A DNA stretch of 63,111 nucleotides from a phage, in NCBI GenBank assembly GCA_033178465.1, contig GCA_033178465.1_4726.1; one strand, 5' to 3'. The notes under the pieces were generated by a model. The model made no database searches and was not told the DNA's origin. It was given only the letters and a program-made list of their open reading frames with translations. How positions within the stretch are numbered: position 1 is the first letter of the stretch; every line of letters starts with the position of its first letter. Made by a program: the position numbers and the translations under genes. Positions 1 through 63,111 of this stretch are shown here, piece by piece.

Positions 1-48
1 GGTATGAATTAGGTTTCTTTCCTATCAACGATCATCTATGAGGTCAGC

Positions 49-879
49 ATGTATCCTGAAGCATCATGGCAGGAGGAAGTGTTATCTAAAATAAACGCCT
101 ATCTCCAGCATCCGTTGTCCCTGTCGGACGTTACGTTAACGCCAGCCTGGTATGGTGCGTCGGGTCGGTTACGCCTATCTATAGCCCCCGCACCACAATC
201 GGTTTACTACGTCGAAGACCCCGTACAGGTTTATCTTCAACGTCGAGACATTAATAAGCTCTTTATCAAACACCAACCTTTTATTGTCGTTGCTGATAAG
301 ACGACGATAGCAGACTGCTTAACACAGCTGTTTAAGAAGTATGGGTTGAAGATCGATTTAACGATCTTTGATTCTTCAGCGTTAGCGTCACAGGTTAAAT
401 TTGAAAGCGGCGAGAAAACCATATCTGTTCCCGTTCGTTCTGACGCATCGGCATCGTGGTACGGTACGTTTCAATTCCTCGCACGAAAAGATGTAAGTAC
501 CGATATTAGCGAACTGTTTACGGTACGAGAACCGCTAACCTCGTATTATCCAGAAGATAGTAAACAAGGGGATTTCCACACATTCAGTACATACGGCATC
601 AAGCTAAATTTACCGCCGCAAGATGCGATACGTTCGATGTCGGTTGGAGATACTCCAGAAGGATACAACGCATTCCGTTTAGCCTCATCGCTGATTTCAA
701 TGAGTTATACCTTAGCTTGGGAACTCATCACAACAGCCAACGTCGTTTATAATGGAAAAGTTGCCGATGCGAACGATTTAGATGTTCCAATACTTCCGTC
801 GTTCGGAAGCTCTGTTCTGGTATTAAAACCTCATTCCGATAGCGACGTCAGCAGCAAACTTTATTTTAGTTACGATTAA
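49..879 (+). CDS. hypothetical protein; N-terminal ~150-aa module paralogous to 4696-5223 and to N-terminus of 11277-13889 (putative fibre adaptor/attachment module)
   Basis: 276-aa ORF, ATG with GAGG 7 nt upstream; N-terminal residues share conserved pattern (…RRDI.K.F…YG..….DF…) with two other proteins in window; immediately upstream (13 nt) of a 1198-aa protein. Confidence 0.6.
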   Translation: MYPEASWQEEVLSKINAYLQHPLSLSDVTLTPAWYGASGRLRLSIAPAPQSVYYVEDPVQVYLQRRDINKLFIKHQPFIVVADKTTIADCLTQLFKKYGLKIDLTIFDSSALASQVKFESGEKTISVPVRSDASASWYGTFQFLARKDVSTDISELFTVREPLTSYYPEDSKQGDFHTFSTYGIKLNLPPQDAIRSMSVGDTPEGYNAFRLASSLISMSYTLAWELITTANVVYNGKVADANDLDVPILPSFGSSVLVLKPHSDSDVSSKLYFSYD

Positions 880-892
880 GGTGGAGTAAATA

Positions 893-3800
893 ATGGCGAC
901 ATTCTTACCTGACGATAAGCAGGATCTGGTTGACCAACTCAATGTACTAAATAAAACAAATATCCCGGCTGATGGTATCGCAGTCACTGCTGTTGGCGAT
1001 AGTCAAAAACTTGACGGTGTTGGAAATTACACAGGGACGGTTACGGTTAATAAACCAAAACGGTCATTCGCGACACTGTTTCCGTTCGGTGCGATCATGA
1101 AAAAAGAAACCGGTAACGAGGATGTTACTGGCCGCGCTGCACTCGCGTTATTGAACGAGCAGTTCCATCTGACGATTGCAGAAAGTTATTTCACAGAAGA
1201 ATCTTTAAATGCAACATACCAGTTAGGGACATGGAACAGCATCTCCGCACAAATCGCTTTAGAACCAACCAAGGATAACCCTTACTGGAAAGATACGTTG
1301 TTCATCTCAATGTATCGGTCAACGCTAGGTGCTTTGGAGGCATCTGATGCAAGCGCATCATCGAGTATTTATGTTGATTTAGGATCGGCTAGAAAAGCGT
1401 TCAATCTGAATCGTACCGGCGTATACAAGTTACCTTTACCAACAACGTCCAGTAGTGTACCGGACCGTTATGAATGGTGTCAGTTATTAGAAATTACACC
1501 ATCGGTTGTTGGCGGGCAGATTGACTGGAGCAACTACTTAACGCTGGAGCCGTTAACGCCGACGTTCCCAGTGATGGAAATCGATACAACCTATTACTTC
1601 CTGCTTTGGACATTTAACCGTAAAGATTGGTACGTGAAACAAATCACCGCATCGGAGCGTTATAACGATGTTGCTCAACTTATTGGTAAATGGGTGCTTA
1701 CAGCGTCGCCGGTTAATTTCGTTGGTTATGGTCATGCAAGATTCTTAACCCGAAACACAGGAACGTTTACCGATCCAGAAACCGATCATTACGTGTTAAA
1801 TGAAAGCGGGGTAATGGTAAACAACCGTCATTTCATTGCAGCAACACGACAAGAAGCGCAACCGGATGGTGACGCAACAACAGAAGGACAGTCGTTGTTA
1901 ATTCTGGGTGCGGGTATATTCAGTCATACAACGGATGACACCAAGCTTAAAGCGCATTATCTCACATTAGCAGAGGCATCGTTCGATGCGTATATAAAAG
2001 CGTTCTACGCAGGCCTTGAACCACCGGATACACCGACACGCTGGATCGCTAACTGGATCGTTAATGGTAAGCAACCGGTGTTGGCTCATTATCCTCTTGC
2101 AAAAGACGATTACCCAACACACGGGGGTTTCCATGACACAGCGGTTACATTCACCAGCGGTATCGGGAAAATAACACACGGTGCACCCACGTTCGGGGAA
2201 TACATGGATCTTGTTGTTCAGGTCTATGAGGGTAAACTCGGCTGGCAGAATTTGAACGCCGATGTGTTCAAAACCAATGATGAGGGGACGATTGACTGGG
2301 ATACAAAGGGTACAGTGTTCCCTATCGAGAAAGTTGCGTTACGCACAAAACGATACGTAAGTGCGGACGGGGACGATCTTGAAGCGTGTACTGACGATGA
2401 GGTAGGTACCATCGTACTCAAAGATAAATCCGTCAGCGGTTCTTATTTGGTTGCGTGGGCACCCCGCGTTCCTGTTGAATATGGCGGATACCTCATCAAA
2501 ACGAACGAGTGTCAGCATAACCGACCGATCCAGGTGCCGGTCACCAGAGACTACATGGGAAACGCGTCAGACGCTGAACAGTGGTTTTGTGAAGCAGCCT
2601 ACACCTTATATCGTTTAACGCAGCAGGAGCGTTATCAGAAAGCGTACAAGGCATCTTTGTTTACGATTGAAGAATATACCCGTATTGACGCTAACGATAA
2701 GTTCTTCCGTCAAGTAAAAGGAACCGATCGTTACGACACCGACGGTATCGCTTACACGTATACCTATCCATCGAAAGCACCGTTCACAATCACACGCGAT
2801 ACTGATGGCTGGATCGTGATTCAAGCATCTTCAGCACAAATTTACCTTGAACAGCAGGCCATTCCGTTCCGCGTCAATCGTGATTCAATTCTTCGGGTAA
2901 CCTGCGGCGGTAAAGATACAGCAGGTGTTGCAATTCCGGTTGAGATCTCATTATCGCTTTCTTTGGACAAAACCGAAGCGAAAGCCAAAACGTACAAGCT
3001 GGTATTACCTTCCAGCGCTGAACCGAAAGGATGGGATTTCAAAATAGGCTCATTGATTCCTGCTGATGCGGTTGATGAAGCTTCAACGCCAACCGGTGAT
3101 GCTGTTACAGGTTCTGTGTTGATATCGGCTGATAAAGTCGGCTGGAAAGACGATGTCGCCATCACAACAGAATTCAGCGAAGCGGTGGAAGATTCCTGGG
3201 ATGGGTTGTTCTTAAAAGCGCAGCTTACTGCGGCAGGCGGGCAATTTGAATTCAACCCAACCGCAAAACAGATCGTAAGACAGGTCAGTTATTTCGCGTC
3301 GATTGACTACAACGTTCGTGTAGAAGATGCAAATGGTTGGCGATGGTGGTATATGCTACCGGCCACCACAGCAAGAAATACATTGACGCTTTCGGCGAAC
3401 GGATGGACGCTTTCAGGGTATCAACCGGGCCACGCTGATACTGACCCTAGACCTTCTGCACCTGTGTGGGGCGATGGCTCAACTGAAATTCTGTTCTTGC
3501 CTGACGACAGCGATATCGCTGAAGGGGTATTTAAGCTCTACGCCATCAACAATCCGCCGTCAACTTACACCACGGATGACGGATACACCATGTTGTTTAC
3601 GTTAAAAGCAATCTTTGAGGCAGAGGGCACATTGCGTGTTGGCGATTGCACGATTGTCAACCAACGTCTGGATCCATTGCCTTATACTCCGGGTATTATT
3701 CCGTTCTCTAACAACTATATCCCTAACGCACCGACGTTCGACAGCTGGCGTGGTCAGCCTTATCCCGGCTACCAACATCCATGGGTCTTCCTGGATATGG

Positions 3801-4489
3801 ACGTATCGGCTGAACGACGTGACCTCATGATTCAGAATGTTGTGAATTTCTGGTATGACTCACAGCAGTGGTACTATCAGAAATTCGGTGTTTTAGGGCC
3901 AGGGGCAAGTGCGTACGTGTGGGATCGTTGGGATGCGCCAAGCGGATCAAAAGTTAATGATTTTACGATGTACCACTTCGGCGATCAGACAGCATGGTCT
4001 GGTTATCAGCCGAGGGCTTTCTTTTCAGCGGTGCGGCTTTATGCTGGACTGCTTGATCGTGGTTTAGCCGTCCCTGAGAAATTAACCACTTACATCAGTC
4101 ATTGGATTGATTTCTTGTTTACGTATCAACAGGAAAACGCTTATCAATCTCCTACGGATTTTCCGATGGATAAACCCCCTGCTTTTATCCCTAATGACTT
4201 TACTGGTCACATGGCAGGATTATGGTTGGCTGGTGCGTCGTTAGCAATGTTGTACGGACATCCCAACGATAAAGGCTATTCTGTTGCTGTTAATGCGTAT
4301 AACGAAATCGTTGAGAACTACATCAACCGCTACACCGTTGATGACGTAATGAACGGTGGGTGGAGTCCCGCACCAGATAGCGCTAATCTCGGCAGAGACG
4401 GAATGTATTTTGGTTTCTGGAGTGGGGAGATCCTCCGAGGATTAGGCTATTATATTGCCTTATTACGTGATGTAAAACCGACAATTTAA
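893..4489 (+). CDS. large putative virion protein, possibly tail fibre/tailspike-like receptor-binding protein (function inferred from context only)
   Basis: 1198-aa ORF, ATG with AAGGTGGAG RBS; follows the small adaptor-module gene exactly as fibre gene 5230-9198 follows 4696-5223; Trp/Tyr/Gly-rich; no motif recognised. Confidence 0.5.
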   Translation: MATFLPDDKQDLVDQLNVLNKTNIPADGIAVTAVGDSQKLDGVGNYTGTVTVNKPKRSFATLFPFGAIMKKETGNEDVTGRAALALLNEQFHLTIAESYFTEESLNATYQLGTWNSISAQIALEPTKDNPYWKDTLFISMYRSTLGALEASDASASSSIYVDLGSARKAFNLNRTGVYKLPLPTTSSSVPDRYEWCQLLEITPSVVGGQIDWSNYLTLEPLTPTFPVMEIDTTYYFLLWTFNRKDWYVKQITASERYNDVAQLIGKWVLTASPVNFVGYGHARFLTRNTGTFTDPETDHYVLNESGVMVNNRHFIAATRQEAQPDGDATTEGQSLLILGAGIFSHTTDDTKLKAHYLTLAEASFDAYIKAFYAGLEPPDTPTRWIANWIVNGKQPVLAHYPLAKDDYPTHGGFHDTAVTFTSGIGKITHGAPTFGEYMDLVVQVYEGKLGWQNLNADVFKTNDEGTIDWDTKGTVFPIEKVALRTKRYVSADGDDLEACTDDEVGTIVLKDKSVSGSYLVAWAPRVPVEYGGYLIKTNECQHNRPIQVPVTRDYMGNASDAEQWFCEAAYTLYRLTQQERYQKAYKASLFTIEEYTRIDANDKFFRQVKGTDRYDTDGIAYTYTYPSKAPFTITRDTDGWIVIQASSAQIYLEQQAIPFRVNRDSILRVTCGGKDTAGVAIPVEISLSLSLDKTEAKAKTYKLVLPSSAEPKGWDFKIGSLIPADAVDEASTPTGDAVTGSVLISADKVGWKDDVAITTEFSEAVEDSWDGLFLKAQLTAAGGQFEFNPTAKQIVRQVSYFASIDYNVRVEDANGWRWWYMLPATTARNTLTLSANGWTLSGYQPGHADTDPRPSAPVWGDGSTEILFLPDDSDIAEGVFKLYAINNPPSTYTTDDGYTMLFTLKAIFEAEGTLRVGDCTIVNQRLDPLPYTPGIIPFSNNYIPNAPTFDSWRGQPYPGYQHPWVFLDMDVSAERRDLMIQNVVNFWYDSQQWYYQKFGVLGPGASAYVWDRWDAPSGSKVNDFTMYHFGDQTAWSGYQPRAFFSAVRLYAGLLDRGLAVPEKLTTYISHWIDFLFTYQQENAYQSPTDFPMDKPPAFIPNDFTGHMAGLWLAGASLAMLYGHPNDKGYSVAVNAYNEIVENYINRYTVDDVMNGGWSPAPDSANLGRDGMYFGFWSGEILRGLGYYIALLRDVKPTI

Positions 4490-4492
4490 CCG

Positions 4493-4513
4493 ATGGGGCG
4501 GTAACCGCCCCAT
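4493..4513 (+). terminator. GC-rich hairpin after 893-4489 (second hairpin at 4548-4582 followed by AATATG)
   Basis: ATGGGGCGG-TAA-CCGCCCCAT inverted repeat directly after stop codon. Confidence 0.5.
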
Positions 4514-4695
4514 GAACTTTGGAGTGCAGTAGCGTAACCGTATTATCCTCCCCTCTATCTCGCTTTGTCGGGGTAGAGGGGCAATATGCGCGGAATTTTA
4601 TGCGGTCGTCTGGACTGTTTACGTTTACCTCGAATCACACTCTGGTTTCGAGGAGTTATATATTTTAATTTGATTGTTGGAGGAGGGTTGCGCTT

Positions 4696-5223
4696 ATGCG
4701 TTCACTTTACCCGCCATGGAAAGACGAACTGATTACGTTGATAAACCAACGTAACGGTAGCGTGTTCAGCAGCTCCGATCTTACATTAACCTTGGATGGG
4801 AGTTCTGGTGCTAACAGGGCAAAAGTGATCGTCACAGCAAATGAAGGAACAAGGTGGTGTGGTGAAAGTTTTATCACTTACACACGACGTGATATCGCGA
4901 AAGCGTTTCTAGGGATACCGATGAAAATCGTTTTGGAGTCGGTTGAAACAACAACTATAAGAGCGGTTATTCAAGCTATTTCAGATCAGTACGGATTCAT
5001 CTTTGAAACCGATGCTGATTTTGATTCAGCTATCCTTGCTACTGTCATTGATTTTCGTGACGACACATCCAAGAAGATCTCGATTCCCATCGCGAATACC
5101 TCCATGGTTTGGCGTGGGCAATTGGATCTTATCGTGACAAACCAGCGTGATACATCACCAGCGTATCTTTGCGCCGGTGCGGCAACTGTCATCGGTGATG
5201 TCATCACTATTTACCCGGGATAA
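4696..5223 (+). CDS. small protein consisting of the shared ~150-aa N-terminal module (putative tail-fibre adaptor/chaperone)
   Basis: 175-aa ORF; GGAGGAGGG RBS; paralogous to 49-879 and N-term of 11277-13889 (e.g. RRDIAKAFLGIPMKIV vs KRDLAKAFLGIPVKII); stop 6 nt before fibre gene start. Confidence 0.65.
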   Translation: MRSLYPPWKDELITLINQRNGSVFSSSDLTLTLDGSSGANRAKVIVTANEGTRWCGESFITYTRRDIAKAFLGIPMKIVLESVETTTIRAVIQAISDQYGFIFETDADFDSAILATVIDFRDDTSKKISIPIANTSMVWRGQLDLIVTNQRDTSPAYLCAGAATVIGDVITIYPG

Positions 5224-5229
5224 AACGCC

Positions 5230-8200
5230 ATGAGTACAACTTATAAAACGGTCATTACCGATAAAGGCGCTGAACGTATTGCCGCAGCGCTACTTCCTGA
5301 CGGTGAGAAACTAAGAATCACACATTTTGCTGTTGGTGACGGAAACGGCTCTACACCAACCCCGACCGCCAGCCAAACAGCGCTCGTACACGAAGTTTAT
5401 CGTGGGGGAGTTTCTAACATCCACATTGATGTTGACGACACAACTCGGATTGTTGTTGAAGGCATTATTCCCACCAGTCAAGGTGGGTTCTGGGTGCGTG
5501 AGATCGGTCTGTACGACGATCAGGGTGAACTTGTCGTTGTCGGCAATGCGCCAGAAGGGTACAAACCACTGCCTTCCGAAGGGGCAGGACGTGTGTTAAA
5601 TTGTCAGGTATTTGTTGTCGTAAGCAATACCGATGCGATCGAATTGAAGGTTGTTAGTGACGCATTCTTACCAGACGCGACCACCGAGAAACGGGGATTA
5701 ACGATCCTTAGCAGCGAAACAAATAGTGACGACGAAACCAAAGCCGCAACATCAAAAGCAGTTAAAGCTGTGATGGATGTTGCGAAAGGAAAGTACACGG
5801 CTGTGGACGCTAGTACCACTCGTAAAGGGTTGGTTCAGTTAACCTCGGCGACGAACAGTGATAGTGAAGTACTCGCACTATCCGCGAAAGCCGGGAAAGT
5901 CCTAGCAACACAAATTAGCGCTAAAGCGGATCTTTCTAGTCCGGCATTTACCGATAAGCCGACAACACCAACCGCAGCCGAAGGCGATAAAAGTCAGCAG
6001 ATTGCGAATACCGAATTTGTGATGCGTGCTATCGCATCGCTGGTCGACTCGTCTCCAGAAGCGCTAAATACGCTTAATGAGCTGGCTCAAGCTTTAGGGA
6101 ACGATCCTAATTTCGCAACGACAGTAACCAATGCGTTGGCAGGTAAACAGCCGTTGAACGCGTTGCTGACAGCGTGGTCTAACCTAACAACAGATGCGAA
6201 TAAACTCCCTTATTTTACTGGACGGAACCAAATCGGACTAACTAACGTAACGTCAATAGGTCTGAATCTGCTAAGCAAAGGAAGCGTTGATGCGGTCTTA
6301 CTGTATCTTGGATTGACAGAAACCATAAAGGCAGCTAAGACAGCATTGCAGGCTGGGAATAACGGTAGTGATATCGTAGATAAAACCGCGTTTGCTAAAA
6401 CGATCGGGTTATCGCCAGAGACGTACCTGAAATATAACGGCGATATGGCGATAGATGCGGACCTTAATACCTTCGGTCCAGTCGAAGCGTCTATGGGTAT
6501 TTGGTCGAAAGGCACATCTACAAACGCAACGTTTGCGAAGAACTTCCCGGAAGAAAACGCAGTCGGTTATTTAGAAGTTTTTAGAGCGGGTAACTACGGC
6601 GGAAGTCAACGTTTCACTGTACGTAACGGTAACATCTATACACGTCATCTTACTGCTTCATGGAATGGGACAAACGGTCCTTGGTCAGAATGGCGTAATG
6701 TTGCCGGTTCCGCCAGAACGTTGAACGAACAAAATAATCTGAATGACTTAGGCGGTGAACCCGCATTGGGTGTTTGGAGAAACAGTACAAGTACGTTAGC
6801 AACAGCTGCGCTGAATTATCCTGAGGAAGGTTCCTTTGCCCAGGGTGTATTAGAGGTCCTCAAAGGTGGTAACTACAGTTACACACAACGCTACACTACT
6901 CGTAGAGGTAATGTGTACGTTCGTTGTCTACAAGCCACGTGGGATGCTTCAAACCCGCAATGGGAGGAATGGCGCTGCGTCGGCTGTCAATCTGTCAGCG
7001 CATATTTCGAAGGCGATCTCGACACGTTAACTTCACCTAACCGTTATAGCATTACCGACAAAGCGACAAACGTTCCTTTAATCGACGGCACTAAAATTAT
7101 CGGTATCTTGGACGTCAGTCGTCGTTTTGATAACATTAGCATCGAACAAAAATTCACCTCGTTTGGTTCTGGTAGTAAAACCACAGGTCGCGTTTTCACT
7201 CGTGTATTCTCCGGCCAATCGAACGGTAAATGGAGTGACTGGCGAGAGGTTTTCACATCGTATTCACTTCCGTTGGTTTTGGGTATCGGTGGGGCCGCAG
7301 CTAAAGTCGATTCGTTGGACTGGCAGACCTACGACTTTATTCCCGGCCAGATGTTAACGACGCCTTTGAACACCATGCAGAACATTCCGTCCGATATGGA
7401 TTGGGGTGTGATCGACGGTAACCTAGTCAACATCCTTGTCGGGCCGTCTGATGACACCGGTACCGGTCGGAGTATGTTGGTTTGGCGTAGCACGGTGTCT
7501 ACCGCGAATTATCGGTTCTTTGCTGTTCGTATCGCTGGCACCGCCGGTAATCGTACGATTACGACGCGTCAGATGCCTGTGCTTAACGCTGCTCATACCT
7601 GGGCAGAAAAACAGACATTCAATAAAGGCTTAGCTGGTGATTTAACGGGTAATGCCACTACAGCAACCAAGCTACAAACCGCCCGTAAAATCGGCGGTGT
7701 CGCGTTCGATGGCACAGCTGATATCGCGTTACCTGGCGTCAATGCAGCTGGTAATCAGAATACAACCGGTAACGCAGCAACCGCCACGAAATTGAAAACC
7801 GCTGTTACGATCGGTGGTGTGAGTTTCGATGGTTCGGCCAGTATCAGTCTACCGGGTGTTAACGCAGCGGGAAATCAAAGCACCAGCGGAAACGCAGGAA
7901 GCGCAACCAAACTTCAGACCGCGAGAACCATCGGGGGTGTTTCTTTTGATGGTACTGCGAACATTGATTTACCAGGCGTAAATAAAGCAGGTACGCAAAG
8001 CACATCAGGGAACGCTGCAACAGCGACAAAACTCCAGACAGCCAGAAAGATCAACGGTGTTGCTTTTGATGGTACGAAAGATATCAGCTTCACGATTAGC
8101 GCGATCGCATCACGAGGTCGTGTAACCGCATTAGCGAATGCTGTTCAAGGTACCAGTACCGGTGTCCAGATGTACGAAGCGTACAACAACGGATACCCAA

Positions 8201-9198
8201 CAGCGTACGGTAACGTTATGCATCTTAAAGGGGCCAGTGCCAGCGGTGAAGGTGAGATCCTTATTGGATGGTCTGGGACATCAGGGGCGCACGCGCCAGC
8301 GTATCTTCGTTCTCGTCGGGATGCGGCGGATGCGAACTGGTCGGAATGGGCACAGATCTACACCTCGAAAGATAGTATCCCTGGTGTGAACGCAACCGGA
8401 AACCAGAACACGACGGGTAACGCCGCTTCAGCGACAAGGCTTCAAACGGCAAGAACGATAGGTGGGGTATCATTCAACGGTACAGCAAACATCAACTTAC
8501 CTGGTGTTAATACCACAGGTAACCAAGATACCACAGGAAATGCGGCGACAGCGACCAAATTAAAGACAGCCCGGACAATAGGCGGAGTGTCTTTTGACGG
8601 CAGCGCTAATATTAACCTACCTGGCGTTAACACCGCTGGTAATCAGAATACTTCAGGAAACGCTGCAACAGCAACGAAGTTGCGGACTGCGCGTACAATC
8701 AACGGGAAAGCGTTCGATGGTTCGGCGAATATCACGTTAACTGCGGCGGATTTGTCTACGTATACGAAGTCAGAAATCGATACGAAATTAGGATATAAAG
8801 CATCCAGTAGTGATATCCCTAACATGGCGATTAAAACATCCACGCTTTCATCTGGTAGTATGAACATGTCGTTTAGTGACTTCATCAACTATCTGAAAGG
8901 TGAAGGCGCATTCAGGAAACGTTATTGGATCGGATTTGGTGATATGATGGGCGCGAACGCTGGGAGTACAGGAACAATCACCGGGTTCGGTGCTCTCCAG
9001 CTCGCTGGTACGATCATTGAAGTATTCAACTTCCCTAACGGGATGGATTATACGATACGTATTACTACGCAACATAAAGCAGATTATAGCGGTTTGACAA
9101 ATATGATTGTAGTGTATCATTATCGGAGCGCATTGTCGCCTGCCGGTCAATGGTTGAAGTTCGCTGGTGCGACAGGAGCGACAAACGAAGGGTATTAA
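5230..9198 (+). CDS. tail fibre protein (lambda Stf / P2 gpH-type N-terminal domain plus tandem fibre repeats)
   Basis: 1322-aa ORF; N-terminus (…ITHFAVGDGNG…ASQTALVHEVYRG…VEGIIP…GGFWVREIGLYDDQGELVVVGN.PE.YKP) matches the conserved N-terminal domain of P2 gpH/lambda Stf-like fibres from memory; two blocks of ~40-aa repeats (GNxxTATKLxTARxIGGVxFDGxAxIxLPGVN). Confidence 0.85.
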   Translation: MSTTYKTVITDKGAERIAAALLPDGEKLRITHFAVGDGNGSTPTPTASQTALVHEVYRGGVSNIHIDVDDTTRIVVEGIIPTSQGGFWVREIGLYDDQGELVVVGNAPEGYKPLPSEGAGRVLNCQVFVVVSNTDAIELKVVSDAFLPDATTEKRGLTILSSETNSDDETKAATSKAVKAVMDVAKGKYTAVDASTTRKGLVQLTSATNSDSEVLALSAKAGKVLATQISAKADLSSPAFTDKPTTPTAAEGDKSQQIANTEFVMRAIASLVDSSPEALNTLNELAQALGNDPNFATTVTNALAGKQPLNALLTAWSNLTTDANKLPYFTGRNQIGLTNVTSIGLNLLSKGSVDAVLLYLGLTETIKAAKTALQAGNNGSDIVDKTAFAKTIGLSPETYLKYNGDMAIDADLNTFGPVEASMGIWSKGTSTNATFAKNFPEENAVGYLEVFRAGNYGGSQRFTVRNGNIYTRHLTASWNGTNGPWSEWRNVAGSARTLNEQNNLNDLGGEPALGVWRNSTSTLATAALNYPEEGSFAQGVLEVLKGGNYSYTQRYTTRRGNVYVRCLQATWDASNPQWEEWRCVGCQSVSAYFEGDLDTLTSPNRYSITDKATNVPLIDGTKIIGILDVSRRFDNISIEQKFTSFGSGSKTTGRVFTRVFSGQSNGKWSDWREVFTSYSLPLVLGIGGAAAKVDSLDWQTYDFIPGQMLTTPLNTMQNIPSDMDWGVIDGNLVNILVGPSDDTGTGRSMLVWRSTVSTANYRFFAVRIAGTAGNRTITTRQMPVLNAAHTWAEKQTFNKGLAGDLTGNATTATKLQTARKIGGVAFDGTADIALPGVNAAGNQNTTGNAATATKLKTAVTIGGVSFDGSASISLPGVNAAGNQSTSGNAGSATKLQTARTIGGVSFDGTANIDLPGVNKAGTQSTSGNAATATKLQTARKINGVAFDGTKDISFTISAIASRGRVTALANAVQGTSTGVQMYEAYNNGYPTAYGNVMHLKGASASGEGEILIGWSGTSGAHAPAYLRSRRDAADANWSEWAQIYTSKDSIPGVNATGNQNTTGNAASATRLQTARTIGGVSFNGTANINLPGVNTTGNQDTTGNAATATKLKTARTIGGVSFDGSANINLPGVNTAGNQNTSGNAATATKLRTARTINGKAFDGSANITLTAADLSTYTKSEIDTKLGYKASSSDIPNMAIKTSTLSSGSMNMSFSDFINYLKGEGAFRKRYWIGFGDMMGANAGSTGTITGFGALQLAGTIIEVFNFPNGMDYTIRITTQHKADYSGLTNMIVVYHYRSALSPAGQWLKFAGATGATNEGY
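7648..8100 (+). repeat. tandem ~120-bp (40-aa) tail-fibre repeats, ~4 copies, inside fibre gene
   Basis: Protein repeats GNATTATKLQTARKIGGVAFDGTADIALPGVNAAGNQNTT / GNAATATKLKTAVTIGGVSFDGSASISLPGVNAAGNQSTS / … read directly from translation. Confidence 0.8.
8416..8740 (+). repeat. second block of ~3 tandem 40-aa tail-fibre repeats inside fibre gene
   Basis: GNAASATRLQTARTIGGVSFNGTANINLPGVNTTGNQDTT / GNAATATKLKTARTIGGVSFDGSANINLPGVNTAGNQNTS / GNAATATKLRTARTINGKAFDGSANITL. Confidence 0.8.
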
Positions 9199-9252
9199 TA
9201 TCTTGCGATTATCCTTATGGAAGTCACTTCCGTTAACACACAAGGAAATCTA

Positions 9253-9759
9253 ATGATGAAAAAACTCTGCGCGATCGTTCTTGGTATGTTGATGGTGCTT
9301 TCTCTGGGTGGGTGCGCTACGCTGGAAGGCTTACCGAACCTGGATAAAGACCTGACACAACTGGTGGGGTTAAAACCTGTTGAGAAGAACAGCAATCTCG
9401 CTGTGTATTCCTGCTGGGGAGCAACCCAGGAATTCGAACATTGGAAACCGAAGTTTTCAACCACGGAAATCTGGAACGATAAGGTTCTGGTTGTGGATGA
9501 AGGTAGTCAGTTTACCGTCGACTCTCCGGTAACCGTTTTCGAGTCCACACAGTTGTACACCACGGTGAAAGACTACGTTGATCTGGGGTTCAATACCGCA
9601 ACCAGCGAACGCTTCTACCGTATGAATAAACCAACCCTGTCTTACGCAAGTTCAACCCTGAACTCGAACGGTGATGGTGTTGGTATGGTCTTCTTCAATT
9701 GTTCTACCGATCGTGCGCTGATCGCCGACCCGGATTCCGTTGAGGTTATCAGTAAGTAA
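9253..9759 (+). CDS. putative lipoprotein (signal peptide with lipobox LGGC); candidate receptor-masking/superinfection-exclusion protein
   Basis: ATG at 9253 with AAGGA RBS; N-terminus MMKKLCAIVLGMLMVLSLGGC = basic n-region, hydrophobic core, Cys after LGG; located directly downstream of tail fibre gene. Confidence 0.65.
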   Translation: MMKKLCAIVLGMLMVLSLGGCATLEGLPNLDKDLTQLVGLKPVEKNSNLAVYSCWGATQEFEHWKPKFSTTEIWNDKVLVVDEGSQFTVDSPVTVFESTQLYTTVKDYVDLGFNTATSERFYRMNKPTLSYASSTLNSNGDGVGMVFFNCSTDRALIADPDSVEVISK

Positions 9760-9768
9760 TTAAGTATG

Positions 9769-9796
9769 CTCCTCCAACCCGTAAGGGAAGGAGGAG
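9769..9796 (+). terminator. conserved palindromic hairpin element (family A), followed by CTATGG
   Basis: CTCCTCCAACCC-GTAA-GGGAAGGAGGAG between lipoprotein gene and 9853 gene. Confidence 0.55.
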
Positions 9797-9852
9797 CTGC
9801 TATGGCGTCATCGTATGAAATTTCCTTTTTGAGAATAGAAACGAGGTAGAAA

Positions 9853-10509
9853 ATGGCAATAGCGCGAACTATAGGGTTCACGTCTAGAAGGCACGCTGAC
9901 GGCAAATTAGGGTGGCGTGATCCCGGCTGGAGAGTGGCCTATAATAACAGCATTGTCGCCCATCTTTTTGACTTGCGTTCTTTTGCGCGAGAAGTCGTCG
10001 CTAGACACCCAAACGCGTACTTAGAATATGTCTCTGGGCATGGCGATGCTGAAGAAATTCAACACGGACAATGGAATAACGGGGTATACGTACCAAATAT
10101 ACCTCTCCAAGGATGGAGTGGCGATGTCGCCGCGTACGACTATAAACTATTCTGGAACGCGTCAGCTAACGGCTCAATGGGTAATATTGACTGTGATAGC
10201 CGTAAGCATACATGGAAACCATGGTCGGCGGGTAATCTCTCGGCACCTATTAGAATGTCCGACTTACAATCACATCCGTTCTTTGTTATTATTGAATTTA
10301 AGTATCGATCAACAACGCACTACGTTAAGCTTGGTTCGTTCCAGATAGAATCGTTCAATATATACGAAATGGTACCAGGTTTTCCGGGATGGGTAGGTAA
10401 CGTGATGAGTCAAAACGGTAGGGCAGTGCCTGGCTGGGCTTCGCAGCTTGTTTCAGGGAACTGGTTGACGTCGTTTGTTGGTGGTAAGCGATATCTAAAT
10501 TCAATTTAA
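9853..10509 (+). CDS. hypothetical protein, paralogue of 10612-11253 (putative fibre accessory protein)
   Basis: 218-aa ORF; C-terminal 45 aa nearly identical to neighbour (PGFPGWVGNVMSQNGRAVPGWASQLVSGNWLTSFVGGKRY) while N-termini diverge. Confidence 0.7.
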   Translation: MAIARTIGFTSRRHADGKLGWRDPGWRVAYNNSIVAHLFDLRSFAREVVARHPNAYLEYVSGHGDAEEIQHGQWNNGVYVPNIPLQGWSGDVAAYDYKLFWNASANGSMGNIDCDSRKHTWKPWSAGNLSAPIRMSDLQSHPFFVIIEFKYRSTTHYVKLGSFQIESFNIYEMVPGFPGWVGNVMSQNGRAVPGWASQLVSGNWLTSFVGGKRYLNSI

Positions 10510-10611
10510 GAGAAGCTACTGTTTTATCAGTGGGTGTTTATGTATGTATTACCTGACGACAACACGCATCCGATATCCGCCACCTCAACCACCAACGTAT
10601 AGGACAACACC

Positions 10612-11253
10612 ATGGCTATAAGCACAGATAAAACACCGAATAGCGGCGCACGCTTACAAGATGGTAACGCATGGCACGATAACACCGACGCTTACTACAA
10701 CACCATGATCTGCTGGACGTTCGACGTTCGTGATATTGCGACACAAGTCCAGAACAATTATCCTGGTACCAAATACCTGGAATCGATAAACGGATATGTG
10801 AACGCAAAAGAAAAGAAACACGGACAAGGTACCAACCCTGTTATCATTCCGAATATTCCACCACAGCAATTTACCTCACTTAAGAACATGAGTCCGTCGC
10901 TATGGTGGAACGCGGGCGGACGCGGTAGCAACGGTAACGTTAACTGTGACTCGCGCAGTCATACCTGGCAGCCGTGGAACGCGAATGCGAACTGGTCAGC
11001 CGTCCCTGTGACCGAATTGTTATCGTCTCCTTTACCCGTTGCGTTTGTCTTTAAAGCGGTTTCTGGTAAACATAACGTTGCGGTATGGAACTGTCATCTC
11101 TACAATTTAACTTTCTATTACATCCGTCCCGGATTCCCTGGTTGGTGTGGTAACATCATGAGCCAGAATGGTAGAGCCGTTCCAGGCTGGGTATCACAAC
11201 TCGTCAGCGGGAACTGGTTAACTTCCTTCGTGGGCGGTAAGCAGTACATCTAA
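10612..11253 (+). CDS. hypothetical protein, paralogue of 9853-10509 (putative fibre accessory protein)
   Basis: 213-aa ORF; C-terminus PGFPGWCGNIMSQNGRAVPGWVSQLVSGNWLTSFVGGKQY; shared central motif N.DCDSR.HTW.PW. Confidence 0.7.
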   Translation: MAISTDKTPNSGARLQDGNAWHDNTDAYYNTMICWTFDVRDIATQVQNNYPGTKYLESINGYVNAKEKKHGQGTNPVIIPNIPPQQFTSLKNMSPSLWWNAGGRGSNGNVNCDSRSHTWQPWNANANWSAVPVTELLSSPLPVAFVFKAVSGKHNVAVWNCHLYNLTFYYIRPGFPGWCGNIMSQNGRAVPGWVSQLVSGNWLTSFVGGKQYI

Positions 11254-11276
11254 TTCTAAAGGGCTGAGGTTTTTTA

Positions 11277-13889
11277 ATGAAGTTACATGAAACCGCGCAA
11301 AATGAAATACTAAGATTGGTCAACGAGAAAAACGGACTTTCTCTTACTTCCGACGATGTTGTATTTGCACGTGTTCTATCGGCACCCGAAACAACCTCCA
11401 TTCTTTTTAAAGGGAAAGATGGAAGCCGATACTACAAATCCGTATTCGTCTCGTTGGTTAAACGAGACCTCGCTAAAGCGTTCTTGGGAATACCTGTCAA
11501 GATTATCATTGAAGAAGATACCCAGTTACGTGAAATCATGCAAGCGGTCGCTGACCGTTACGGTATCGCCTTTGACCTCGCAACCGACTTCCTACAAGGA
11601 CAATTAAATAAAACGACAACAACGTCTACCACAGGCCGACAATCCGTTAAAGTAACAGCGGATGAGGGAAGTTTGGTTTGGGCAGGCGATCTTGTACTAA
11701 CTGTTGAAAACCGTAAATACAACCTGTTGTCGCTTATTCAGCATCTTGACCTTACCGGACTGAAATATCTTAACGACGATAGAACGAAGGGTGATGTCGA
11801 GTTATTGATTGCTGGCATCGACCCCGATCGCTTTGTAGGTCTTGCAAACCTACAACAGGGTGAGGCCATTTACCCCGCCTTAGCCCACCGCATCGCGGAT
11901 GCGATTCGTCGAGAAAACGCACCTGAAGATATCGGTTTACCCGCGCTGCGTGGGTTATTTGAAAACGCAACAGTCACGAAGGTGGAACGTACGGACCTCG
12001 GTGATGCGTACAGTGTCCCGATTAATACGAACGACCATTATCAAGGTACTGCCGTATTCCATCTCAATAACGGCAACCCCAAAGGCGCACCAACCTACCG
12101 CTACGCAAAAGGTACGCGTAACCTCTGGCAACCGATGTATTGGATTATCAACGGTCAGTCAACAGAGAACTTCGCGGTTGTCAGTGAAGACATGGTACTT
12201 AATGCGTATATGCGATGCCATACCGCTAACGGGTTGGTCGGGATAGAATGGCGGACAACGGATACGCTGGATCACGGTTGTATTGCGTATGATCCCATGA
12301 CGTCGTTATTCGGTTTGATCTTTAAAGCGAAGATCACGTTTACTGGCGATCAGCGTAACTTTGCAGATACCGAAAACCCGCCGGTTTTAACCGTCGTACA
12401 CAAAGACGATAGCCGTCAGTATATCTCATTAACCCGATATGCGACCGACGTCTCTGAAGACGGTACAAGCGCAATCGTGACGATCGATTTCAATGACGCA
12501 ATGGCGGGGTTCTATGCTGACGAACCCATCGAACTTGAATCGGTAACGTCGTTGATGTTCAGCATGAGTTCTCGACATTATAAGGAAGATGCGACTGAAA
12601 CGACATATCTGGAAACACCGATCGATCTTGGTTTAACCCTCGAGATTCTTCCTATCGATGGGGTGTATCAGGAAATGACGGTTAATCGCCATCATTGTAC
12701 ACCACACGAACTTCGTGCGATAACCGCTTATGATGACCATTACAACATCACACCAGAGCGTGTATTTGAGAACCTGGTTTATGCGGGATATCAAGATGAA
12801 TTAGTACACTATGTCGGAATGTCGCATTTCTACGATACTGTCTGGACGCCAAGTGCGGGTAAGTTACTGGTGAACACCACGGATGTATTAAATCCACCCT
12901 GTATCGCATGGCATGAAGCTTTCGCCGCATATGCTGCAAAACACCATTTCTCTGTCACCATCAGTTTAAGTTACGAATTGATGAGTACCGCATGCCCGTT
13001 CGAGTGGGCGCAGCAGGATTGGGAAGGAAACATTGCAGCAACCGGATATACGCCACCGTCTTGGTTGTTATCTCCATGTAACCAACAGGCGATGGCGTGG
13101 TTAGGGGATGTATTAACCGCGTTTGCCGATATCATCTACCCTCATGTCCAGGACATTTGTGTGCAAGTAGGTGAACCCTGGTGGTGGATCAATACGGCGA
13201 ACAACAAACCGTGTATCTACGATTACCAAACCAAACTGGCTTTCAATAACCGATATCCCAACAAATACGCCGCAGACATCGGTGATATTAACAACCCGTT
13301 ATCCGGTGGTGACTACGATCTCTACGTTGAGTTTTGTAACGAACAGTTAGGATACAGTTGCTGGAATTTGGTTAACCGGGTAAAATCGAAATACACGCAG
13401 ATCAAAACCGGCGTTCTTCCGTTCTTACCGACGATCATGTCGAATGCGTTCACGGAGAAACTCAATCTTCCCAAAGCGTGGTATAATCCAGAGAAATTCG
13501 ACCGGTTCTATTCGGAGTGCTATGACTGGATTATTGAAACGCATGTCACCAAGGCTGAGCAAGCGATCACCATTCCGCGAGATACGCTTGGTTTCCCGGT
13601 TAGTCAGATCCACTATTACCTGGGATTTGTTCCTGGTGAAGATCTTGCACCGCTTTATGGGTTCGATGTTAAAACGCCGTATAAACGCGAACTCTGGAAA
13701 CGTATCATGGGTAACCACGCAAATAACCTGGATATGTTCGAAGGGCTCACTCAGTATATCTGGGCGTATCCGCAGTTCATCGGCGATAGCATTATTCCCG
13801 GCCAGGTTCCCGAAGAGTTTTATTTCCTAGGAAAACGTTATGATATCATTCGTACGGACATTCCTTTTGATTTTACGCCGGACGCTTAA
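11277..13889 (+). CDS. large protein with N-terminal shared adaptor module fused to a ~720-aa C-terminal domain (putative receptor-binding/enzymatic tail protein)
   Basis: 870-aa ORF; first ~150 aa paralogous to 4696-5223 and 49-879; Trp/Tyr-rich C-terminal part, no motif recognised. Confidence 0.6.
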   Translation: MKLHETAQNEILRLVNEKNGLSLTSDDVVFARVLSAPETTSILFKGKDGSRYYKSVFVSLVKRDLAKAFLGIPVKIIIEEDTQLREIMQAVADRYGIAFDLATDFLQGQLNKTTTTSTTGRQSVKVTADEGSLVWAGDLVLTVENRKYNLLSLIQHLDLTGLKYLNDDRTKGDVELLIAGIDPDRFVGLANLQQGEAIYPALAHRIADAIRRENAPEDIGLPALRGLFENATVTKVERTDLGDAYSVPINTNDHYQGTAVFHLNNGNPKGAPTYRYAKGTRNLWQPMYWIINGQSTENFAVVSEDMVLNAYMRCHTANGLVGIEWRTTDTLDHGCIAYDPMTSLFGLIFKAKITFTGDQRNFADTENPPVLTVVHKDDSRQYISLTRYATDVSEDGTSAIVTIDFNDAMAGFYADEPIELESVTSLMFSMSSRHYKEDATETTYLETPIDLGLTLEILPIDGVYQEMTVNRHHCTPHELRAITAYDDHYNITPERVFENLVYAGYQDELVHYVGMSHFYDTVWTPSAGKLLVNTTDVLNPPCIAWHEAFAAYAAKHHFSVTISLSYELMSTACPFEWAQQDWEGNIAATGYTPPSWLLSPCNQQAMAWLGDVLTAFADIIYPHVQDICVQVGEPWWWINTANNKPCIYDYQTKLAFNNRYPNKYAADIGDINNPLSGGDYDLYVEFCNEQLGYSCWNLVNRVKSKYTQIKTGVLPFLPTIMSNAFTEKLNLPKAWYNPEKFDRFYSECYDWIIETHVTKAEQAITIPRDTLGFPVSQIHYYLGFVPGEDLAPLYGFDVKTPYKRELWKRIMGNHANNLDMFEGLTQYIWAYPQFIGDSIIPGQVPEEFYFLGKRYDIIRTDIPFDFTPDA

Positions 13890-13910
13890 CACGTTGGAGG
13901 TGGTGTCTAC

Positions 13911-14480
13911 ATGAAAGTAAAAGACCTTTACAAAATAAAACCGCAAACGATGGGTACCGCGAGCTTGGTTCTCGTTGACGGGCGCTCCCTGGTTGATGCG
14001 CTTAATAGTTACGACAACATCAACATTCCTGTCGGTCAACGATTAAGCATACAGCGGTTAAAAAAGCATCTCGATGATGCTGGATTAGCTCCTGACACAC
14101 GAAAAGAAATCGAAGAATTGGAAATCGATGAAACGAGTTCAGTTGAAGGTAATCTTCCTGATCTTACCGCTATTCATGATAACGCGAATCAACCCGCTGT
14201 CCAAAACTTCGTTGTTGTCATTGCGACAATCTCGCTCTTTTTAGTGACGATAGTATACACCGGTATCTGGGCATGGCTTGCGTTCATCGCGCAAACCAAA
14301 CCGAGCATTAACCATTTGTTCGTTCTGGCAGCTTGCTGGACGATGGTGATCTGGAAATCACAGGGCATCATCAGTCGCGAACGTCGTGATTTGATGTCGG
14401 TTATCGTCGGCGATGCGCCAAGTAAAAATCGCTTTTGGGATAATATCGAAAGCCTGGGTAAAGTGATGAAGAATCGTTGA
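13911..14480 (+). CDS. small membrane protein with two predicted transmembrane helices
   Basis: 189-aa ORF, GGAGGTGG RBS; hydrophobic stretches VVVIATISLFLVTIVYTGIWAWLAFIA and LFVLAACWTMVIW. Confidence 0.6.
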   Translation: MKVKDLYKIKPQTMGTASLVLVDGRSLVDALNSYDNINIPVGQRLSIQRLKKHLDDAGLAPDTRKEIEELEIDETSSVEGNLPDLTAIHDNANQPAVQNFVVVIATISLFLVTIVYTGIWAWLAFIAQTKPSINHLFVLAACWTMVIWKSQGIISRERRDLMSVIVGDAPSKNRFWDNIESLGKVMKNR

Positions 14481-14489
14481 GGGTAACAC

Positions 14490-14864
14490 ATGGCTGATAC
14501 CACCCCACCATGGATCGATCTGAATGTGCATCTTGTCTGGCGTTACGCTGGACGCTACACCCACGCGCACGATTTTAATGACGGTAAACTTAGTTATTAC
14601 AGCATCGCTTTTACCGAAGCACAAATACGTGCATGGTTCGCTCAACTGAATTATCCCAATTTGATTGCGAAGAAAAGCTATTCAATGTCAAGAACACGAT
14701 TAACTGTGACATTGGAGCTGTTCAATAAATCAACATGGGTTGACGCGTACCGGCTTCGTGAGGTTATTGATAGGCAGTTCCGTAAGCATCGTCATGAAGT
14801 GCCATCAATGCCGAAGAAAGATCCTATTGTTCCACCGGAAGATGCCATCTGGAACGAACATTAA
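14490..14864 (+). CDS. hypothetical protein
   Basis: 124-aa ORF, GAGGG RBS; followed by palindromic hairpin 14882-14913. Confidence 0.6.
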   Translation: MADTTPPWIDLNVHLVWRYAGRYTHAHDFNDGKLSYYSIAFTEAQIRAWFAQLNYPNLIAKKSYSMSRTRLTVTLELFNKSTWVDAYRLREVIDRQFRKHRHEVPSMPKKDPIVPPEDAIWNEH

Positions 14865-14881
14865 TAGCATAACAGCATAAG

Positions 14882-14913
14882 CCCTCCTCCAACCCGTAAG
14901 GGAAGGAGGAGGG
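14882..14913. terminator. conserved palindromic hairpin element (family A) between convergent genes; TATG on both flanks
   Basis: CCCTCCTCCAACCCGTAAGGGAAGGAGGAGGG; + strand continues TTATG, complement of upstream flank reads CTTATG. Confidence 0.6.
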
Positions 14914-14929
14914 TTATGTTACCGTTGCA

Positions 14930-15439
14930 TTAGAACAAGTAGAAATGAACGTTTGGTACGGTGGCAAGATACTGTTTGATTTGTGCGCGTACCCATTGAG
15001 GCTGGATTGTTTCGGATTGTCCGTAACCGATATTACCGCAACCAGAACCGACCGGAGGAATTGCGACAATCAACGGTTCAGCTGGACGCTGGTATGAGAA
15101 GCCGTCTCTTTCGAACTGAAGCTCCAATAACCATGCTTTTAACGCCAGTAAACCGTTAACGATATACTCGCGTCGTGTTCTTTCACGCCAATCCGATTTT
15201 GATGGAAACAACACGTAGGTGAGCTGATCGTTCTCGCCATGCTGATATGACACGACTTCGCCCACCTTAAACCCATCTCGACATTGCTTACGGTACGCTT
15301 CAAGAAGACCGGGCACACGATCGGCTGCCTGCTTGGCAAGACCACGTCCCATCACACCGACGGTGTTGACAGGAATAACCCGAACGTCAGCCGGTGTTTC
15401 CCAAATATCCAATCCAATCAAACTGGTAAATCTCGCCAT
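14930..15439 (-). CDS. macrodomain protein (TARG1/DarG-like ADP-ribose-binding/hydrolase fold), candidate ADP-ribosylation-reversing anti-defence enzyme
   Basis: ATG at 15439 (track ORF starts further upstream but overlaps previous gene); motifs VIPVNTVGVMGRGLAKQ and AIPPVGSGCGNIGYG resemble TARG1 (…CRMGAGIAVLFK…MPRIGCGLDRL…) from memory; ~169 aa, typical macrodomain size. Confidence 0.6.
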   Translation of the reverse strand: MARFTSLIGLDIWETPADVRVIPVNTVGVMGRGLAKQAADRVPGLLEAYRKQCRDGFKVGEVVSYQHGENDQLTYVLFPSKSDWRERTRREYIVNGLLALKAWLLELQFERDGFSYQRPAEPLIVAIPPVGSGCGNIGYGQSETIQPQWVRAQIKQYLATVPNVHFYLF

Positions 15440-15440
15440 T

Positions 15441-15770
15441 TTATTTTCCGTTTCGTAAACGTTCTTCTTCTCGTCGTAACTTGTCCTCATCGTCGTCCAG
15501 TACCGCACTACGTTTCCGCAGTTCGTCTTGTGCGATTTTGAGTACCGTTTGCGCGTAAGGATACGGTGCTTGTAAAAACGCATCCAGCGTCATGAACTCT
15601 TTAATACCGAATCGGACATAATCCTCGATTAAGGGTTTAATCCCTAATCTGTCCCAGGGATCTTCAGCAGGGTGCTGAGCCACCCATTTCAACGGCGTCC
15701 AGTCGTTAACGCGATCGTACAAGCCAAACATGGTATCGTACGCAATACCCATTTCGATGTTCAGCTTCAT
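15441..15770 (-). CDS. hypothetical protein (operon partner of macrodomain gene)
   Basis: ATG at 15770 with AAGGTGA RBS (track start at 15800 is TTG); stop 1 nt before macrodomain start. Confidence 0.6.
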   Translation of the reverse strand: MKLNIEMGIAYDTMFGLYDRVNDWTPLKWVAQHPAEDPWDRLGIKPLIEDYVRFGIKEFMTLDAFLQAPYPYAQTVLKIAQDELRKRSAVLDDDEDKLRREEERLRNGK

Positions 15771-15862
15771 ACCACCATCACCTTTACGCGCTAACAGCAA
15801 TTCCCAGATTTTTTCGTCATTACGAACAAGTTGCCCGTCGTGTAACCCGTATCGCGGATCGA

Positions 15863-17527
15863 TTAGAATACCGCGTCCATCCCCTCCTGAAGAGATTGGA
15901 CGGAGTTTAGGGTAAAAAAAAGCTGGGGTACATCCAAAGCAATCAGATCGTAGTATTTCTGGTCACGCAGATTGTCAGCAATATCGGCATTACATTTCGG
16001 ACATTTCCAGGCAGGCATTGCTGCGAGCGCAATCGTCGAATCACCGATGAATTGCATCAACCCATCGATATAGCGTTCACGAAGATCACTATCACGAGAC
16101 AGCTGCGCTAATACCGTTGCTGTATCCGCATCGCTTACACGACGCATGGTGCCGTTTACTGACACATGCATCGATTTGATCCATGCATCATACTGACGCA
16201 TCCAGCTGTAGAACTGACGCTCACGAATAACACGATCACGCTCTTCTTCGGTCATTGACGGACGCGATAGAATATCACGCAGATCTTCCAGGGTATCGCT
16301 TAACCAGCGTTCGCCCATGGCGATTTGTCGTGAGATCTTCGGTACTTCAAGTTCGATGATAACAGAACCGTTGTCGGACAGATCCAGCGTGCGGGAGTTC
16401 GTTTCACCCAGTTCGTTTGCATACTCACGCAAAAGTTCATCTGTCATGACCGGACCTTCGGTCATGATCTGCCGCATACGTTTGGTTATTGCGCTGTTGT
16501 CAACTTGATAGAGTTTCGCAAAGCTTACGGTATCTTCGACACGATAGTCGCAGGTTTCTGGATTCTGATAGCAGGTCTGTACGTAAGGATATCCGTACGG
16601 ATACATGGTTACCAGCACGTTCAACAATAACGCTGGAACATCGGTAACCGGGATAATGTCTTTCAAACGCTGGATATCCAGGTTCGGTACGTTGGCCATG
16701 TAACAGCATTCTAATGCTAATTCGATTGCGTGCTTCATGGTGATAATCGAGGTTGCCGAAAACAGGAAACCGGTACTATCACGTCCACCCAGGATTTTAT
16801 CGCGGGCAATACGTTCGTGCATAATCGCAACACGTTCATTTGACGGTGGATTAAACTGCAGCTTAATACCGCTATGCCATAACGGCATTACCGCAGGCGC
16901 ACCTGATTTCGTATTACGGATGGCAAAATAGATCGCATCGGTTCCTGTCAGCGGCGCTTCGACATCATCGGGAATATGGTTCGGTTGCGGGATGCCAGGA
17001 ATAACGCGACCAACACCCGATGAGTCTACGGGCACGTTAGTCCACTGACTGCCCTTACGTTCCAACGCGCGATCGTGAGCTGGACCACGCGGATGATATT
17101 GTCCATCAGCAACCGATTGCACCACCGCTTTACTGAATTTATCAAACTGTTCGTCTGTAGGTTTACCGCGTTGAGCGACAATGGCTTGCACGGTATCCAT
17201 TGCTTCGTTGATGTATTCCCGGTAATACGTTGTCTGCACACGTGGAGAATATAACGGTAACACCAGCGGCTGGCGTTTTGTTTTCTTCGGACTCTTAGGA
17301 CGAATGTCTTCGCATTGGAAACGTATCGTCGCCTTCGAGAAATCGATTAGCGGTGGATGTGATGGTTCTTCTTCACGGGTTGCTTCTGGAGCCACTACTT
17401 CGTCTTTACTTTCTTGCTGTGCGGAACCAACCGGCTCGGAACTTGCCGGAATCGTAGTTTCAACGGACGACTCTGAACGTTCGGTGGCTTCCTGATTCGT
17501 CACGACATTTTTTTCTTGTTCGCTCAT
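15863..17527 (-). CDS. hypothetical protein, 554 aa, acidic low-complexity N-terminus, C-terminal CPKC pair
   Basis: Long ORF, ATG at 17527 overlapping stop of upstream gene (ATGA coupling); no motif recognised. Confidence 0.75.
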   Translation of the reverse strand: MSEQEKNVVTNQEATERSESSVETTIPASSEPVGSAQQESKDEVVAPEATREEEPSHPPLIDFSKATIRFQCEDIRPKSPKKTKRQPLVLPLYSPRVQTTYYREYINEAMDTVQAIVAQRGKPTDEQFDKFSKAVVQSVADGQYHPRGPAHDRALERKGSQWTNVPVDSSGVGRVIPGIPQPNHIPDDVEAPLTGTDAIYFAIRNTKSGAPAVMPLWHSGIKLQFNPPSNERVAIMHERIARDKILGGRDSTGFLFSATSIITMKHAIELALECCYMANVPNLDIQRLKDIIPVTDVPALLLNVLVTMYPYGYPYVQTCYQNPETCDYRVEDTVSFAKLYQVDNSAITKRMRQIMTEGPVMTDELLREYANELGETNSRTLDLSDNGSVIIELEVPKISRQIAMGERWLSDTLEDLRDILSRPSMTEEERDRVIRERQFYSWMRQYDAWIKSMHVSVNGTMRRVSDADTATVLAQLSRDSDLRERYIDGLMQFIGDSTIALAAMPAWKCPKCNADIADNLRDQKYYDLIALDVPQLFFTLNSVQSLQEGMDAVF

Positions 17528-17997
17528 GCTTCGGTGGCTCCTTGAGATTTAACACTGTTAGCGAATCGGATCTGGTTCTCCATCCCTTCGACACGCAGTT
17601 GGCTCAGGCGTGCAACGTCAGGACGCAGAATATCGGATGCGCGTTCCAGGATGTTCATTAACGACATCCCGTAGTTGTACTGTAACAGAATACTTTGTTC
17701 ATCGACTTCTTTACCGTACATCGGCGTAATGGAGTTCTTGATCGTCGTCAACTCGGTTTGAAGTTCGGTCAGATCTTTATTCGTGCTTGTTGATAACGCA
17801 ACGAACTCATCACGTTTGTTTTGGGTTAATCGTAAACGACAGGGTTGCGTCGCTTGGTAAATAGCCGCACCCAGGGTGCCCAATAACAATTCGCAGTTTT
17901 CGATAGGTTCACGTAACTCGTCCCAACGAATTGCTGTTGTTTCCTGAGCTTTAGGGTTTCCTACGGATTTTTTTCTCGGTTTGGATGAAACTGGCAT
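17524..17997 (-). CDS. hypothetical protein
   Basis: 157-aa ORF, AGGAG RBS 10 nt upstream of ATG at 17997; first gene of minus-strand operon. Confidence 0.7.
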   Translation of the reverse strand: MPVSSKPRKKSVGNPKAQETTAIRWDELREPIENCELLLGTLGAAIYQATQPCRLRLTQNKRDEFVALSTSTNKDLTELQTELTTIKNSITPMYGKEVDEQSILLQYNYGMSLMNILERASDILRPDVARLSQLRVEGMENQIRFANSVKSQGATEA

Positions 17998-18087
17998 GGG
18001 ATGGTTACTCCTGATTAATCTAAGTTGGCGTAAGCTGGTAGTTTCTTCAATAGATTATGAGAGCTAGTAGACATTTACCGCATCGGA

Positions 18088-18966
18088 GTGGATATGATTG
18101 ATTCCGTCTTGGCTTTGTTAGAAGGTAAGATCCCTGAAACAAGGCGTACGCTGTTACAGCACTGCATGCATCGTTTATACCAAGATTTTAAATGCGAACA
18201 ACTGGAAACGTTCTGCAGTACGATGTTATCAGGTGCTGGGGAACAATACGACTTAAACGAATTAGATATCATTTTAACAAACGGATGTATCGAACTTTAT
18301 AAACAACAATTGCTTGCCTTCGGGATCCGAATTAACGAAGGGCAACTATCTCTGGATAGCCTGAAATATCTTCACGCGCTAGCGTCTACGTTATTAGACC
18401 TGGAAACACACGACGATACCGCTTTTCTACTCGCTATCGTTGAAGATGAAGACTACACCACAGCTGAAGCGCTGGCGGAATGTACGCGACACATTTACGG
18501 TGTTGATGCTGTTAACGTAACACCGTTAATCAGTTTCGTGCATTCAAGCTTACTCCCACGCATTCAGCAGGTACTGACCAAGAAGCTGGAGAAAGACAGC
18601 GAAAATATCACCGACGAAGAAAACGTCCTGATTCCGGATCATATTCGTCGACGAATTCGTGTAATCAGCGATGCGTTCCCACCGGTGTTCAGCCAGTATA
18701 TTGATGAAGGGGGTACGATAGCGGTTCCACTAGACTTGCTGATAGCGCAGTGTCGGAATCAGTTGGCTACATTACGCCAGCAACCGTATGCATACACCCA
18801 AGAACTGATTGCATTCGCTTTAGCTTCTGATCTCGAAGATAATGAAATTATTCCCGTCTTACGAGAACTTATTACCGCAAACTTCCCGATGGCTGAAGAA
18901 TCCAAAGAAGCAACCCGAGCGTTATCAGAGTTCGTTTCACGTCGCGGCGACCTGACCCAGGTTTAA
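18088..18966 (+). CDS. hypothetical protein
   Basis: 292-aa ORF diverging from minus-strand operon; no motif recognised. Confidence 0.75.
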   Translation: MDMIDSVLALLEGKIPETRRTLLQHCMHRLYQDFKCEQLETFCSTMLSGAGEQYDLNELDIILTNGCIELYKQQLLAFGIRINEGQLSLDSLKYLHALASTLLDLETHDDTAFLLAIVEDEDYTTAEALAECTRHIYGVDAVNVTPLISFVHSSLLPRIQQVLTKKLEKDSENITDEENVLIPDHIRRRIRVISDAFPPVFSQYIDEGGTIAVPLDLLIAQCRNQLATLRQQPYAYTQELIAFALASDLEDNEIIPVLRELITANFPMAEESKEATRALSEFVSRRGDLTQV

Positions 18967-18979
18967 AAGGAGTTGTTAC

Positions 18980-20281
18980 ATGACACCTCGTGAATATTTC
19001 CTTTACGCGATGCGTGAAGGGCACTACCGTTATCTTGAATGGATTAACGACGCATTTGCTTTTACGGAAGGTGGTGCTGAGAAGTATCAGCCTAAATTAC
19101 GTCGTCAAGGTAACGTCGTTACGGTTACCATCGACGGTGAGGAACATCAATGGGAAACCGAGCCAACAAAACCCTTGTTGAGTTTCTGGGAGCCATTGGA
19201 GCTCGCACCTGGTGATCTACCGTCGGTTAAGAATACGACCACCACAACCTTCGGTGAAGCGTTGTTCAATATGTACGTCCTTTATGATGCTTTTGGTATT
19301 CAGATTGAATATCAGGCAGGACGGTTGACCAGCGGTACACTGGAATCACTGATTGCACCACGCGTAGCGGACGATCCCGAAGAGGGGATACCCGATCCTA
19401 ACGAACGTCCTATTGGCCCGCTGTACGCAAGCGAAGTGAAGAATTTCACCAACAATATTAGTGCGTTAACCGCTATCAACCGTTTAATTGTCCCATCGAT
19501 GAGCGATAAAGCGTTAACGGTCGATGATGATATTATTGCTTATCGCGATAAAGAGTTAGCACGCCTACAAGAGGAAGGTAAGTTCACGCCTGAAGAACTG
19601 ATCAAACTCGAAGCCACGCTAACCAAAATGGATAAGGAATCCTTTAAGGGTGATGAATCGGAAGGGTTCTATATTAACCCTGGCAAGAGTTTCGGTAATA
19701 CTCGAAAGAAAACGCACATCATGATGGGGGTTGAAGCAGACTTCGTTGACCCTGGTAAACGTAACGTTATCACACACAGCCTGGCTGAAGGGATGCGCGT
19801 CGACCATTGGGCGGAGTACAACAACAGTGCACGTGCAGGTTCGTTCTCACGTGGCGCACTGACCGCTTTAGCGGGACAGACGGCGAAAGAATCACAACGT
19901 GCGACACAGAACCTTAAAATCACGATGGACGACTGTGGTACCCACGAACATATTCTGTTCACGGTAAACCGCGATCATATCAAAGATAAGCTGCTTGTCG
20001 GCCGTTACATGATCGACGGTGCAGCGCTTAAACTTATTGATGCTGAATTACTTGCTTCCTTGGAAGGACAAACCATCAAGTTACGTGATCCTCAACGTTG
20101 TAAAGCAGGCCCATTGGAATACTGTGCTACCTGTTGCGGTAACGCGATGGCTCCAACCCCAGACGCGATCGGGGCAGAGATCACCGGCGTAAACAACGTT
20201 TTCATGAACACTATGATGAAAGCAATGCATAACGCCAGTGTATCGTTAGCGCCTTACGATCCTGAACTTTACATTAGTTAA
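18980..20281 (+). CDS. hypothetical protein
   Basis: 433-aa ORF, AAGGAG RBS; C-terminal Cys cluster (CKAGPLEYCATCCG). Confidence 0.75.
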   Translation: MTPREYFLYAMREGHYRYLEWINDAFAFTEGGAEKYQPKLRRQGNVVTVTIDGEEHQWETEPTKPLLSFWEPLELAPGDLPSVKNTTTTTFGEALFNMYVLYDAFGIQIEYQAGRLTSGTLESLIAPRVADDPEEGIPDPNERPIGPLYASEVKNFTNNISALTAINRLIVPSMSDKALTVDDDIIAYRDKELARLQEEGKFTPEELIKLEATLTKMDKESFKGDESEGFYINPGKSFGNTRKKTHIMMGVEADFVDPGKRNVITHSLAEGMRVDHWAEYNNSARAGSFSRGALTALAGQTAKESQRATQNLKITMDDCGTHEHILFTVNRDHIKDKLLVGRYMIDGAALKLIDAELLASLEGQTIKLRDPQRCKAGPLEYCATCCGNAMAPTPDAIGAEITGVNNVFMNTMMKAMHNASVSLAPYDPELYIS

Positions 20282-20306
20282 CCTTGTTAAATGAAAGGAA
20301 ATAAAC

Positions 20307-20933
20307 ATGAGCAAGAATAAAGACCAACGTTCTGCAAAAATGGACGAGGAGATTACTGCGGTAGAAACCACCGTTGCAGATGCTCCGGTTAGTGATGTTG
20401 TAACACAGCCGGAAACGGTCGCTGTTGAGAAGAAGGAAACCGTTGTTGAAGAAAAGCCTGCGAAACCAGCGGTGAAAGAATCGCCTGCTGTTTCTATCGT
20501 GGCTTCTCGTGCCGCAACCCTGGTTGCTCCGTTCCAGAAATATGCGGAAGAAATGGGTCCGACCATGCCGCAAACGCCGCAGTCGTTGATCCGCCATCAG
20601 CGGTCTTTAATGTCTGCTTTCCGTGCGTTACTGGATGTGGATAATCCTGAGGTTTTCCGCACCGCCTTTGCTGATATTCTGAAGATCTGGAAAGATAACA
20701 GCGAAGGGGCATTTAACGCAAACCGTTATCTGTATCGCGGTATCGATAACATGCCGCTGGACTACCATACCCGCATGGCTTTCCTGACAGTACTGCGTCT
20801 GATGGATGCGATCTATGATGAAAGCCGTCGCCAAGTTGAAATCCGCGCTATCGACCTTAATATCGCAATTCCTGAAATTGCTTACTTCGATACGCGTAAC
20901 TATCTGGCAGGTTACATGCGTCGCTTTGCATAA
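20307..20933 (+). CDS. hypothetical abundant protein (host-optimised codon usage), Lys/Glu/Val/Ala-rich N-terminus
   Basis: 208-aa ORF, AAAGGAAA RBS; codon choice dominated by CTG/CGT/GGT/GAA/AAA/ACC unlike neighbouring genes. Confidence 0.75.
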   Translation: MSKNKDQRSAKMDEEITAVETTVADAPVSDVVTQPETVAVEKKETVVEEKPAKPAVKESPAVSIVASRAATLVAPFQKYAEEMGPTMPQTPQSLIRHQRSLMSAFRALLDVDNPEVFRTAFADILKIWKDNSEGAFNANRYLYRGIDNMPLDYHTRMAFLTVLRLMDAIYDESRRQVEIRAIDLNIAIPEIAYFDTRNYLAGYMRRFA

Positions 20934-21146
20934 CGTCTAATGCGACGTAACGGGATTGCTGTCGTTACGACGTAGGAGGTGATCCTGATCTCCCTCACTC
21001 GCGGGGTGATGCGATAATCGTCGTGAGCTTGTCGTGAGAGATTCTCATTGCGGTCATAAACTCTTCCCGCCCCATATAAGGGCAGGGAAGGGCTTTATGC
21101 CGTTGAATTTATCCTGTGCAGAAAATAAAAATAGGAAAAGCACTCC

Positions 21147-21548
21147 ATGAACGAAACACTCGAACAACCCGCAATCTATCGTTGGACATCCGTTTGGAAT
21201 TATTTTTCTTTTAGCGTTGACACCGCAATGCAAGCTGTAATGGATTATAAGAATACCGGCAAAACGAACGAATGGTTAGTCATGCCCTGCGGCGACCTTA
21301 TTCGTACTGAAGGAATGTATTTCCCTAATGCCGGGAAAGACCGCCGTATCCAGGACAGGATGCGTACGACGATTCTGACGAATGGTGACGTCATGATCGA
21401 ATGTTGGGCTGATTACCCCATCGATCGTGAACACCAGGATGAAATCTACCAGCGTTTACGCGATGAAATGGTTGCTGCAATGAAGCGGTATCCGTGTCGC
21501 GTTAAGCTGTATTGCTGGTTAAACGGCAATGCCGTCCACGACATTTAA
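21147..21548 (+). CDS. hypothetical small protein (first member of tandem small-gene array)
   Basis: 133-aa ORF, flanked by hairpins at 21061-21091 and 21554-21594. Confidence 0.65.
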   Translation: MNETLEQPAIYRWTSVWNYFSFSVDTAMQAVMDYKNTGKTNEWLVMPCGDLIRTEGMYFPNAGKDRRIQDRMRTTILTNGDVMIECWADYPIDREHQDEIYQRLRDEMVAAMKRYPCRVKLYCWLNGNAVHDI

Positions 21549-21553
21549 TCTCT

Positions 21554-21594
21554 CTCCCTCTTCCCACCGTCCTCTTGAAGGATGGGGAGGAGGG
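21554..21594 (+). terminator. GC-rich imperfect hairpin followed by GGGTTCTATGCTG
   Basis: CCCTCTTCCCACCGTCC…GGATGGGGAGGAGGG after stop of 21147-21548. Confidence 0.5.
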
Positions 21595-21621
21595 TTCTAT
21601 GCTGTTTATTTCTTGTTAACA

Positions 21622-21680
21622 CAGTTTATTTCATGGCTATATTACTAAGGTGATAAGAGCAAAGTATTTTATCAACTATT
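21622..21680 (+). promoter_or_regulatory. conserved promoter-like element (CAGTTTATTTC-N5-CTATATTAC-N-AGGTGATAA) with downstream inverted repeat
   Basis: 33/36 identical to element at 59784-59819; contains TATATTAC; ~60 nt upstream of gene start 21718. Confidence 0.45.
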
Positions 21681-21717
21681 TAAGATAACTGCAATCAATC
21701 CAATATAAGAGGATGTC

Positions 21718-22146
21718 ATGATGTTACAAGCTATAACCGGGCATATTACCGCTAACTATATTACCGTTGTAGAATTTCTGCGTAAACGAAAATACGAAAA
21801 ACAAAACCCAATTCTTGAAGATAGTACGTACAAAACAAAAATCTTTCGCGTCAATCACAATACAACCGTCGCAACATCTGAAACAGGTTACACAGTTTAT
21901 ATCGACTGTGATGGATTAATCCCTAACGTTAAAGCACGTGCGGCGACACTGTTAAAAGTCAAAGCATTGCTAGATAAAAACAGACCACGCATCACAGGTT
22001 TTGACGGCAAAGACATTGCTTTTGTTTATCACTTCGACAAACGTTATTCATTTTTCCAGTATTACAACCAGGATGGTCTGTTAACGCATAACGGACCGGC
22101 GGTTGAGATTTACAGTCGTTATGCGTTATATGCATCACTGAATTGA
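21718..22146 (+). CDS. hypothetical small protein
   Basis: 142-aa ORF, AAGAGGA RBS; preceded by conserved 36-bp promoter-like element; followed by classic hairpin+T7 terminator. Confidence 0.7.
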   Translation: MMLQAITGHITANYITVVEFLRKRKYEKQNPILEDSTYKTKIFRVNHNTTVATSETGYTVYIDCDGLIPNVKARAATLLKVKALLDKNRPRITGFDGKDIAFVYHFDKRYSFFQYYNQDGLLTHNGPAVEIYSRYALYASLN

Positions 22147-22172
22147 TTTTTCCTGCGTGTGTCTGACGTTTT

Positions 22173-22197
22173 GGTGGGGTTCGCCCCACCTTTTTTT
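22173..22197 (+). terminator. canonical intrinsic terminator (hairpin + T7 run)
   Basis: GGTGGGG-TTCG-CCCCACC followed by TTTTTTT, 27 nt after stop of 21718-22146. Confidence 0.8.
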
Positions 22198-22245
22198 ACA
22201 GCTTTTCATCATTAATTGAACTCAAGAGAATTTAAGGAATTCGAT

Positions 22246-22848
22246 ATGTCAATTACACAATTCGCGAACAGCATTCGTTCCAGTGAAGTCACCGTACAGC
22301 TCCTTAAAGACGAGCTACGCAAAGAACATGAAACCGCAGCCAACTATCTGAAAGAAATCGAAGCGTCAGTTTATAGTGAACTGGATAACGTAGAACGTTT
22401 CTTGCAGGCTGGGATGGATGAAAACATGGATCCAAACAAAGAAGTGTTAAAGCCACGTGTTGACTTTTACGGTTCAGATATCGATCGTGCGATTATTCGC
22501 ATGTATCCTAACGATTATGTCAAGGTCGACCTCAATCCAATTGTAACCAACATCAATATCGACCTGAAAGAAAAGATCGATCTGGCGAGACCTGATGGAG
22601 ATATCTTGCACGCGATGAACGCGATCGCAGTACTGAAAGCAGCTATTGTCGATACACTCAAGGAACGCAATGAACGTCGTCTGGTTATCAGCGTGGATTC
22701 CGATTCATTTTCTTTTTCGGTCTACATCGATGCCGACGGTGAAGAAGGAAATCCAAAAGACGTTCATCGTCAGCTTGCTGAGTACATCGGCGAGAGACCG
22801 AGTTTCGGTATGGGTTCCATAATCGTCGATATGTTAGAAAGCATGTGA
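22246..22848 (+). CDS. hypothetical small protein
   Basis: ATG at 22246 with AAGGA RBS (track start 22216 is TTG); ~200 aa. Confidence 0.65.
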   Translation: MSITQFANSIRSSEVTVQLLKDELRKEHETAANYLKEIEASVYSELDNVERFLQAGMDENMDPNKEVLKPRVDFYGSDIDRAIIRMYPNDYVKVDLNPIVTNINIDLKEKIDLARPDGDILHAMNAIAVLKAAIVDTLKERNERRLVISVDSDSFSFSVYIDADGEEGNPKDVHRQLAEYIGERPSFGMGSIIVDMLESM

Positions 22849-22891
22849 TCGCCCTATCCCAACTAACATTTAGATTAAAAAAGAGGTGAAT

Positions 22892-23386
22892 ATGGATAAG
22901 AAAGTTGAAATGCATGGTATTTGCGGGCGTCCTGCGGAAACGTCTAAAATAAAGGATAGGGTATCAGCTCTTCTCAATTTAGTGCCCAATACCGTACTAG
23001 TTGCATGTTGGGATATTATCGACACAACGATGCTGCGATTCGAGGCGAATTTAAGGAACAACAGTTGCTGGAGTCCCGCTTTGTCGGTTGACGATAAAGT
23101 CTATCTCGTAAACGAGACAACCGATAAAGATAATAATCGTATCGATCGTTGGCGTTTTGCGTTGCACGACAACGTTGTTAGTATCGACGTTATACTGAGT
23201 ATAACAGGTGAATCGTGTATTGCTGTCAATGAAATAGCGGCATACGCCAAACTAAAATTAGCACAGTGTTTTCATTCGCGTGTCCGAGGATTCGATATGC
23301 CCGTTATACTAACAATCAACGGGCACGACGGTTCAGGGCTGTTCGAATTCCACTACGATCCCGACAATGAAAATACAGAAGAGTAA
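22892..23386 (+). CDS. small protein, member of tandem paralogue family (C-terminal …EYxPDNE motif)
   Basis: ATG at 22892 with AAGAGG RBS; C-terminus (…FDMPVILTINGHDGSGLFEFHYDPDNENTEE) paralogous to 23460-23921 and 23921-24385. Confidence 0.7.
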   Translation: MDKKVEMHGICGRPAETSKIKDRVSALLNLVPNTVLVACWDIIDTTMLRFEANLRNNSCWSPALSVDDKVYLVNETTDKDNNRIDRWRFALHDNVVSIDVILSITGESCIAVNEIAAYAKLKLAQCFHSRVRGFDMPVILTINGHDGSGLFEFHYDPDNENTEE

Positions 23387-23400
23387 TTAATCAACGATAT

Positions 23401-23425
23401 CGTGTCCCTTGTTAGGTGGGACACG
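23401..23425 (+). terminator. hairpin after 22892-23386
   Basis: CGTGTCCC-TTGTTAGGT-GGGACACG inverted repeat. Confidence 0.5.
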
Positions 23426-23459
23426 TATCGGTTAAAAGGTGTCGAAGGTGTTAAAAAAA

Positions 23460-23921
23460 ATGACGACATGGGATTCTTACGGTGAGCAGCTGGTAGAATC
23501 GATAATTAAAAGCTTTGAAATACTCGAAGTAAGATTGCAGGAGGACGGGTGCTGGGAATTATTTAACGAGCCCGATTCCGACTCCGAACCTTACTTCTAC
23601 AACCTATCCGTTCCAACAACACAACACGGCAATGCTACGATTGTAGATATCACCGACATCAGAGTTTACAATAATCGTATCGCTGCGACAGCACAATTAC
23701 CTTTCAGCGTAAACGGGCTTGCCGCAAAGCAACTTCTAATGTATACAGCCAACGAGACATTTGGTAAATGCATAAAGTCGCACGGTATCTCGTTCCCCCT
23801 AGCGATCGATTATGAATTATCGGATGGCTGCAATCTCGTTACATTGGAGTATGAACCAGATAATGGAACAGAGAGTGCTGTTATCTCTGTTCCGATGAAG
23901 ATGAAGAAAGAGGTAGAATAA
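23460..23921 (+). CDS. small protein, member of tandem paralogue family
   Basis: C-terminus QLPFSVNGLAAKQL…ISFPLAIDYELSDGCNLVTLEYEPDNGTE; start assigned to ATG at 23460 (alternative GTG 23439/23448 possible). Confidence 0.65.
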   Translation: MTTWDSYGEQLVESIIKSFEILEVRLQEDGCWELFNEPDSDSEPYFYNLSVPTTQHGNATIVDITDIRVYNNRIAATAQLPFSVNGLAAKQLLMYTANETFGKCIKSHGISFPLAIDYELSDGCNLVTLEYEPDNGTESAVISVPMKMKKEVE

Positions 23922-24385
23922 TGGCAACAACGTATTCATTCGAATCTAACGTCAACGAACTTTTCGACTCGCATAAAGACGCTTACGTCACGCCTGTTGC
24001 TGACACCGTCACTCGAAGTATCGAATCTCTCAAACAAAATCTACGCAAATCCGATATTTGGTCGGTGGGACATAGCGATAATGACGGGACGTATTTTACC
24101 ATCGTGGAACGCATCCCAACAATACCGTTCCATAGCGTTTATCTCGACAGTACCGTTGTTTTCTATGTTTACAAGCACCGTATCCTTATCAACATACAAC
24201 TACCATTCAGCGTCAGCGGGGTTGATGCTATACGTCGGTTGTCTGATGTTGCTAATAACGCATTTACGAAATCAGCTATGCCGTGCGATTTCCCTATTAC
24301 GGTAACACTCAAGTTTTCCGATGGTTATGAATTCTACACGATGGAGTACTCTCCAGATGAAGAAGGAACTAACACCAAAGAGTAA
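23921..24385 (+). CDS. small protein, member of tandem paralogue family
   Basis: C-terminus QLPFSVSGVDAIRRL…DFPITVTLKFSDGYEFYTMEYSPDEEGTN; TAATG overlap with previous gene. Confidence 0.7.
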   Translation: MATTYSFESNVNELFDSHKDAYVTPVADTVTRSIESLKQNLRKSDIWSVGHSDNDGTYFTIVERIPTIPFHSVYLDSTVVFYVYKHRILINIQLPFSVSGVDAIRRLSDVANNAFTKSAMPCDFPITVTLKFSDGYEFYTMEYSPDEEGTNTKE

Positions 24386-24399
24386 TTACACGTAAACAT

Positions 24400-24432
24400 G
24401 CCCTTCCCTAGCCGTCAAGGCCGGGGAAGGGC
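24400..24432 (+). terminator. GC-rich hairpin after 23921-24385
   Basis: GCCCTTCCC…TCAA…GGGAAGGGC followed by TGTATACC. Confidence 0.5.
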
Positions 24433-24461
24433 TGTATACCGACTACACAGGAAAAGAAACA

Positions 24462-24902
24462 ATGAACATGAAAACCGACAAATCGATGAAAAAGCGCTTA
24501 GATCGTCTATTCAATGGTCCCACGGTAGCCTCCGTCGTTGAGGATGTTATTACTCAAGCATTCGAATGCGTGGACAGAGGTCTTAATAGTATCCTTGGAT
24601 GGCATCAGAAAGAACGTGAAGGTAAGCTCGTCCAGTGTTACAATGAACGTCACTTTGATGATGGTGGTATCAGTGGCGATTACTTTATCTATTTATTTCC
24701 CGATAAAATCACGATCAACATCGAATTCGATAATGCGATGAACGATCAGGAAATAACATCGATGCGCCAAGCCGCAAAACAAGCCTTCGGACGTTGCGTG
24801 GAGCAATACGATCCTGATGTGTTTATCACGTGCCGCATTTTCATCGAACCGAGAAAATTAATTCAGCATATGTCCTACGGCACCACGGATGATGATATCT
24901 AA
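24462..24902 (+). CDS. small protein, probable divergent member of tandem paralogue family
   Basis: 146-aa ORF; C-terminus ITINIEFDN…VEQYDPDVFITCRIFIEP resembles family pattern. Confidence 0.6.
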   Translation: MNMKTDKSMKKRLDRLFNGPTVASVVEDVITQAFECVDRGLNSILGWHQKEREGKLVQCYNERHFDDGGISGDYFIYLFPDKITINIEFDNAMNDQEITSMRQAAKQAFGRCVEQYDPDVFITCRIFIEPRKLIQHMSYGTTDDDI

Positions 24903-24972
24903 CGAAGGTGAACAACACCTTCAAACATAAATCAATACATCAATCAATCGACATAACCACTAGGAGCATTCA

Positions 24973-25458
24973 ATGAACATCAACTTTACTATCGAATCCG
25001 GCGATTACATGAACGATCGTGATATCATCCCATTCTACCGTGAGGATTTCCGCAACGCTATTCTTAAAACGATTGAGGATGTCTTGGATCTCGCTGAAGA
25101 TCAACTTAGCAGCATCACCCCTGAAACACACGTAAAAGCACGTGACGAAGCTCTGGGTGACTTGTATATACCTAAAGCCTGTGATCGCTGCTGCTTCACT
25201 GATTTCTTCGTGTCTACGCAAGCGGTCGTTACCGACGATGGGAAGCATCACGTGATCCTTATCTTGGCTTCTCATGAGCCTATGATCAATCACGCACTTT
25301 CTTTTACACCCGGGTACATCTATGCCCTTGCAAACAAGCCGATGATCAACGAAATCATTGCTGACATCCTTAGTCAGATTTGCAAAGAACATGGATTCCT
25401 GTCTATTTTCTTAACCGACGCTGACTACAAAGTAACGGTTGGTAACGAACGCGCATAA
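24973..25458 (+). CDS. hypothetical small protein
   Basis: 161-aa ORF, AGGAG RBS; followed by GC-rich hairpin 25463-25499. Confidence 0.65.
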   Translation: MNINFTIESGDYMNDRDIIPFYREDFRNAILKTIEDVLDLAEDQLSSITPETHVKARDEALGDLYIPKACDRCCFTDFFVSTQAVVTDDGKHHVILILASHEPMINHALSFTPGYIYALANKPMINEIIADILSQICKEHGFLSIFLTDADYKVTVGNERA

Positions 25459-25462
25459 ACCT

Positions 25463-25499
25463 CCACCCCTCCCTCCGGCTTCCGCCAGGGGGGAGGGGC
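25463..25499. terminator. GC-rich hairpin between convergent blocks (after 24973-25458)
   Basis: CCCCTCCCTCCGGC-TTCC-GCCAGGGGGGAGGGG followed by CTTCGCATGCG and TTTTCTTTTTG. Confidence 0.5.
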
Positions 25500-26297
25500 T
25501 TCGCATGCGTTTTCTTTTTGTTAGGCGAGGATCAACGGGATGACCCTTATCGTATCACTTGAATCATTCGATGGTCCGCGCTTCCTCTTTCGGACGCGTC
25601 GCATCGAAATGCTCTAAGAGTTCAAACATCGATGGTGCTTTATAAACGATTCTACAGAAGTCTACAGCGTTCGTTTTACCTCCGGTAATAAAGTTGATAC
25701 CTAACTTCCTGAATTGATAGTCAGAGACGCCCTCAATGCGTGATAGCTCACGGAAAACACAGGCTCTGGATAGATTCAACAGGATCTGCCCGTTTGGATA
25801 ACTTGAAGATATATCGAGCTCTTACGATGGCTCAGTAATTTCTATACATGAACACAACGAAAAATAGACCATATCTTAGCCTGTCTTAGATTCGCGTTAG
25901 CAAACCAAACGGTGTTTCTACAACACCTCGACCGACTTCTCCCTTTTCAGAGAATATCCTAATTCTCCTACTCCGCGCAACCGGATGGTCGTTGAACGTT
26001 ACCCGTAGCCTGTCCGTGTTAACCACGCCGACTTATGAAGCCGGTCACGACAGTCCGTAGGGTCTTCGCTGCTACGGTTACCTTATTTCTATCTTCTACC
26101 CTTAGTACCACTGTCGCCTTTCGCTATCCAAGAAAGCAGTGGCTTTTATTGCAACATAGGTAATCCCCTCCAACTTTTTTCTGTCTTTCGACAACCATCA
26201 CGTTTACCCTTTCGGATTGCGTTGTGGTGTGGAGGGGCATTAAAGGTTTCCAGCAATTAAAGAGAGTTCGCCCACTCATTACAAGTAGGGGGACCTG

Positions 26298-27488
26298 TTA
26301 TCGTTCTAATGGAACATTAAATACACGCTTCTTCTTAGGAACTAATTTATTAACATCGAAATCAGGCATGGCGGCAATATCATCAGCGTAGCGGAAGCAC
26401 CAAGGTTGTTTCGTAGGTACTGCGCGTCTATCACAATGGCGACGTACGGTAATCCAGGAGATTCCTAACGCATTTGCAGCAGCAGTTACCGATGGGAACA
26501 CATGTCGCTCGTTCGTCTCTTTATTAATAGCAAGAATACCACGACCATCGGTGTCCTCGACGCGACGATCTTCTCCGAGTTTCCACTCAGGCCAAGGCGT
26601 ATTATCCGTGGCAAACTTGATGTACAAATCGCATTCTGGAATACGTTTTGGTGGATTGTTCACCCACCATTTGAAACGTCCTTTCGGCACGTACGGATAA
26701 GCACGTTCCGCTTCTGCGATACTATTAAAACGACGTTCGATTCGTGCACGGTAATCATAAACCAAAACAGGTTTTGACGTACCTATACACAACCCTGCCA
26801 TACGAGCATGTTGATTGTTCTCAGCATATGTTGCCCATTCGAGGTTATCAAACCAATCGTCACCTTTAATTCCGTTCTTATGGTTTACGGTTAAGTTAAC
26901 AACGTTAGCGTCATATCTCGTAAACGCTAACATGATAGCTCGATGACGATACAATTGCGGTGTAAACCCGCTATCAGGAACCACTTTACGATAAGCGTAT
27001 CCGCCAAGACGCGTACCCTGTTGAACCGTTTTCGTCCACGTGATAGGATCCAACGAAAGAAGACTAATACAGTGTCCTTCTTTATTTATCGCGTAACGAG
27101 ATGCGAACGGAATATAACAATAACCTTCGAATCCCTCAACTTCTAACGGCCCATTACGGAAACGATAGATGTGATTGTTATACGAAAAGTTAGTCGGATC
27201 TCCATCCACAAACAACGATTCAATTTCATCGTAAAGATGGTCTGGTAAAACAACCCGTTCGAGAGCAGTGAGAACGATCATGCCGAGATCGTATTTTCCA
27301 ACGCCTCTATACCAATCGATTTCAACATAAGGGACACCATCTACAACTTCGTAAGGGACGACCCTATCTTCTTTATAGTCGTACAACTCGCCATCTTCAA
27401 ATATACGATAACGACGATTGGTATACGGTAAATAAGCTGAATCTCGATAGTCAATAGTTCCAGTTTGAGTATGTATAGATTTTTCCAT
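26298..27488 (-). CDS. HNH homing endonuclease with C-terminal helix-turn-helix-like DNA-binding motifs
   Basis: 396-aa ORF; HNH motif NHKNGIKGDDWFDNLEWATYAENNQHA; C-terminal FPSVTAAANALGISWITVRRH resembles homing-endonuclease HTH/NUMOD-type motifs; free-standing next to a DNA-metabolism gene. Confidence 0.8.
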   Translation of the reverse strand: MEKSIHTQTGTIDYRDSAYLPYTNRRYRIFEDGELYDYKEDRVVPYEVVDGVPYVEIDWYRGVGKYDLGMIVLTALERVVLPDHLYDEIESLFVDGDPTNFSYNNHIYRFRNGPLEVEGFEGYCYIPFASRYAINKEGHCISLLSLDPITWTKTVQQGTRLGGYAYRKVVPDSGFTPQLYRHRAIMLAFTRYDANVVNLTVNHKNGIKGDDWFDNLEWATYAENNQHARMAGLCIGTSKPVLVYDYRARIERRFNSIAEAERAYPYVPKGRFKWWVNNPPKRIPECDLYIKFATDNTPWPEWKLGEDRRVEDTDGRGILAINKETNERHVFPSVTAAANALGISWITVRRHCDRRAVPTKQPWCFRYADDIAAMPDFDVNKLVPKKKRVFNVPLER

Positions 27489-27577
27489 CTCGTAAACCTC
27501 ATGTAATATCTAGATGTATCGGCCTCTCTTATGCCGCACACAATTCTTACATGAAGTAAACTTTTACAGAACGAAGG

Positions 27578-29077
27578 TTAATCCGCAACAAATAATCGAA
27601 TATAGCTCCTTAAATTAGGCATATCCCAGAATAGATGAATGCCGTTGTCCGCCATGAGATCGCACGGTAATGTGACGATATGTCCGGTTCGTGAGATAAC
27701 CCACTTATCTTCTTCCTGGGTCATGTCGTCAGCGGTACATCCCATGACTTCCCCACGGTTAAGATAAACGAAGAAAAGTTTATCGCAGATACGTTTAGGG
27801 TTAGAACTGAAATCCTTCAAATCCGATGCCGCTAAACGAATCGGGATGGTCATCGAATAGTCTTTTGTTTTCTGGTCCAACGCCTCGATGCCTTGGTTAT
27901 CCCAAAGGTTATATACGCCGTAGTCGATTTGATGGTTCGTTTGCATCTCTTCGTGCCACGCAAGCTCCGTGAACCCCTCTGTACCAGGAATCGCTTTTAA
28001 TTTCGTATGGCATTTATTTCGCTCTAATACCGCATCGAGTGAATAGCGTCCTTCATCCGGTCTTCCTAAACGAACGAACTTATAACCACACATCGCATCC
28101 ATAACCTGATACGTAGCCATCGTATAAAACATCGGCCAGGTCTGCTCAAGGGTAAGGTTGGTTTTACGACCTGAAGCAGATACCTTGTCGGTCTTCGGTG
28201 GTACCCAGCGAGCAATACGATATTTAGGTGGTACACGAGGATCGGAGAAAACATCCTCGGGACGATACCCTTCCTCGTTCAGCGCCTGGAGCATGCGTGG
28301 AATATCGAACGCGATATTCCAGCCAAGGAGATAATCCGGCTGCCATTCGTGAACCTTCTGCATGCATTGGATGACCGCTTGCGCCGGACTTTCTACGATT
28401 CGCACATCGTAATGATATTTTTCGAACGCATGAGGATCTTCTTTGGTGTTCAGACGTTCGGCCAGGTAATATCGAATCTTCTCGTGGGTTTTCTCAATCG
28501 CATTCGGAATATGACCAACGAAGTCCTTGGTATAGCAAAGTATCGCATTGTATCCCATTGTAATAGACATACAGACGATCTTACCGTGCCCGTGGACAAC
28601 GTCGGTTTCGATATCGAAACAGGCAATGGAAGCGGGTAATTTATCGACGTATTCCGGCCATTTTGTATTGTATTGGGTTTTTAAATAACAGCTGGCGCTA
28701 ACGTCCGTACCATAGAGGTATGGACTCCGGGCGAGCTGTTGTAAACGGGTGTTATCGTCAGCACGTCTTTTATAAAGCACCGAACTGATCTTTTCAACCA
28801 GTTCACTTTGGCGGACATCATAGCGACGCACATGCGAGAGCTTCTCGCTTTCCTTTTTATATTTGTTCTTGCGTTTACTCTCTACTGTCACCCAAAACGG
28901 ACGTTTGTAATTCTCAAAGAAGCGAAGGTTCGTCGCTTGCGTATTATCATCGAAGAACACGATCTCTTTTGCGATCATGAGGTCGTTCTTGCTGCCATCG
29001 TTCGCTTCGTTATAGCTGATGTGTCGACATTGAATACCGAGCAGTTTCTTCTTAGGTTTTCGTTCTTGTTCGCTCAT
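27578..29077 (-). CDS. DEDD-type 3'-5' exonuclease domain protein (candidate proofreading/split DNA polymerase fragment)
   Basis: 499-aa ORF; motifs CFDIETD (Exo I), LLGWNIAFDIP (Exo II), YGVYNLWD (Exo III-like); no polymerase palm motifs seen in this ORF. Confidence 0.55.
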   Translation of the reverse strand: MSEQERKPKKKLLGIQCRHISYNEANDGSKNDLMIAKEIVFFDDNTQATNLRFFENYKRPFWVTVESKRKNKYKKESEKLSHVRRYDVRQSELVEKISSVLYKRRADDNTRLQQLARSPYLYGTDVSASCYLKTQYNTKWPEYVDKLPASIACFDIETDVVHGHGKIVCMSITMGYNAILCYTKDFVGHIPNAIEKTHEKIRYYLAERLNTKEDPHAFEKYHYDVRIVESPAQAVIQCMQKVHEWQPDYLLGWNIAFDIPRMLQALNEEGYRPEDVFSDPRVPPKYRIARWVPPKTDKVSASGRKTNLTLEQTWPMFYTMATYQVMDAMCGYKFVRLGRPDEGRYSLDAVLERNKCHTKLKAIPGTEGFTELAWHEEMQTNHQIDYGVYNLWDNQGIEALDQKTKDYSMTIPIRLAASDLKDFSSNPKRICDKLFFVYLNRGEVMGCTADDMTQEEDKWVISRTGHIVTLPCDLMADNGIHLFWDMPNLRSYIRLFVAD

Positions 29078-29100
29078 GGCTTGATAAACTCGTAATAAGT

Positions 29101-29202
29101 GTTAAAAGGTGATTTTCTATATCATCCCCACGTTCTGTTGTTTTTAACCGACCACTCTTATTGCTTGGGGTGTGATGGGTGATGTTACCGTCAAAAGGTA
29201 TT
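29101..29202 (+). promoter_or_regulatory. two direct copies of AAAAGGT(G)ATTTCTAT in divergent intergenic region (candidate promoter/operator)
   Basis: TTAAAAGGTGATTTTCTATATC at 29101-29122 and GTCAAAAGGTATTTCTATGAAT at 29181-29202, between divergent exonuclease and M48 protease genes. Confidence 0.3.
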
Positions 29203-29298
29203 TCTATGAATGCCGTTGCATAGCAGCGGACACATTGTGATTGGTGCGGCCAGCCGATCCATTAACCCTTAAATTTACGTAAATTTAGAGAGTGTACA

Positions 29299-30609
29299 AT
29301 GTCATTACTACAACGCGTGTATGGTCATGACGAATTAACGATGGAGGCCATCAAGTTTCAAGATGGTTCCTTGTTCAAGGAAATGACCGAGTTCTTCAGA
29401 AGCAAACAGGGACTGGATAAAAAAGATGTTTTAAACGTTTTCAAGGACGGTCGTTTAACCGAGATGGTTAAACGCTATACGGGGTTGAACATCGAATTCT
29501 CGGTCGACGTGAAAATGGGCCAGATGAATGCCTACGTGTACCCACCGGATATTTCAACAAACAACACGATCCTGGCGGACTATCATCGATTATGGATGCG
29601 TGGTGTCGATGGTGTCGCACTTCTTAAGAAGATTAAAGATGCACCGGTCGGTTACGTCGATTTAGAAAAAGGTCGCGTTTACGGTATTTTTGAGGAGTTG
29701 AAGATTCGTTCTGCCATCACGTATGAACTACTAACGGCGACAGAACCCTTTCTTCCGGAAGAAAAAGCAGCCATAATGCTGCATGAAATCGGGCACGCAT
29801 TTACTTTCCTTGAAACATTGTCGGAAACGGTTCGTGTCGAAGCCTCAATCATGACCGTACAGCGTGAACTGTTGGGAACAACCGATAAGGTAAAACGTAT
29901 CGAACTGGCGAAAGCGTTAAACAAAACGTTGGATACCAACGTCGACGTAAATAAAATCAGTGATTCAGACGATGGTAGTGTCTGGTACACGGTTTACGTG
30001 TCTAACAAAGCGATGCAGTTAAGAAACGTAAACAACGCTGGACGATATACCGACGTTGCTTCCGAATTCATGGCTGATCAGTTCGCTACGCGTCACGGTG
30101 GTGGGGAGTATCTCGTTAGCGGGCTTGCTAAAATGTATCGGCTTTATGGTACCAACTCCATGAAGTCCAAAACGATGTTCTGGCTCTCCTTCATCATGGA
30201 TGCTACTATAGCTTCTATGATGGCGCTAGGTTTAGCTTCTGTTGGTGCTATCGGCGTGTTGGTTGTTGTCGCGGTAACCGCGCTTTCTGTTTGGTTGGAT
30301 CCGACATTTAGCATTTACGATAACGACATGGAACGATTCCGCAAAATCAAACAAGATTTAATTATACGCTTGAAAGATCGTGATATCCCAAGCGATGTTC
30401 GTTCCATGACGTTGGATACCATCAAAACAATCGATGAAACGCTGAGTGTGATGAACAATAATCGTACCTTCTCACAGATGGTTACGCTTATCCTTCGTCC
30501 TGGGGTTCGTAAAGCAGTTAAACAGGAAGAAATTCAGCAAGTCCTTTCTTCTACAATGAACAACGACCTGTTCAAAACAGCAGCGACTCTTGATTCCATT
30601 ATCGCCTAA
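29299..30609 (+). CDS. M48/HtpX-like zinc metalloprotease with C-terminal membrane anchor
   Basis: 436-aa ORF; HEIGH zinc-binding motif followed ~90 aa later by SEFMADQFATRHGG (E.xADxxA third-ligand motif typical of M48); hydrophobic segment FWLSFIMDATIASMMALGLASVGAIGVLVVVAVTALSVWL. Confidence 0.6.
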   Translation: MSLLQRVYGHDELTMEAIKFQDGSLFKEMTEFFRSKQGLDKKDVLNVFKDGRLTEMVKRYTGLNIEFSVDVKMGQMNAYVYPPDISTNNTILADYHRLWMRGVDGVALLKKIKDAPVGYVDLEKGRVYGIFEELKIRSAITYELLTATEPFLPEEKAAIMLHEIGHAFTFLETLSETVRVEASIMTVQRELLGTTDKVKRIELAKALNKTLDTNVDVNKISDSDDGSVWYTVYVSNKAMQLRNVNNAGRYTDVASEFMADQFATRHGGGEYLVSGLAKMYRLYGTNSMKSKTMFWLSFIMDATIASMMALGLASVGAIGVLVVVAVTALSVWLDPTFSIYDNDMERFRKIKQDLIIRLKDRDIPSDVRSMTLDTIKTIDETLSVMNNNRTFSQMVTLILRPGVRKAVKQEEIQQVLSSTMNNDLFKTAATLDSIIA

Positions 30610-30642
30610 TCTCTTCTATTTTTTACTATAAAGGAATTTAAC

Positions 30643-31083
30643 ATGAATATTTCTGATTTCGCCATTCAGCTGAAAGACCTGGTACGTGATTTCCCAGCCG
30701 AACAACAGACCCGTGCATTAAGTATTGCCGCAGGTTATATCGCCGGTTACAGCATGCCGGTATTCGCTGAAAAAGAAGATCTGACTGCTGACAGCATCTT
30801 CGTTCGTGAACATCTCCCTAAAATCCGTGAAGGGTTGGATAAGCTGAACAAGGTACTGGTTATTGGGCTGGCTGATGCGTTAGACGTTGCCCGCTACTTC
30901 TGGTGCCTGCGTTACCGCATGGTGCATGAGCCAACCGCACCTGAAACCATGCTGTTATTAGCCTCCGCTGTTCGTGACCAAGAAACCGCAGGGCTGCCTG
31001 ACGTTATCGAAGGGGTTGATCCTAAGCTGGTTGCGCAACTCGCAACGGCTTTCGCTAACGCACTGCAAGGAGAAAACGCATGA
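30643..31083 (+). CDS. hypothetical protein, host-optimised codon usage
   Basis: 146-aa ORF, AAAGGAA RBS; ATGA overlap with downstream 931-aa gene. Confidence 0.7.
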   Translation: MNISDFAIQLKDLVRDFPAEQQTRALSIAAGYIAGYSMPVFAEKEDLTADSIFVREHLPKIREGLDKLNKVLVIGLADALDVARYFWCLRYRMVHEPTAPETMLLLASAVRDQETAGLPDVIEGVDPKLVAQLATAFANALQGENA

Positions 31084-33875
31084 GTATCCCAGTTATTACC
31101 CCCGATCACAACGAATTCGGTTTAGCAACCGATTACGGGGTGGTTGAAATGCGTCACGGTATGCTCATGGCATTCCCCGACGAAGACATCCAAACCAGCG
31201 ATGGTTCAAGCGTTGTTACCACCGAAGATCAGGAAGCAATGGTGTCCTTCGACGTTAATGATTTCGTGGCTGTCGGTGAAGAAAACGTTCGTCTCCATGA
31301 ACAATTAGTAACACGTGGTATCTCTCGTGCCGATGTGCCTGAACTACGCATGCGTCTTGGTGACGCATTCCCGAAACAACTGCCGGATGCTTTCTTCACG
31401 GAAATCCCATCACGTAACGGCGTTGAGTTGGTGCAGGAAGGATTCGTTGCTAAGGTCTCTAAACTGTTTGTTGATGGTGCGAAGAAAGTCTGGGAACTCA
31501 TCAAACGTATCTGGGCGTTCATCTTTGCAGGAATCAAGAAAGCGGTACGATACGTCTGGAAGTATTCAAACGTTGATACGAAGAAGTTTATCGCAACAAC
31601 CGATGACGTAATAAACGATATTGTCGATGCGTTAGGTGCTGATTATCCACGTTTCAAAGAAATGTTGGATAAACAGATGACACTTAGCGACGTATATAAA
31701 GAGCTTGCAGGTTACGGTGGTGCGATAAACCTTAAAGAAATCGCAGACAAGAACCTGAAAGAAAAAGCGAAGTCGGTTGCTGAATGGCTTATGGTCCTGG
31801 TTCCTTTTGTTACCGCTAAGCAGAAGGAATTCGCTGATATCGTAACGACAATGAGCCGTAACGGCAGTACGTTTTTGGATATGGTACCAAACGTACAATC
31901 CATCGTTGAATTCAGAAACGCTTTGAACGATTATTGGAAAACTCCGGCATGTGTAGGCGTACTTGCTGGAGTTGTTCCGTTAGTTTCCGATAGTACAGGA
32001 ATTGTCGCCGCCGCTGATATCGTCGAAGAATGGGTACAGAAACATCAAACTGAACTCCATGATGACGCAGCTATTCGCAACAATAAGGAAGCCTGGGTTC
32101 GTGAACTTCACGATCGAATGGCGGAGTTGGCTGAACCGTTTGACGCGTTTAATGAAGTCAAATTCGAACAAACGTTAAATGAAGCCGAACAAATCTTCAA
32201 AGCAACGAAGGAAATGAACCCAACGGCTGATATTCAAGACGGCGATATTGAGCTGTATGAAAAGCACATGAAGCTGACATATCAAACGTTGCTTGCTTAT
32301 AGCCGTTTGATTTCAGCGATGTCGCGTTGGCTGATGGACGTGCAGCTCGCTCATATTCAGGTAGAACAACTCGTTGCGCGATACCGTGCTTTTGAACTCA
32401 AGAATTACTTCCTTGTCCTTGAGCGTGACGCCGACTGGAAACAGATCGTACAAGCATTAAAAGAACGTGCGTTAAAGCCGGTGAACAACATCAAAGCGGA
32501 ATATCAGGCGCAGAAAAAAGATTTTATCGATGTCGATAATGACGCGAAGAAAATCAAGATTGACGTTACGGACTTTTTCAAGTTCTTAAGCTTTGAAGAC
32601 GACGTATCCGGTTGTGCTTACCTAACAGAATCCGACCGTCAGGCGCGCAAAGATCTTGTTGAAATTGACGAAGCCATCTATCGGACTTCGCATCGTGGCG
32701 AGATCAGCAAACCGGATGAGCAGATCTATCTGGAGCTGCGTGAACGGTATATGCCTGACCAGGCGTTAGAGCCGACCATGGAATCGTTCGGTATCATGAA
32801 GATGGCTGTTATCGGTGTCATCATCACGACGGCCTATACTGCGATTCGTCGTCTGTTGCTCTGGATTATTGAACTCTTGAAGAAACGTGCTGATAGCGTA
32901 GCGGCCACCGAAAAAGCGGCCAGCGACGCCATCAAGCAGGCGAAACGTAATGCTAACGTTTATGTTCCTGATGAGCATGTTCGTAAAGAGGTCGATAAAA
33001 CCGAGGATACCGACGCAATGCGTGACGTTGTTGGTGCGCCCAGCAAGTCGGTCTCCGACGTTCCATTAACGACAGAACAGAAACTTTCGGCTGTTTCTGC
33101 GATTGTTGATGGTATCCGTAAAGAGATGGTAACCTTACCGGTCTTCGATCGTCTTCAGCAAGCGTGTACGTCTTTAACGTTAGGTTATTTCCAGGAAGGT
33201 AAGCTGGATACCATTCTTCGTGAGATGCGTCGTCTACGTCCTGATCGTATCGTGTATCTGAACGACCAATGTAAAGAACTCGAAGGGGCGTTAGAAGACC
33301 AGAAACGCGCTAAAGAAGGCGAGATTGCTCCGCGTCTGGCTAACCTGGCCGGTACCATGAAACAGGGTATGGAAGCGTACCGGATGCTGTATGATAATTC
33401 GCTGACTTTCCGTTTCAACGAATTGACAACATCTGCACACTTACCGCCGAAAGACTTCGCGGAATTCGGTGAGAAAGTACTGCAAAGCGGTACTCCAGTG
33501 TATCCGGACACCAACGTACTTCAGCAGTTAGCGACCGCACTTGACGGCAACAGCTATCTGTTATTTACCCGTTCCGGTGACGAATTCAGCAAACTTGCCG
33601 ACAGTAAGTTTAAAGAAATCGAAACACAGTTCCGTCGTTTAAATGACGTTGCTCGCCAGGTGAAAGCCATCCCGCAAGAAAACGCAACCGAGCTTCGCTC
33701 AACCGTTGATTATATCAACGCACAGATTCGTGAAATCGCAGCGTGGTATAGCTTCGAAGAAGCCTTGCGTTCACGTGTGGATGCGTTAGTGACCGCCTAC
33801 CGCGATTACGTCTTCGCTGAAGCGAAAATCATCAACGAGAAACTGCAGAAAGCCGGTTTCGGTAAATTAGCTTAA
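31080..33875 (+). CDS. large alpha-helical protein (931 aa) with one internal hydrophobic segment; possible virion/ejected protein
   Basis: Long ORF translationally coupled to upstream gene; charged/coiled-coil-like composition; hydrophobic stretch MKMAVIGVIITTAYTAI; function not recognised. Confidence 0.7.
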   Translation: MSIPVITPDHNEFGLATDYGVVEMRHGMLMAFPDEDIQTSDGSSVVTTEDQEAMVSFDVNDFVAVGEENVRLHEQLVTRGISRADVPELRMRLGDAFPKQLPDAFFTEIPSRNGVELVQEGFVAKVSKLFVDGAKKVWELIKRIWAFIFAGIKKAVRYVWKYSNVDTKKFIATTDDVINDIVDALGADYPRFKEMLDKQMTLSDVYKELAGYGGAINLKEIADKNLKEKAKSVAEWLMVLVPFVTAKQKEFADIVTTMSRNGSTFLDMVPNVQSIVEFRNALNDYWKTPACVGVLAGVVPLVSDSTGIVAAADIVEEWVQKHQTELHDDAAIRNNKEAWVRELHDRMAELAEPFDAFNEVKFEQTLNEAEQIFKATKEMNPTADIQDGDIELYEKHMKLTYQTLLAYSRLISAMSRWLMDVQLAHIQVEQLVARYRAFELKNYFLVLERDADWKQIVQALKERALKPVNNIKAEYQAQKKDFIDVDNDAKKIKIDVTDFFKFLSFEDDVSGCAYLTESDRQARKDLVEIDEAIYRTSHRGEISKPDEQIYLELRERYMPDQALEPTMESFGIMKMAVIGVIITTAYTAIRRLLLWIIELLKKRADSVAATEKAASDAIKQAKRNANVYVPDEHVRKEVDKTEDTDAMRDVVGAPSKSVSDVPLTTEQKLSAVSAIVDGIRKEMVTLPVFDRLQQACTSLTLGYFQEGKLDTILREMRRLRPDRIVYLNDQCKELEGALEDQKRAKEGEIAPRLANLAGTMKQGMEAYRMLYDNSLTFRFNELTTSAHLPPKDFAEFGEKVLQSGTPVYPDTNVLQQLATALDGNSYLLFTRSGDEFSKLADSKFKEIETQFRRLNDVARQVKAIPQENATELRSTVDYINAQIREIAAWYSFEEALRSRVDALVTAYRDYVFAEAKIINEKLQKAGFGKLA

Positions 33876-33888
33876 TTGTGTTTATAAC

Positions 33889-33919
33889 CCTAGGGGAAGG
33901 CTGAAAACCTTCCCCTAGG
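33889..33919 (+). terminator. perfect 12-bp-stem hairpin between 31080-33875 and 33935-37519
   Basis: CCTAGGGGAAGG-CTGAAAA-CCTTCCCCTAGG. Confidence 0.55.
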
Positions 33920-33934
33920 CCAACGGAGTGTTTT

Positions 33935-36900
33935 ATGAACAAATATCTTGCCGCGGGACTCTCTTCAGCTGATAACGGTCTCCTGGTGCTTGAATCGTTA
34001 ACTGACGGTATTAATTCAACACCGCGTACGACCACCCTTAACGGCGCGTTTCTTGACGATCTTCTGGCGTTAAAAGAAACATTACACCGTGAACAGCAAG
34101 TATCACGTCAACAACTGTCTATGCTTTCGTTATCGATGCCGGAAGCCCTTGACGGTAAACCGCTGGCGTTATGGACAGAGCTTCCTTCCACAACCGGTTT
34201 TCGTGAAGCGTGTCAGATCGTCGATAAAGCCATTACGTTAATGGAAAGCAAGCTGAAGCAAGAAGGCAACGGACAGCTCGTTACATTGCTTCGACATGAA
34301 CTCGAGCGTCTGGACAACCACAAAGAGGATGGCGAAACCTTCAACACCATGATGGTCGATCTGTCTCAGCAACTCGGTGAGCTACATCAAACGCTTCAGG
34401 GGGTTATCGAGCATCCCGATGTGATCGAGGATATGGGGTATGCCATTCAACGTCACGCCGACGAGCTTGCTGCAGTATGGTCACCTGCGTTACCAATAAT
34501 CGCACACAGCCAAGCGCTTGCGACGCTTGTACAAGCCGATACTAACATCCTACAACAGATGCTGGATCTGCAAGCGGCTGATGCCGATATCCCCATGAGC
34601 GTAGAAAATCAGGATATTAGCGCATTAGAGAGATTCATGGACGGTGATGGTTGCTTACTCCCTATTGCGCCGACCGATTGTCCGACCGAATGGTCGTTAA
34701 AAGACCTATTGAACTATATCGGTACCGGGGTCTTCGCGACACGTATTCTGCGGGATGTTTGCCAGCAGTACGGTGATGTCGCTGAACGTGTAAAACAGGT
34801 TATCGCTAAAGCCGAAGGGCTTGCTCAGGATAGCACCTTGGATGGGATCGCACAACTGAATCTGCTAACCCAGATGCAATGCGTTCGAATCAAATATCAG
34901 CGGATGTTCGCACAATCGGTACGTGCGGCCTTGCTGTTTGCACAAACGGTTGGTCAGATCATCCTGGACGTTAAAGATACAGCGGTTGCTGCAAAGAGCG
35001 ACGACTTCTGGGATAAAACCCAGGCGGAAGTAGAAGCTGCTGATGGCTACACACGTATCGAACTCGTACAGGAAGGTTTCTTTGGTCCGATTCTGAAACT
35101 TTTCGATAAGAAGGGACCGAACCCGCTTTTGGATAACAAAGCATCCAACAGCTGGAAATACCTTGAAAATATCCAACAGCAGATCGCTCAAACTTACGCA
35201 AACAAATCATGGGTGGAACGAAATATCCACGATAAGCTTGTCGTAAGTAAACGTGTCGCTCGCGCTCTTAGTTTCGACGACGGTAAAGTTCGTATGCCGA
35301 TGATCGTACTAAAAGAAGCGATTTCTGCAATGCGGTCAGTACAAAAACTTGTTGAAGCTCCAGCACAAGCACGCCATGCCAAGCTTAAGCAGTTGGAAGA
35401 AAAAGCATTACGTCGCGTCAAGGCTGGGGAAAACCAATATCAGGTCGCAAAAGACACATTGGCTGAAGCCAAGAAAATCAAGCCGTTGTCTACAATCCCT
35501 GAAAGCAGCTATCCAAAATGGCTCGGATACAAGTACAGCACATTCTTCAATATGCTGATGTTGGAAGAGCCAGTCATCGACGAACTCCCCAAGCTTAATG
35601 TCGACGATGTAGTCGAAACAGGTAAATTCCTGACGAATGATGCAGCTAAAGCGCTTAAAGAGTTTACGACAGCTGACGTCTTCTGCGGTACAGGTTGTGA
35701 TACAGAACTGTGGAACTATGATGCCTTCGGTGATGACGACGAACTTTACGATCAGTTCTATCTGCATTCAAAGTTCAACGAAACGTCGGCAACAGACGTC
35801 TATTACAACTACCTGGAAGCCTTTGTAAACGTTTGTTCCGCAACGGTAGAATGGCTGGCACGTCAAACAAGCTTGAAAGCGTTGACGATGGAAGGGTACG
35901 GCATTTATACCGCAGAAAGCGCGTGGGAAACGTTACGGCGGACGATGGAATACACCGTCAACATCCTAAAACGTTTGGTTGATTGGTTGGTTAAGAGCTG
36001 GCGTAATGGAAGTGCGAAAGCAGCGATTCAGCAGGCGGAAGCTAATAACAGTCAGCTTACGCGAGCTAAAGACGCCCTGCTTACCGAAGGCACAAAGAAA
36101 CGTTTAGCGTCGTTGCACACCGTCGGTATTCAGACCATTGCGAAATACGCTGAAGCAGGAACGATTTGGTCGGGAGCGTTCAAAGGGGTTACCGACAATC
36201 TGGGTAACGTTTCGGCATTAATCAGCTCGGAAGTGAAAGAGCTATCGAACGGGCGTGAACTCGATCAGGACAAACTCGCTAAGATTCGTGAAGGTCTTGC
36301 TCATGCATTCGAGAAAGGTAACTTCAATAAAGTTCTTCTTGGACATGATGGTATCACTATCGATAATCTCGCAAGTGAAATCCATGATTACCGTGAAGAA
36401 TTGAAGGATCAGTTCAAGGAATCCACGAACGAATCTATCGATGTGGATAAACTGATTCGATACAACGATGGCTGCCGTAAATTCCTGCAGGGGCCGATTA
36501 CCGATGCACGTAACAAGGTCAGCGGACATGAGCTGGATAATCTGCTTACCATGTTGAACAGCATGATTCGTCAACAAGCCTCATCGCCTGAAAATAAAGG
36601 TTTAGGGGCGTTGAAGAACGAAATCGTGAATGCACGCGATCTTGCTAAAGCTGCGGTGGATATTCTCGGTATCGCACAGTGGCTGGAGGTCCGAGCTAAA
36701 CGTTATATTAACGCTTTGAGTACAGTTGTCGATAAAGCGAACAGCGAAGCAGCGGCTGTTAGCGGAACATTGAAACAGGAAGCGTTCGATCTTAACGAAG
36801 TTGTGCTCTCGTCCACCAATTACGATGTTTGTAGCGTCGCAGCCACAAGTCTTGCGGCAAACAGATTCCGCAACTCTCGTGACGAACTTCGTCGTCATTA

Positions 36901-37519
36901 TAACCAAGCCTTGGAGGCTGCGTTTCAAGTCTATAACAGGGCTGTTTATAACCGTGCCGTAATCGGACAGCATCTGTTGGGTGTTATGCCACGGTTTACG
37001 GGTGTATTCAGTAACTATCCGTGGACATTAGGCCTTGACCTTCAGGTGTCCAATCCTTCCGCGTTAAATGCGTTCTGTGAGAAGCTTTCGCGGTCTATCG
37101 AGCTCTATGGTGCAGGCACTGCCGACAGCATCACACAGGCGGTTGCTTTGTTAGATTCAACAGAACTCTGTTATGCGGTGGATCCGAACTATGAAGGCGA
37201 ATCTGGTAAATCATCGGCTTTAGCAACGCATATGTTCGAATATCGACGTCTGGCAAAAGAAGCATTGGAACCCCATAGCGACTTTACCACCGAAGAACAA
37301 CGGCGGGGATGGTACGCGACGTTCATGGACAGTTCACCATCATGGGAACCGGATAATACTCTCCCAGTGGTAACGGAAGATGTTGATCCTTCGCTGATAT
37401 GGGCATTCGCGTCTTTGTTCTGTGCTGCGCTGAATGCGTTTATCGCATTGAAGTACGGTACCGATCTCAAGGTGTACGGTTGGTTCAGTGAACAGCAGAA
37501 CAGCAATAACGTAAGATAA
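33935..37519 (+). CDS. large hypothetical protein (1194 aa), possible virion/ejected protein
   Basis: Long ORF preceded by perfect 12-bp-stem hairpin and followed by conserved palindromic hairpin; no motif recognised. Confidence 0.7.
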   Translation: MNKYLAAGLSSADNGLLVLESLTDGINSTPRTTTLNGAFLDDLLALKETLHREQQVSRQQLSMLSLSMPEALDGKPLALWTELPSTTGFREACQIVDKAITLMESKLKQEGNGQLVTLLRHELERLDNHKEDGETFNTMMVDLSQQLGELHQTLQGVIEHPDVIEDMGYAIQRHADELAAVWSPALPIIAHSQALATLVQADTNILQQMLDLQAADADIPMSVENQDISALERFMDGDGCLLPIAPTDCPTEWSLKDLLNYIGTGVFATRILRDVCQQYGDVAERVKQVIAKAEGLAQDSTLDGIAQLNLLTQMQCVRIKYQRMFAQSVRAALLFAQTVGQIILDVKDTAVAAKSDDFWDKTQAEVEAADGYTRIELVQEGFFGPILKLFDKKGPNPLLDNKASNSWKYLENIQQQIAQTYANKSWVERNIHDKLVVSKRVARALSFDDGKVRMPMIVLKEAISAMRSVQKLVEAPAQARHAKLKQLEEKALRRVKAGENQYQVAKDTLAEAKKIKPLSTIPESSYPKWLGYKYSTFFNMLMLEEPVIDELPKLNVDDVVETGKFLTNDAAKALKEFTTADVFCGTGCDTELWNYDAFGDDDELYDQFYLHSKFNETSATDVYYNYLEAFVNVCSATVEWLARQTSLKALTMEGYGIYTAESAWETLRRTMEYTVNILKRLVDWLVKSWRNGSAKAAIQQAEANNSQLTRAKDALLTEGTKKRLASLHTVGIQTIAKYAEAGTIWSGAFKGVTDNLGNVSALISSEVKELSNGRELDQDKLAKIREGLAHAFEKGNFNKVLLGHDGITIDNLASEIHDYREELKDQFKESTNESIDVDKLIRYNDGCRKFLQGPITDARNKVSGHELDNLLTMLNSMIRQQASSPENKGLGALKNEIVNARDLAKAAVDILGIAQWLEVRAKRYINALSTVVDKANSEAAAVSGTLKQEAFDLNEVVLSSTNYDVCSVAATSLAANRFRNSRDELRRHYNQALEAAFQVYNRAVYNRAVIGQHLLGVMPRFTGVFSNYPWTLGLDLQVSNPSALNAFCEKLSRSIELYGAGTADSITQAVALLDSTELCYAVDPNYEGESGKSSALATHMFEYRRLAKEALEPHSDFTTEEQRRGWYATFMDSSPSWEPDNTLPVVTEDVDPSLIWAFASLFCAALNAFIALKYGTDLKVYGWFSEQQNSNNVR

Positions 37520-37527
37520 CAGCATAT

Positions 37528-37560
37528 TCCCTCCTCCTTCCCTGACGGGTTGGAGGAGGG
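37528..37560. terminator. conserved palindromic hairpin element (family A, inverted orientation) between convergent genes; TATG on both flanks
   Basis: CCCTCCTCCTTCCCTGACGGGTTGGAGGAGGG; followed by TTATGC; complement of upstream flank reads AATATGC. Confidence 0.6.
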
Positions 37561-37581
37561 TTATGCTCATGCTATTTTGTT

Positions 37582-40575
37582 TTAGACACGAAGGCCTTGC
37601 GCTAGCGCTGAACTGTTGCTTTGTGCGTGTTTCACAAAACTTACATCGATCGCTTCGCGTACGGACAAGATACCATCCGCTTTAACATAAAGCTCTTTCT
37701 TCACCGCACAGCGAACGCCATCGTTCTTCGCCGTATAAACACTGAGGTTCTTACCTGGTCCAAAATCATCGATTTCAACGTTCAGGATGTCGTCACCTCC
37801 TTCCTCACGAATCATCGCGATCATTTCTGCTTTAGCCACCGTACGGGACGTTAAGCATTCGTTGATAACTTTCGATACCATCGCTTGAAGGACTTGACGT
37901 AAATCCAGGTCAGCGTATTGCTTAGCTGGTAAGTACAGTGTCACGTTGAACGAAAGGGCAGCAGGAAGCGTTGTTTCCAATCCGTTTTCCACAATCACAT
38001 CCACATACCCCAGCGATTGCTTAGGATACAGCGAAATCTCTGTTTCTTCATAACAGAAATTCCTGAACGTGCTGATATCGTTCTGGATCCACTCAATAAG
38101 CTGTGTAGGAATCGCATTACGATACTCAATCACGTCTGTATCGTTCGCTAACAGATACGACGCATCAATAAAGAACATGTCCAGGTTACGCAGAACCTCA
38201 CGTTCATCGACAGGGATCGGATTACCGTAATTATCTTTCATGATGTCGCCTTTCAGATAACGATAGGCTTGGCTTCCATCACTGTTTAATTTCGGGTCAC
38301 CTTTACGATGCAGATATTTAACAGACAATGTACCATCATCACCTTGCTCAATGATAACCGAACCGGTCTCATCCGTCGCTGGAATATCTTCGTCATACAC
38401 CCACGGAATGTTCTCGGTGTAACGTTTATACGTAATCTCCGAGGCCACCGTACGAGAGCGCATCCAAAGACCATCCAGATCATAACCAAAGGTTGCGGTG
38501 AGACGTTCACGGTAGAAACAATACCCATTTTGAAGTGTGAGTTTCTTAACCAGGTAATTATCGGAAGCACTGTGTAAGATACCGTCGACATCTTCCGGCG
38601 CGTAATCCGTCACCACATGGAAGATTTCCAAATACTGCTGCAGTGATGCCCAATAATCCCGCGGTGTCGATTCATACATCGAGAACGAAGTCAATGCGAT
38701 ATATGGTTCATACGCCGTGGAATCATCGGCCAGGATTCGTGTAAAATCATAATTCGTGGTGATATCGAAGGTGAACAAACGACGACCTTGTTCATCGGTT
38801 GTCGGTGATGCCAACATCGTCGCATAATCGCCCTCACCCCGCGGATTGAACCCCAGCTGGATGTGCACGTTTTTATCGTCGAGCGCCTTCCATGCGTCGT
38901 TACCTTCTACAATGAGGCTTAGACGATATCCTTCAGCGATACGGTCCAGACGGTATCCGGTCACCATAGCGGTTAACGGAATTGTCTCGTTCGCGTCAAG
39001 GAATGCCTGTGTGCCGATCTTAGGGGCATCCAGGTAATAAGCATGGATGTCGAAATCGCTCGTTGCATCTAATACGTAATGAAACGGACTGTAGAACAAC
39101 ATGGCGTTGTTTACCGCGTTCAACTTCGCATCGGAGTTGCCTGCATTAATACGGTCAATTTCATCGTCTGACAACAGTGCGATACTTCCGTTACTGTCAC
39201 GATACAAGCAATCCGGTTTAATCGTAATACGATCGCCGTTATCAGCGACAAACTTACTTTTCACCAATGCTGCAGCTGACGTATAGAAAGACCCCATCAA
39301 CGAACCGGCTTGCGGTACGCTGTCGCTCAATTGCGGTAAATCTCGGGTTGCCAGGAACGAACGATTTGTTACGTTATCGATAGTGGTTACCATCCCATAA
39401 CCCGCATCTTGAAGCACCAGCTCTACCTGCGTTCCCGTGATCGGTACCTTGGTTTTGTTCACGCCCGCCATAACACGTTCACGTTGTTCCTCGAACGTTA
39501 ACGCAGATCGTCCACCCGACAATGCCCCTTCGCTATAAATCCCTTTAATGTTGAATGCACTTAGCGACGCACTGTATTTCTGTTCAGCTTTTGGCGACAG
39601 ATCGATGTAGTTATCTTTCCAATCGGTCACGTCGTAATCAGACGGGTCGACGCTGATTTTCCCTTTCGTCGTCAACACCTCAAGTCGAATGGTGCTTTTA
39701 TCCATCGTACCTTGAGACAAATAAATTTCAGGAACACGCCAGTTAAGTTTGTTCCCTTCTACTTGTAACGCGATGGTCGGTGTTAACGGATCGTAGATCT
39801 GCTGACTGTGTGTTGTCGCTATCTCCGTCCAGGTATCGTTATCCGACGACATGTACGCACGACAATGGTAAAACTGATCTTCGAAGGTAATGCTGCTGTT
39901 CATCCCATGAACGCTGTTAAACGGCACATCTTTTACCAGCGTTTTAAACTGGAACAACGGGATACGCATCACCAACACTTTACCCGCTTTTACACGAACA
40001 ACGCCGTACTCAACTTGGTTACTCTCCAAGGTTTGCAATGGGCTGATATTATCAGTGTTATAAACGACGCGTATCTGGTCGTGCGCTTGCACTTGGATTT
40101 CGATGGGATAATGCAACCCGAAATCCATTCCGGCTACCGTAAACGCCGTCGTACGTGGTATCACTAACTTACGGCTGTAAGAACGGCTTAAATCATCGGA
40201 GGTGGCGTTGTTTGGAATTTCTACCGCGCGATCGAGGATTTCCTGATACCCTAACGAATAAATGATTTCCGTTTTACCCGGCATTGCGAAACGTCCGACG
40301 TACGACTCATCATACATCCAACGATAAAGTTGGTTCCAGTTGGTTGCAAGCTTCGGATACAGTTCGCGAACACGGGACTCATCCCGTGCGTTCTGGTTCG
40401 CAGCCGTTGCCGTTGCAACCTCCAGCAGATAAACAAACGGGCAGCTGGGGTCAACCAGGGTTAATTCACCATCAGAAGCCAAACGGATCATATCGCTTGC
40501 AACAGCCTGCATTTCAATGGGTGAAAGCATATAGCGATTGAGCTGTTCAGCAAGATCTTTGTTGGTTACGCTCAT
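37582..40575 (-). CDS. large hypothetical protein (997 aa), possibly structural
   Basis: Long ORF, ATG at 40575 with GAGGG RBS, 3 nt after stop of upstream gene. Confidence 0.75.
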   Translation of the reverse strand: MSVTNKDLAEQLNRYMLSPIEMQAVASDMIRLASDGELTLVDPSCPFVYLLEVATATAANQNARDESRVRELYPKLATNWNQLYRWMYDESYVGRFAMPGKTEIIYSLGYQEILDRAVEIPNNATSDDLSRSYSRKLVIPRTTAFTVAGMDFGLHYPIEIQVQAHDQIRVVYNTDNISPLQTLESNQVEYGVVRVKAGKVLVMRIPLFQFKTLVKDVPFNSVHGMNSSITFEDQFYHCRAYMSSDNDTWTEIATTHSQQIYDPLTPTIALQVEGNKLNWRVPEIYLSQGTMDKSTIRLEVLTTKGKISVDPSDYDVTDWKDNYIDLSPKAEQKYSASLSAFNIKGIYSEGALSGGRSALTFEEQRERVMAGVNKTKVPITGTQVELVLQDAGYGMVTTIDNVTNRSFLATRDLPQLSDSVPQAGSLMGSFYTSAAALVKSKFVADNGDRITIKPDCLYRDSNGSIALLSDDEIDRINAGNSDAKLNAVNNAMLFYSPFHYVLDATSDFDIHAYYLDAPKIGTQAFLDANETIPLTAMVTGYRLDRIAEGYRLSLIVEGNDAWKALDDKNVHIQLGFNPRGEGDYATMLASPTTDEQGRRLFTFDITTNYDFTRILADDSTAYEPYIALTSFSMYESTPRDYWASLQQYLEIFHVVTDYAPEDVDGILHSASDNYLVKKLTLQNGYCFYRERLTATFGYDLDGLWMRSRTVASEITYKRYTENIPWVYDEDIPATDETGSVIIEQGDDGTLSVKYLHRKGDPKLNSDGSQAYRYLKGDIMKDNYGNPIPVDEREVLRNLDMFFIDASYLLANDTDVIEYRNAIPTQLIEWIQNDISTFRNFCYEETEISLYPKQSLGYVDVIVENGLETTLPAALSFNVTLYLPAKQYADLDLRQVLQAMVSKVINECLTSRTVAKAEMIAMIREEGGDDILNVEIDDFGPGKNLSVYTAKNDGVRCAVKKELYVKADGILSVREAIDVSFVKHAQSNSSALAQGLRV

Positions 40576-40578
40576 TTA

Positions 40579-41785
40579 TTATCCCTCGTAATTTTGCGGA
40601 ATGGTGGTACGGACAAGATCGCGACTGAACGTATCCGGTGGTAACGCCGACGGCTCAAGATCCAGATAGAATTCGTTGTAATCATCAGCGGGTACGAACC
40701 AAAGAAGCTCTGAGGTCAACGGATGAATAAATGGATACATATCGACACGATACGACATGATTCGACGCTCGTAGGGTGAGATAGGTACCAACTCCTCATC
40801 TTCAAGGAACGTACGGGTATCGTTCTCACCGTAATAGAACATCAGGACAAGTCGATTGAATTCATCCTTCAGAATCTCATCAAATGCGTTGTTACCAACC
40901 GCTTGGTATGGAATGGTGATACGTTCGTTATCTTGCGTGAAGGGTTTATCGATACTGTAGTTAGCCATATTACCGATCGGTAACCCGACGGGAAACATCG
41001 CGGTCGGTGCGAAGATATAACGAACATACATCCCAGTCGGATCCAAGATGATACGATAACATCTTGTCCAGTAATCCATTTCATTGTCGATGATGGCCTG
41101 AGGGCTTGGCGTCAGTTCACCATTATGCACGCCTGCGATGTAAATCAACCAAATATAATGAAGGAACATGATAGGGTTACCCATGATGTTCTTGAACGTC
41201 GCGTTCAGGTTATAGGGTTGAAACATATCCACTGAACCGTCAGCCATCACAACGGTTTCTTGGCGTAATCCCGGTTTACCCTGATAGACCTGCATTTCCA
41301 TGTCATTGAAACCGCTGATATCCGTCAGGTTGTCCGTCAGTATACTTATGAATGGATTGCGCTCATCGACGATGGCACGTCCTCGATGGTTCCGCTTTCT
41401 GGCACCCACAGGGTCCAAGTAATCACGGACAACAGCCTGAATGCTGTTAGGGTTATCCGTGCGTAACGACCACAAACGTCGATCTCGTTTTAAGTTCGCG
41501 TCGGTAAGATGTAAATTAGGTCGTGTAAAGAAGGTAATACCGGCATGATCGCGGTTAATCGGAATCGGGCTGTTACCCGGAATAGGTGATACATTCCGAT
41601 ACCGTCTGGCGATACTGTCCTCGTATGTCCCTTGACCGACACTGGTACGAATATTCTTCCGCGCTATTGCCCAATCCGAATCAGTGAATAACACCGCATT
41701 GCCCGCTGCCTCCACAGCTTCGGGTGTTAACGACGCATTATTCTCCTGAATGGTTTGAATAGCTTGGTCGTAGTAATTAGACATT
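40579..41785 (-). CDS. hypothetical protein (401 aa), possibly structural
   Basis: ATG at 41785 with AAGGAAAG RBS (track start 41817 is TTG); diverges from 41819 gene. Confidence 0.7.
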
Positions 41786-41818
41786 TTCTTTCCTTTATTT
41801 GTAAATAAGGATTTCAAT

Positions 41819-42925
41819 ATGGTAGCATCAGAAATTGCCGACGCTGTTAACGTTGTTGCGTCCGGTATCGCTAAAGTCTACGAAGTTAATAAACTTATCC
41901 AGCCAGGTTCGCTGGTTGAACTCTCACAACCTTCACGCGTTATCGCGCCGTTGATCTTTGAACGTGAGCTGTATTATAGCGACGCACGCAATGCGTTAGG
42001 CAACTGCATGCGCACCGCTGAAAACATGTATACCGGGTTCTATTTACTGGCGTTGAATACCATCATGCAGGTGGGTAATATCAGTGTCGATAAAACGCTG
42101 GGTCGTGTGAACCCAAACCGTAACGCTAACCTGATGGATAAGGCTGTTAAATTAGCGCTGGAAAGTGCGGATAGCAAAAGCCTTGTTTTCCTTGATGACA
42201 AAGGATTCAACCTGCAGGGGAAACAAAAAGATAGCCTCGATGTTGGAGCCAGCGACGCGGCGATCGAATTGCTGAACAAAGATGCAAACGCGGTCACCGG
42301 CAAGTTCTTAACCGTGACGCTGACCGATGGTCAGGCAACGATGAAAATGCCGTTGAACATCAGCATGCGTATCGCAAGTTCACCAGCGGAAGTGCTTGCG
42401 TCGATTTTAGCGATTGGCGGTCCACAGAACACCTGGCGAGCACGTTGGCATCGCATGATGGCAGGTGAGCTGTCTTTCTGGAGCGATATGATCCTGCTTA
42501 GCGATCTGGTTCGTGAACACAAACGAATCTCACGTATGGATAAAGAGGGTATCCGCAAGGCTGTTAATGCTGCACGCATCAATGCCGCAAAAGCTGCAGC
42601 GAGCACAAAGATCCCTTCTTCTGGAGCCATCGCCTCCACCTATATCATCTCTAAGGCTAACCAGGAAGCCATCGAGCGTAAGATCGGACGTCGTTTATCT
42701 GACTATACCACACGTCAGAAAGTCATGGCTGAAGCCCTCGCAATGCAGTTGATCATCATCGACGAAGCTGAAGAGATGGTGACCTTCTATTTCCACAGCT
42801 TGGATCAAGGGACCACCGTAAGCTTCAAGCAACTGGAAAAATCCAACAGTTCGTCAACTTCGGGTTCCGATCTCCTGACGATCCTCCAGGCGCTCCGTAC
42901 CGGAAACGTCCCGCAGATTCGTTAA
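41819..42925 (+). CDS. hypothetical protein
   Basis: 368-aa ORF, AAGGA RBS. Confidence 0.75.
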   Translation: MVASEIADAVNVVASGIAKVYEVNKLIQPGSLVELSQPSRVIAPLIFERELYYSDARNALGNCMRTAENMYTGFYLLALNTIMQVGNISVDKTLGRVNPNRNANLMDKAVKLALESADSKSLVFLDDKGFNLQGKQKDSLDVGASDAAIELLNKDANAVTGKFLTVTLTDGQATMKMPLNISMRIASSPAEVLASILAIGGPQNTWRARWHRMMAGELSFWSDMILLSDLVREHKRISRMDKEGIRKAVNAARINAAKAAASTKIPSSGAIASTYIISKANQEAIERKIGRRLSDYTTRQKVMAEALAMQLIIIDEAEEMVTFYFHSLDQGTTVSFKQLEKSNSSSTSGSDLLTILQALRTGNVPQIR

Positions 42926-42964
42926 TACACGTAACCTGTTTCGAAATAGCATAGGTGCTCACTC

Positions 42965-43867
42965 ATGGCAATTGATTTTAAAGAATTCATTCGCGGTTTG
43001 AAGCCGCTTTTTAAACGCACCGGTGTTGCTGACGCACTTGAATCGATCCGTGACGAAATCAACAACACCGCGATTCCTTACTACGAGACATCCGCTTCGC
43101 TTCTCCAAAAAGGGGAAAGCGCCTTATGGAAACTTGCTGATAAGGATCTGCACCAGCGTTTAACCCGCGTTCGCTCTGGAAGCTGGGTAGAAAACGTTCA
43201 CTTAGCGCTACGCAATGCTGTTGATCTAATTCCAGAAATTGTTAAACGTGTTAACAAAAACCTGGAAATCGATGTTGCTGCTGACGGCCTAAGTTTCAAA
43301 GAAGCCGCTCTGGTACGTCTTGTTGAGTCCTTGGGCTTCTACGTTAGCTATGCTCGTACGCTGCTTCGTGCAACGGTCATCTGCGAAAGCATGCCGGGTG
43401 GTGATAAAGCACTTGGTGAGTTCTTCACCAAAAACGAGATTGCTTACCTGACCGCCAATATGTACGGTTTCGCCATTGCCACCGAGGTGTTGTGTGGACA
43501 GAAACAACAGATCCTTGCTGGGTTGGATAAAATCCCGGATGTTGTGGTTTCTGATGAAGACGGTGTTGGTAATGGCTTATACAACGCGGGTAATACCGAC
43601 CCGATGCGTATGGGCTCATGGTCCGACACTCAAATGACCAACACGCTTATTTACCGTTATCGCATCTGGCGCAGCGAACGTGAAGAAGCGTCGTTACAAG
43701 CAGCCAAAGAAGAAGCCCAAGCGTTGGAGTACTGGATTTTGTCACTGAAGCAAAAACAGCAGAATGCAGGCAACGATCCAAAAATCCAGCAGCAGATCGA
43801 ATATCACGAAGAGCGACTGAAGAAACTTCGTTATGATATTAAACGAAAAGAAGAGGCGGCTGTATGA
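42965..43867 (+). CDS. hypothetical protein
   Basis: 300-aa ORF; ATGA overlap with next gene. Confidence 0.75.
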   Translation: MAIDFKEFIRGLKPLFKRTGVADALESIRDEINNTAIPYYETSASLLQKGESALWKLADKDLHQRLTRVRSGSWVENVHLALRNAVDLIPEIVKRVNKNLEIDVAADGLSFKEAALVRLVESLGFYVSYARTLLRATVICESMPGGDKALGEFFTKNEIAYLTANMYGFAIATEVLCGQKQQILAGLDKIPDVVVSDEDGVGNGLYNAGNTDPMRMGSWSDTQMTNTLIYRYRIWRSEREEASLQAAKEEAQALEYWILSLKQKQQNAGNDPKIQQQIEYHEERLKKLRYDIKRKEEAAV

Positions 43868-44394
43868 ATGCACTTCGTGACGTCCCTTTAACGTTATACG
43901 GTACCGGGTTCTTTGGATTTCCGGTTAACGGTGTAAAACGTCAGGAGAACTACGATCGTGACGTTGTTAGTCTGTATCAGCGTCTGGTTGACGGTACTCC
44001 TCTCGATGACTGGAAATACGAGCGTCAGGTTCTTTCCACCCTTTATCGTTTGATGTACCCCATTACCGACTGGGTGGAAATGAACAGCCATAACCCAAAT
44101 CTGAACTTCACCAGTCTGGAGTTTATCCGTGATACACTACGATTCATTCACACGGGTAGACGAGACACGAACGTTCAGATTGCGGGTCAATTGATTGATA
44201 ACTGGTCAGATCGTCAGTCGTTAAGTTCACACCAACGTCTGGAAAGCAGCGGTAAACTTATGAGTTATATCACGTTGTCAGACGAAGAGATGGTGCGTAC
44301 TTGGCTCCATTGGGACAATGGCATCCAGGACATCATATGTACTTTGAATGCGGTGTTTGGGCAACCTATGGCACCGGGTTTTAAGGGCTTTTAA
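43864..44394 (+). CDS. hypothetical protein
   Basis: 176-aa ORF; followed by hairpins 44383-44433. Confidence 0.7.
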   Translation: MNALRDVPLTLYGTGFFGFPVNGVKRQENYDRDVVSLYQRLVDGTPLDDWKYERQVLSTLYRLMYPITDWVEMNSHNPNLNFTSLEFIRDTLRFIHTGRRDTNVQIAGQLIDNWSDRQSLSSHQRLESSGKLMSYITLSDEEMVRTWLHWDNGIQDIICTLNAVFGQPMAPGFKGF

Positions 44395-44458
44395 GTGAGC
44401 TGACGGTTCACTTAAGCCACATTAGCTAATGTGCAATTTATTGTAAAGGAAACAAATT

Positions 44459-45781
44459 ATGCCTTCTATTTTTGATCGTCTTGTCGCAAATCCATCTAAC
44501 GCACAGCTGGTTCAACTGGCTGCTGAGATCGATCCGGATGCAGCGGCAACCGTTGAAGCAGAACCGGCAGCTGATGCTGCAGCAGCGGATGAAACCGTTG
44601 TGGCTGAACTGACCGAACGTGCTGAAATCGCTGAAGATACCGCAGCTGAAACCGAACTGGCTATCGAAGTTCGTGGTGATATCGAGCAGGTTGATGCTGT
44701 TGTTATCGAAATTGCAAAAGACGACGAAACCGCAGAAGCCATGGACGAAGCCATGGATGAACTGACGGAAACCGTTGTTGCAACCGAAAGCTACCTGAAA
44801 GACGGTGGTATGTCTGCACAAACCGCTCAGGAACACATGCGTAACCTGAAACGCCTGTGTGGTACTATCGGTTTCAAACTGCCGGAAACCATGCCGTCCT
44901 TCGAAAGCTTCGGTGGTTCCGCTTCCCGCTACGATGCAACCAACATGATCTTCCTGGAAGAACAAAAATGGTGGCAGAAACTGTGGGCAACCATCAAGAA
45001 CTTCCTGAAAACTTCCTGGGAAACCTTCGTGAAGTTCATGGATCGTATCTTCGACGGCGCGACCAAACTGAAAGCACGTGCTGCTAAACTGAAAGAAATG
45101 ATCGGCAAGCGTAAAGGCGTTGCTAAAAATACCAAAGTTAAACTGGGTAGCGGCGTTTCAGGCTACATCGGTGGCGACGATCTGGTTACCGGCGCGACCA
45201 AAATCGCTGACACCTTCGAGAAAGCAATGAAGGCTGCTGACGATCGCGCTGATAAATTCGTTGGCACCGTTGTTGCTAAATCTCACACCGAGTACGCTGA
45301 TAAACTGAACGCTCCGGCGATCGCTGACGTTGCTGGTCCGGCAGGTTGGGGTTTCAAAGCCAACGATGGTAAAGTAACCTGGGAACGCTCTGGCGAAGCA
45401 AAAGAAGTTGAAGCTACCGTCCTGTCCCTGAATCAGCTGGCTGCTGCGGTTAGCGGTGTTGAAGTACTGGCTGACAAACTGCTGGCGCTGAAAGGCAACA
45501 TCGGTAAGAAATCCCAGGGCTTCAAAGACGCTGTTAAATTCGGTGACGATATGGAAGCCGATCTGTCTAAGAAAGGCGAAGTTTCCGCTCAGGAAAAACA
45601 GCGTGTTCAAGCTGTACTGTCTGCACTGAAAGACGCACGTTCCTGCTACGTGAACCCGCAGACTGGTCTGATGAAATACGGTGTTCAGGCAGGTAACGCT
45701 GTCCTGGATGGCGTTGCTAAAATGCTGAAAGAGTACGGCGGCCAGGCGGCTGAGAAACCGGCTGACGCAGCACAGCAGTAA
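44459..45781 (+). CDS. putative abundant head-internal/virion protein, member of paralogue family; acidic Ala/Glu-rich N-terminal region
   Basis: 440-aa ORF; strongly host-optimised codons (CTG, CGT, GGT, AAA, GAA, ACC, TTC); N-terminal motif MPSIFDRLV shared with neighbours (SLFD-type); AAGGAAAC RBS. Confidence 0.7.
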   Translation: MPSIFDRLVANPSNAQLVQLAAEIDPDAAATVEAEPAADAAAADETVVAELTERAEIAEDTAAETELAIEVRGDIEQVDAVVIEIAKDDETAEAMDEAMDELTETVVATESYLKDGGMSAQTAQEHMRNLKRLCGTIGFKLPETMPSFESFGGSASRYDATNMIFLEEQKWWQKLWATIKNFLKTSWETFVKFMDRIFDGATKLKARAAKLKEMIGKRKGVAKNTKVKLGSGVSGYIGGDDLVTGATKIADTFEKAMKAADDRADKFVGTVVAKSHTEYADKLNAPAIADVAGPAGWGFKANDGKVTWERSGEAKEVEATVLSLNQLAAAVSGVEVLADKLLALKGNIGKKSQGFKDAVKFGDDMEADLSKKGEVSAQEKQRVQAVLSALKDARSCYVNPQTGLMKYGVQAGNAVLDGVAKMLKEYGGQAAEKPADAAQQ

Positions 45782-45803
45782 TCAGTTAATAAACTGACAT
45801 ATT

Positions 45804-45835
45804 CCCTCTCCCTTCCCTTACGGGTTGGGAGAGGG
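45804..45835 (+). terminator. conserved palindromic hairpin element (family A) followed by TTCTATGCC
   Basis: CCCTCTCCCTTCCCTTACGGGTTGGGAGAGGG immediately after stop of 44459-45781. Confidence 0.6.
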
Positions 45836-45883
45836 TTCTATGCCGCTCAGGTTTATCTTTTGAATCATTACTGGAGACAACAC

Positions 45884-47200
45884 ATGGTACACATACCGCT
45901 ATTTGCGACCCAAGGCGATATCAGCCTTGAGGCGTTTGAAAAAGATCCTATTGTTGCTGAGGCGCTTGCTGTGGAGCCTACAGCCGATGTCATCGATGCT
46001 GATGGCGTTGAATTACGTTTGGCGACAATCGACGAACATGAAGATGCACTTGATCGTGCTTTCCCTGCTGTTGCCGCATTACGGGAAATCAGTTTTGATG
46101 TTGCTCCGACTATCGAATCGGCTAACTACAGTGACGTTGCATTAGTTCGTAATGTGCAAGAATCCGCATCGATTGCTCTGGGTCTGCCCTCCGAAGCATT
46201 GCTGACGCCAACCGATCGTGTTGAGGTTGGAGAAGCTTTGGTTGTTGAAGGGTTTAAGGACACCGTTGTAAAAGCCATGAAAAAGATCTGGGATATCATT
46301 GTTGATATTGCCCTGACTCTGGCAGCAGCCTTTGAGAAGCTTACCCGTCTTGTTTACGACGAGACGCGCAATTTTCAGAAAGCTGTTGCAGACCTCGAAC
46401 AAATGCCTAAAGGTAAATACGAGGAAAATAAAGAAGTTGCATTTAAAGCGGAGTGGCGGACGCTTTTCCCTAACCGTAACAAAGTTGGTGGTGTAGACAC
46501 GCTGAAAAGCAACATCGATACCTTCAATCAGATGTTCCTTAAATCGGACGGTTATTCAGTTATTGATGGGTTAGGGTTAAACATCATCGACTTCCATTTG
46601 GATAAGGTTGAAAAACTTCCCGTTGATTATCTGACTTTCTTGAACGCTGTCAAATCGACACTGGAAAATCGCGGTTCTGTGGAAGGTACTGACGTTATCA
46701 CTCCAACGGTTTCCGGAAAACGTATCCGCTACGTCAACGGTGCAGTCTTCTTGAAAGAATTCGATGCGTCAAAAGACAATATCATCGATGCGGTTAAACG
46801 TTACCTCGACTTGGATATTGTCGTTGAAGATGTTGAATGGGATAGTGACCCGGAAACGTACGTCCTACCGACACCTGACGATTTGCGTAGCGTTCGACAA
46901 CTGACGTTCGCGAAAGATCTGTTGATGGTAACAAAACGCGGACGCGCTTTCTCTGAGATATTCTCTCGCAATAAAATTCGCACCATGGAGCGCATCCAGG
47001 AAATCACCATGAAACGCTTCAACGAGCAGAATTTTGACGCAAGCTACCAACCGTATGTCGAAATCTATCCTAAGCTCGTTAAGCGCGCGATTCTGCTTTG
47101 TGGTAAAGAGAACCGTATTGAAAACCAATTCGCTTACCAATATCTTCGTGCATTGACCTCATTTATCAACACTCTCGTTAAAGCTTATACCAAAGGTTAA
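45884..47200 (+). CDS. paralogue-family virion protein (putative head-internal/ejection protein)
   Basis: ATG at 45884 with GGAGAC RBS (track start 45860 is TTG); paralogous to 47210-48499 (e.g. VALVRNVQESASIALGL…VVEGFKD vs VALIRQIASTSAANLGM…VLEGFKE). Confidence 0.75.
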   Translation: MVHIPLFATQGDISLEAFEKDPIVAEALAVEPTADVIDADGVELRLATIDEHEDALDRAFPAVAALREISFDVAPTIESANYSDVALVRNVQESASIALGLPSEALLTPTDRVEVGEALVVEGFKDTVVKAMKKIWDIIVDIALTLAAAFEKLTRLVYDETRNFQKAVADLEQMPKGKYEENKEVAFKAEWRTLFPNRNKVGGVDTLKSNIDTFNQMFLKSDGYSVIDGLGLNIIDFHLDKVEKLPVDYLTFLNAVKSTLENRGSVEGTDVITPTVSGKRIRYVNGAVFLKEFDASKDNIIDAVKRYLDLDIVVEDVEWDSDPETYVLPTPDDLRSVRQLTFAKDLLMVTKRGRAFSEIFSRNKIRTMERIQEITMKRFNEQNFDASYQPYVEIYPKLVKRAILLCGKENRIENQFAYQYLRALTSFINTLVKAYTKG

Positions 47201-47209
47201 GGAACTAAC

Positions 47210-48499
47210 ATGGCCCGCATCTCTCTTTTTGATAACGTCGATAAAAACGCATTCGAACTCGCATTGCTCAGCGCCGAAGATCTTCTTGCGGCAATTCCAG
47301 CGGAGCAAAATGATCCCAACGCAGAAATCGAAGAGGACGAAGTTGAGTTGGTGATTCAACGTACCGACGAGACAATCGATGAATCCAGCGAGCTGGCTGA
47401 AATCGCGGTGCGTACCTCAGCAACGCTGGAAGATACCGCATACATGATCGCACCTACGATCCCTGAAGCACGTGCGAGCGACGTCGCCCTTATCCGTCAG
47501 ATTGCTTCGACGTCAGCAGCTAACCTGGGGATGTCCGATGAAGACATGTTCCAAGCCGACGATCGTTTGGTGGAAGGGCAGGCTATCGTACTGGAAGGCT
47601 TTAAAGAACGCGCAGCACAAGCGTTATACGCAGTTTGGGTAATCATTGCGAATATCGCTGAGCAACTGTTCAAACTGTTCCAGATGTTGTTCAAGAACCT
47701 GGTCGTTGCATACAACAAAATTGTCAAGATCGCAACCGCTGTGAATAAAGGTGAGCGCCATATCAAACAGTTGGATAAGCCCACTGGAAATATGGTCAAT
47801 ATGTTCCCTAATGCTAAATCAGCGAATGCCGTGTTTGCAAGCAAGCATATCGAACAACTCGCTGCAAGCGCAAGCGGGACGGATTCACTGTTTAAGCATG
47901 TGGCTGATATCAATAAAAAGGTCGCAGACCTCACTGACCTCACACTGCTTCCGTCTATCTTAGACAAATACCTGCTGGCGATCAAATCAGCTCTGAATAA
48001 AGTTGTTTTTCCAGAGAGCGGTGGGAAGGAATTCGTTATTCAAGGTCTCGACGCTGTTGAAAACGAACGTGATGCGATTAAAGCCTATACGTTGGTGAAA
48101 AATATTCGGGTTGAGGCCGAGATGACGGTGGCCGGTGAGATAGAGAACGCAAACATTTTCAAAGACGATAACGAACTGAAAGGTGCATTGACTTCCTATC
48201 TTAACGTGTTCCGTACGATAGACTCCTCTTATTTCCACATGGTTGAAGCTTTGGCCGGTTCTGTGGAGCGTACCGCTAAACTCAACGGCATGAAAATCAA
48301 AACGAAGTGGGGTGATATGCTCGACAAGCTGCCTGAAGCCGATCGTGAAACCATCCGTCCTTATGTAAGTGCGGTTTCTGAAATGGCGCGCTTAAGTACT
48401 GTATTGTCAACCAAGATTCTTCGCGCTTCGATACGCCAATATGCGGATGCTGTATTTGCTGCAGCGAAATACTTCGACGCTGTAACCGAAAAAGCATAA
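47210..48499 (+). CDS. paralogue-family virion protein (putative head-internal/ejection protein)
   Basis: 429-aa ORF; N-terminus MARISLFDNV; acidic propeptide-like segment; paralogous to 45884-47200. Confidence 0.75.
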   Translation: MARISLFDNVDKNAFELALLSAEDLLAAIPAEQNDPNAEIEEDEVELVIQRTDETIDESSELAEIAVRTSATLEDTAYMIAPTIPEARASDVALIRQIASTSAANLGMSDEDMFQADDRLVEGQAIVLEGFKERAAQALYAVWVIIANIAEQLFKLFQMLFKNLVVAYNKIVKIATAVNKGERHIKQLDKPTGNMVNMFPNAKSANAVFASKHIEQLAASASGTDSLFKHVADINKKVADLTDLTLLPSILDKYLLAIKSALNKVVFPESGGKEFVIQGLDAVENERDAIKAYTLVKNIRVEAEMTVAGEIENANIFKDDNELKGALTSYLNVFRTIDSSYFHMVEALAGSVERTAKLNGMKIKTKWGDMLDKLPEADRETIRPYVSAVSEMARLSTVLSTKILRASIRQYADAVFAAAKYFDAVTEKA

Positions 48500-48508
48500 C
48501 CACTATAT

Positions 48509-48541
48509 CCCTTCCTCCTTCCCTTACGGGTTGGAGGAAGG
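48509..48541 (+). terminator. conserved palindromic hairpin element (family A) followed by TTTATGGCG
   Basis: CCCTTCCTCCTTCCCTTACGGGTTGGAGGAAGG after stop of 47210-48499. Confidence 0.6.
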
Positions 48542-48647
48542 TTTATGGCGTTGGTATCCGGTTATCTTTTGACTTCTGAATCAACGGTTCAGAAGGTAAA
48601 TGGCGGACATGATCACCCGCCAAGATTTTCCTACGTAGGAGTCCCAA

Positions 48648-49949
48648 ATGGAAAACGTGTTACAACAACCCATGACATCGTTGTTTCAAGGGATTGATGA
48701 TGAACCTGTAGAATCGTTCGGTATCGCTGGCAATATTCTCGATGCCAGTAATATTGAGAATCAGTTTCACTCAATCGACGAAACAAACACGGTGATGAAA
48801 GAAGGTGAACAACACCTTCAAACATTAAATAAACTCAGGTTGGATATCGTCCCAAACATGGCTGAAGTTGAAGAACGCGATATTAACACCATCAAACATA
48901 TCGCAACAACCGCAGCTGCCGGAATGGGAATGGACCCAAACCAAATCATCGAGGGTCTGGAAGAGGAAACTTCCAGCGGGATGAGCTTGAACATGGAAAG
49001 TTTTGACAAGACCGCAAAAGAAGCAACCCGAGCGTTATGGCTTTACATGAACGAGTTATACCGCTACGCGATCGATATCTGTAATCGTTGTTATCGTCGA
49101 TTCGTTCGTCAGGTGAAGCCGTTATTAAAGAAAGCGGCTGCGTTGAAAACTATTTCCGAATACGATGTTAATGAAGATAACGCATTCTGGGAGAACTTTC
49201 CTTACAACTGGCGATATCTTCATCCGAAAGGTGGTGCCGTAAGCAGTATTGCTGATTTACGACAAACCGCAGAAAACATCGTGACGAACACAGGAATCCT
49301 CGCAGCATGGCATCGTCAACTCGATCCGTTATTAATGCAGCTACTAAAAGCACCATCAGCGGATAACAAAGAAGGTATCGCTGCAGAAAACGAAGCCTGT
49401 TGGGAGAATATTCTCGAGGTCATCAACGAGGCGTTATGCGAGAAGCCGTTAACACCTGCCGGAACAGACGATCTGGTCGTTGACGTTCCTGTTGGTGCTT
49501 CCTACCTTAAATTACACAACATCGAAGACGCATCAGGAACGCAATTCAGCGTTGTGTGGGAAGCCGTATCTTTCCAATCAGCAAAAGACGGATTCCGTTT
49601 CTTACCGTTAAACGATGTTATCGACGGAACCAACGCGATCATCAACGCATTAAGTACGTTATGGTCTACGCTACGACAGTTGGAATTTAAACGTTGTCTT
49701 GAAGCAAGCCTTGCCGACCAGGACGAATGGATTCAACCTTACGAGCGTTTGCTGCAACAGATGGACAACGACGATACCACCGCATCCGCTATCGTTCAAC
49801 GTGTGGGTATCGCGCGTAACGTCGTCGGCTTCCAGGCGGTTGCTTTTGCCCGATTCCTGTTAACTGTCTGCGACGTCATCGACGGTCTTAATGATTATCT
49901 TGACGCGCATCTCGAACTTGAGGAAACCAGCAATGCTGCAGACCTATGA
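48648..49949 (+). CDS. paralogue-family virion protein (putative)
   Basis: 433-aa ORF, AGGAG RBS; N-terminal MTSLFQGIDDE motif and segment IKHIATTAAAGMGMD resembling other family members. Confidence 0.7.
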   Translation: MENVLQQPMTSLFQGIDDEPVESFGIAGNILDASNIENQFHSIDETNTVMKEGEQHLQTLNKLRLDIVPNMAEVEERDINTIKHIATTAAAGMGMDPNQIIEGLEEETSSGMSLNMESFDKTAKEATRALWLYMNELYRYAIDICNRCYRRFVRQVKPLLKKAAALKTISEYDVNEDNAFWENFPYNWRYLHPKGGAVSSIADLRQTAENIVTNTGILAAWHRQLDPLLMQLLKAPSADNKEGIAAENEACWENILEVINEALCEKPLTPAGTDDLVVDVPVGASYLKLHNIEDASGTQFSVVWEAVSFQSAKDGFRFLPLNDVIDGTNAIINALSTLWSTLRQLEFKRCLEASLADQDEWIQPYERLLQQMDNDDTTASAIVQRVGIARNVVGFQAVAFARFLLTVCDVIDGLNDYLDAHLELEETSNAADL

Positions 49950-51039
49950 CGGACAGATTCAAGCGTTAAGCTTGTTAAAAACATTACCTGTGCCAGAGAC
50001 AGCAACGCAACGACAAATTCACCAGCTTATTTATCAGCAAGCAGGCGGTATTCCGGCAACCGGTTATACCACAGAAAGTGCTGATCTCCTCACGATGGAA
50101 TCGTACAATCAGCTTGCGATGAAAATCATCAAAGCCATCATCGATGCGATCTGGACAACGTTGCGGAACATCACTGCGTTTATCGCCCGGTTTATCGATC
50201 GTAGTCGCGCACTACAGCTCGAACTCAGCAACATCCGCCGTCACTACACAAAAGCCGTTGGTCGTAAACCCATCGCGCAAAGCTTCGAAGCTTCGTCAAC
50301 GCTGGCACCGCACCTACGGTATGGGAACAGTTTTGGATTCGACTTCACAACTGGGAATACGTTATACAAACAGAATTTGGCAATCGCTGAATATCTCTTG
50401 TCTTCGTCGTTCCGTGATGATTTCAAGCAGTTCGCTAATACGTTAGATAGAGCGCTCGACATTATCTTAAAACAGACGGATACCGCATTAATCGATGTGA
50501 TTAATCGCGATGCGTATACGTTATTGCATAAAGTCTACAGTACGCTGAACGAATCGAGACTTGTCAACGTAACGTTACTGGGTAACCGTACGCTACGACT
50601 CGATCAGGTTACCACCGCAGGTTCTGGTTCAATTCAACAATCCCTCGCTATTCAATCCGCACGGTTTGAAGTCCAGGATGTACCGTCAGTTGAACGGGAT
50701 ATGGTGGTTACAATGCCAACATTAGAACAAGTTGGTGTGCTACTCGAGTCGGTAAATACGGGTGTTGATTTACTGGTTAGTTACCATCGTAAAAAGTACG
50801 CCAACGAGTTACTCGAAATCGCAGGGAATCTACAAGCAAAACTTAACGACGTTTATCGTCAACAAGGTCAGTTGTCAGTTACTACTGCTTCTGATGATGC
50901 TATGGTAGCCCTTTCTCGATACCTTACAGCGTATACCGCGTGGATCAAGGTGCCGCTTGTGGGCTATGCCGAGTTCTTTACGAATTCAACAGCGGCTATG
51001 CTTGATGTCTCTCGCGAGGCGCTGAAATATTACTTTTAA
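49933..51039 (+). CDS. hypothetical protein, possible divergent family member
   Basis: ATG at 49933 with AGGAAA RBS, overlapping end of previous gene; ~368 aa. Confidence 0.65.
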   Translation: MLQTYDGQIQALSLLKTLPVPETATQRQIHQLIYQQAGGIPATGYTTESADLLTMESYNQLAMKIIKAIIDAIWTTLRNITAFIARFIDRSRALQLELSNIRRHYTKAVGRKPIAQSFEASSTLAPHLRYGNSFGFDFTTGNTLYKQNLAIAEYLLSSSFRDDFKQFANTLDRALDIILKQTDTALIDVINRDAYTLLHKVYSTLNESRLVNVTLLGNRTLRLDQVTTAGSGSIQQSLAIQSARFEVQDVPSVERDMVVTMPTLEQVGVLLESVNTGVDLLVSYHRKKYANELLEIAGNLQAKLNDVYRQQGQLSVTTASDDAMVALSRYLTAYTAWIKVPLVGYAEFFTNSTAAMLDVSREALKYYF

Positions 51040-51054
51040 GAGGAATAACGCTTT

Positions 51055-54000
51055 ATGAAAAAATCGTTAGCTGATCTGATGCGTAAGTCGCATCTTAACC
51101 TGGAAAGCGGCGATACACCTATCGAAGTCAAAGCAACGCTTTCTACTGATAAAGAAGAGCAAGTGATCGCATTACCTACAGCGGCACGGCCAGACAGCAT
51201 CGAAGCGACGATCGAATCAGATACGCTCGAGGAAGGGGCTACCGTTGATGACGCTGTTCGTGTGATTCGTAGCACGGGTGAAAACGGCGAGGATGTCGTA
51301 CGTGCTGTTATTGTTACCCGTCCTATTGATGGTAGTTTGCGAATCCGTTTCACACCGAGCAACGGTGGTGTGACCATGGAAGACGGTAACGATGTTCAAC
51401 CGTTCGTTCTGATCGCGGTACCGACCGCACCTGGCGAAGAGCCGAAGAACCCGTATCCGGCAAACGCACCGACCGAGACACCGGCACCGAAAGTGACCAA
51501 TGACCCGACCGTTAACGCTGACCGTGACAACCTGAAGAACAAGATTCAGGATGCGGCTAACGCCATCGATCCAACCAATCCGGCACAAATCGAACAGGCT
51601 GCGCAACCGGCAGAAACCACCGAAGGTGTTAAAGGCAATGTCGTCGAACCGGAAAAAGCAGAACCTGTTGCTGAAACAGCAGCTGAGGTAGCCGAGGCGA
51701 CGCCAGAAACCAAAACGACGGAAGAACCCATCAAAGTCACCGTGATTAAACGTGTCGTAGAGAAAGTAGAAAAGGTTGAAGATACCGTCGCTAACGAACA
51801 ACCTGTTGTCGACGCTAATGACGGTAATACCGGTGAGCAGAAAGCTGAAGCAGTTGCTCAGGAAACAGAACTGCAAGGCGATGTTGAGGTCGATAGCGCC
51901 GACGAAACGTCCACCGAGGATAGCACCACCGAACCCGCGTCCGAAGAACCTACCAACACCGACGCTGATGCTGATGCTACCGACACCACAACCACCGAAG
52001 GTGACGACGATGAAGACGACGAAAACGAAGAAGATGAAGATCTGAAACAAGAGTCGTTCGAAATTCATCAAGAGCTGGAAGCCCGCGGCGTATTAGATGT
52101 TCCTGTTGTTGAACAGCGCGCATCTGTTATTCTCGGCGAAGGTGAAACAGATGTAACCGTCATTGAAACAGAACAACCGTACATTCCTGGCACCATGGTG
52201 GTACGTCGTCTTGATGGGGATAAGAGTGTTATTGTTCGCCGTACTCGTTACGCTGAACGCTTTAACGCTGATGGTCAGGGTGAAGCGATCGCCATTGTCG
52301 ACCCTACTCTGCAAGGCGAACTGAAAATGGAATTCCGTCCGGCTGAAGGTCCGATGGAAAGCTTCGAGATTCGTCCTGAAATCAAAGACGAATACATCAT
52401 GGAATCGTACAAACAGCTTGATGTCGCACTGAACAGCGATCTCAATCTGGAAGACGGGGAAAAGCAACCGGGTCGCTTTAAACAGATTCTGAAATCGGTT
52501 TACGAAGCGGTCGCGAAGTTCTTAAAAGCCCTCGTGGCGCGTTTGAAAAATCTCTTTGGTGTTAATAAGAAAAAAATCGAAGAGAAGGCCGACAAACTGA
52601 CCAAAGAACAACGCACAGCACCAGTGATGAAACTGCTTCCTCCGCCGAGCGATACCAAGAAGGTTGACGTTGAGTGGAATAAACTGGATACGCTGCTCGC
52701 AAACGACTCGAAATCTGTCGATAAGATCGTAAACGCCGTCAAAGACAGTAAACGTATTGCGGACGCGTCGAAGAAATATTTCGATGAGTTAAAGAACAGC
52801 AAGGAAGGCGAGCAAGTTCAGCATCCAGCTGAAATGAAAGCAGCTCTTGGAATGGCGGGCGTGAAAGCGTTCGGATATTCTATCGACGACGCGTTAAACG
52901 GCATTCGTGAGTTCCGTGACGAACTTAGCGCCATGAAACAGCAGGATGATGCTGTGCCGTCCAACGTTAGCGTTGAAATGCTGATCGATGCATCAACAAA
53001 ACTGTTTGACGAAGACCTCCTGAAAGCAGCTACTCAACTTCAGGAGACGGCTGAGCAGTTACTCCGCGATCTGGACAAAGTGGAAAACGAATCAGGCGCA
53101 CGCTACGTCACGCAGCGCACACGTACCCTGATGAACTTTGCAACAACTGCATGCACCGTTTACGGATTCGCCGCAAAAGAACTGGGCGATGTTACCGTTC
53201 GTATACTCACCGCTGTCGCAGCGGCTGATAACGGTGATCTCAAACAGGAAGAGTATCAGGATGTTGCCGGTGAAAACGATCCGGTTGTCACCATCGAGAC
53301 ACTGGAAGGCGATGCTGGTACTCGTGTTGTTGCTGAGGCGGAAATCGTTGATGATCCTGCTGTGGTGGAATTCGTTGAGCGTGCTGAAGAAGCGCAGCGA
53401 AATCTGGCTATCGGTCGCCACGCGGTGAACGCGGTGGAAGGTATTCTGGTAGCGGCACGTGAGATCGGTCCTGATAACTTCCAGGGTAACGTCGAAGCTA
53501 CCGAAATTGCGATGGAAGGATTCATGGATACCGTTAAGAGCGCGGTCAACCGTATCGGTAACTGGATTGAAACCAACCACCGTTACTATACCGCCGCTAC
53601 GGCTCCATGGGATAAGCTGTTCGCCGAAACACAGCAAGCGTTGGCCAAAGCGCGTCGCGGTAACCCAGCAGCAGAACGGATTATTCTGAAACGTTTCATC
53701 CGTCATCTTACCATCGGTGGTGAACCTGTCACCGATGTGAAGAAGCTCATCGCTGCGTTGGGTGAAATCAAAATGCTTGGTAACATGACGCGTGAATTAA
53801 TCGTTGCTATCAATCGTGAGCTCAGCGACGTGCGGAAGAGCAACCAGTCCGAAACATCCGCTGGATCGGTTGTTGGTCTGAAGCGTATTCCTATTCAGAA
53901 ATGGGATAAGCTCATGGTCGCTACCGTACAACCGTGGAAAGACAGCGATCGTAAAGGTGTTGGGTCCAAAGCGTATCTTGGTGAAACGCACATCGTGAAG

Positions 54001-54414
54001 GTGAGCGCGACCTATGCGACAACGCGCAACAACCCGAACGAGGAAGCAGCGAAACTGATGCAGTGGATCTACACCGGTATCAATCGCCAGTTTACGGTTT
54101 CTGACGACCTCACCAGTGAGGAATTACCGGTAGCTACTATCAGCGAACTGGAGGCAGTGCTGCGTGCGGCTCGTGAAGCACATGAAGCTTGGCTTATTGC
54201 TGACAACGCCATGCAGACCCTGCGTTCAATCGATAAATTCCTGGATAGCGAACTCAACGTTGAGAACGATGTTAATAATGTCGTTAACTACGGTATTGTT
54301 CTCGGCCTGGAAGATTGGCTGTTCCATCCGGCATTGACGTTATGGCAACAGTTCAATAAACCGATGCAAGCGGTGCTTTTCCTCATCAAAGCCCATTGCG
54401 GTGCCTACAAGTAA
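51055..54414 (+). CDS. large virion protein (1119 aa) with extended acidic low-complexity region
   Basis: N-terminus MKKSLADLM (family-like SLxD motif); region ~51700-52060 encodes Glu/Asp/Thr-rich stretch (…TEGDDDEDDENEEDEDLKQE…); AAGAGGAA RBS. Confidence 0.75.
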   Translation: MKKSLADLMRKSHLNLESGDTPIEVKATLSTDKEEQVIALPTAARPDSIEATIESDTLEEGATVDDAVRVIRSTGENGEDVVRAVIVTRPIDGSLRIRFTPSNGGVTMEDGNDVQPFVLIAVPTAPGEEPKNPYPANAPTETPAPKVTNDPTVNADRDNLKNKIQDAANAIDPTNPAQIEQAAQPAETTEGVKGNVVEPEKAEPVAETAAEVAEATPETKTTEEPIKVTVIKRVVEKVEKVEDTVANEQPVVDANDGNTGEQKAEAVAQETELQGDVEVDSADETSTEDSTTEPASEEPTNTDADADATDTTTTEGDDDEDDENEEDEDLKQESFEIHQELEARGVLDVPVVEQRASVILGEGETDVTVIETEQPYIPGTMVVRRLDGDKSVIVRRTRYAERFNADGQGEAIAIVDPTLQGELKMEFRPAEGPMESFEIRPEIKDEYIMESYKQLDVALNSDLNLEDGEKQPGRFKQILKSVYEAVAKFLKALVARLKNLFGVNKKKIEEKADKLTKEQRTAPVMKLLPPPSDTKKVDVEWNKLDTLLANDSKSVDKIVNAVKDSKRIADASKKYFDELKNSKEGEQVQHPAEMKAALGMAGVKAFGYSIDDALNGIREFRDELSAMKQQDDAVPSNVSVEMLIDASTKLFDEDLLKAATQLQETAEQLLRDLDKVENESGARYVTQRTRTLMNFATTACTVYGFAAKELGDVTVRILTAVAAADNGDLKQEEYQDVAGENDPVVTIETLEGDAGTRVVAEAEIVDDPAVVEFVERAEEAQRNLAIGRHAVNAVEGILVAAREIGPDNFQGNVEATEIAMEGFMDTVKSAVNRIGNWIETNHRYYTAATAPWDKLFAETQQALAKARRGNPAAERIILKRFIRHLTIGGEPVTDVKKLIAALGEIKMLGNMTRELIVAINRELSDVRKSNQSETSAGSVVGLKRIPIQKWDKLMVATVQPWKDSDRKGVGSKAYLGETHIVKVSATYATTRNNPNEEAAKLMQWIYTGINRQFTVSDDLTSEELPVATISELEAVLRAAREAHEAWLIADNAMQTLRSIDKFLDSELNVENDVNNVVNYGIVLGLEDWLFHPALTLWQQFNKPMQAVLFLIKAHCGAYK

Positions 54415-54430
54415 TCCGTACGCATAAACA

Positions 54431-54450
54431 GCCCGCCCTTCGGGGTGGGC
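54431..54450 (+). terminator. GC-rich hairpin followed by TTTATGCTG
   Basis: GCCCGCCC-TTCG-GGGTGGGC after stop of 51055-54414. Confidence 0.55.
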
Positions 54451-54502
54451 TTTATGCTGTCGACCATCATGTGATATCTTATCTTTCAAACAGGAATCTG
54501 CG

Positions 54503-54886
54503 ATGACACGTGAAGCAAAATTTCTTTCACTCGCACTTAACGGTGCGCAGCAACAGACTTGCTTGGTAGCGGCGTGCCCGCGACATTCAGTACCCGGTAT
54601 GTATATTTGCCGTATTAACCCACATACCGCACACGAAACCGTCGTGCAGATTCCTGTTGCGGCACTACCGGAAGGTACCAACAAACCAATCATCCAAGGA
54701 TTGCCGTTAGAAGCGCTATACGCTGTTTTAAACAACGAAATAGAAACATTAATGGAAACGTCCAATGAAACAGATAAAACGCGTCTAGGGCTCGTTAAAG
54801 AGCTTCTACAGAGCAGTCTGATTCATTATACCGGATATCGACAACAAGGAGGTGAGGAAATTAGCGAGGACGACACCGATGCCTAA
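54503..54886 (+). CDS. hypothetical protein (first gene of translationally coupled 5-gene block)
   Basis: 127-aa ORF, AGGAA RBS. Confidence 0.65.
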   Translation: MTREAKFLSLALNGAQQQTCLVAACPRHSVPGMYICRINPHTAHETVVQIPVAALPEGTNKPIIQGLPLEALYAVLNNEIETLMETSNETDKTRLGLVKELLQSSLIHYTGYRQQGGEEISEDDTDA

Positions 54887-56444
54887 ACTTGATCGAAAAA
54901 TCAATGACGTATACGCGACGGTAACACGTCCGGTTGCAATCGCGGTGTTACGGCAGATCAGCGAGCTTTGCGGGTGGGATTATAATCGGGAGAACATTCT
55001 TTTTCGAGGGGAAGCGCTTCACGCTAAAATGAGCGCTGCGAACGAGCAACCACCGCAAGTTGTTGATCAGGATGTAAAGGGGCCTGCTGACGGGTTTATC
55101 CAAATTGAGCTTAATATTGTCCCCGAAGAACAGGCCTCTATGTACGATACTGTTTACAAACGAAACAGTCTTCCCGTATTTGAAGACCGTAACCTTGGCG
55201 TATCGTTAGTACCTGTTTACAGTACGATGGTTGCAACCATGCAGATCACCAAACGGTTCGAAGATCAGGTCACTGCCGAACGTTGGTGGTACGACATGAA
55301 ACGTTTGCTGACAAGTCAGCATGTCGCCGCCTTCCTTAGCGCCGAATACAGCTATGCGATCCCAACACAGTTTCTCATGTTGTTAAAAGTTATCCACACA
55401 CACCGAGAAGCAATAGCGGGTTACGGGGATAAGTTCAGCGAATACCTTAGGGATGGGTTCGACAACCGTGCAACCACCATGACGACAGTTGCTGGTGACG
55501 GTAAGAGCGTTAAATTGGTTATCAGGGAAATGCAAGAAGAGATCTCTGGTCAATTTGATTTCACCGACGCTCCGAAGCCAGAGAAGAATGAGAACAGTTC
55601 TTCGTACAACGCAACCTTCTCTTACCGTTACACGTACGACACGCCAACACATATCGTAGCACGGTATCCTGTTCAAGTACACCAACAGATACTCCCCGAA
55701 GAGTACCTTTACAAACCGAGCCTTTCGGTGCGTGATAAATCCCGTGCGCGTCGTGGTGGTATGGTGGTGCAGTATCAGGACATTCTTCGTGATTCGTTCT
55801 TGCCCGAGCAGGGTGCGTCGATTCAAGCGTATCGGTATCCTGATCTGGATGAATGGCTACCGCCATCAAGTGTGGAAACCGAACTTCCATCAAGCACGCT
55901 TTTCACCGCGCTGCTTGCCATCGATCCTGAACAACCTAACCTGTTGGTGACGTTGGACTCGTTAGCCGAAGAAGGTGAATTCCATCCCGATCTTGTTCGG
56001 TGGTTCCGTGAGTACCCAGAATGGTCAAAATGTCATTACCAATCTCCTTTTTTCCTTGAGGTTTGGAAGGGCAAATACCGCTACGCAAGAGACGCGTGGA
56101 CATTAACCGACGTCGGTGATCTTGAAGCGAAAGATCCATTAGACCTACGGAGTGATTACCACGTCCGTCTGGCGATACTGTTAGATTTAAGTCAGTTACA
56201 GGTTGAAACACTTGAAGCATTGTGTTGTTATCCCAATCTGGTGGATGAGCTGTTTGCAGTATTAGGTCTAGATAAAAAGTACTGGCCTAAGAAGAACATT
56301 CGGGGATGCTATACGCTAATCGGGCTTATCGAAGCCATCAAACGTATCCCAACAACCGCTTCATGGTTCAAACATCGTAGTTTATTTGTACCGAGAATTC
56401 TTGTCGGTACCATCGTAGGAGTGAAACGCTATGGCGCTCGCTAA
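54879..56444 (+). CDS. hypothetical protein (521 aa)
   Basis: ATG at 54879 with GAGGA RBS, overlapping stop of previous gene (track start 54852 is GTG). Confidence 0.7.
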   Translation: MPKLDRKINDVYATVTRPVAIAVLRQISELCGWDYNRENILFRGEALHAKMSAANEQPPQVVDQDVKGPADGFIQIELNIVPEEQASMYDTVYKRNSLPVFEDRNLGVSLVPVYSTMVATMQITKRFEDQVTAERWWYDMKRLLTSQHVAAFLSAEYSYAIPTQFLMLLKVIHTHREAIAGYGDKFSEYLRDGFDNRATTMTTVAGDGKSVKLVIREMQEEISGQFDFTDAPKPEKNENSSSYNATFSYRYTYDTPTHIVARYPVQVHQQILPEEYLYKPSLSVRDKSRARRGGMVVQYQDILRDSFLPEQGASIQAYRYPDLDEWLPPSSVETELPSSTLFTALLAIDPEQPNLLVTLDSLAEEGEFHPDLVRWFREYPEWSKCHYQSPFFLEVWKGKYRYARDAWTLTDVGDLEAKDPLDLRSDYHVRLAILLDLSQLQVETLEALCCYPNLVDELFAVLGLDKKYWPKKNIRGCYTLIGLIEAIKRIPTTASWFKHRSLFVPRILVGTIVGVKRYGAR

Positions 56445-57747
56445 GAAGCCCGCGAAACCCATCATCAACCCCCAACAACCCGCGAAGGCTCGCGACGATG
56501 TTTATCGTTCTGCGGTGGTGGATGAGCAATACAATAGTCAAATCGGGTTAGTGAATTACGCATCCGGTTATTCCGTAGAATGTGATTATTACGAACAGAT
56601 TCTCGGTCGCGATGATGAACAAAGCAGTTTTCAAGCTAACCGCGATATCGCTGAACAGCAGTACCGTCGCATCAGACATTACCCTATCAAGTTAATGTCG
56701 TCATTGACGCCGTCGTACGACAACGGTACCGCACGTTTTCAATCCGAGGGTACATGTATACTTCCGGCGGTATCGGTTCCTCTTTTAGGTAACATGCTGT
56801 TAATCTCCGGTCTCGATCATCGTATCGCGGTCTACACGATCACCCGAATCACGCCGAAGAACATCAGCTTAGCACCGGCTTACGAATGTGATATTTCCTT
56901 CCAACGTATTCTTGACGAAAAACAGCTTATCGAACTGGAAGCGAAAATCGTTGAGGATACGCTGTACGACCAAGACCAGTTAAAGCACGGAAAACATCCC
57001 GTAATGGCAACGGAGAAATACAATCGTAAGTACGATTATCTCCGTCGTGCACTGGGACTTTGTCACGCATATTACCATGAATTCTACAGCCGTGAATTAA
57101 ACACACTGCTTGTTCCTGGTCAAGATGCTGCAACCTACGATCCCTGGTGTGTTAACGCGTTTACGAAATTATGGTCGTCGCTTGAAGGAAAACCTTCATG
57201 GAACTTCGGACGTCTTAACGTAGACGACAGCCAGGAAGCGAATGCGATTTCTGTCTTTGAATGGGTCATGGACGGACGTCGGGAAGACGAGGCGCGGTTG
57301 ACGGTGAAATTCACACTGTTGTCAACAAAGCGTTTCTATCAGTACCCGGCTGCAGGTGGGATTCGTTTTAGTGGTGCGCGATTCTGTATGTGGCCTGCGA
57401 CCACGTCGCTTGGTGAAGACGTAGGTAAAGAGTTGGCTGTACCTGAAAACACACCACCGACAAATCCGTTGGTGACCAACCTTACATCGATGGAGTATGA
57501 CGGCGTTCCGTTGTTTCCATCGGTAGCGGACGATCCGTACTATGTTTTCACAGAGGCTTTCTATCGCAATCAAGCCCCAATGACGATTATTGAGAGTATG
57601 GTACGTGATATGGTCGATGAGGAAGCGATCAGCCATCCGGCACTGAAACAGATGGTTGACGCAATACCGTTGCTTTCTCCGCTAGATCGTTATTATTTCA
57701 CACCGTTCGTTATTATGCTGTTACGAGCAGGAGCTATTGAACCATGA
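56431..57747 (+). CDS. hypothetical protein (438 aa)
   Basis: ATG overlapping end of previous gene; ATGA overlap with next. Confidence 0.75.
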   Translation: MALAKKPAKPIINPQQPAKARDDVYRSAVVDEQYNSQIGLVNYASGYSVECDYYEQILGRDDEQSSFQANRDIAEQQYRRIRHYPIKLMSSLTPSYDNGTARFQSEGTCILPAVSVPLLGNMLLISGLDHRIAVYTITRITPKNISLAPAYECDISFQRILDEKQLIELEAKIVEDTLYDQDQLKHGKHPVMATEKYNRKYDYLRRALGLCHAYYHEFYSRELNTLLVPGQDAATYDPWCVNAFTKLWSSLEGKPSWNFGRLNVDDSQEANAISVFEWVMDGRREDEARLTVKFTLLSTKRFYQYPAAGGIRFSGARFCMWPATTSLGEDVGKELAVPENTPPTNPLVTNLTSMEYDGVPLFPSVADDPYYVFTEAFYRNQAPMTIIESMVRDMVDEEAISHPALKQMVDAIPLLSPLDRYYFTPFVIMLLRAGAIEP

Positions 57748-58349
57748 GTCTACAACACGTTAAAGATACCCCAACCAAACGTCTATTTGAACGTAAATTC
57801 GAATTCTGGATTCCCCGTAAATTCATGGTGGATAACTACACCAACGAAGTCAGCGGTGTCTACTCTTCAGGGGTTGCAGAAATCGACGATATGGCCATGA
57901 ACGAAGAGGTGCCCGCACAGCTCACGGTACCGCAGGCTGCTGAAAAACATTCTCGTGGTGTCCCTATGCGTATTGCAAATCCTGACGTGAACGCCATGAA
58001 GATGTTCATGCTTCTTCTGGAACACACGGAATACGTTAAATACAATCTCGAAAACGACCCTAACGCACGCGTACCGTCTCTCGAAGCCAGCCGTATCCTC
58101 GAAGAGTTCATGGGTGGTCTGTGGAACGTTGCGCGCGGTCGTATTAAAGACCCAACCGAAATGAGCGGATTATCTTCACGTTTACGTGAAATCGGCCAGC
58201 GCCGTAAAATCGGCATCAACCGCGCACGTCGTGGTGGTCTCAACGCAGGCCCAACCGTTGAAGAGCAACTGCAAGCGGTTCGTCACAGCGAATTCCGTGG
58301 TACGAAGATCGAAGAATTCATCATTCAACAACAGCAACGGGGTCGCTAA
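57744..58349 (+). CDS. hypothetical protein (201 aa)
   Basis: ATGA-coupled ORF. Confidence 0.7.
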   Translation: MSLQHVKDTPTKRLFERKFEFWIPRKFMVDNYTNEVSGVYSSGVAEIDDMAMNEEVPAQLTVPQAAEKHSRGVPMRIANPDVNAMKMFMLLLEHTEYVKYNLENDPNARVPSLEASRILEEFMGGLWNVARGRIKDPTEMSGLSSRLREIGQRRKIGINRARRGGLNAGPTVEEQLQAVRHSEFRGTKIEEFIIQQQQRGR

Positions 58350-58351
58350 AC

Positions 58352-59719
58352 ATGGATTACAAACAGACGCCGTTAGGACGGTATATCGGTACGTTTGCGC
58401 AGGAAGCAGTTGCTGTTGCGTATAAAGTCACCGCGGAATTAATCACGCCGTCAATGACGGTGTCTGTTCCTTTAGTGACTCAAGTCCACACGTATCGAGA
58501 CTATGAACGTAACGCAGGGGATGAACTTTATATTTCTGTAAAGTTCCCACCAGGCAGTTACGGAAAATACATTCTACCGTACCAACAACAACTTAAAATG
58601 CGCATCATCGTGCAGGCGTACAGCCTGATGCGCGGACAACGCCAAACCGTAGACGATGCCGCACAAGCTTACGTCTACCGAGCGGTTTGTTTAACAACCG
58701 TAGACAGTCGTATGTCTGCTACCGACGAACGTACCGCAACCGATTCTTCGAAGAAAGACTATGAACAAATGGTCGATCTTCAATTTCAACTGTTCGATCC
58801 TGTTCTTGAAAGCTTCATGCAATCAGAAACCGGTGAGAACTATACTGGTTCGAAAGTGTTGGATGTGTTGCGACTTGAATTCAGCAAGATACTTTCTGCG
58901 GTTGAAGCTGACACCGGATTCAAAATGCAAGGCGTGGATATTGTTGCACCGAATAACGACAATCCGTTCAAGTTGCTTATTCTTCCGCACGGTACCAACG
59001 CAATGGATCTCGTAGATAAAATACAGAACCAGGTCGGTATCTATTCAGCGGATGTCGGTTGTTATTATCAATCACCGTATCTGTATATTTATCCTCTCTA
59101 CGACGAAACCCGTTTCTCTGACGGTCGACGCACGGCTATCTTTTACAACTATCCTGCCGATATGTTTCCAGGTATGGACAAAACCTGGATCAATCGTGAT
59201 AAATACGTGGAAATTGCGTGTACGAGAGGGGCGTCGGTAAGCGACATCAATAACGCGGCTTCGTTGTTAGGTAATGCGGGCGGGCGTTTTGTTTCGGCAA
59301 GTCAGATGAGTCAGGGAATGACATTATCAAAAGGGGGTGATACGATAATCAGTCGTACCGTAAACGTTAGCGAGTACGTAACGGAAGAACGTAGCGATAA
59401 CGTGAAGGTGGCGAAAGGGATGGGGCGCGTAACCGATAACCGATGGCGTGAATTAAGTAATACTGCTGGATTACGCGGTAGAACAATGCAGTTGGTGTGG
59501 GAATACGCAAACATGGATATGTTGTATCCCGGCATGCCTGCTAAAGTTGTGTGGATGCAGGATAACAATCTCTGCGAAGCATACGGGGTTATCATGCGTA
59601 CCGATTGCGCCGTTACGATGGCAGGTTCTTCTGTACGTGAACCACAGTGGACATGTCATGGTACGGTCACGTTATGGATCGCACCAGAAAAAGACAATAC
59701 CGTTCGTCCAACCGTTTAA
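58352..59719 (+). CDS. hypothetical protein (455 aa)
   Basis: Starts 3 nt after previous stop; followed by conserved palindromic hairpin 59724-59756. Confidence 0.75.
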   Translation: MDYKQTPLGRYIGTFAQEAVAVAYKVTAELITPSMTVSVPLVTQVHTYRDYERNAGDELYISVKFPPGSYGKYILPYQQQLKMRIIVQAYSLMRGQRQTVDDAAQAYVYRAVCLTTVDSRMSATDERTATDSSKKDYEQMVDLQFQLFDPVLESFMQSETGENYTGSKVLDVLRLEFSKILSAVEADTGFKMQGVDIVAPNNDNPFKLLILPHGTNAMDLVDKIQNQVGIYSADVGCYYQSPYLYIYPLYDETRFSDGRRTAIFYNYPADMFPGMDKTWINRDKYVEIACTRGASVSDINNAASLLGNAGGRFVSASQMSQGMTLSKGGDTIISRTVNVSEYVTEERSDNVKVAKGMGRVTDNRWRELSNTAGLRGRTMQLVWEYANMDMLYPGMPAKVVWMQDNNLCEAYGVIMRTDCAVTMAGSSVREPQWTCHGTVTLWIAPEKDNTVRPTV

Positions 59720-59723
59720 TATT

Positions 59724-59756
59724 CCCTCTCCCTTCCCTTTACGGGTTGGGAGAGGG
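59724..59756 (+). terminator. conserved palindromic hairpin element (family A) followed by TTCTATGCTG
   Basis: CCCTCTCCCTTCCCTTTACGGGTTGGGAGAGGG after stop of 58352-59719. Confidence 0.6.
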
Positions 59757-59783
59757 TTCTATGCTGTCTTAAGCGCATCACTC

Positions 59784-59837
59784 CAGTTTATTTCGCGACT
59801 ATATTACCTAGGTGATAACAACGGTTACTGTTATCAC
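59784..59837 (+). promoter_or_regulatory. conserved promoter-like element with downstream perfect inverted repeat GTGATAACA-N8-TGTTATCAC
   Basis: Second copy of 36-bp element; ~50 nt upstream of gene start 59871. Confidence 0.45.
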
Positions 59838-59870
59838 TGTAAATTTCTCTTAATAACCGAGGATACAAAC

Positions 59871-60644
59871 ATGACAGATATTTACATCAAACTGGCTGAT
59901 GACGCTCTTGACACATTACTGGCTGACTACCAGGTCCCAGAACAGACGGATAGTTTCAACGAAATTGTTGGGGCGGACGAAGGACGACATTGGATATTTT
60001 CTCCTGTGGAAAATCAATCGCGCCTTGGTTATCGTACCGTAGAAACATTTAAGGTCGCTCGAATCTTTCGCGCTGCAAAAGACAACACGTATTTCGTTTA
60101 CATAACTCAGGATCATTCCGATGAACCGGGCTACCTAATAAAACTCGATGCGTACGAAGCTGAACGTAAGCTCGAATACGCTCTTAACGAGATTCGTCCG
60201 CGAATCACAAAGAAACGTCGTAGCACCGGTATTCTCCGCGATCTACCAACGATTTATCTTGAAGTCGTTGAACTCCTTAGTCGTCGAGACACTTCGGAAC
60301 TTGTTGAAACGAACAAGCCGATCTATATTCATCCTGAATGCCATACCACGTACGATCGTTACTTAACGATAACAGGTGGTGTAGCAGCGCCATCACCAGT
60401 CGATATTGGCGAGTGGAGAATGATTCGTGAGATCTATCCTGACGGCCGTATCGTGACGTTTTGCGGTCGTACCTGTCTACCTTGCGATGCGTTGAATGAA
60501 AAAGTCCTTTCCGCTTATTTCTCAACGCTAACAAATTCCCGACAGTTCTATGCACTCGTCGTCGATTCCCAGAAAGAATCCATAACCGGTAACGCGGGAT
60601 CGTACTCCGGCTACCCCCACCATTTCTACGCCGATCCTGAGTAA
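59871..60644 (+). CDS. hypothetical protein, paralogue of 60730-61632 (Cys-containing conserved C-terminal domain)
   Basis: ATG at 59871 with AGGATA RBS (track ORF extends upstream through terminator and promoter-like element); C-terminal PIYIHPECHTTYDRYLTITGG…GEWRMIREIYPDGRIVTF matches neighbour. Confidence 0.7.
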   Translation: MTDIYIKLADDALDTLLADYQVPEQTDSFNEIVGADEGRHWIFSPVENQSRLGYRTVETFKVARIFRAAKDNTYFVYITQDHSDEPGYLIKLDAYEAERKLEYALNEIRPRITKKRRSTGILRDLPTIYLEVVELLSRRDTSELVETNKPIYIHPECHTTYDRYLTITGGVAAPSPVDIGEWRMIREIYPDGRIVTFCGRTCLPCDALNEKVLSAYFSTLTNSRQFYALVVDSQKESITGNAGSYSGYPHHFYADPE

Positions 60645-60729
60645 CCCAATATTGGTAGGGCCCTAAACAAAGGAGCCCTACCAGCATCACAAAACCGCAA
60701 TCATCCTTATCGTAATCAAGGAGCTCAAC

Positions 60730-61632
60730 ATGACCATCATTTATCGTGAATTATCCGCTGAACAACAGGCACATTTCCTCGCAATGAAACAACGTTTGGT
60801 CGACAAAACAGAACTTTTAAACAAGACGACCGATGAGTGCATCTGGGTGTTATCTGACGACGCCAACGACAGCCTATGCTCCGTATATATCGAATCAATC
60901 GTTTTCTTCAATGCACCACACAACGACAATAACGCAATCTTCTTTCTCAAAGATCCCAGCGTTCCTGGGGGGATCTCTTATCTTACAAAACCTCGCGAAC
61001 AAGCGTGCGCGAGTATCTTTGGATTACTCGAAAACCTGAGAATCAGGTATAACGGAATGCTGACAACCGTTCCTGATCTTTACGTCAAAGCAATCAAGAA
61101 GTACTATACGAAAGAACCTGTAATCGACTTAAAGAAAGAATTTGACAATTTCAAAATCGACACATCATCGCTCTCAATAGAGAAATGCGATGATATCGAT
61201 AGAACGGAAATGACCGGACCTATCTATCGTCATCCTTGTTGTTCTGAAGGGTTCGATACTTACCTTACCGTTACAACCGGATACGGCAATACGCCACCCA
61301 AAGACGTTCTTATCGGAACATGGTGCGTCGTTCGTGAAGTTTACCCAGACGGTACAATTATTACCGCTGATGGTGATAGACTCGCTCCAGCGATAAGTAC
61401 CTACGCCGACACCTTCAAAAACGAAGGAACGTTCGACCGTCAAAATTTGGTTTACTACGTACTCGCGGTTAATTCAAATCGTCCTTCTCAACAAGGTTTC
61501 TCATCAACAAGGCAAAATGCGCCATACGGCTATCATCCACACAACAACATGTTCAACCAATCTAACCCGTACTACGATGCAATTCAACGAGTACAACAAC
61601 AGGTCAGTCCTTGTAACTCGAAGACTAAGTAA
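60730..61632 (+). CDS. hypothetical protein, paralogue of 59871-60644
   Basis: 300-aa ORF, AAGGAG RBS; PIYRHPCCSEGFDTYLTVTTG…GTWCVVREVYPDGTIITA. Confidence 0.7.
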   Translation: MTIIYRELSAEQQAHFLAMKQRLVDKTELLNKTTDECIWVLSDDANDSLCSVYIESIVFFNAPHNDNNAIFFLKDPSVPGGISYLTKPREQACASIFGLLENLRIRYNGMLTTVPDLYVKAIKKYYTKEPVIDLKKEFDNFKIDTSSLSIEKCDDIDRTEMTGPIYRHPCCSEGFDTYLTVTTGYGNTPPKDVLIGTWCVVREVYPDGTIITADGDRLAPAISTYADTFKNEGTFDRQNLVYYVLAVNSNRPSQQGFSSTRQNAPYGYHPHNNMFNQSNPYYDAIQRVQQQVSPCNSKTK

Positions 61633-61707
61633 ACCTTAACAAACTTAAATCAGTCTATGCATTGATTCTTCTATCCGCAACCCACCTAACATAGAAAGGT
61701 AAAAACG

Positions 61708-62277
61708 ATGTTCAATCCAGAAATCATGATTCTTGATCCTTGGTATCTCAACAAACTTCCAGGAATCAAAATGCCAGGCGATCCTCACGCGTTCGATTTG
61801 ATGGTTGTTGCCGAAGTTACCAGTAATACGGTTAACACCATCGACGATGATGAGGTTCCTGTTGAAGAGGTGTTCTCTGTTACCACGACGTTACTGGAAA
61901 GTCGAGAGCTGACCGAAAACGGCTGCGCCGACGAAATCATTCCTATCGATGGTGAGATGGAGATCATGTTAACACAGGTCGAGTTACAGCATCGCGTCGC
62001 ACCAACAAAAGACACGCCTTATGACAATGAACCTGCAGAACAACCCGATGAGAACGGTCGAGTAAAACTTGCCGACATCGACGACGATGCTCTCGAAGAG
62101 ATCGACGAAAACGAAGAAACGAACTTCTACCAAGCTGAAGCGAAAGAAGCGTTTGATAAAGCGGTTCAGCATGATCGACGTATCACCGAGAAGATGATCC
62201 AGCAACAACTTATCGGTAAACGTCTTAAGCTCGAATTCGCAAGCGGGGTGCTTACTACCTGGTCACTCATCGTCTAA
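61708..62277 (+). CDS. hypothetical acidic protein
   Basis: 189-aa ORF, AAAGGTAAA RBS. Confidence 0.65.
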   Translation: MFNPEIMILDPWYLNKLPGIKMPGDPHAFDLMVVAEVTSNTVNTIDDDEVPVEEVFSVTTTLLESRELTENGCADEIIPIDGEMEIMLTQVELQHRVAPTKDTPYDNEPAEQPDENGRVKLADIDDDALEEIDENEETNFYQAEAKEAFDKAVQHDRRITEKMIQQQLIGKRLKLEFASGVLTTWSLIV

Positions 62278-62347
62278 AACCGAAACAACGTTTTCATTTC
62301 CAAATCACATACCCAACAATCTAAATCCAATTAAGAGGACAACATTT

Positions 62348-62749
62348 ATGTTTAATATTCTTAGTGTACCGCGTTCCCCTGTGAGTTCTTACTTCGGTAT
62401 TATGACCAGTAAAGAACACAATGTGGAATATACTGTTATCGCTAAAGACCCATCACCGATCAACGTAACGTTTGCTGAAGGTACTACCGAACTCGTTCCG
62501 TTAAACGGTGAATTCAGTAAACCTGTTAACGGCGTCTATGAACTCATCACTCGCGATCCGAATAACAACGCGACCTACCGTGTGGTGTGTGCGTTCAACA
62601 ATAACAAACTGGTTATCGTTGCGGATAGCCGAGGATTATCGTGGATGGCTGATGAAGGCGCACATCGTTACTACGAAGAGTGCTTACGAACCGCAGGCAT
62701 CTACGATCTGGTAATGGACGCCCGTGCTAAAAACGACCGTATGTTTTAA
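62348..62749 (+). CDS. hypothetical protein
   Basis: 133-aa ORF, AAGAGGA RBS. Confidence 0.65.
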   Translation: MFNILSVPRSPVSSYFGIMTSKEHNVEYTVIAKDPSPINVTFAEGTTELVPLNGEFSKPVNGVYELITRDPNNNATYRVVCAFNNNKLVIVADSRGLSWMADEGAHRYYEECLRTAGIYDLVMDARAKNDRMF

Positions 62750-62755
62750 ATTATC

Positions 62756-63082
62756 ATGATTACTCGAGAAATCATTTACGACGCTATTATCGAATGCCGT
62801 CATCGCGTCATGCGTGGAACGGTATATAACTACCACTTAAATAACATTATCAGTGAATGTATGGCGGTGATGACTAGCGCGCTGGGTAAACCTAGCGCTA
62901 TCGCACTTTATCCAAACATCACTGAACAGGAGCAAATCAATATCGAAAACCAACGTCGAGTGAATCGCCAATACGATGTAACAGCCATGCACGCATGGCT
63001 TATCGTTGCAGCGAAACTCAACACGCTTCTCACTGAGAACGGCTGGAAATTTTCACCTAATGAATTCATGACAATAAGTTAA
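62756..63082 (+). CDS. hypothetical protein
   Basis: 108-aa ORF; followed at window edge by start of conserved hairpin (63098-63111). Confidence 0.6.
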   Translation: MITREIIYDAIIECRHRVMRGTVYNYHLNNIISECMAVMTSALGKPSAIALYPNITEQEQINIENQRRVNRQYDVTAMHAWLIVAAKLNTLLTENGWKFSPNEFMTIS

Positions 63083-63111
63083 TCAAAGCGGTCATAACCC
63101 CTCCTCCTTCC

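Follow-up and report, generated by a model that had tools for sequence, protein, structure and literature searches.

The closest described relative of the DNA analysed here is Escherichia phage vB_EcoM_Goslar, a 237-kb E. coli jumbo phage with a GC content of 46.5% and about 77 homologues in common with phiKZ (PMC6563267). Nucleus formation is experimentally established for this chimallivirus (PMC10299810), and the genus Goslarvirus now comprises 237 genomes in 38 species (PMC12768965). phiKZ and 201phi2-1 belong to the Group 1 jumbo phages (Iyer et al. 2021, PMC7824862), with which the DNA under study shares a multisubunit RNA polymerase subunit. A group I intron carrying an HNH endonuclease is known from the highly conserved, essential gene gp210 of the chimallivirus PhiPA3, and the competition caused by this intron was demonstrated experimentally (Birkholz et al. 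2024, PMC11620839). The passages of the same paper on SPO1, SP82 and Bastille describe group I introns in DNA polymerase genes with HNH/NUMOD-type endonucleases (I-HmuI, I-HmuII and I-BasI), and report that these close phages have similar intron positions and highly divergent intron ORFs (PMC11620839).

We analysed a stretch of 63,111 nt, in the following called the window. Using the whole window as megablast query, Goslar was the sole match and no other phage record was found. The window (1..63111) is collinear with the reverse strand of Goslar NC_048170.1, positions 48126-108089 (gp044-gp093), in blocks with 91.6-96.2% nucleotide identity; about 92% of it could be aligned, and the encoded proteins are mostly 97-100% identical to those of Goslar. 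The window is almost certainly a 63-kb piece of a Goslarvirus (Chimalliviridae), that is, of an already known genome type of phiKZ-like, nucleus-forming jumbo phages of E. coli and related enterobacteria. This supports the assignment in the earlier note, a phiKZ-family jumbo segment from an enterobacterial relative; the best match was neither to a non-jumbo family nor to a bacterial prophage. The GC content of about 47% given there was also confirmed (0.43-0.505 across 3-kb segments); it is about equal to that of Goslar, and the figure stated for phiKZ is about 37%. Nucleus formation and a genome size above 200 kb are inferred from the near-identity to Goslar and from the size of related contigs (237,307, 237,533 and 237,273 bp); chimallin and PhuZ, the family-defining genes, and the major capsid gene are absent from the 63-kb window.

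A prophage or another element residing in the chromosome or a plasmid of an enterobacterium could in principle resemble such a segment, since the tail fibre is built of P2-, P1- and lambda-type modules with a tip like that of phage Cyrano, part of the fibre has a match in a 222-kb E. coli record labelled 'plasmid', and Goslarviruses are often recovered within bacterial isolate assemblies (PMC12768965). However, 22 kb of core genes were without a counterpart in 5,426 complete E. coli genomes, to which the window is similar only in the fibre gene; its Pfam and PHROG matches included neither an integrase nor a repressor nor plasmid genes, and the collinearity with the lytic phage Goslar extends throughout. 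The assembly-associated genomes are moreover read as non-integrated lytic phages (PMC12768965), and we consider a resident element very improbable.

The gene content of this Goslarvirus segment shows several phiKZ-type hallmarks, among them the divergent family-B DNA polymerase described below. A piece of the multisubunit RNA polymerase beta subunit, 99.5% identical to its homologue Goslar gp078, is encoded at 18980..20281 (+; phrog_2962 'RNA polymerase beta subunit', E 1.6e-105). Virion genes similar to phiKZ gp87-gp91 form a block (37582..44394; phrog_3248, E 2e-286; PF23971, E 2e-79; PF25618, E 1e-46) that comprises a 997-aa protein (-), a tail-tube-like protein (40579-41817, -), a gp89-like protein together with a 300-aa protein, and the vertex-binding protein PhiKZ_gp91 (43864-44394, +; E 1e-46). 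The Goslar annotation describes this block as 'weakly similar to ORF087/088/089 phiKZ'. Next to it are five tandem paralogues of the phiKZ-type internal head (inner body) protein (44459..51039, +), four of which have the strongly acidic N-termini that the earlier note had pointed out (about 430-446 aa, 44459-49949, net charge -9 to -14 over residues 1-60). The Pfam family phiKZ_IP (PF12699; E 1.5e-21, 3.8e-5 and 1e-4) matches two of these acidic proteins and the non-acidic ORF 49891-51039; the remaining two acidic proteins were recognised by BLASTP as paralogues of 45860-47200.

Further structural genes are a head-to-tail joining protein (56431..57747, +; PF24215, E 1.9e-67; PF24214, E 4.2e-48), a large tail protein of 1198 aa homologous to Goslar gp092 (893..4489, +; phrog_2871 'tail protein', E 3e-295), which lies between two DUF7941 paralogues identified by PF25613 matches and paralogy (49-879 and 4696-5223), and an 870-aa homologue of Goslar gp086 (11277..13889, +) that combines DUF7941, NCTSP_N and TIM-barrel 'non-contractile tail sheath protein' domains (PF23845, E 3.4e-85; PF25613, E 1.1e-44; PF23844, E 1.1e-10). 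The several proteins above 900 aa noticed earlier correspond to six ORFs of at least 900 aa (1198, 1322, 931, 1194, 997 and 1119 aa). The gp87-gp91 block and the inner-body paralogues are shared with the phiKZ/201phi2-1 group, but the proteins are only about 35-40% identical and nucleotide similarity is nil; the enterobacterial host, the GC content and the P2/P1/lambda-type fibre likewise distinguish the window from this group.

A DNA polymerase gene is located on the minus strand of the window. An exonuclease fragment with a split appearance (ORF 27578-29077, -) and a free-standing HNH endonuclease (26298-27488, -) had been proposed here. Both ORFs are present, but the fragment is exon 1 of an intron-interrupted gene and the HNH ORF is not free-standing, since it sits within a group I intron. 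Exon 1 (27581..29077, -; 499 codons) encodes the N-terminal exonuclease part of a divergent family-B DNA polymerase and is homologous to phiKZ gp82 and 201phi2-1 gp144. An AlphaFold2 model of this exonuclease half (pLDDT 85.6) matches RB69 and T4 gp43, Pol epsilon and Pol II with E values of about 1e-12. The peptide of exon 1 terminates in ...RLFVAD, with U as the final base of the exon. Exon 2 (25564..25818, -; 84 codons and a stop codon), which is unannotated in Goslar, begins with LDISSSYPNG, the family-B motif A. The fused peptide of both exons aligns as a single continuous piece in 229 phage records, with an invariant AD|LD..YP across the junction. A natural intron-less allele of 583 aa (P0001) shares 99% identity with the product predicted after splicing and does not differ from it over about 100 residues spanning the junction; the polymerase genes of 201phi2-1, PA7, RSF1 and pEa_SNUABM_54 are also uninterrupted, in contrast to that of the window.

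The intervening 1762 nt (25819..27580, -) open with UAA, the stop codon of the 499-aa ORF as annotated, and close in G, so that the canonical splice-site bases U at the end of exon 1 and G at the end of the intron are present. The intron consists of a 5' P1/P2 segment of 92 nt, the HNH ORF, and a P3-P9 ribozyme core (about 26297-25819); the ORF is thus located between P2 and P3. The full-length model RF00028 matched with 45.9 bits (E 1.2e-9), which is below the gathering score of 50. In the candidate P1 the splice-site U stands opposite a G only across a one-base bulge, and P2 is a candidate as well. Comparison of the core with that of Goslar, where the intron is present at 95% identity, revealed that none of the 151 predicted pairs is broken, with two compensatory and eight one-sided changes. 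The 396-aa ORF (26298..27488, -), a homologue of Goslar gp069 and of the phiKZ gp179 family (about 29% identical to phiKZ gp179), is a candidate intron-encoded HNH/NUMOD1 homing endonuclease; NUMOD1 scored above the cut-off (29.5 bits), and HNH_3 reached 20.8 bits, below the cut-off of 24.8.

Judged by sequence comparison, the polymerase gene and the HNH ORF are one gene split at motif A by a group I intron that is predicted to be mobile and self-splicing; canonical U and G, ribozyme core and exact junction are observed directly. The annotation of Goslar in RefSeq and GenBank suggests a different arrangement, with gp068 at 499 aa, then gp069 and an 820-nt gap: a free-standing HNH gene would have truncated the polymerase gene to a product of 499 aa, and exon 2 would be a decaying remnant. 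The Rfam score below the gathering score also fits this model. In contrast to the expectation for a remnant, the exon 2 protein, which holds the invariant catalytic motif A, is 100% conserved in five genomes in spite of up to 25 synonymous DNA changes, and this recoding is concentrated around the exon junction. In addition, the splice sites have the canonical U and G, the joined exons match the intron-less allele exactly at the junction, the ribozyme core keeps its structure through substitutions, and the relative L009 has another intron at the identical site that scores above the Rfam threshold (70.4 bits). A truncated 499-aa product is in our view highly unlikely. Since the intron is unannotated in the Goslar reference, its recognition is a useful annotation correction.

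According to the intron model, the RNA would splice itself and restore ...RLFVAD|LDISSSYPN.... The I-HmuI-like HNH endonuclease would nick or cut the alleles of co-infecting relatives that have no intron, or a different one, at this site, and after cleavage the intron and flanking exon sequence would be copied into the recipient allele. Even after splicing, the protein would correspond to just the N-terminal half of a family-B polymerase, with the rest in a separate gene, as we infer from protein length and fold coverage of the model; fingers, palm motif C and thumb would have their coding sequence in another part of the genome, beyond the window. The PhiPA3 intron interrupts a gene for an RNA polymerase subunit; the intron described here lies in a DNA polymerase gene, at motif A. 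The HNH proteins of the window and L009 introns are only 42% identical despite 97% identity of exon 1, which parallels the situation in the SPO1-type phages. The polymerases of SPO1, SP82 and Bastille belong to family A and to phages of Gram-positive hosts, whereas the enzyme found here is a divergent member of family B from a jumbo phage with a Gram-negative host; the position of the ORF between P2 and P3 is a further difference.

The tail fibre (5230..9198, +; 1322 aa) is a mosaic, as the earlier note had recognised from its lambda Stf/P2 gpH-type N-terminus. Residues 1-141 match PF12571 (E 1.7e-43), followed by PF03406 repeats (E 4.3e-21), and both elements are shared with the fibres P2 gpH, P1 gpS, lambda Stf, Cyrano and SSU5. 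Over its first 190 aa the fibre shares about 45% identity with gpH of P2, 186 and Wphi; the 1322-aa protein far exceeds the stretch of about 210 aa of gpH that aligns. The shaft resembles those of Goslar and P1 S, with which it has repeats in common. The alignment with the Goslar fibre breaks off at about residue 1175, and the distal tip beyond it (about residues 1176-1322; nt 8740-9198) is 64% identical to the tip of phage Cyrano. The fibre of Cyrano resembles that of the phage-plasmid SSU5, and the mosaic can already be read in the Goslar annotation, 'similar to gpS [P1], COG5301'.

With such a fibre, the window might be a chimera between families in which a large P2/lambda-type temperate block was joined to a jumbo backbone. 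The foreign-looking sequence is, however, limited to this single gene, with no further P2/lambda-type structural or regulatory genes in 63 kb, the genes on either side are of Goslar or phiKZ type, with 86-99% identity to Goslar, and the same fibre architecture already exists in Goslar. A chimera of this kind can be regarded as hardly credible. Module exchange inside fibre genes is ordinary among tailed phages, and unlike the P2-, P1- and lambda-type fibres that of the window stands in a jumbo-phage baseplate context. Relative to Goslar, the fibre tip is swapped. In P2, P1 and Mu a Tfa/U-type chaperone gene adjoins the fibre gene, and Goslar has such an adjacent gene (gp089, Caudo_TAP); no Tfa gene follows the fibre gene of the window and gp089 has no counterpart there. 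The same tip is present at 99.3% identity in IMGVR_UViG_3300011560, likewise without Tfa.

At about 94% identity over about 92% aligned length, the overall similarity of this segment to Goslar is about 86% and below the species threshold of 95%, so that the source is probably a separate Goslarvirus species. Gene order and content otherwise follow gp044-gp093, and the divergence is such as can be expected among species within one genus. It comprises the exchange of the receptor-binding tip of the fibre together with loss of the chaperone gene, hypervariable small-gene cassettes 3' of two early-promoter-like blocks, and a few in-frame indels. The window carries an additional gp087-like paralogue (9853..10509, +; 47% identical to the gp087-like protein 10612-11253) that is absent from Goslar and two IMG/VR relatives, one small early protein (23439-23921) is replaced relative to Goslar, and the gp064 homologue has a 266-aa insertion.

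Two compact promoter-like motifs had been proposed. TATG, a very short word, could not be confirmed: 16 copies compared with 7.2 expected in the 60-nt upstream windows showed no positional peak. The motif TATATTAC is not enriched overall (three copies, 1.5 expected; 22 of 100 shuffles also reached three), but two copies are intergenic and fall within a 35-nt block common to both, which did not arise in any shuffle; Goslar has TACATTAC in the corresponding blocks. An early-promoter motif containing TATATTAC also occurs in the phiKZ/201phi2-1 group, and block 1 (CAGTTTATTTCATGGCTATATTACTAAGGTGATAA; 21622..21656, +) fits the predicted early-promoter consensus sequences of 201phi2-1, OBP and N1M2 (PMC7058600, Table 2). 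This block is located 62 nt upstream of the first gene in a run of small, mostly acidic and fast-diverging proteins (21718-25458) that are 29-99% identical to those of Goslar. Block 2 (59784-59818) and the two ORFs behind it (59868-60644 and 60730-61632) form the locus 59784..61632 (+). These ORFs are mutual paralogues without a match to a Pfam or PHROG family, and Goslar has the 63-aa gp047 in their place. The block-2 locus is hypervariable, its gene content differing in all four genomes compared.

Megablast against 50,697 phage records, with the window divided into thirds, matched a single phage, Escherichia phage vB_EcoM_Goslar (NC_048170.1). The window is collinear with Goslar 48126-108089 (gp044-gp093) on the reverse strand, with aligned blocks of 91.6-96.2% identity covering ~92% of the window (blastn), and its proteins are mostly 97-100% identical to their Goslar counterparts. 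The genome of Goslar, a jumbo phage of E. coli, comprises 237,307 bp with 46.5% GC and has ~77 homologues in common with phiKZ (PMC6563267), and the phage is an established member of the Chimalliviridae that forms a chimallin nucleus (PMC10299810). The earlier note had interpreted the window as a phiKZ-family jumbo segment of an enterobacterial relative, with several proteins of more than 900 aa and a GC content of ~47%. This interpretation is supported by the exclusive match to the collinear Goslar genome, by phiKZ-type protein families, by six ORFs of at least 900 aa and by a GC content of 0.43-0.505 per 3-kb window. The note had also named a top match to a non-jumbo family or to a bacterial prophage region as evidence against it; since 22 kb of core genes of the window gave zero matches among 5,426 complete E. 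coli genomes and Goslar was the only phage found, nothing of this kind was encountered. An origin from a prophage or phage-plasmid was considered and rejected, as the core genes are absent from these 5,426 genomes and the proteins are Goslar-like. A chimera between phage families was also rejected because of the 97-100% identity of most proteins to Goslar.

We used at least ~70% nucleotide similarity to Goslar genome-wide, together with collinearity, to delimit the genus Goslarvirus. Calculated as identity multiplied by the aligned fraction (~94% x ~92%), the similarity is ~86% on the window segment, the only part to which both the figure and the collinearity apply. Given this value, the window would probably derive from a species other than that of Goslar in the same genus and, judged by its sequence, it is one more member of the known and now well-populated Goslarvirus, which grew from 1 to 237 genomes and 38 species in a 2025 study of bacterial isolate assemblies (PMC12768965). 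The question of the genome type is therefore little changed, since Goslar has been characterised from 2019 on. Among related genomes, one IMG/VR UViG has a length of 237,533 bp, a second one, a contig, has 182,865 bp, and a contig from ENA has 237,273 bp; the near-identical relatives of the 63-kb window measure 237,273-237,533 bp. By these sizes the source genome would probably exceed the 200 kb expected of phiKZ-like jumbo phages. One window protein has exact matches on contigs of the Logan run SRR26620492, on one of 25.6 kb (20-50 kb bin) and in the 50-200 kb bin.

The polymerase locus on the minus strand revealed a probably interrupted gene. A 499-aa ORF terminates with ...RLFVAD followed by a stop codon, and the frame 3' of a putative ribozyme core reads LDISSSYPNG..., which corresponds to motif A of family-B polymerases. 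The core (26362-25844) matches the group I intron family RF00028 over its full length with 45.9 bits (gathering score 50, E 1.2e-9), and P3-P9 including the phage-typical AAGAUAUGGUCUA segment are well aligned. At the gathering threshold Rfam returned nothing over the whole window, and the intron surfaced only when the local region was scanned in E-value mode; a tRNA scan of the whole window was also negative. Using the fused junction peptide as tblastn query, one continuous alignment was obtained in 229 jumbo-phage records, in genes with a DNA polymerase annotation. An alignment with 201phi2-1 gp144, RSF1, PA7 and pEa_SNUABM_54 showed that A-D/L-D...Y-P is invariant across the junction (slash), and this fixed the exon/intron borders. 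Exon 1 (29077-27581) ends with U, the intron, here called intron A (27580-25819, 1762 nt), begins with UAA and ends with G, and exon 2 (25818-25564) contributes 84 codons, which include motif A. The junction is ...GCGGAU/UAA...AAGAG/CUCGAU. Predicted ligation of the exons joins ...GUUGCGGAU to CUCGAUAUA..., with the peptide FVADLDISSSYPNGQ across the junction, and leads to a predicted product of 583 aa. Thus the U at the end of exon 1, the terminal G of the intron and the restored frame, which we required of a splice site, are all present. Goslar also contains intron A (95% identity), and the exon-2 part is 100% identical there and located inside unannotated DNA (tblastn). Comparison of both introns revealed that 0 of the 151 predicted core pairs are broken, with 2 double compensatory and 8 one-sided changes.

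An MFE fold of an ORF-deleted mini-intron showed no clean P1-P10 architecture, and the candidate P1, which pairs exon UUGCGGA with intron UCUGUAA, is therefore tentative. A predicted, likewise tentative P2 hairpin (27541-27470) covers the Shine-Dalgarno sequence GAGG (27497-27489) of the HNH ORF within the intron, which suggests that translation of the endonuclease may be held back by the intron fold. Some intron ORFs of T4 are known to be limited in their translation in this way. The HNH ORF comprises 396 aa and contains a NUMOD1 domain (29.5 bits, cut-off 22.8), while HNH_3 stays with 20.8 bits below its cut-off of 24.8; the pattern ...NHKNG...N..H... is visible in the sequence, and the ORF, located inside the intron, is a candidate for an I-HmuI-like enzyme. 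PDB sequence searches with the HNH protein and the polymerase profile yielded nothing useful, only spurious matches to uL30. The endonuclease had been regarded as free-standing in the earlier note; the RF00028 core, the junction and an intron-less allele place it inside a putative group I intron instead. The same note had described a split-looking exonuclease fragment. This ORF would represent exon 1 of an interrupted gene, which exon 2 is predicted to complete to the 583-aa product. We regard the polymerase/HNH locus as a putative unannotated and polymorphic group I intron with predicted splicing.

The polymerase product shares 33-39% identity with 201phi2-1 gp144 and its homologues. Because Pfam, which found only a sub-threshold exonuclease match for five aligned polymerase homologues, and the PDB sequence searches were not helpful, a fold search was needed. 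For the 583-aa product AlphaFold2 gave a model with a mean pLDDT of 85.6, which is confident from residue 7 to 455 and poor from ~460 to 583. This model matched RB69 and T4 gp43, Pol epsilon and E. coli Pol II at E ~1e-12 over ~460 columns of targets with ~900 residues. Since about half of these targets is covered, the product is predicted to be only half of a family-B polymerase, with the N-terminal region and the 3'-5' exonuclease, and to end shortly after motif A; uninterrupted homologues stop at the same point. The remaining polymerase domains are not encoded inside the window, and we infer that they are located on a separate polypeptide.

A search of a large database identified a protein, P0001, of 583 aa with 99% identity over 100% of the predicted product, and its junction region is identical to that of the predicted spliced product. 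It is encoded without interruption on a 237,273-bp contig (ENA ERZ27286049 k141_31814; locus L018, 3001-4752), which reads ...RLFVADLDISSSYPNGQ..., with the empty site ...CGTCTATTCGTTGCAGAC/CTTGACATTAGCAGTTCA.... The 183-kb relative L009 (IMGVR_UViG_3300045988_173921, 5498-7033) contains a different group I intron of 1536 nt, intron B, at exactly the same site. Intron B exceeds the gathering score of RF00028 (70.4 bits) and encodes an HNH protein of 377 aa with 42% identity to that of the window, and exon 1 of L009 is 97% identical. Close Goslarviruses therefore occur in three states at motif A: intron A, intron B and an empty, heavily recoded site. The exon-2 peptide is identical in all five genomes. 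Compared with the empty allele, the window shows 18 synonymous differences within the first 75 nt of exon 2 and 4 in the 180 nt that follow. Silent recoding near the junction is as expected for divergence of the endonuclease target or for co-conversion.

Interruptions at motif A are also indicated in more distant homologues, as ~18 of 120 clusters (~15%) stop at this motif, nine at ...AD and nine at ...ADLD. At the DNA level we checked two of these clusters, both from uncultured relatives with ~38-39% protein identity. One of them, L020 (ERZ23495331, 4965-7399), shows the same GCGGAU/UAAC junction, an I-HmuI-like HNH ORF, a group I core and exon 2 ~2.4 kb downstream. In the other, L019 (ERZ28616137, a 202-kb contig, 4977-5398), the intron measures ~0.4 kb, contains no ORF and is inserted two codons downstream of this junction. 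These data suggest that motif A is a recurrent insertion hotspot. For the PhiPA3 gp210 intron interference competition was demonstrated (PMC11620839). A competition of the same type, here with the replicase as target, is a tentative and rather doubtful reading of the motif-A site, which would then be a battleground of co-infecting Goslarviruses with ongoing endonuclease-mediated interference and marker exclusion. The three natural states of the site offer a ready-made test of homing and competition inside the phage nucleus, using E. coli with Goslar.

In the RefSeq and GenBank records of Goslar (NC_048170.1 79690-83203, corresponding to 25564-29077 on the minus strand of the window) the essential polymerase gene gp068 is cut at 499 aa, the intron endonuclease is given as an ordinary gene, gp069, and exon 2, which encodes the catalytic motif A, and the ribozyme core are not annotated. 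The practical value of a correction lies in the wide use of this phage as E. coli model of nucleus-forming phages: knock-down, transposon or proteomic work based on the current gp068/gp069 annotation would misassign phenotypes. The term "intron" is absent from the description of Goslar (PMC6563267) and from the core-genome paper (PMC10299810), and the Goslar polymerase intron is not mentioned in the PhiPA3 intron paper (PMC11620839), a 2025 review or the CRISPRi-ART paper. Further full-text searches of incomplete coverage returned no account of it, and within the literature searched the intron appears to be undescribed. Group I introns with an HNH gene that occupy a conserved motif of a phage DNA polymerase gene, and whose ORFs diverge between close relatives, are as such a classical phenomenon. 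The cases of SPO1, SP82 and Bastille are cited in PMC11620839.

Several genes connect the window with phiKZ. The multisubunit RNA polymerases (virion and non-virion) are represented by one piece of a beta subunit (18980-20281; phrog_2962, E 1.6e-105), and the other subunits are located outside the window. Virion proteins of the phiKZ type are the PhiKZ_gp91 vertex protein (PF25618, E 1e-46) and internal head (inner-body) proteins of the phiKZ_IP family (PF12699, best E 1.5e-21), described in Pfam as "phiKZ-like phage internal head proteins". A tail-tube-like protein, a head-tail joining protein and a large tail protein (phrog_2871) were also matched at family level. BLASTP revealed several paralogue families within the window. 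The acidic N-terminal regions ascribed to such families in the earlier note were confirmed for four proteins of ~430-446 aa (44459-49949) with a net charge of -9 to -14 over the first 60 residues: two of them and the neighbouring ORF 49891-51039 match phiKZ_IP, and the remaining two are BLASTP paralogues of 45860-47200. The genes for chimallin (ChmA) and the PhuZ tubulin are both absent from the 63-kb window; from the ~95% identity to Goslar we infer that the source genome would contain them. The domain DUF7941 is common to three proteins (11277-13889, 49-879 and 4696-5223). The largest of them, 11277-13889, contains additionally the N-terminal and TIM-barrel domains of a Pfam "non-contractile tail sheath protein", an unexpected label given that the tail of the phage is contractile.

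The tail fibre of 1322 aa (5230-9198) contains the tail-collar domain PF12571 (E 1.7e-43) and Phage_fiber_2 repeats (PF03406, E 4.3e-21), both over the cut-off, and its residues 1-190 show ~45% identity to gpH of P2, 186 and Wphi. Hence the fibre is of the P2 gpH/lambda Stf type in its N-terminus and repeats, as the earlier note had recognised, and the mosaicism is limited to this single gene and already visible in the annotation of Goslar. The alignment of Goslar gp090 with the fibre contains insertions and deletions and ends at about residue 1175. The last ~150 residues share 64% identity with the tip of phage Cyrano, and only ~30-35% with tips of the SSU5, P1, D6 and Mu type. With Goslar gp089, a chaperone of the Tfa/gpG/U type (Caudo_TAP), as tblastn query, the window yielded nothing at E < 1 and only a chance match of E 9.1 at best, and the ORF following the fibre is the homologue of gp088. 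The end of the fibre (8740-9759) is therefore dimorphic: the window and UViG_3300011560, whose tips are 99.3% identical, have a Cyrano-like tip without Tfa, whereas the tfa gene is kept in Goslar and the 183-kb UViG_3300045988. This dimorphism of tip and chaperone provides a lead on host-range differences inside Goslarvirus. The fibre segment 6399-7714, which cannot be aligned with Goslar, shows 87.7% identity to a tail-fibre gene (1541 aa; L021 9001-10315) of NZ_CP173450.1, a 221,873-bp circular E. coli "plasmid" record with nearly exclusively hypothetical and tail genes. This record is probably a different lytic jumbo phage of ~220 kb caught in an isolate assembly and may be assignable to the proposed "Bapsvirus" group (PMC12768965).

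Further differences from Goslar were observed. An extra gp087-like paralogue (9853-10509, 47% identity) was not found in Goslar or two IMG/VR relatives, and a small early protein (23439-23921) is replaced. A protein of 1194 aa contains an in-frame insertion of 266 aa (35090-35887) compared with Goslar gp064 (930 aa). The insertion resembles no other sequence of the window or of the further loci compared, and an IMG/VR scan with its N-terminal flank identified only Goslar. Pfam and PHROG assigned no family to the gp087 paralogues, several small early proteins and the two ORFs of the 59784-61632 cassette.

The compact promoter-like motifs proposed in the earlier note could be confirmed in part. 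Over the whole window TATATTAC is not significantly enriched (3 copies, 1.5 expected; at least 3 in 22 of 100 shuffles), but two of the three copies are intergenic (0.13 expected), at 21638 and 59800. Both are part of a common 35-nt block, CAGTTTATTTC-N4-CTATATTAC-N2-AGGTGATAA, at distances of 61 nt (copy at 21638) and 49 nt (copy at 59800) from the next ORF start downstream, which was contained in 0 of 100 shuffles and agrees with the predicted early-promoter consensus of 201phi2-1, OBP, N1M2 and phiKZ (PMC7058600, Table 2). The exact extended pattern has no copy at the Goslar loci because the orthologous sites read TACATTAC. TATG occurs 16 times in upstream windows (7.2 expected) with no positional peak. 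Upstream of genes, k-mer enrichment detected only Shine-Dalgarno words, and scans for sigma-70 promoters (20 sites, 28.7 expected) and terminators (21, 19.8 expected) did not exceed shuffles. Fast-evolving cassettes of small genes are located downstream of both blocks, which would fit early genes driven by the virion RNAP. At 59784-61632 the early-promoter-like block is followed by two paralogous ORFs with ~30% identity, 59868-60644 (258 aa) and 60730-61632 (300 aa), in the place of a 63-aa ORF of Goslar. The gene content of this locus, a possible hotspot of accessory genes, is different in all four Goslar-like genomes compared.

Follow-up and report, generated by a model that had tools for sequence, protein, structure and literature searches.

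Four neighbouring tail genes in the window (the whole 63,111-nt stretch of phage DNA analysed here) start with the same ~150-residue DUF7941 domain. The phage behind the window is closely related to Escherichia phage Goslar, with proteins 86-99% identical, and we consider it probable that the four products are low-copy virion proteins of a Goslar-like chimallivirus, with DUF7941 acting as a plug-and-socket baseplate module that tethers glycan-targeting domains to the particle. The shared module is real but already known, as a Goslar preprint describes a baseplate-anchored, chain-forming module with sugar-binding domains (Basu et al. 2026, bioRxiv 10.64898/2026.04.21.720040).

Four tail genes share an N-terminal module

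The open reading frames at 49-879, 893-4489, 4696-5223, 5230-9198 and 11277-13889 (276, 1198, 175, 1322 and 870 aa) were verified exactly, as were the gaps that the earlier note had reported in front of the two very large genes, i.e. 13 nt (879 to 893) and 6 nt (5223 to 5230). The features are:

49..879, + strand: 276-aa full-length DUF7941 protein, ortholog of Goslar gp93 (98% identity)
49-498, + strand: its N-terminal domain (NTD), residues 1-150 (Pfam and AF2)
526-603, + strand: its disordered linker, residues 160-185 (AF2)
616-876, + strand: its C-terminal domain (CTD), residues 190-276 (AF2)
893..4489, + strand: 1198-aa tail protein, ortholog of Goslar gp92 (98% identity)
896-1312, + strand: its divergent DUF7941 NTD, residues 2-140 (family HMMs)
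1319-1474, + strand: its disordered linker, residues 143-194 (AF2)
1730-4486, + strand: its body of CBM-like beta-sandwiches and an (alpha/alpha)6 barrel, residues 280-1198
4696..5223, + strand: 175-aa protein, ortholog of Goslar gp91 (86% identity)
4696-5151, + strand: its DUF7941 NTD, residues 1-152, followed by a tail of ~23-25 aa ending GDVITIYPG
5230..9198, + strand: 1322-aa tail fibre of P1 gpS / P2 gpH type, ortholog of Goslar gp90 with another tip
9853-10509: gp87-like extra paralog, in the window and beyond Goslar's set
11277..13889, + strand: 870-aa fusion protein, ortholog of Goslar gp86 (99% identity)
11280-12107, + strand: its full DUF7941 module, residues 2-277 (Pfam)
12129-12626, + strand: its NCTSP_N domain, residues 285-450 (Pfam)
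12702-13787, + strand: its N4-sheath-type TIM barrel, residues 476-837 (Pfam TIM-barrel_NCTSP)

Promoter and terminator predictions over positions 1-15000 did not exceed the shuffle expectation and were uninformative on operon boundaries. Chimallivirus promoters are not of the sigma-70 type. A tandem-repeat scan found no repeats at the DNA level.

An N-terminal module common to the 276-, 175- and 870-aa proteins had been proposed from the letters alone, with alignment named as the check, and the similarity proved significant. In pairwise BLASTP with compositional adjustment, the 175- and 870-aa proteins matched at E=6e-24 (31% identity across 143 aa) and the 276- and 175-aa proteins at E=3e-11 (28% across 148 aa), while the 276- and 870-aa pair was weak alone (E=1e-3, 46 aa only). 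All three lie above the Pfam gathering cut-off for DUF7941 (PF25613; 27 bits), with 35.8 bits for the 276-aa protein, 58.5 for the 175-aa protein and 153.4 (E=1.1e-44) for the 870-aa protein. The weak third pair could be read as chance or compositional similarity, or the copies as decaying, functionless duplicates. Against these readings stand the two adjusted E-values, the Pfam scores, the persistence of the orthologs as intact ORFs in many Goslar-like contigs and their detection as Goslar virion proteins. Together with the family-HMM and phiKZ gp127 profile matches below, the BLASTP and Pfam results already refute both, and we give them practically no chance of being correct.

The module is not repeated three times, as first described, but four. 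An HMM built from the three window modules alone gave no additional copies; it was too narrow, and an HMM from 172 family domains was therefore needed. Across all 468 window ORFs, the latter matched residues 2-140 of the 1198-aa protein at E=5.4e-9, with the runner-up at E=0.41, and a second profile built without the 1198-aa protein still matched its NTD (E=1.5e-9). Neither HMM search found copies beyond these four in the 63-kb window. Other searches were less sensitive to this copy: Pfam gave no DUF7941 match to the 1198-aa protein at E<=0.01, single-sequence hhalign of its N-terminus against the module alignment reached just E=0.011, too weak by itself, and a homolog search with its N-terminal 300 aa returned two fragments only, too few to align. 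In the AF2 model (pLDDT 81.6), the NTD region reaches just 52-85, and its secondary-structure elements follow the same order as in the module. Homologs of the body, P0190 and P0191, bear DUF7941 at Pfam level, and other close ones are strong HMM matches. The 1198-aa protein is thus best regarded as a divergent DUF7941 member.

The ~150-aa unit is only the NTD of a longer module of ~276 aa, made up of NTD, linker and CTD. Alignment to the family profile extends over all of its 273-276 positions for the 276-aa protein and for residues 1-277 of the 870-aa protein, and the 175-aa protein covers Pfam profile positions 7-153 only. The ~150-aa description therefore fits the 175-aa protein (NTD plus tail) and falls short for the other two; likewise, the part fused to the module in the 870-aa protein is ~590 aa rather than the 720 aa first given.

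The module has the fold of a baseplate protein and recurs across jumbo phages

The AF2 model of the 276-aa protein (overall pLDDT 83.6) has an NTD above 90 (residues 1-150), a linker below 50 (160-185) and a CTD (190-276). AF2 and profile alignment gave this NTD-linker-CTD architecture, or NTD and linker only, for the window members. Searching the PDB with Foldseek, the sole fold match at E<=1e-3 was the NTD of phiKZ gp127 (9xqd_0; E=1.5e-6, probability 1.00, target TM 0.53, 147 columns). The 276- and 1198-aa proteins individually had no phmmer match in the PDB, and phiKZ gp127 could be reached by sequence only with the family profile, which matched that chain over nearly its full length (E=1.4e-24). 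A BFVD search also matched the 276-aa model to the Goslar gp86 fold across 281 columns. In the cryo-EM structure of phiKZ, gp127 caps every spoke of the peripheral baseplate distally, and one copy per star lobe ends the band that gp139 forms in the outer peripheral baseplate (Xiao et al. 2026, PMC13250141).

A family census gave 312 representatives of ~150 to >1500 aa, with tandem module copies in 14 proteins. The module begins within 25 residues of the N-terminus in 138/147 representatives, and the domains fused to it across the family include DUF285/LRR, beta-propeller, Gp38 adhesin, lectin-like and Ig-like domains and the N4-sheath TIM barrel. A linker motif, LxG[LF]x[YL], lies 13-15 residues past the NTD in 44/124 members (8% background); its strict form was found in one of the four window proteins, and the 870-aa protein carries LTGLKY at residues 159-164. 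A strict [YFW]P linker motif was insufficiently enriched and LxG[LF]x[YL] was used instead.

DUF7941 has been described as restricted to chimalliviruses (Basu et al. 2026). In agreement, all named matches in BFVD and by tblastn were phiKZ-like jumbo phages. There are also signs of the domain outside phages, i.e. one cluster includes a protein from a Mycoplasmataceae MAG, and the domain has been reported in Spiroplasma (PMC13375240). A match to a sea-urchin mucin (P0104) was set aside as spurious, being a partial alignment with a repeat domain.

Distal domains carried by the module

The body of the 1198-aa protein belongs to PHROG 2871, 'tail protein' (E=3e-295), and has homologs in non-jumbo phages and prophages. 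Foldseek matched it to CBM11, CBM29 and GH88/GH105 folds at probability 1.0; the GH88/GH105-like (alpha/alpha)6 match is local (E ~2e-3, target TM 0.38-0.47). Glycan binding or hydrolysis by this body is accordingly putative, drawn from fold-level matches at E ~1e-3. The 870-aa protein carries, in order, NCTSP_N (41.5 bits, E=1.1e-10) and TIM-barrel_NCTSP (286.6 bits, E=3.4e-85; Pfam cut-off 27 for each), and matched PDB 9lc0_M (N4 Gp64) at E=4.5e-30 and 9lc0_I (the non-contractile sheath) at E=5e-7. Beta-helix depolymerase folds, which had been suggested for the large proteins, were not found by Pfam or Foldseek.

The 1322-aa protein has an N-terminal PF12571 (E=1.7e-43) as well as PF03406 (E=4e-21), and this N-terminus with fibre repeats makes it a P2 gpH / P1 gpS-type fibre; the annotation of Goslar gp90 notes a similarity to P1 gpS. 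Its identity to Goslar and to the IMG/VR contig L002 is mosaic, and it has no match to the module profile. The claim that the phage carries at least three distinct host-recognition devices is plausible, given the CBM/GH-like 1198-aa protein, the P1 gpS-like fibre and the N4 gp64/65-like 870-aa protein.

A proposed baseplate-anchored DUF7941 network

Goslar has ten DUF7941 proteins, among them gp86, gp91, gp92 and gp93; the four orthologs of the window proteins were detected in purified virions, and carbohydrate-binding or hydrolase domains were assigned to gp86 and gp92 (Basu et al. 2026). By mass spectrometry, gp92, gp93 and gp86 are present at 4.9, 4.8 and 4.5 copies per virion, which fits roughly six each, and gp91 at 1.2. 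Head-to-tail DUF7941 chains on the peripheral baseplate were proposed from AlphaFold predictions, one paralog, gp22, gave filaments by negative stain, and a gp126-gp127 heterodimer was fitted into phiKZ density; in the map of the Goslar baseplate, DUF7941 proteins had no visible density (Basu et al. 2026). The chain model thus derives from predictions and from negative-stain images of gp22.

Applied to the window, one protomer would hold in its globular NTD the linker of a second DUF7941 protein, either alone or together with the CTD. Such docking would give dimers or chains, arranged head to tail and fixed to the six baseplate spokes at their outer end. The module would then tether to the particle the N4 gp64/gp65-type TIM barrel of the 870-aa protein and the CBM-like and (alpha/alpha)6 hydrolase-like domains of the 1198-aa protein. 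The 276- and 175-aa proteins have no effector domain and may be connector or extender subunits. Tandem modules within single polypeptides and the positionally conserved linker motif lend indirect, sequence-level support to NTD-linker docking. We infer the membership of the four window proteins in this network, their partners and the recognition of host glycans by their C-terminal domains. The idea of a common attachment domain, raised in the earlier note, is supported by the gp127 profile and Foldseek matches, the presence of the Goslar orthologs in virions and the N-terminal position of the module across the family.

Are the small proteins dedicated adaptors?

The earlier note read the arrangement as fission and fusion. 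On this model, the small module proteins serve as dedicated adaptors, each for the product of the next gene downstream (276 aa for 1198 aa, 175 aa for the fibre), and the 870-aa protein is the fused version. Several observations suggest pairing. The short gaps hint at translational linkage, and the adjacent phiKZ genes for gp126 and gp127 encode a predicted heterodimer. Among the loci examined, the 276+1198 pair varies as a unit, being present, absent (L011) or replaced by a 215+255-aa pair (L008/L009), and it recurs in the distant Salmonella phage SPLA10, where a 257-aa gene abuts a 1209-aa gene. The products gp93 and gp92 are equimolar in Goslar virions. The small gene lies immediately upstream of the fibre gene in 8/9 of the Goslar-like loci examined (7/8 if the near-identical L008 and L009 are merged); this adjacency holds in the window, Goslar, L002, L008, L009, L010 and L011 though the fibre tips differ. 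Finally, the C-terminal nonapeptide of the 175-aa protein, GDVITIYPG, is invariant while the remainder is mosaic, with identity down to 48% among relatives (98% to L002, 86% to Goslar). Against this, the 1198-aa protein has its own N-terminal module, so the 276/1198 pair is no fission; it consists of two tandem paralogs rather than module and cargo. The fibre starts with PF12571 and offers no DUF7941 element to plug into an NTD, and Goslar gp91 and gp90 occur at ~1.2 and ~43 copies per virion. L004 keeps the small gene and lacks the fibre gene, although this contig may be misassembled or represent a deletion variant. Co-variation between the 175-aa protein and the fibre N-terminus gave no clear signal, in a comparison confounded by adjacency. 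Overall, we regard dedicated adaptors as doubtful: docking has some signs of pairing in its favour but remains conjectural, and in the case of the fibre the evidence runs weakly against it. For the 276/1198 pair, such an adaptor is a special case of the DUF7941 network that we favour, i.e. a specific heterodimer.

The low abundance of gp91, estimated from two peptides, leaves a structural role for it uncertain, and the 175-aa protein might instead be a module-derived, non-structural assembly factor or chaperone for the fibre that is carried over in traces. Its gene position directly upstream of the fibre would suit this, as would the lack in the window of Caudo_TAP, the chaperone gene located behind the fibre gene in Goslar. 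But label-free quantification (LFQ) from two peptides of a small protein is imprecise, the family is structural, and Goslar gp23, which consists of NTD and linker only, is abundant in virions at ~2140 copies. Moreover, Goslar has both gp91 and Caudo_TAP, so gp91 is no substitute for the chaperone. We therefore judge a chaperone role very improbable.

Returning to the network of tethered domains, one extension goes beyond the Goslar preprint, which makes neither of its two points (a cassette array and uptake by Mollicutes). Gene order may reflect assembly order, with swappable 'connector + effector' cassettes, and Mollicutes may also have taken up the docking module. The 276- and 1198-aa proteins would then be a specific plug-and-socket pair, the 175-aa protein would use its invariant ITIYPG tail to pair with the fibre or some other protein, an exchangeable array would let Goslar-like phages swap whole host-recognition devices, and Mollicutes would use the module for surface proteins with tandem repeats. 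We offer this as a speculative and rather unlikely scheme.

Significance

Chimalliviruses, the nucleus-forming jumbo phages, are candidate agents for phage therapy, and little is understood about the way in which they locate their hosts. A docking module with interchangeable glycan-binding domains would, if true, explain host-range diversification and give a handle for engineering host range. This idea has been proposed for Goslar itself, and the window is a natural variant that brings no new concept. The small additions of our analysis are independent profile evidence that the 1198-aa protein has the N-terminal module (the preprint already counted gp92), cassette-like differences in the pairs between the loci examined, roughly equimolar numbers of ~six per virion for three proteins, and signs that DUF7941 is not strictly confined to phages.

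Comparison with known systems

The nearest system is Goslar, in which gp93, gp92, gp91 and gp86 are direct orthologs in the same gene order and with the same domain architectures. In contrast to Goslar, the window has an exchanged fibre tip, no Caudo_TAP gene after the fibre and the extra gp87-like paralog. phiKZ gp127 (PDB 9xqd; PMC13250141) is of the same family and NTD fold as the window module, and gp126/gp127 resemble the window pairs as neighbours predicted to form a head-to-tail heterodimer, but gp127 shares only ~20% sequence identity and has no effector domain. phiKZ gp131-gp135 are similar in concept, being paralogs at the peripheral baseplate with a common N-terminal virion-attachment part and variable distal domains. 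They are nevertheless an unrelated family with no detected sequence relation to DUF7941 proteins, and their N-termini form hetero-hexameric helical bundles.

The body of the 1198-aa protein (residues 280-1198) shares 37-48% identity over the full length of PHROG 2871 tail proteins (~920-1000 aa), such as those of Salmonella phages SD-1_S14 and SeKF_80 and Stenotrophomonas phage Philippe. Most of these lack a DUF7941 extension, which is found only in the jumbo-phage-type P0187, P0188, P0190 and P0191. Over residues 285-840, the 870-aa protein is a homolog of gp64/gp65 of coliphage N4 (PDB 9lc0, 9yf4), and gp65 is the receptor-binding protein of N4 (PMC13434306). N4 is a podovirus in which gp64/gp65 build a six-fold sheath round the tail tube, whereas here the barrel is attached to a DUF7941 module, the jumbo phage has a contractile tail, and the Goslar ortholog is present at ~4.5 copies per virion. 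Given this fusion, the phage's own contractile sheath and the low copy number, a sheath role is unlikely, and the 870-aa protein is a domain homolog of the N4 sheath proteins rather than their functional equivalent.

The window carries four copies of a DUF7941 module

Over nucleotides 1-8073 the window is 92.6% identical to Escherichia phage vB_EcoM_Goslar (Goslar), a jumbo phage that belongs to the nucleus-forming chimalliviruses. The orthologs of gp93, gp92, gp91, gp90 and gp86 stand in the same order in both phages, and the ORF coordinates claimed in an earlier note on this DNA were all borne out in the sequence.

Genes of the locus, with their Goslar orthologs
49-879, + strand: 276-aa DUF7941 protein, ortholog of gp93 (98%)
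893-4489, + strand: 1198-aa tail protein, ortholog of gp92 (98%)
4696-5223, + strand: 175-aa DUF7941 protein, ortholog of gp91 (86%)
5230-9198, + strand: 1322-aa tail fibre, ortholog of gp90, mosaic
11277-13889, + strand: 870-aa fusion protein, ortholog of gp86 (99%)

Each small gene lies close to the next large gene, with gaps of 13 nt (276 aa/1198 aa) and 6 nt (175 aa/fibre). The note had proposed that three proteins share an N-terminal module. Pairwise BLASTP demonstrated that the similarity is real (175 aa versus 870 aa, E=6e-24, 31% identity over 143 residues; 276 aa versus 175 aa, E=3e-11; 276 aa versus 870 aa, E=1e-3), and in Pfam all three proteins exceed the gathering score of DUF7941 (PF25613). 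They also match PHROGs labelled 'virion structural protein'. The number three did not hold, as we found four copies. A family HMM was built from 172 module instances taken from a HMMER search run exhaustively on 1.84 billion representative proteins, and residues 2-140 of the 1198-aa protein match its positions 1-144 (E=5.4e-9), the runner-up ORF of the window reaching only E=0.41. A second profile that did not contain the 1198-aa protein matches the same N-terminus at E=1.5e-9, and in the AF2 model residues 1-142 keep the helix/strand order of the module, followed by a disordered stretch (143-194). The module is much clearer at the N-terminus of several homologs of the large body (representatives P0191, E=3e-17; P0187, 2e-16; P0188, 4e-11; P0190, 6e-10), and P0190 and P0191 also bear precomputed Pfam DUF7941 hits. 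Since the 1198-aa protein and several of its body homologs have a module of their own, 49-879 and 893-4489 are tandem paralogs, rather than a module split from its cargo as had been suggested. P0188 (1512 aa, Scandinavium sp. H11S7) is annotated as a fusion of module and tail-protein body in a 1.26 Mb bacterial contig.

The proposed module of ~150 aa is a real unit, but it is only the N-terminal domain (NTD) of a family of ~276 positions. The full profile is spanned by the 276-aa protein and by residues 1-277 of the 870-aa protein, whose modules are mutual best structural matches (281 columns), and the 175-aa protein consists of the NTD and a 25-residue tail. A module profile search found no copy in the tail fibre, which begins with the canonical fibre domain PF12571 (Pfam, E=1.7e-43).

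DUF7941 is related to a phiKZ baseplate protein

A 45-sequence family profile matches PHIKZ127 (gp127; PDB 9xqd, chain 0), located at the spoke end of the peripheral baseplate in the phiKZ structural atlas (Xiao et al. 2026, PMC13250141), over nearly its full length (E=1.4e-24). For the 276-aa protein, AF2 (pLDDT 83.6) gives a confident NTD (1-150), a disordered linker (160-185) and a C-terminal domain (CTD; 190-276), and the gp127 NTD is the model's sole significant fold match in the PDB (E=1.5e-6, probability 1.0). In a viral structure library the same model has 76 matches at E<=1e-3, the named ones all from phiKZ-like jumbo phages, and tblastn identified relatives in Serratia, Erwinia and Salmonella chimalliviruses.

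The search of representative proteins returned 312 clusters at E<=1e-3. In 138 of 147 representatives the module starts no more than 25 residues from the N-terminus, and the top 148 members include 45 with the NTD plus a tail (140-200 aa), 33 with the full module (201-320 aa) and 55 longer than 450 aa. Long members carry DUF285/LRR (12), beta-propeller (3), Gp38 adhesin (2), LRR_5 (2), lectin-like, Ig-like and other domains, and 14 members have at least two module copies within a single chain. Of 124 members, 44 (35%, compared with 8% of background windows; p about 1e-17) have a motif, [LIVMF]xG[LFIVM]x[YFLW], 13-15 residues past the NTD, and it is often the extreme C-terminus of NTD-only proteins. 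The 870-aa protein is the only one in the window to carry it (LTGLKY, nt 11751-11768). Judged from its sequence and position, this motif is a candidate docking peptide. Together, the N-terminal position, fused domains, tandem copies and linker motif are consistent with a docking module that includes a linker peptide.

Module-bearing genes also occur in arrays: Erwinia phage Huxley has nine in tandem over 11 kb (gp148-gp158; L005 2608-13492), and in Serratia phage PCH45 four lie within 5.4 kb. Tandem expansion of the family is common in chimalliviruses. Three representatives from outside the window (P0087, P0110 and P0277) have 6-8 tandem DUF7941 stretches and lipoprotein or membrane-anchor N-termini.

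Large bodies are fused to the module

Residues 285-840 of the 870-aa protein correspond to NCTSP_N and TIM-barrel_NCTSP (Pfam, E=3.4e-85) and are homologous to the phage N4 sheath subunits gp64 (E=4.5e-30) and gp65, the latter being the receptor-binding protein of N4 (PMC13434306). In the 1198-aa protein, residues 280-1198 are those of a tail-protein family of 920-1000 aa that is widespread in non-jumbo phages and prophages. The AF2 model of this protein (pLDDT 81.6) has local matches, each with probability 1.0, to CBM11/CBM29 beta-sandwiches and to GH88/GH105 (alpha/alpha)6 barrels. Neither protein contains the beta-helix depolymerase fold that the note had raised for these C-terminal parts (Pfam and fold search).

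Small module proteins are only partly explained as adaptors

Cryo-EM and quantitative mass spectrometry were recently applied to the Goslar virion (Basu et al., bioRxiv, April 2026, 10.64898/2026.04.21.720040). In that study DUF7941 is a chimallivirus family with ten Goslar members (gp22, gp23, gp31, gp33, gp34, gp86, gp91, gp92, gp93 and gp161) built of an NTD, a disordered linker and a CTD; gp86, gp92 and gp161 extend into carbohydrate-binding, glycoside-hydrolase or LRR domains. Head-to-tail docking of linker and CTD onto the next NTD was predicted, purified gp22 was seen as filaments, and a baseplate-anchored 'fibre cloud' for host recognition was proposed. Mean copies per virion (Table S4 of that work) were ~4.9 for gp92, ~4.8 for gp93, ~4.5 for gp86, ~1.2 for gp91 and ~43 for the fibre gp90; the values for gp92, gp93 and gp86 are compatible with six per virion.

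The earlier note had each small module protein dock the receptor-binding protein encoded next downstream, a model that is only partly right. In its favour, Goslar virions contain equimolar amounts of gp93 and gp92, and the 276+1198 pair behaves as a unit among the loci examined: a pair of this type recurs in Salmonella phage SPLA10, it is missing from locus L011, it is replaced in L008/L009 (3635-6900) by a 215-aa DUF7941 gene and a 255-aa gene, and L010 has it together with a further DUF7941+DUF285 gene of 584 aa (5147-6901). However, the 1198-aa protein is equipped with its own NTD. For the other pair, the small gene lies immediately 5′ of the fibre gene in the window, Goslar, L002, L008, L009, L010 and L011 while fibre tips differ, and the nine C-terminal residues of the 175-aa protein, GD[VIT]ITIYPG, are invariant across variants that otherwise fall to 48% identity. 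Yet the fibre has a standard N-terminus of its own without a DUF7941 element, gp91 and gp90 are present at about 1:36 in virions, and no co-variation is apparent between the small protein and the N-terminal part of the fibre. L004 retains the small gene but has no fibre gene, although this contig also has a 276/1198 deletion and may be misassembled. There is some evidence for pairing; fission was not upheld for the 276/1198 pair, and docking of the 175-aa protein to the fibre is weakly contradicted. The broader proposal, a shared attachment domain mounting several host-recognition devices, is supported by the baseplate-protein homology and the published virion proteomics of the orthologs.

Goslar-like phages differ from one another 5′ of the small-gene/fibre pair (L008/L009, L010, L011 3859-5956). 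The 175-aa protein is itself mosaic when compared with L001, L002, L004, L008, L010 and L011: residues 1-65 are 23-25% identical in some pairs and residues 66-175 about 85%, a pattern that suggests recombination inside the NTD. In L004 (IMGVR_UViG_3300045988_173921, 2224-4843), residues 1-81 of the 276-aa protein are joined to residues 732-1198 of the 1198-aa protein, either as a natural deletion variant or through assembly collapse; the genes on either side are 97-100% identical to those of the window.

Neighbouring genes

The fibre tip (residues ~1176-1322; window 8760-9198) has no match in gp90 but matches the IMG/VR contig L002. In Goslar the fibre gene is followed by a Caudo_TAP fibre-chaperone gene (gp89), which neither the window (9198-9853) nor L002 contains; L004 has a Caudo_TAP-like ORF, and the fibres of L008-L011 end in a Peptidase_S74 intramolecular chaperone. 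Goslar-like phages appear to exchange the fibre tip along with its chaperone.

Downstream, 9217-9759 (probable start 9256) encodes a gp88 ortholog (97% identity) with a lipoprotein-type signal sequence, MKKLCAIVLGMLMVLSLGGC, and no Pfam match. Basu et al. measured about 737 copies of gp88 per purified virion; one possibility is co-purifying membrane material. Next are tandem paralogs, 9853-10509 and 10612-11253 (47% identity, E=3e-60), whose products share a near-identical C-terminus, PGFPGW.GN.MSQNGRAVPGW.SQLVSGNWLTSFVGGK, and have no Pfam or PHROG match. The second is the ortholog of gp87 (about 19 copies per virion); the first has no counterpart in Goslar, L002 or L004. Directly after the 870-aa gene, 13911-14480 encodes a protein of 189 aa with a hydrophobic segment that probably spans a membrane. 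Its ortholog gp85 is present at about 4.6 copies per virion, the level of gp86, gp92 and gp93, and a partnership between the 189-aa and 870-aa proteins is possible.

Relation to the published DUF7941 family

Our analysis confirms the original observation and slightly extends it. The literature and Pfam already cover the family, its architecture, these orthologs and the functional hypothesis. We add sequence-level support for the gp92-type NTD, cassette-like differences of gene pairs among the loci examined, a positionally conserved linker motif and copy numbers fitting six per virion for three proteins. We also add evidence for DUF7941 in Mollicutes: one cluster member is annotated as a Mycoplasmataceae MAG protein, and Spiroplasma Spaid-like proteins were reported to carry DUF7941 in a 2026 paper (PMC13375240). 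These occurrences qualify the statement of Basu et al. that DUF7941 is exclusive to chimalliviruses.

What the first reader, a model, noticed from the sequence alone, without database searches (positions are those of the whole stretch)
9253..9759. Lipoprotein gene immediately downstream of the tail fibre gene: candidate receptor-blocking superinfection-exclusion/progeny-protection factor
The ORF has a textbook lipoprotein signal (MMKKLCAIVLGMLMVLSLGG-C). Established knowledge: phage T5 encodes lipoprotein Llp next to its receptor-binding protein gene, and Llp masks the FhuA receptor. The same gene order (fibre gene then lipoprotein, 54 nt apart) is seen here. An o-spanin is the main alternative, but no holin/endolysin/i-spanin is adjacent and 168 aa is long for an o-spanin.
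Basis: partly seen in the sequence, partly recalled or inferred. Interest (0 to 1): 0.55.

Follow-up and report, generated by a model that had tools for sequence, protein, structure and literature searches.

The report
Late, abundant jumbo-phage outer-membrane lipoprotein
This is a real lipoprotein gene of a Goslar-like jumbo phage of E. coli, conserved in the host-recognition gene cluster and made in large amounts, but it is not matched to the neighbouring tail fibre as phage T5's receptor-blocking Llp is, and its role at the cell envelope is untested.

Summary
ORF 9253-9759 (+) encodes a 168-aa protein with a canonical lipoprotein signal (LSLGG|C), 54 nt after the tail-fibre gene. The window is a relative of E. 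coli nucleus-forming jumbo phage Goslar, and the ORF is the orthologue of Goslar gp088 (98.8% identical).

The family is small and confined to enterobacterial chimalliviruses. Every member keeps the lipobox Cys and two further Cys. The predicted fold is a generic small beta-barrel on a roughly 25-residue tether. It shows no relation to Llp, Rtp45 or spanins.

The Llp analogy is only partly supported. The gene always lies among receptor-binding genes. However, an identical protein (dN/dS 0-0.06) follows at least four unrelated fibre C-termini, so it is not paired with the fibre's receptor.

The gene looks like a stand-alone late unit, with a TATG promoter-like motif and a strong hairpin. A 2026 preprint detects gp088 at about 740 copies per virion in Goslar preparations that also contain OmpA, OmpC and OmpF. 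The SPN3US homologue is absent from that phage's virion proteome.

My best guess is a generic envelope-level exclusion or progeny-protection factor (about 0.35). Rivals are outer-membrane disruption at lysis, true virion association, and peptidoglycan-hydrolase inhibition. Interest is moderate.

The parts
5230..9198 (+). Tail-fibre gene (1322 aa) immediately upstream. The N-terminus and repeats are shared with Goslar gp090. The C-terminal roughly 150 aa (about 8737-9198) is a swapped module.
   Evidence: Pfam Phage_tail_fib and Phage_fiber_2. BLASTP against Goslar gp090 aligns only up to residue 1175. The tip is 64% identical to the phage Cyrano fibre. Unrelated tips occur in sister phages.
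9216..9219 (+). TATG motif, promoter-like for the phage non-virion RNA polymerase (late type), at the start of the conserved leader TATGGAAGTCACTTCC...AACACA. Homology to Goslar resumes here after the fibre/chaperone swap.
   Evidence: Alignment with Goslar. The same leader occurs in L007 and L008, and TATGAC lies 39-55 nt upstream in SPN3US, Kwan and ChrisDB. TATG is enriched in Goslar upstream intergenic DNA. In phiKZ the late promoter is TATG with G as the start site (PMC4666361). Promoter function here is inferred.
9242..9246 (+). Ribosome-binding site AAGGA, 6 nt before ATG 9253 and 9 nt before ATG 9256.
   Evidence: Read directly from the sequence.
9253..9759 (+). Lipoprotein gene (168 aa including the signal peptide; stop at 9757-9759). 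Orthologue of Goslar gp088 and member of PHROG 9559.
9253..9315 (+). Signal peptide MMKKLCAIVLGMLMVLSLGG plus lipobox Cys21 (codon 9313-9315). The +2 residue is Ala, not Asp, which predicts outer-membrane sorting.
   Evidence: Cys21 is invariant and L18 and G20 are conserved in at least 90% of 30 homologues. The distant members also have a lipobox. The Lol +2 rule is established knowledge.
9316..9387 (+). Low-confidence tether (about residues 22-45) between the lipid anchor and the barrel.
   Evidence: AlphaFold2 pLDDT is 50-64 for residues 11-40 (the signal-peptide h-region, the lipobox and the first half of the tether). This region is variable and carries indels in the alignment.
9388..9708 (+). 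All-beta barrel domain (about residues 46-152) with invariant Cys54 (9412-9414) and Cys150 (9700-9702) and the motif R-[YF]-Y-[RK].
   Evidence: AlphaFold2 pLDDT is about 84-95 over residues 41-150, with 10 strands. Invariant columns are listed.
9763..9801 (+). GC-rich hairpin directly after the stop codon, terminator-like. It is followed by TATG at 9801-9804 and 9814-9817, promoter-like for the downstream genes.
   Evidence: Minimum free energy -25.4 kcal/mol, z = -5.2. It is conserved in Goslar with one loop change. It has the same 'hairpin + TATG' layout as at least 10 other Goslar intergenic sites.
9853..11253 (+). Two tandem paralogous genes (218 and 213 aa) downstream. They are context only and not part of the lipoprotein unit.
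   Evidence: Goslar has only one copy (gp087) plus a 14-codon remnant of the other.

Best explanation
The ORF encodes a Sec-exported, lipid-modified protein. [quoted passage not shown] A disulfide-bonded beta-barrel of about 110 residues hangs into the periplasm on a tether of about 25 residues.

The gene is a stand-alone, moron-like transcription unit: a late-type TATG promoter-like motif, the gene, then a strong hairpin. It is lodged in the receptor-binding gene cluster of enterobacterial nucleus-forming jumbo phages and is produced in very large amounts late in infection.

Its sequence is frozen while the neighbouring fibres are swapped freely. It therefore most likely acts on something conserved: a conserved outer-membrane or periplasmic component of Escherichia, Salmonella and Shigella, or the tail-penetration step.

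My best functional guess is that it conditions the envelope of the infected and lysing cell, so that phages, including the phage's own progeny, do not adsorb productively or inject. That makes it a generic exclusion or progeny-protection factor rather than a blocker of the adjacent fibre's receptor.

Shown: the lipoprotein signature, conservation, purifying selection, gene context, lack of co-variation with the fibre, and protein-level expression of the orthologue.

Inferred: lipidation, outer-membrane location, late timing, and the exclusion function.
For: - Lipobox and conserved cysteines: the lipobox Cys and two further Cys are invariant across the family.
- Uniqueness: it is the only ORF matching the strict lipobox pattern in Goslar; the looser scan's other hits look like non-coding frames.
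- Structure: a confident beta-barrel core behind a disordered tether.
- Context: it always lies among DUF7941 and fibre receptor-binding genes, across four lineages and despite rearrangements.
- Own transcription unit: it is alone on its strand in SPN3US, Kwan and ChrisDB, and it has hairpins and TATG motifs in all lineages. TATG is the phiKZ late promoter.
- Abundance of the orthologue: about 737 copies per virion-equivalent, with 77.84% coverage. That equals 130 of 167 aa. It fits residues 32-167 minus FYR and MNK, which would leave the signal peptide and the lipidated N-terminal peptide uncovered.
- Co-purifying host material: the same preparation contains many OmpA, OmpC and OmpF peptides plus non-virion phage proteins.
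- Not a conserved virion part: gp088 is absent from the cryoEM model, and the SPN3US homologue gp159 is absent from the 86-protein virion proteome.
- Selection: dN/dS is 0-0.06, with identical protein behind at least four unrelated fibre tips.
- Precedent: phage outer-membrane lipoproteins next to receptor-binding genes that exclude phages and protect progeny include Llp and Rtp45.
Against: - No experiment links any family member to exclusion.
- Known SE lipoproteins are about 6 kDa, unrelated in sequence and fold, and in T5 expressed early. This protein is about 16 kDa mature and appears to be late.
- The Goslar fibres and DUF7941 proteins look glycan-directed. A periplasm-facing lipoprotein could not obviously mask glycan receptors.
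- Goslar virion preparations still carry abundant outer-membrane proteins. If progeny protection exists, it is not complete.
- The very high copy number in purified virions could instead mean real virion association.
- The late-promoter assignment rests on a 4-nt motif and on analogy with phiKZ.
Confidence: 0.37

Rival explanations
1. Outer-membrane disruption at lysis. The lipoprotein would be a non-canonical functional analogue of an o-spanin, weakening the outer membrane or its tethering to the cell wall at the end of infection.
For: - It appears to be late and is abundant.
- It is the only plausible lipobox ORF in Goslar, and no canonical spanin pair is recognisable there.
- In SPN3US, Kwan and ChrisDB it lies 1-3 kb from the GH108 endolysin.
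- Some homologues carry Pro/Ala-rich C-terminal tails.
Against: - No i-spanin-like gene (N-terminal TMD plus coiled coil) is adjacent or overlapping in any lineage.
- It is a globular disulfide-bonded barrel, not a short Pro-rich peptide.
- SPN3US has a separate adjacent TMD-protein plus lipoprotein pair with spanin architecture.
- In Goslar-like phages the gene is 12 kb from the endolysin and holin-like cluster.
- The family is missing from most chimalliviruses.
Confidence: 0.15
2. A genuine peripheral virion component, for example one bound to the DUF7941 filament cloud or the fibres. The N-terminal hydrophobic segment would then not serve as an export signal, or the protein would attach to virions after lysis.
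For: It is one of the most abundant unmodelled proteins in CsCl-purified Goslar (about 737 copies). That is 6-fold above chimallin, and similar to the DUF7941 protein gp22 at about 577 copies. The gene is embedded among virion genes.
Against: - The lipobox is invariant, and two conserved Cys suit an oxidising periplasm.
- It is not in the 28-protein atomic model.
- The SPN3US homologue was not detected among 86 virion proteins or in mutant particles, although its neighbour gp160 is highly abundant.
- The preparation contains OmpA, OmpC and OmpF at comparable per-peptide intensities, and also DnaK (AhpC tentatively, by accession), ThyA, chimallin and PhuZ.
- Its copy number is 17-fold that of the fibre protein gp090.
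Confidence: 0.15
3. A periplasmic peptidoglycan-hydrolase inhibitor anchored under the outer membrane, working like T4 Spackle or MliC/PliC. It would block the tail lysozyme of superinfecting phages (resistance to lysis from without), or restrain the phage's own secreted endolysin until lysis.
For: - Goslar encodes a signal-peptide endolysin (gp098) and a tail protein with a lysozyme domain (gp204).
- A conserved enzyme target would explain the frozen sequence.
Against: - Foldseek against the PDB finds nothing significant.
- There is no Pfam match to MliC/PliC families.
- No test of binding was possible.
Confidence: 0.1
4. One reading: an Llp-type blocker of the very receptor used by the adjacent tail fibre.
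For: The gene order of fibre then lipoprotein is as in T5 oad/llp, and the gene is in the receptor-binding cluster.
Against: - Identical lipoprotein follows at least four unrelated fibre C-termini. In relatives it follows quite different receptor-binding proteins, of the DUF7941-LRR and DUF285 types.
- It is unrelated to Llp or Rtp45 in size, sequence and fold.
- The closest fibre tip, in phage Cyrano, has no such lipoprotein next to it.
Confidence: 0.05

Closest known systems
Phage T5 Llp (and the related Cor lipoproteins of T1, phi80 and N15)
   Same: It is a phage-encoded lipoprotein with a canonical lipobox. [quoted passage not shown] It contains a disulfide pair, and its gene lies next to receptor-binding genes.
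   Different: Llp is 61 aa mature, is expressed early, and binds FhuA, the receptor of its partner pb5. This protein is about 148 aa mature with a beta-barrel, has no detectable sequence or fold similarity, has a late-type promoter-like motif, and does not co-vary with the adjacent fibre.
Phage Rtp Rtp45 / Oekolampad SE lipoprotein (LptDE binders)
   Same: It is a periplasmic outer-membrane lipoprotein of a virulent coliphage. Rtp45 shows that an SE lipoprotein can target an essential, highly conserved outer-membrane machine, which would fit the frozen sequence seen here.
   Different: Rtp45 is about 6 kDa and is matched to an LptD-binding receptor-binding protein. No similarity was detected here, and no evidence on the target exists.
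Two-component spanin outer-membrane subunit (lambda Rz1, T4 PseT.2)
   Same: It is a late phage lipoprotein destined for the outer membrane.
   Different: o-spanins are short, Pro-rich and largely unstructured, and they are encoded inside or next to an i-spanin gene. This protein is a folded barrel with no i-spanin neighbour. SPN3US has a separate pair with spanin architecture.
T4 Spackle and MliC/PliC/PhiA lysozyme inhibitors
   Same: They are periplasmic or outer-membrane-anchored small proteins that neutralise peptidoglycan hydrolases. MliC and PhiA are 8-stranded beta-barrels, and MliC is a lipoprotein.
Moron-type surface genes next to tail-fibre genes (lambda bor and lom, TraT-like lipoproteins)
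   Same: It is an independent promoter-gene-terminator unit inserted in the tail-fibre region and encodes an envelope protein.
   Different: Those are expressed from prophages by host RNA polymerase. This one is in a strictly lytic nucleus-forming phage and appears to use the phage's own late promoter.

Membership tests
Bacterial-type lipoprotein (Lgt/LspA/Lnt substrate) | N-terminal signal peptide with a positive n-region and a hydrophobic h-region, ending in the lipobox [LVI][ASTVI][GAS]-C. | tested here: met
   The sequence is MMKK-LCAIVLGMLMVLS-LGG-C. The Cys is invariant and the -3 Leu and -1 Gly are conserved in at least 90% of 30 homologues. The Cys is also present in the distant members.
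Bacterial-type lipoprotein (Lgt/LspA/Lnt substrate) | Actual signal cleavage and acylation of the Cys. | tested here: inconclusive
   Published MS coverage of the orthologue is 130 of 167 aa. This fits no coverage of residues 1-31. No carbamidomethyl-CATLEGLPNLDK peptide appears in the stored part of the peptide table, although the adjacent peptide is present. The stored table is truncated, and lipidated peptides were not searched for.
Outer-membrane (Lol-sorted) lipoprotein | No inner-membrane retention signal (Asp at +2). | tested here: met
   The +2 residue is Ala. In the aligned family it is Ala, Ser, Val, Thr, Lys or Gln, and never Asp. The rule itself is established knowledge for Enterobacteriaceae.
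Llp / Cor / Rtp45 superinfection-exclusion lipoproteins | Homology in sequence or fold to a characterised member. | tested here: not met
Llp / Cor / Rtp45 superinfection-exclusion lipoproteins | Small size (about 6-8 kDa mature). | tested here: not met
   The mature protein here is about 148 aa, or about 16 kDa. Llp is 61 aa and Rtp45 about 6 kDa.
Llp / Cor / Rtp45 superinfection-exclusion lipoproteins | Gene linked to, and co-varying with, the receptor-binding protein whose receptor it blocks. | tested here: not met
   Linkage to the receptor-binding cluster is met. However, identical protein follows at least four unrelated fibre tips and different receptor-binding proteins.
Llp / Cor / Rtp45 superinfection-exclusion lipoproteins | Binds an outer-membrane receptor and abolishes phage adsorption. 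| not testable with these tools
   This needs expression and adsorption assays, or structural work.
Two-component spanin, o-spanin subunit | Gene embedded in, overlapping or directly adjacent to an i-spanin gene (N-terminal TMD plus a periplasmic coiled coil). | tested here: not met
   The neighbours are fibre or DUF7941 genes and soluble proteins in every lineage. Goslar proteins with an N-terminal TMD are distant and not coiled-coil-like.
Two-component spanin, o-spanin subunit | Short, Pro-rich, mostly unstructured periplasmic part. | tested here: not met
   The model shows a confident 10-strand beta domain.
PHROG 9559 (unknown function) | Significant match to the family HMM. | tested here: met
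   E = 1.5e-21 over residues 1-153.
MliC/PliC-type lysozyme inhibitors | Family HMM match with its conserved loops, and inhibition of lysozyme. | tested here: inconclusive
Virion structural protein of chimalliviruses | Reproducible presence in purified virions and a place in the particle structure. | tested here: inconclusive
   It is abundant in the Goslar virion MS but absent from the atomic model, and the preparation holds host outer-membrane proteins. The SPN3US homologue is absent from the virion proteome.

The most novel reading that the evidence does not exclude
The family could be a new kind of envelope-remodelling factor specific to enterobacterial nucleus-forming jumbo phages. It would be a hyper-abundant late outer-membrane lipoprotein acting on a conserved, possibly essential, envelope machine. 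One version is that it keeps progeny, with their micrometre-long adhesive filament clouds, from being trapped on debris or wasted on infected cells. Another is that it replaces the missing spanins in Goslar-like phages. It would work by a mechanism unrelated to Llp, Cor, Rtp45 or Rz1.
Probability: 0.2. Interest if true: 0.7.

Novelty: new variant of a known kind. Interest (0 to 1): 0.45.

Why it matters
Nucleus-forming jumbo phages are intensively studied and are candidates for therapy. How they deal with the outer membrane is largely unknown, whether at exclusion, at release or at lysis.

This gene's orthologue is among the most abundant unexplained proteins in purified Goslar virions. The preprint's main text never mentions that it has a lipoprotein signal. 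Recognising this changes how that mass-spectrometry result should be read, because outer-membrane carry-over becomes an alternative to a new virion component. It also gives a simple, testable candidate for an envelope-level function.

If the protein targets a conserved outer-membrane machine, it would also be a useful probe of that machine.

The finding is also a caution. 'Lipoprotein next to a fibre gene' does not by itself imply an Llp-type receptor blocker.

Tried and rejected
- Database searches: Pfam, NCBIfam and PADLOC gave no hit for the protein or its homologues.
- 'DUF2846' label: one GenBank record uses it, but it was not reproduced for the ten members scanned. The labelled record itself was not among them.
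- Family size: the exhaustive HMM search over 1.84 billion representatives showed a tiny family, and two of the hits look like scrambled sequences and were ignored. No bacterial family was recognised, but the context of the weakest hits (E 5e-5 to 7e-4) was not examined.
- Membrane protein gp085 (window 13911-14480) as a partner: rejected, because its phage distribution does not overlap that of the lipoprotein.
- Early-promoter hypothesis: the enriched Goslar motif TATATTAC is not upstream of the gene.
- Search for an i-spanin in Goslar: N-terminal-TMD proteins gp002, gp003, gp094 and gp182 are not adjacent and have no spanin features or PHROG annotation.
- Goslar transcriptome: none found in the NAR 2024 ChmC paper, which used PhiPA3.
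- Quantitative comparison of gp088 with OmpA and OmpC in the published MS: only partly possible, because the stored peptide table is truncated.

Full report
**1. What is there**

The ORF at 9253-9759 (+) is exactly as described. It encodes 168 aa starting MMKKLCAIVLGMLMVLSLGG-C, 54 nt after the stop of a 1322-aa tail-fibre gene, with an AAGGA ribosome-binding site 6 nt upstream.

The window is a relative of Escherichia phage vB_EcoM_Goslar, a 237-kb nucleus-forming jumbo phage. The ORF is the orthologue of Goslar gp088, at 98.8% identity. Goslar has a single ATG that corresponds to the second ATG here.

The exact protein is already in public data as a 'hypothetical protein [Escherichia coli]' on a 237,753-bp contig. 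Its 90%-identity cluster has 258 members. They come from E. coli, Salmonella and Shigella isolate assemblies, on contigs of about 236-244 kb.

**2. It is a real lipoprotein family**

Word-indexed and profile searches found about 30 clusters. Where long contigs are available they are about 240 kb, and all named members are enterobacterial chimalliviruses: Goslar-like phages, SPN3US-like Seoulvirus, and the Erwinia genera Wellingtonvirus and Machinavirus and their relatives.

An exhaustive HMM scan of 1.84 billion representative proteins added only a handful more. No bacterial family was recognised, though the weakest hits were not examined. The protein matches PHROG 9559, of unknown function.

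In the 30-sequence alignment the lipobox Cys is invariant and the -3 Leu and -1 Gly are conserved in at least 90% of sequences. Two further Cys (C54, C150) are invariant, and there is an R-[YF]-Y-[RK] motif. The most distant members keep the lipobox Cys and both further Cys. The residue after the lipid-modified Cys is never Asp, so by the established Lol rule the protein should go to the outer membrane.

A strict scan of the whole Goslar genome finds gp088 as the only lipobox ORF. A looser scan adds four hits, three with TTG starts, that look like non-coding frames.

Among Goslar-like phages the gene shows 12-20 nucleotide differences with 0-2 amino-acid changes, giving dN/dS of 0-0.06.

**3. 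Structure**

AlphaFold2 on the family alignment gives a confident all-beta domain. Block-mean pLDDT is 84-95 over residues 41-150, with 10 strands. It sits behind a low-confidence tether of about 25 residues.

- Foldseek against the PDB finds nothing significant.
- The profile search of PDB sequences gives noise.
- BFVD returns the protein's own family plus other uncharacterised phage lipoproteins.

The protein is therefore unrelated to solved exclusion lipoproteins and is not spanin-like.

**4. Context, and the test of the Llp analogy**

The gene always lies among host-recognition genes.

- *Goslar:* it follows the fibre gp090 and a Caudo_TAP chaperone gp089.
- *The window:* the chaperone is absent and the last roughly 150 fibre residues are a different module. 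That module is 64% identical to the phage Cyrano fibre, which has no such lipoprotein beside it.
- *Two 49%-identical relatives:* the gene sits after a 1375-aa receptor-binding protein, or between two DUF7941 receptor-binding proteins.
- *SPN3US, Kwan and ChrisDB:* it sits next to small DUF7941 genes and 1-3 kb from a GH108 endolysin.

The decisive result concerns contigs that carry exactly the window's protein. Their fibres are 967, 1345 or 1486 aa with Peptidase_S74 ends, or 1322 aa of the window type. An 87%-identical copy follows a 1024-aa fibre plus a DUF4376 chaperone.

The C-terminal 150 residues of these fibre classes are unrelated to one another. The lipoprotein genes are 96-100% identical in nucleotides, or 81% for the 87% copy.

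A receptor blocker paired with its fibre, as Llp is with pb5, should co-vary with the tip. This one does not. Homology between the window and Goslar resumes about 36 nt upstream of the start codon. The lipoprotein unit therefore forms the conserved right-hand border of a fibre-swapping hotspot.

**5. A stand-alone, probably late, transcription unit**

In SPN3US, Kwan and ChrisDB the gene is alone on its strand between oppositely oriented genes. It is followed by strong hairpins and preceded by TATGAC 39-55 nt upstream.

In the Goslar-like lineages it is co-oriented with its neighbours. It is preceded by a conserved leader, TATGG(G)AA..CTTCC..AACAC, and followed by a hairpin (window 9763-9801, -25.4 kcal/mol, z = -5.2). 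That hairpin is followed at once by another TATG.

'GC hairpin - TT - TATGC' recurs at 10 or more Goslar intergenic sites, and TATG is enriched in upstream intergenic DNA. In phiKZ the late promoters of the non-virion RNA polymerase are TATG, with G as the start site (PMC4666361). The early-like enriched motif TATATTAC is absent upstream of the gene.

Late timing is therefore inferred, not shown. I found no Goslar transcriptome.

**6. Protein-level evidence from the literature**

A 2026 preprint (doi 10.64898/2026.04.21.720040) reports label-free MS of PEG- and CsCl-purified Goslar.

- gp088 is the fourth most abundant unmodelled protein of unknown function. It is estimated at about 737 copies per virion (range 491-1158), from 20 peptides at 77.84% coverage. 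It is not in the atomic model.
- The preprint's main text never mentions its lipoprotein signal.
- The coverage equals 130 of 167 residues. That is what remains if residues 1-31 (the signal peptide plus the N-terminal tryptic peptide carrying the Cys) and the tiny peptides FYR and MNK are missing. No unmodified CATLEGLPNLDK appears in the stored part of the table, although the next peptide does. This is my inference.
- The same preparation contains many OmpA, OmpC and OmpF peptides. One OmpA cleavage site sums to about 2.7e5 area, against about 5.9e5 for the best gp088 peptide. It also contains chimallin, PhuZ and thymidylate synthase.
- The fibre protein gp090 is at only about 43 copies.

In SPN3US the homologue is gp159 in the original numbering. 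It is absent from the 86-protein virion proteome and from mutant-particle proteomes. Its DUF7941 neighbour gp160 is highly abundant there.

The simplest reading is an abundant outer-membrane lipoprotein of infected cells that rides along with membrane fragments. Real virion association is not excluded.

**7. The spanin alternative**

No lineage has an i-spanin-like neighbour. Goslar's lysis-like cluster comprises the signal-peptide SleB-type endolysin gp098 and the holin-like gp100 and gp101. It lies 12-14 kb upstream, just off the window.

SPN3US carries an adjacent pair at 180,017-180,976. It consists of a protein with an N-terminal TMD and a 159-aa lipoprotein, with typical 'separated spanin' architecture. 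That pair is unannotated and has no homologue in Goslar. SPN3US has both that pair and the gp159 family member, so an o-spanin role for this family is unlikely. Goslar, however, has no other plausible lipoprotein candidate.

**8. Mechanism and probabilities**

*Shown:* a conserved lipoprotein signature, a folded periplasmic-type domain, strong purifying selection, residence in the receptor-binding cluster, independence from the fibre tip, and high protein abundance of the orthologue.

*Inferred:* acylation, outer-membrane location, late expression, and function.

| Reading | Probability |
|---|---|
| Generic envelope-level exclusion or progeny protection, acting on a conserved host envelope component or on tail penetration | about 0.35-0.4 |
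| Outer-membrane disruption at lysis | about 0.15 |
| Genuine virion association | about 0.15 |
| Peptidoglycan-hydrolase inhibition in the manner of Spackle or MliC | about 0.1 |

The remainder is for functions not considered.

**9. Comparison with known systems**

The protein works, at most, 'like' the Llp/Cor/Rtp45 class. It fails the tests for membership on homology, size and co-variation with the receptor-binding protein.

It is best filed as a new variant of the known kind 'phage outer-membrane lipoprotein encoded beside receptor-binding genes'. Interest is moderate. There is no surprising mechanism yet. There is, however, a clear and cheap experiment, and a direct bearing on how a recent virion proteome should be interpreted.

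Noticed in passing
SPN3US NC_027402 180017-180976 (L017:30017-30976): An unannotated adjacent gene pair. The first encodes a 156-aa protein with an N-terminal TMD and a Pro-rich C-half. The second starts 10 nt later and encodes a 159-aa lipoprotein (LLLTG|C). The layout matches a 'separated' two-component spanin. PHROGs 8719 and 8165 are of unknown function, and there is no homologue in Goslar or the window.
   Followed up: partly
Goslar NC_048170 110.5-113.3 kb (just beyond the window's 5' end): A probable lysis cluster. It holds the SleB-type endolysin gp098 with an N-terminal signal or SAR-like segment. It also holds gp100 (3 TMDs), gp101 (2 TMDs), and two Sec-signal proteins, gp103 and gp104. 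No canonical spanin pair is recognisable anywhere in Goslar.
   Followed up: partly
window 9763-9817, and at least 10 intergenic sites in Goslar: A recurrent 'GC-rich hairpin + TT + TATG(C)' element. It looks like a coupled terminator and late promoter and separates many genes. A second enriched upstream motif, TATATTAC(T), resembles an early-promoter consensus.
   Followed up: partly
window 9853-10509 and 10612-11253: Tandem paralogues of 218 and 213 aa with no family hits. Goslar has one copy (gp087, about 19 copies per virion in the MS) plus a 14-codon remnant of the other, so this is a recent duplication or deletion.
   Followed up: partly
window 8737-9198, and loci L019-L025: The fibre gene is a recombination hotspot. 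At least four unrelated C-terminal modules occur: the window type, a Gly-rich type with Caudo_TAP, Peptidase_S74 types of three lengths, and a type with a DUF4376 chaperone. The upstream 1198-aa tail protein can be replaced by a 584-aa DUF7941-DUF285 protein, and the 870-aa DUF7941 TIM-barrel protein downstream can be absent.
   Followed up: yes
whole window (public contigs of about 236-244 kb): Goslar-like jumbo-phage genomes turn up as near-complete contigs in many E. coli, Salmonella and Shigella isolate assemblies; the lipoprotein's 90%-identity cluster has 258 members. This suggests carrier-state or contaminating phage in surveillance sequencing.
   Followed up: no
window 13911-14480: A 189-aa membrane protein (orthologue of Goslar gp085) with a cytoplasmic N-domain and about two TMDs. 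It is conserved directly downstream of the lipoprotein in relatives L007 and L008. Its wider distribution (PhiEaH1, PCH45, Serratia jumbo phages) does not match that of the lipoprotein.
   Followed up: partly
window 51217-52071 (-): A long reverse-strand ORF with a lipobox-like start (MNFERLLFQIFIFFVFVVFIVVTFGGC...). Its low-complexity Gly/Val-rich sequence suggests a non-coding frame opposite a real gene, and the equivalent ORF in Goslar is similar.
   Followed up: no
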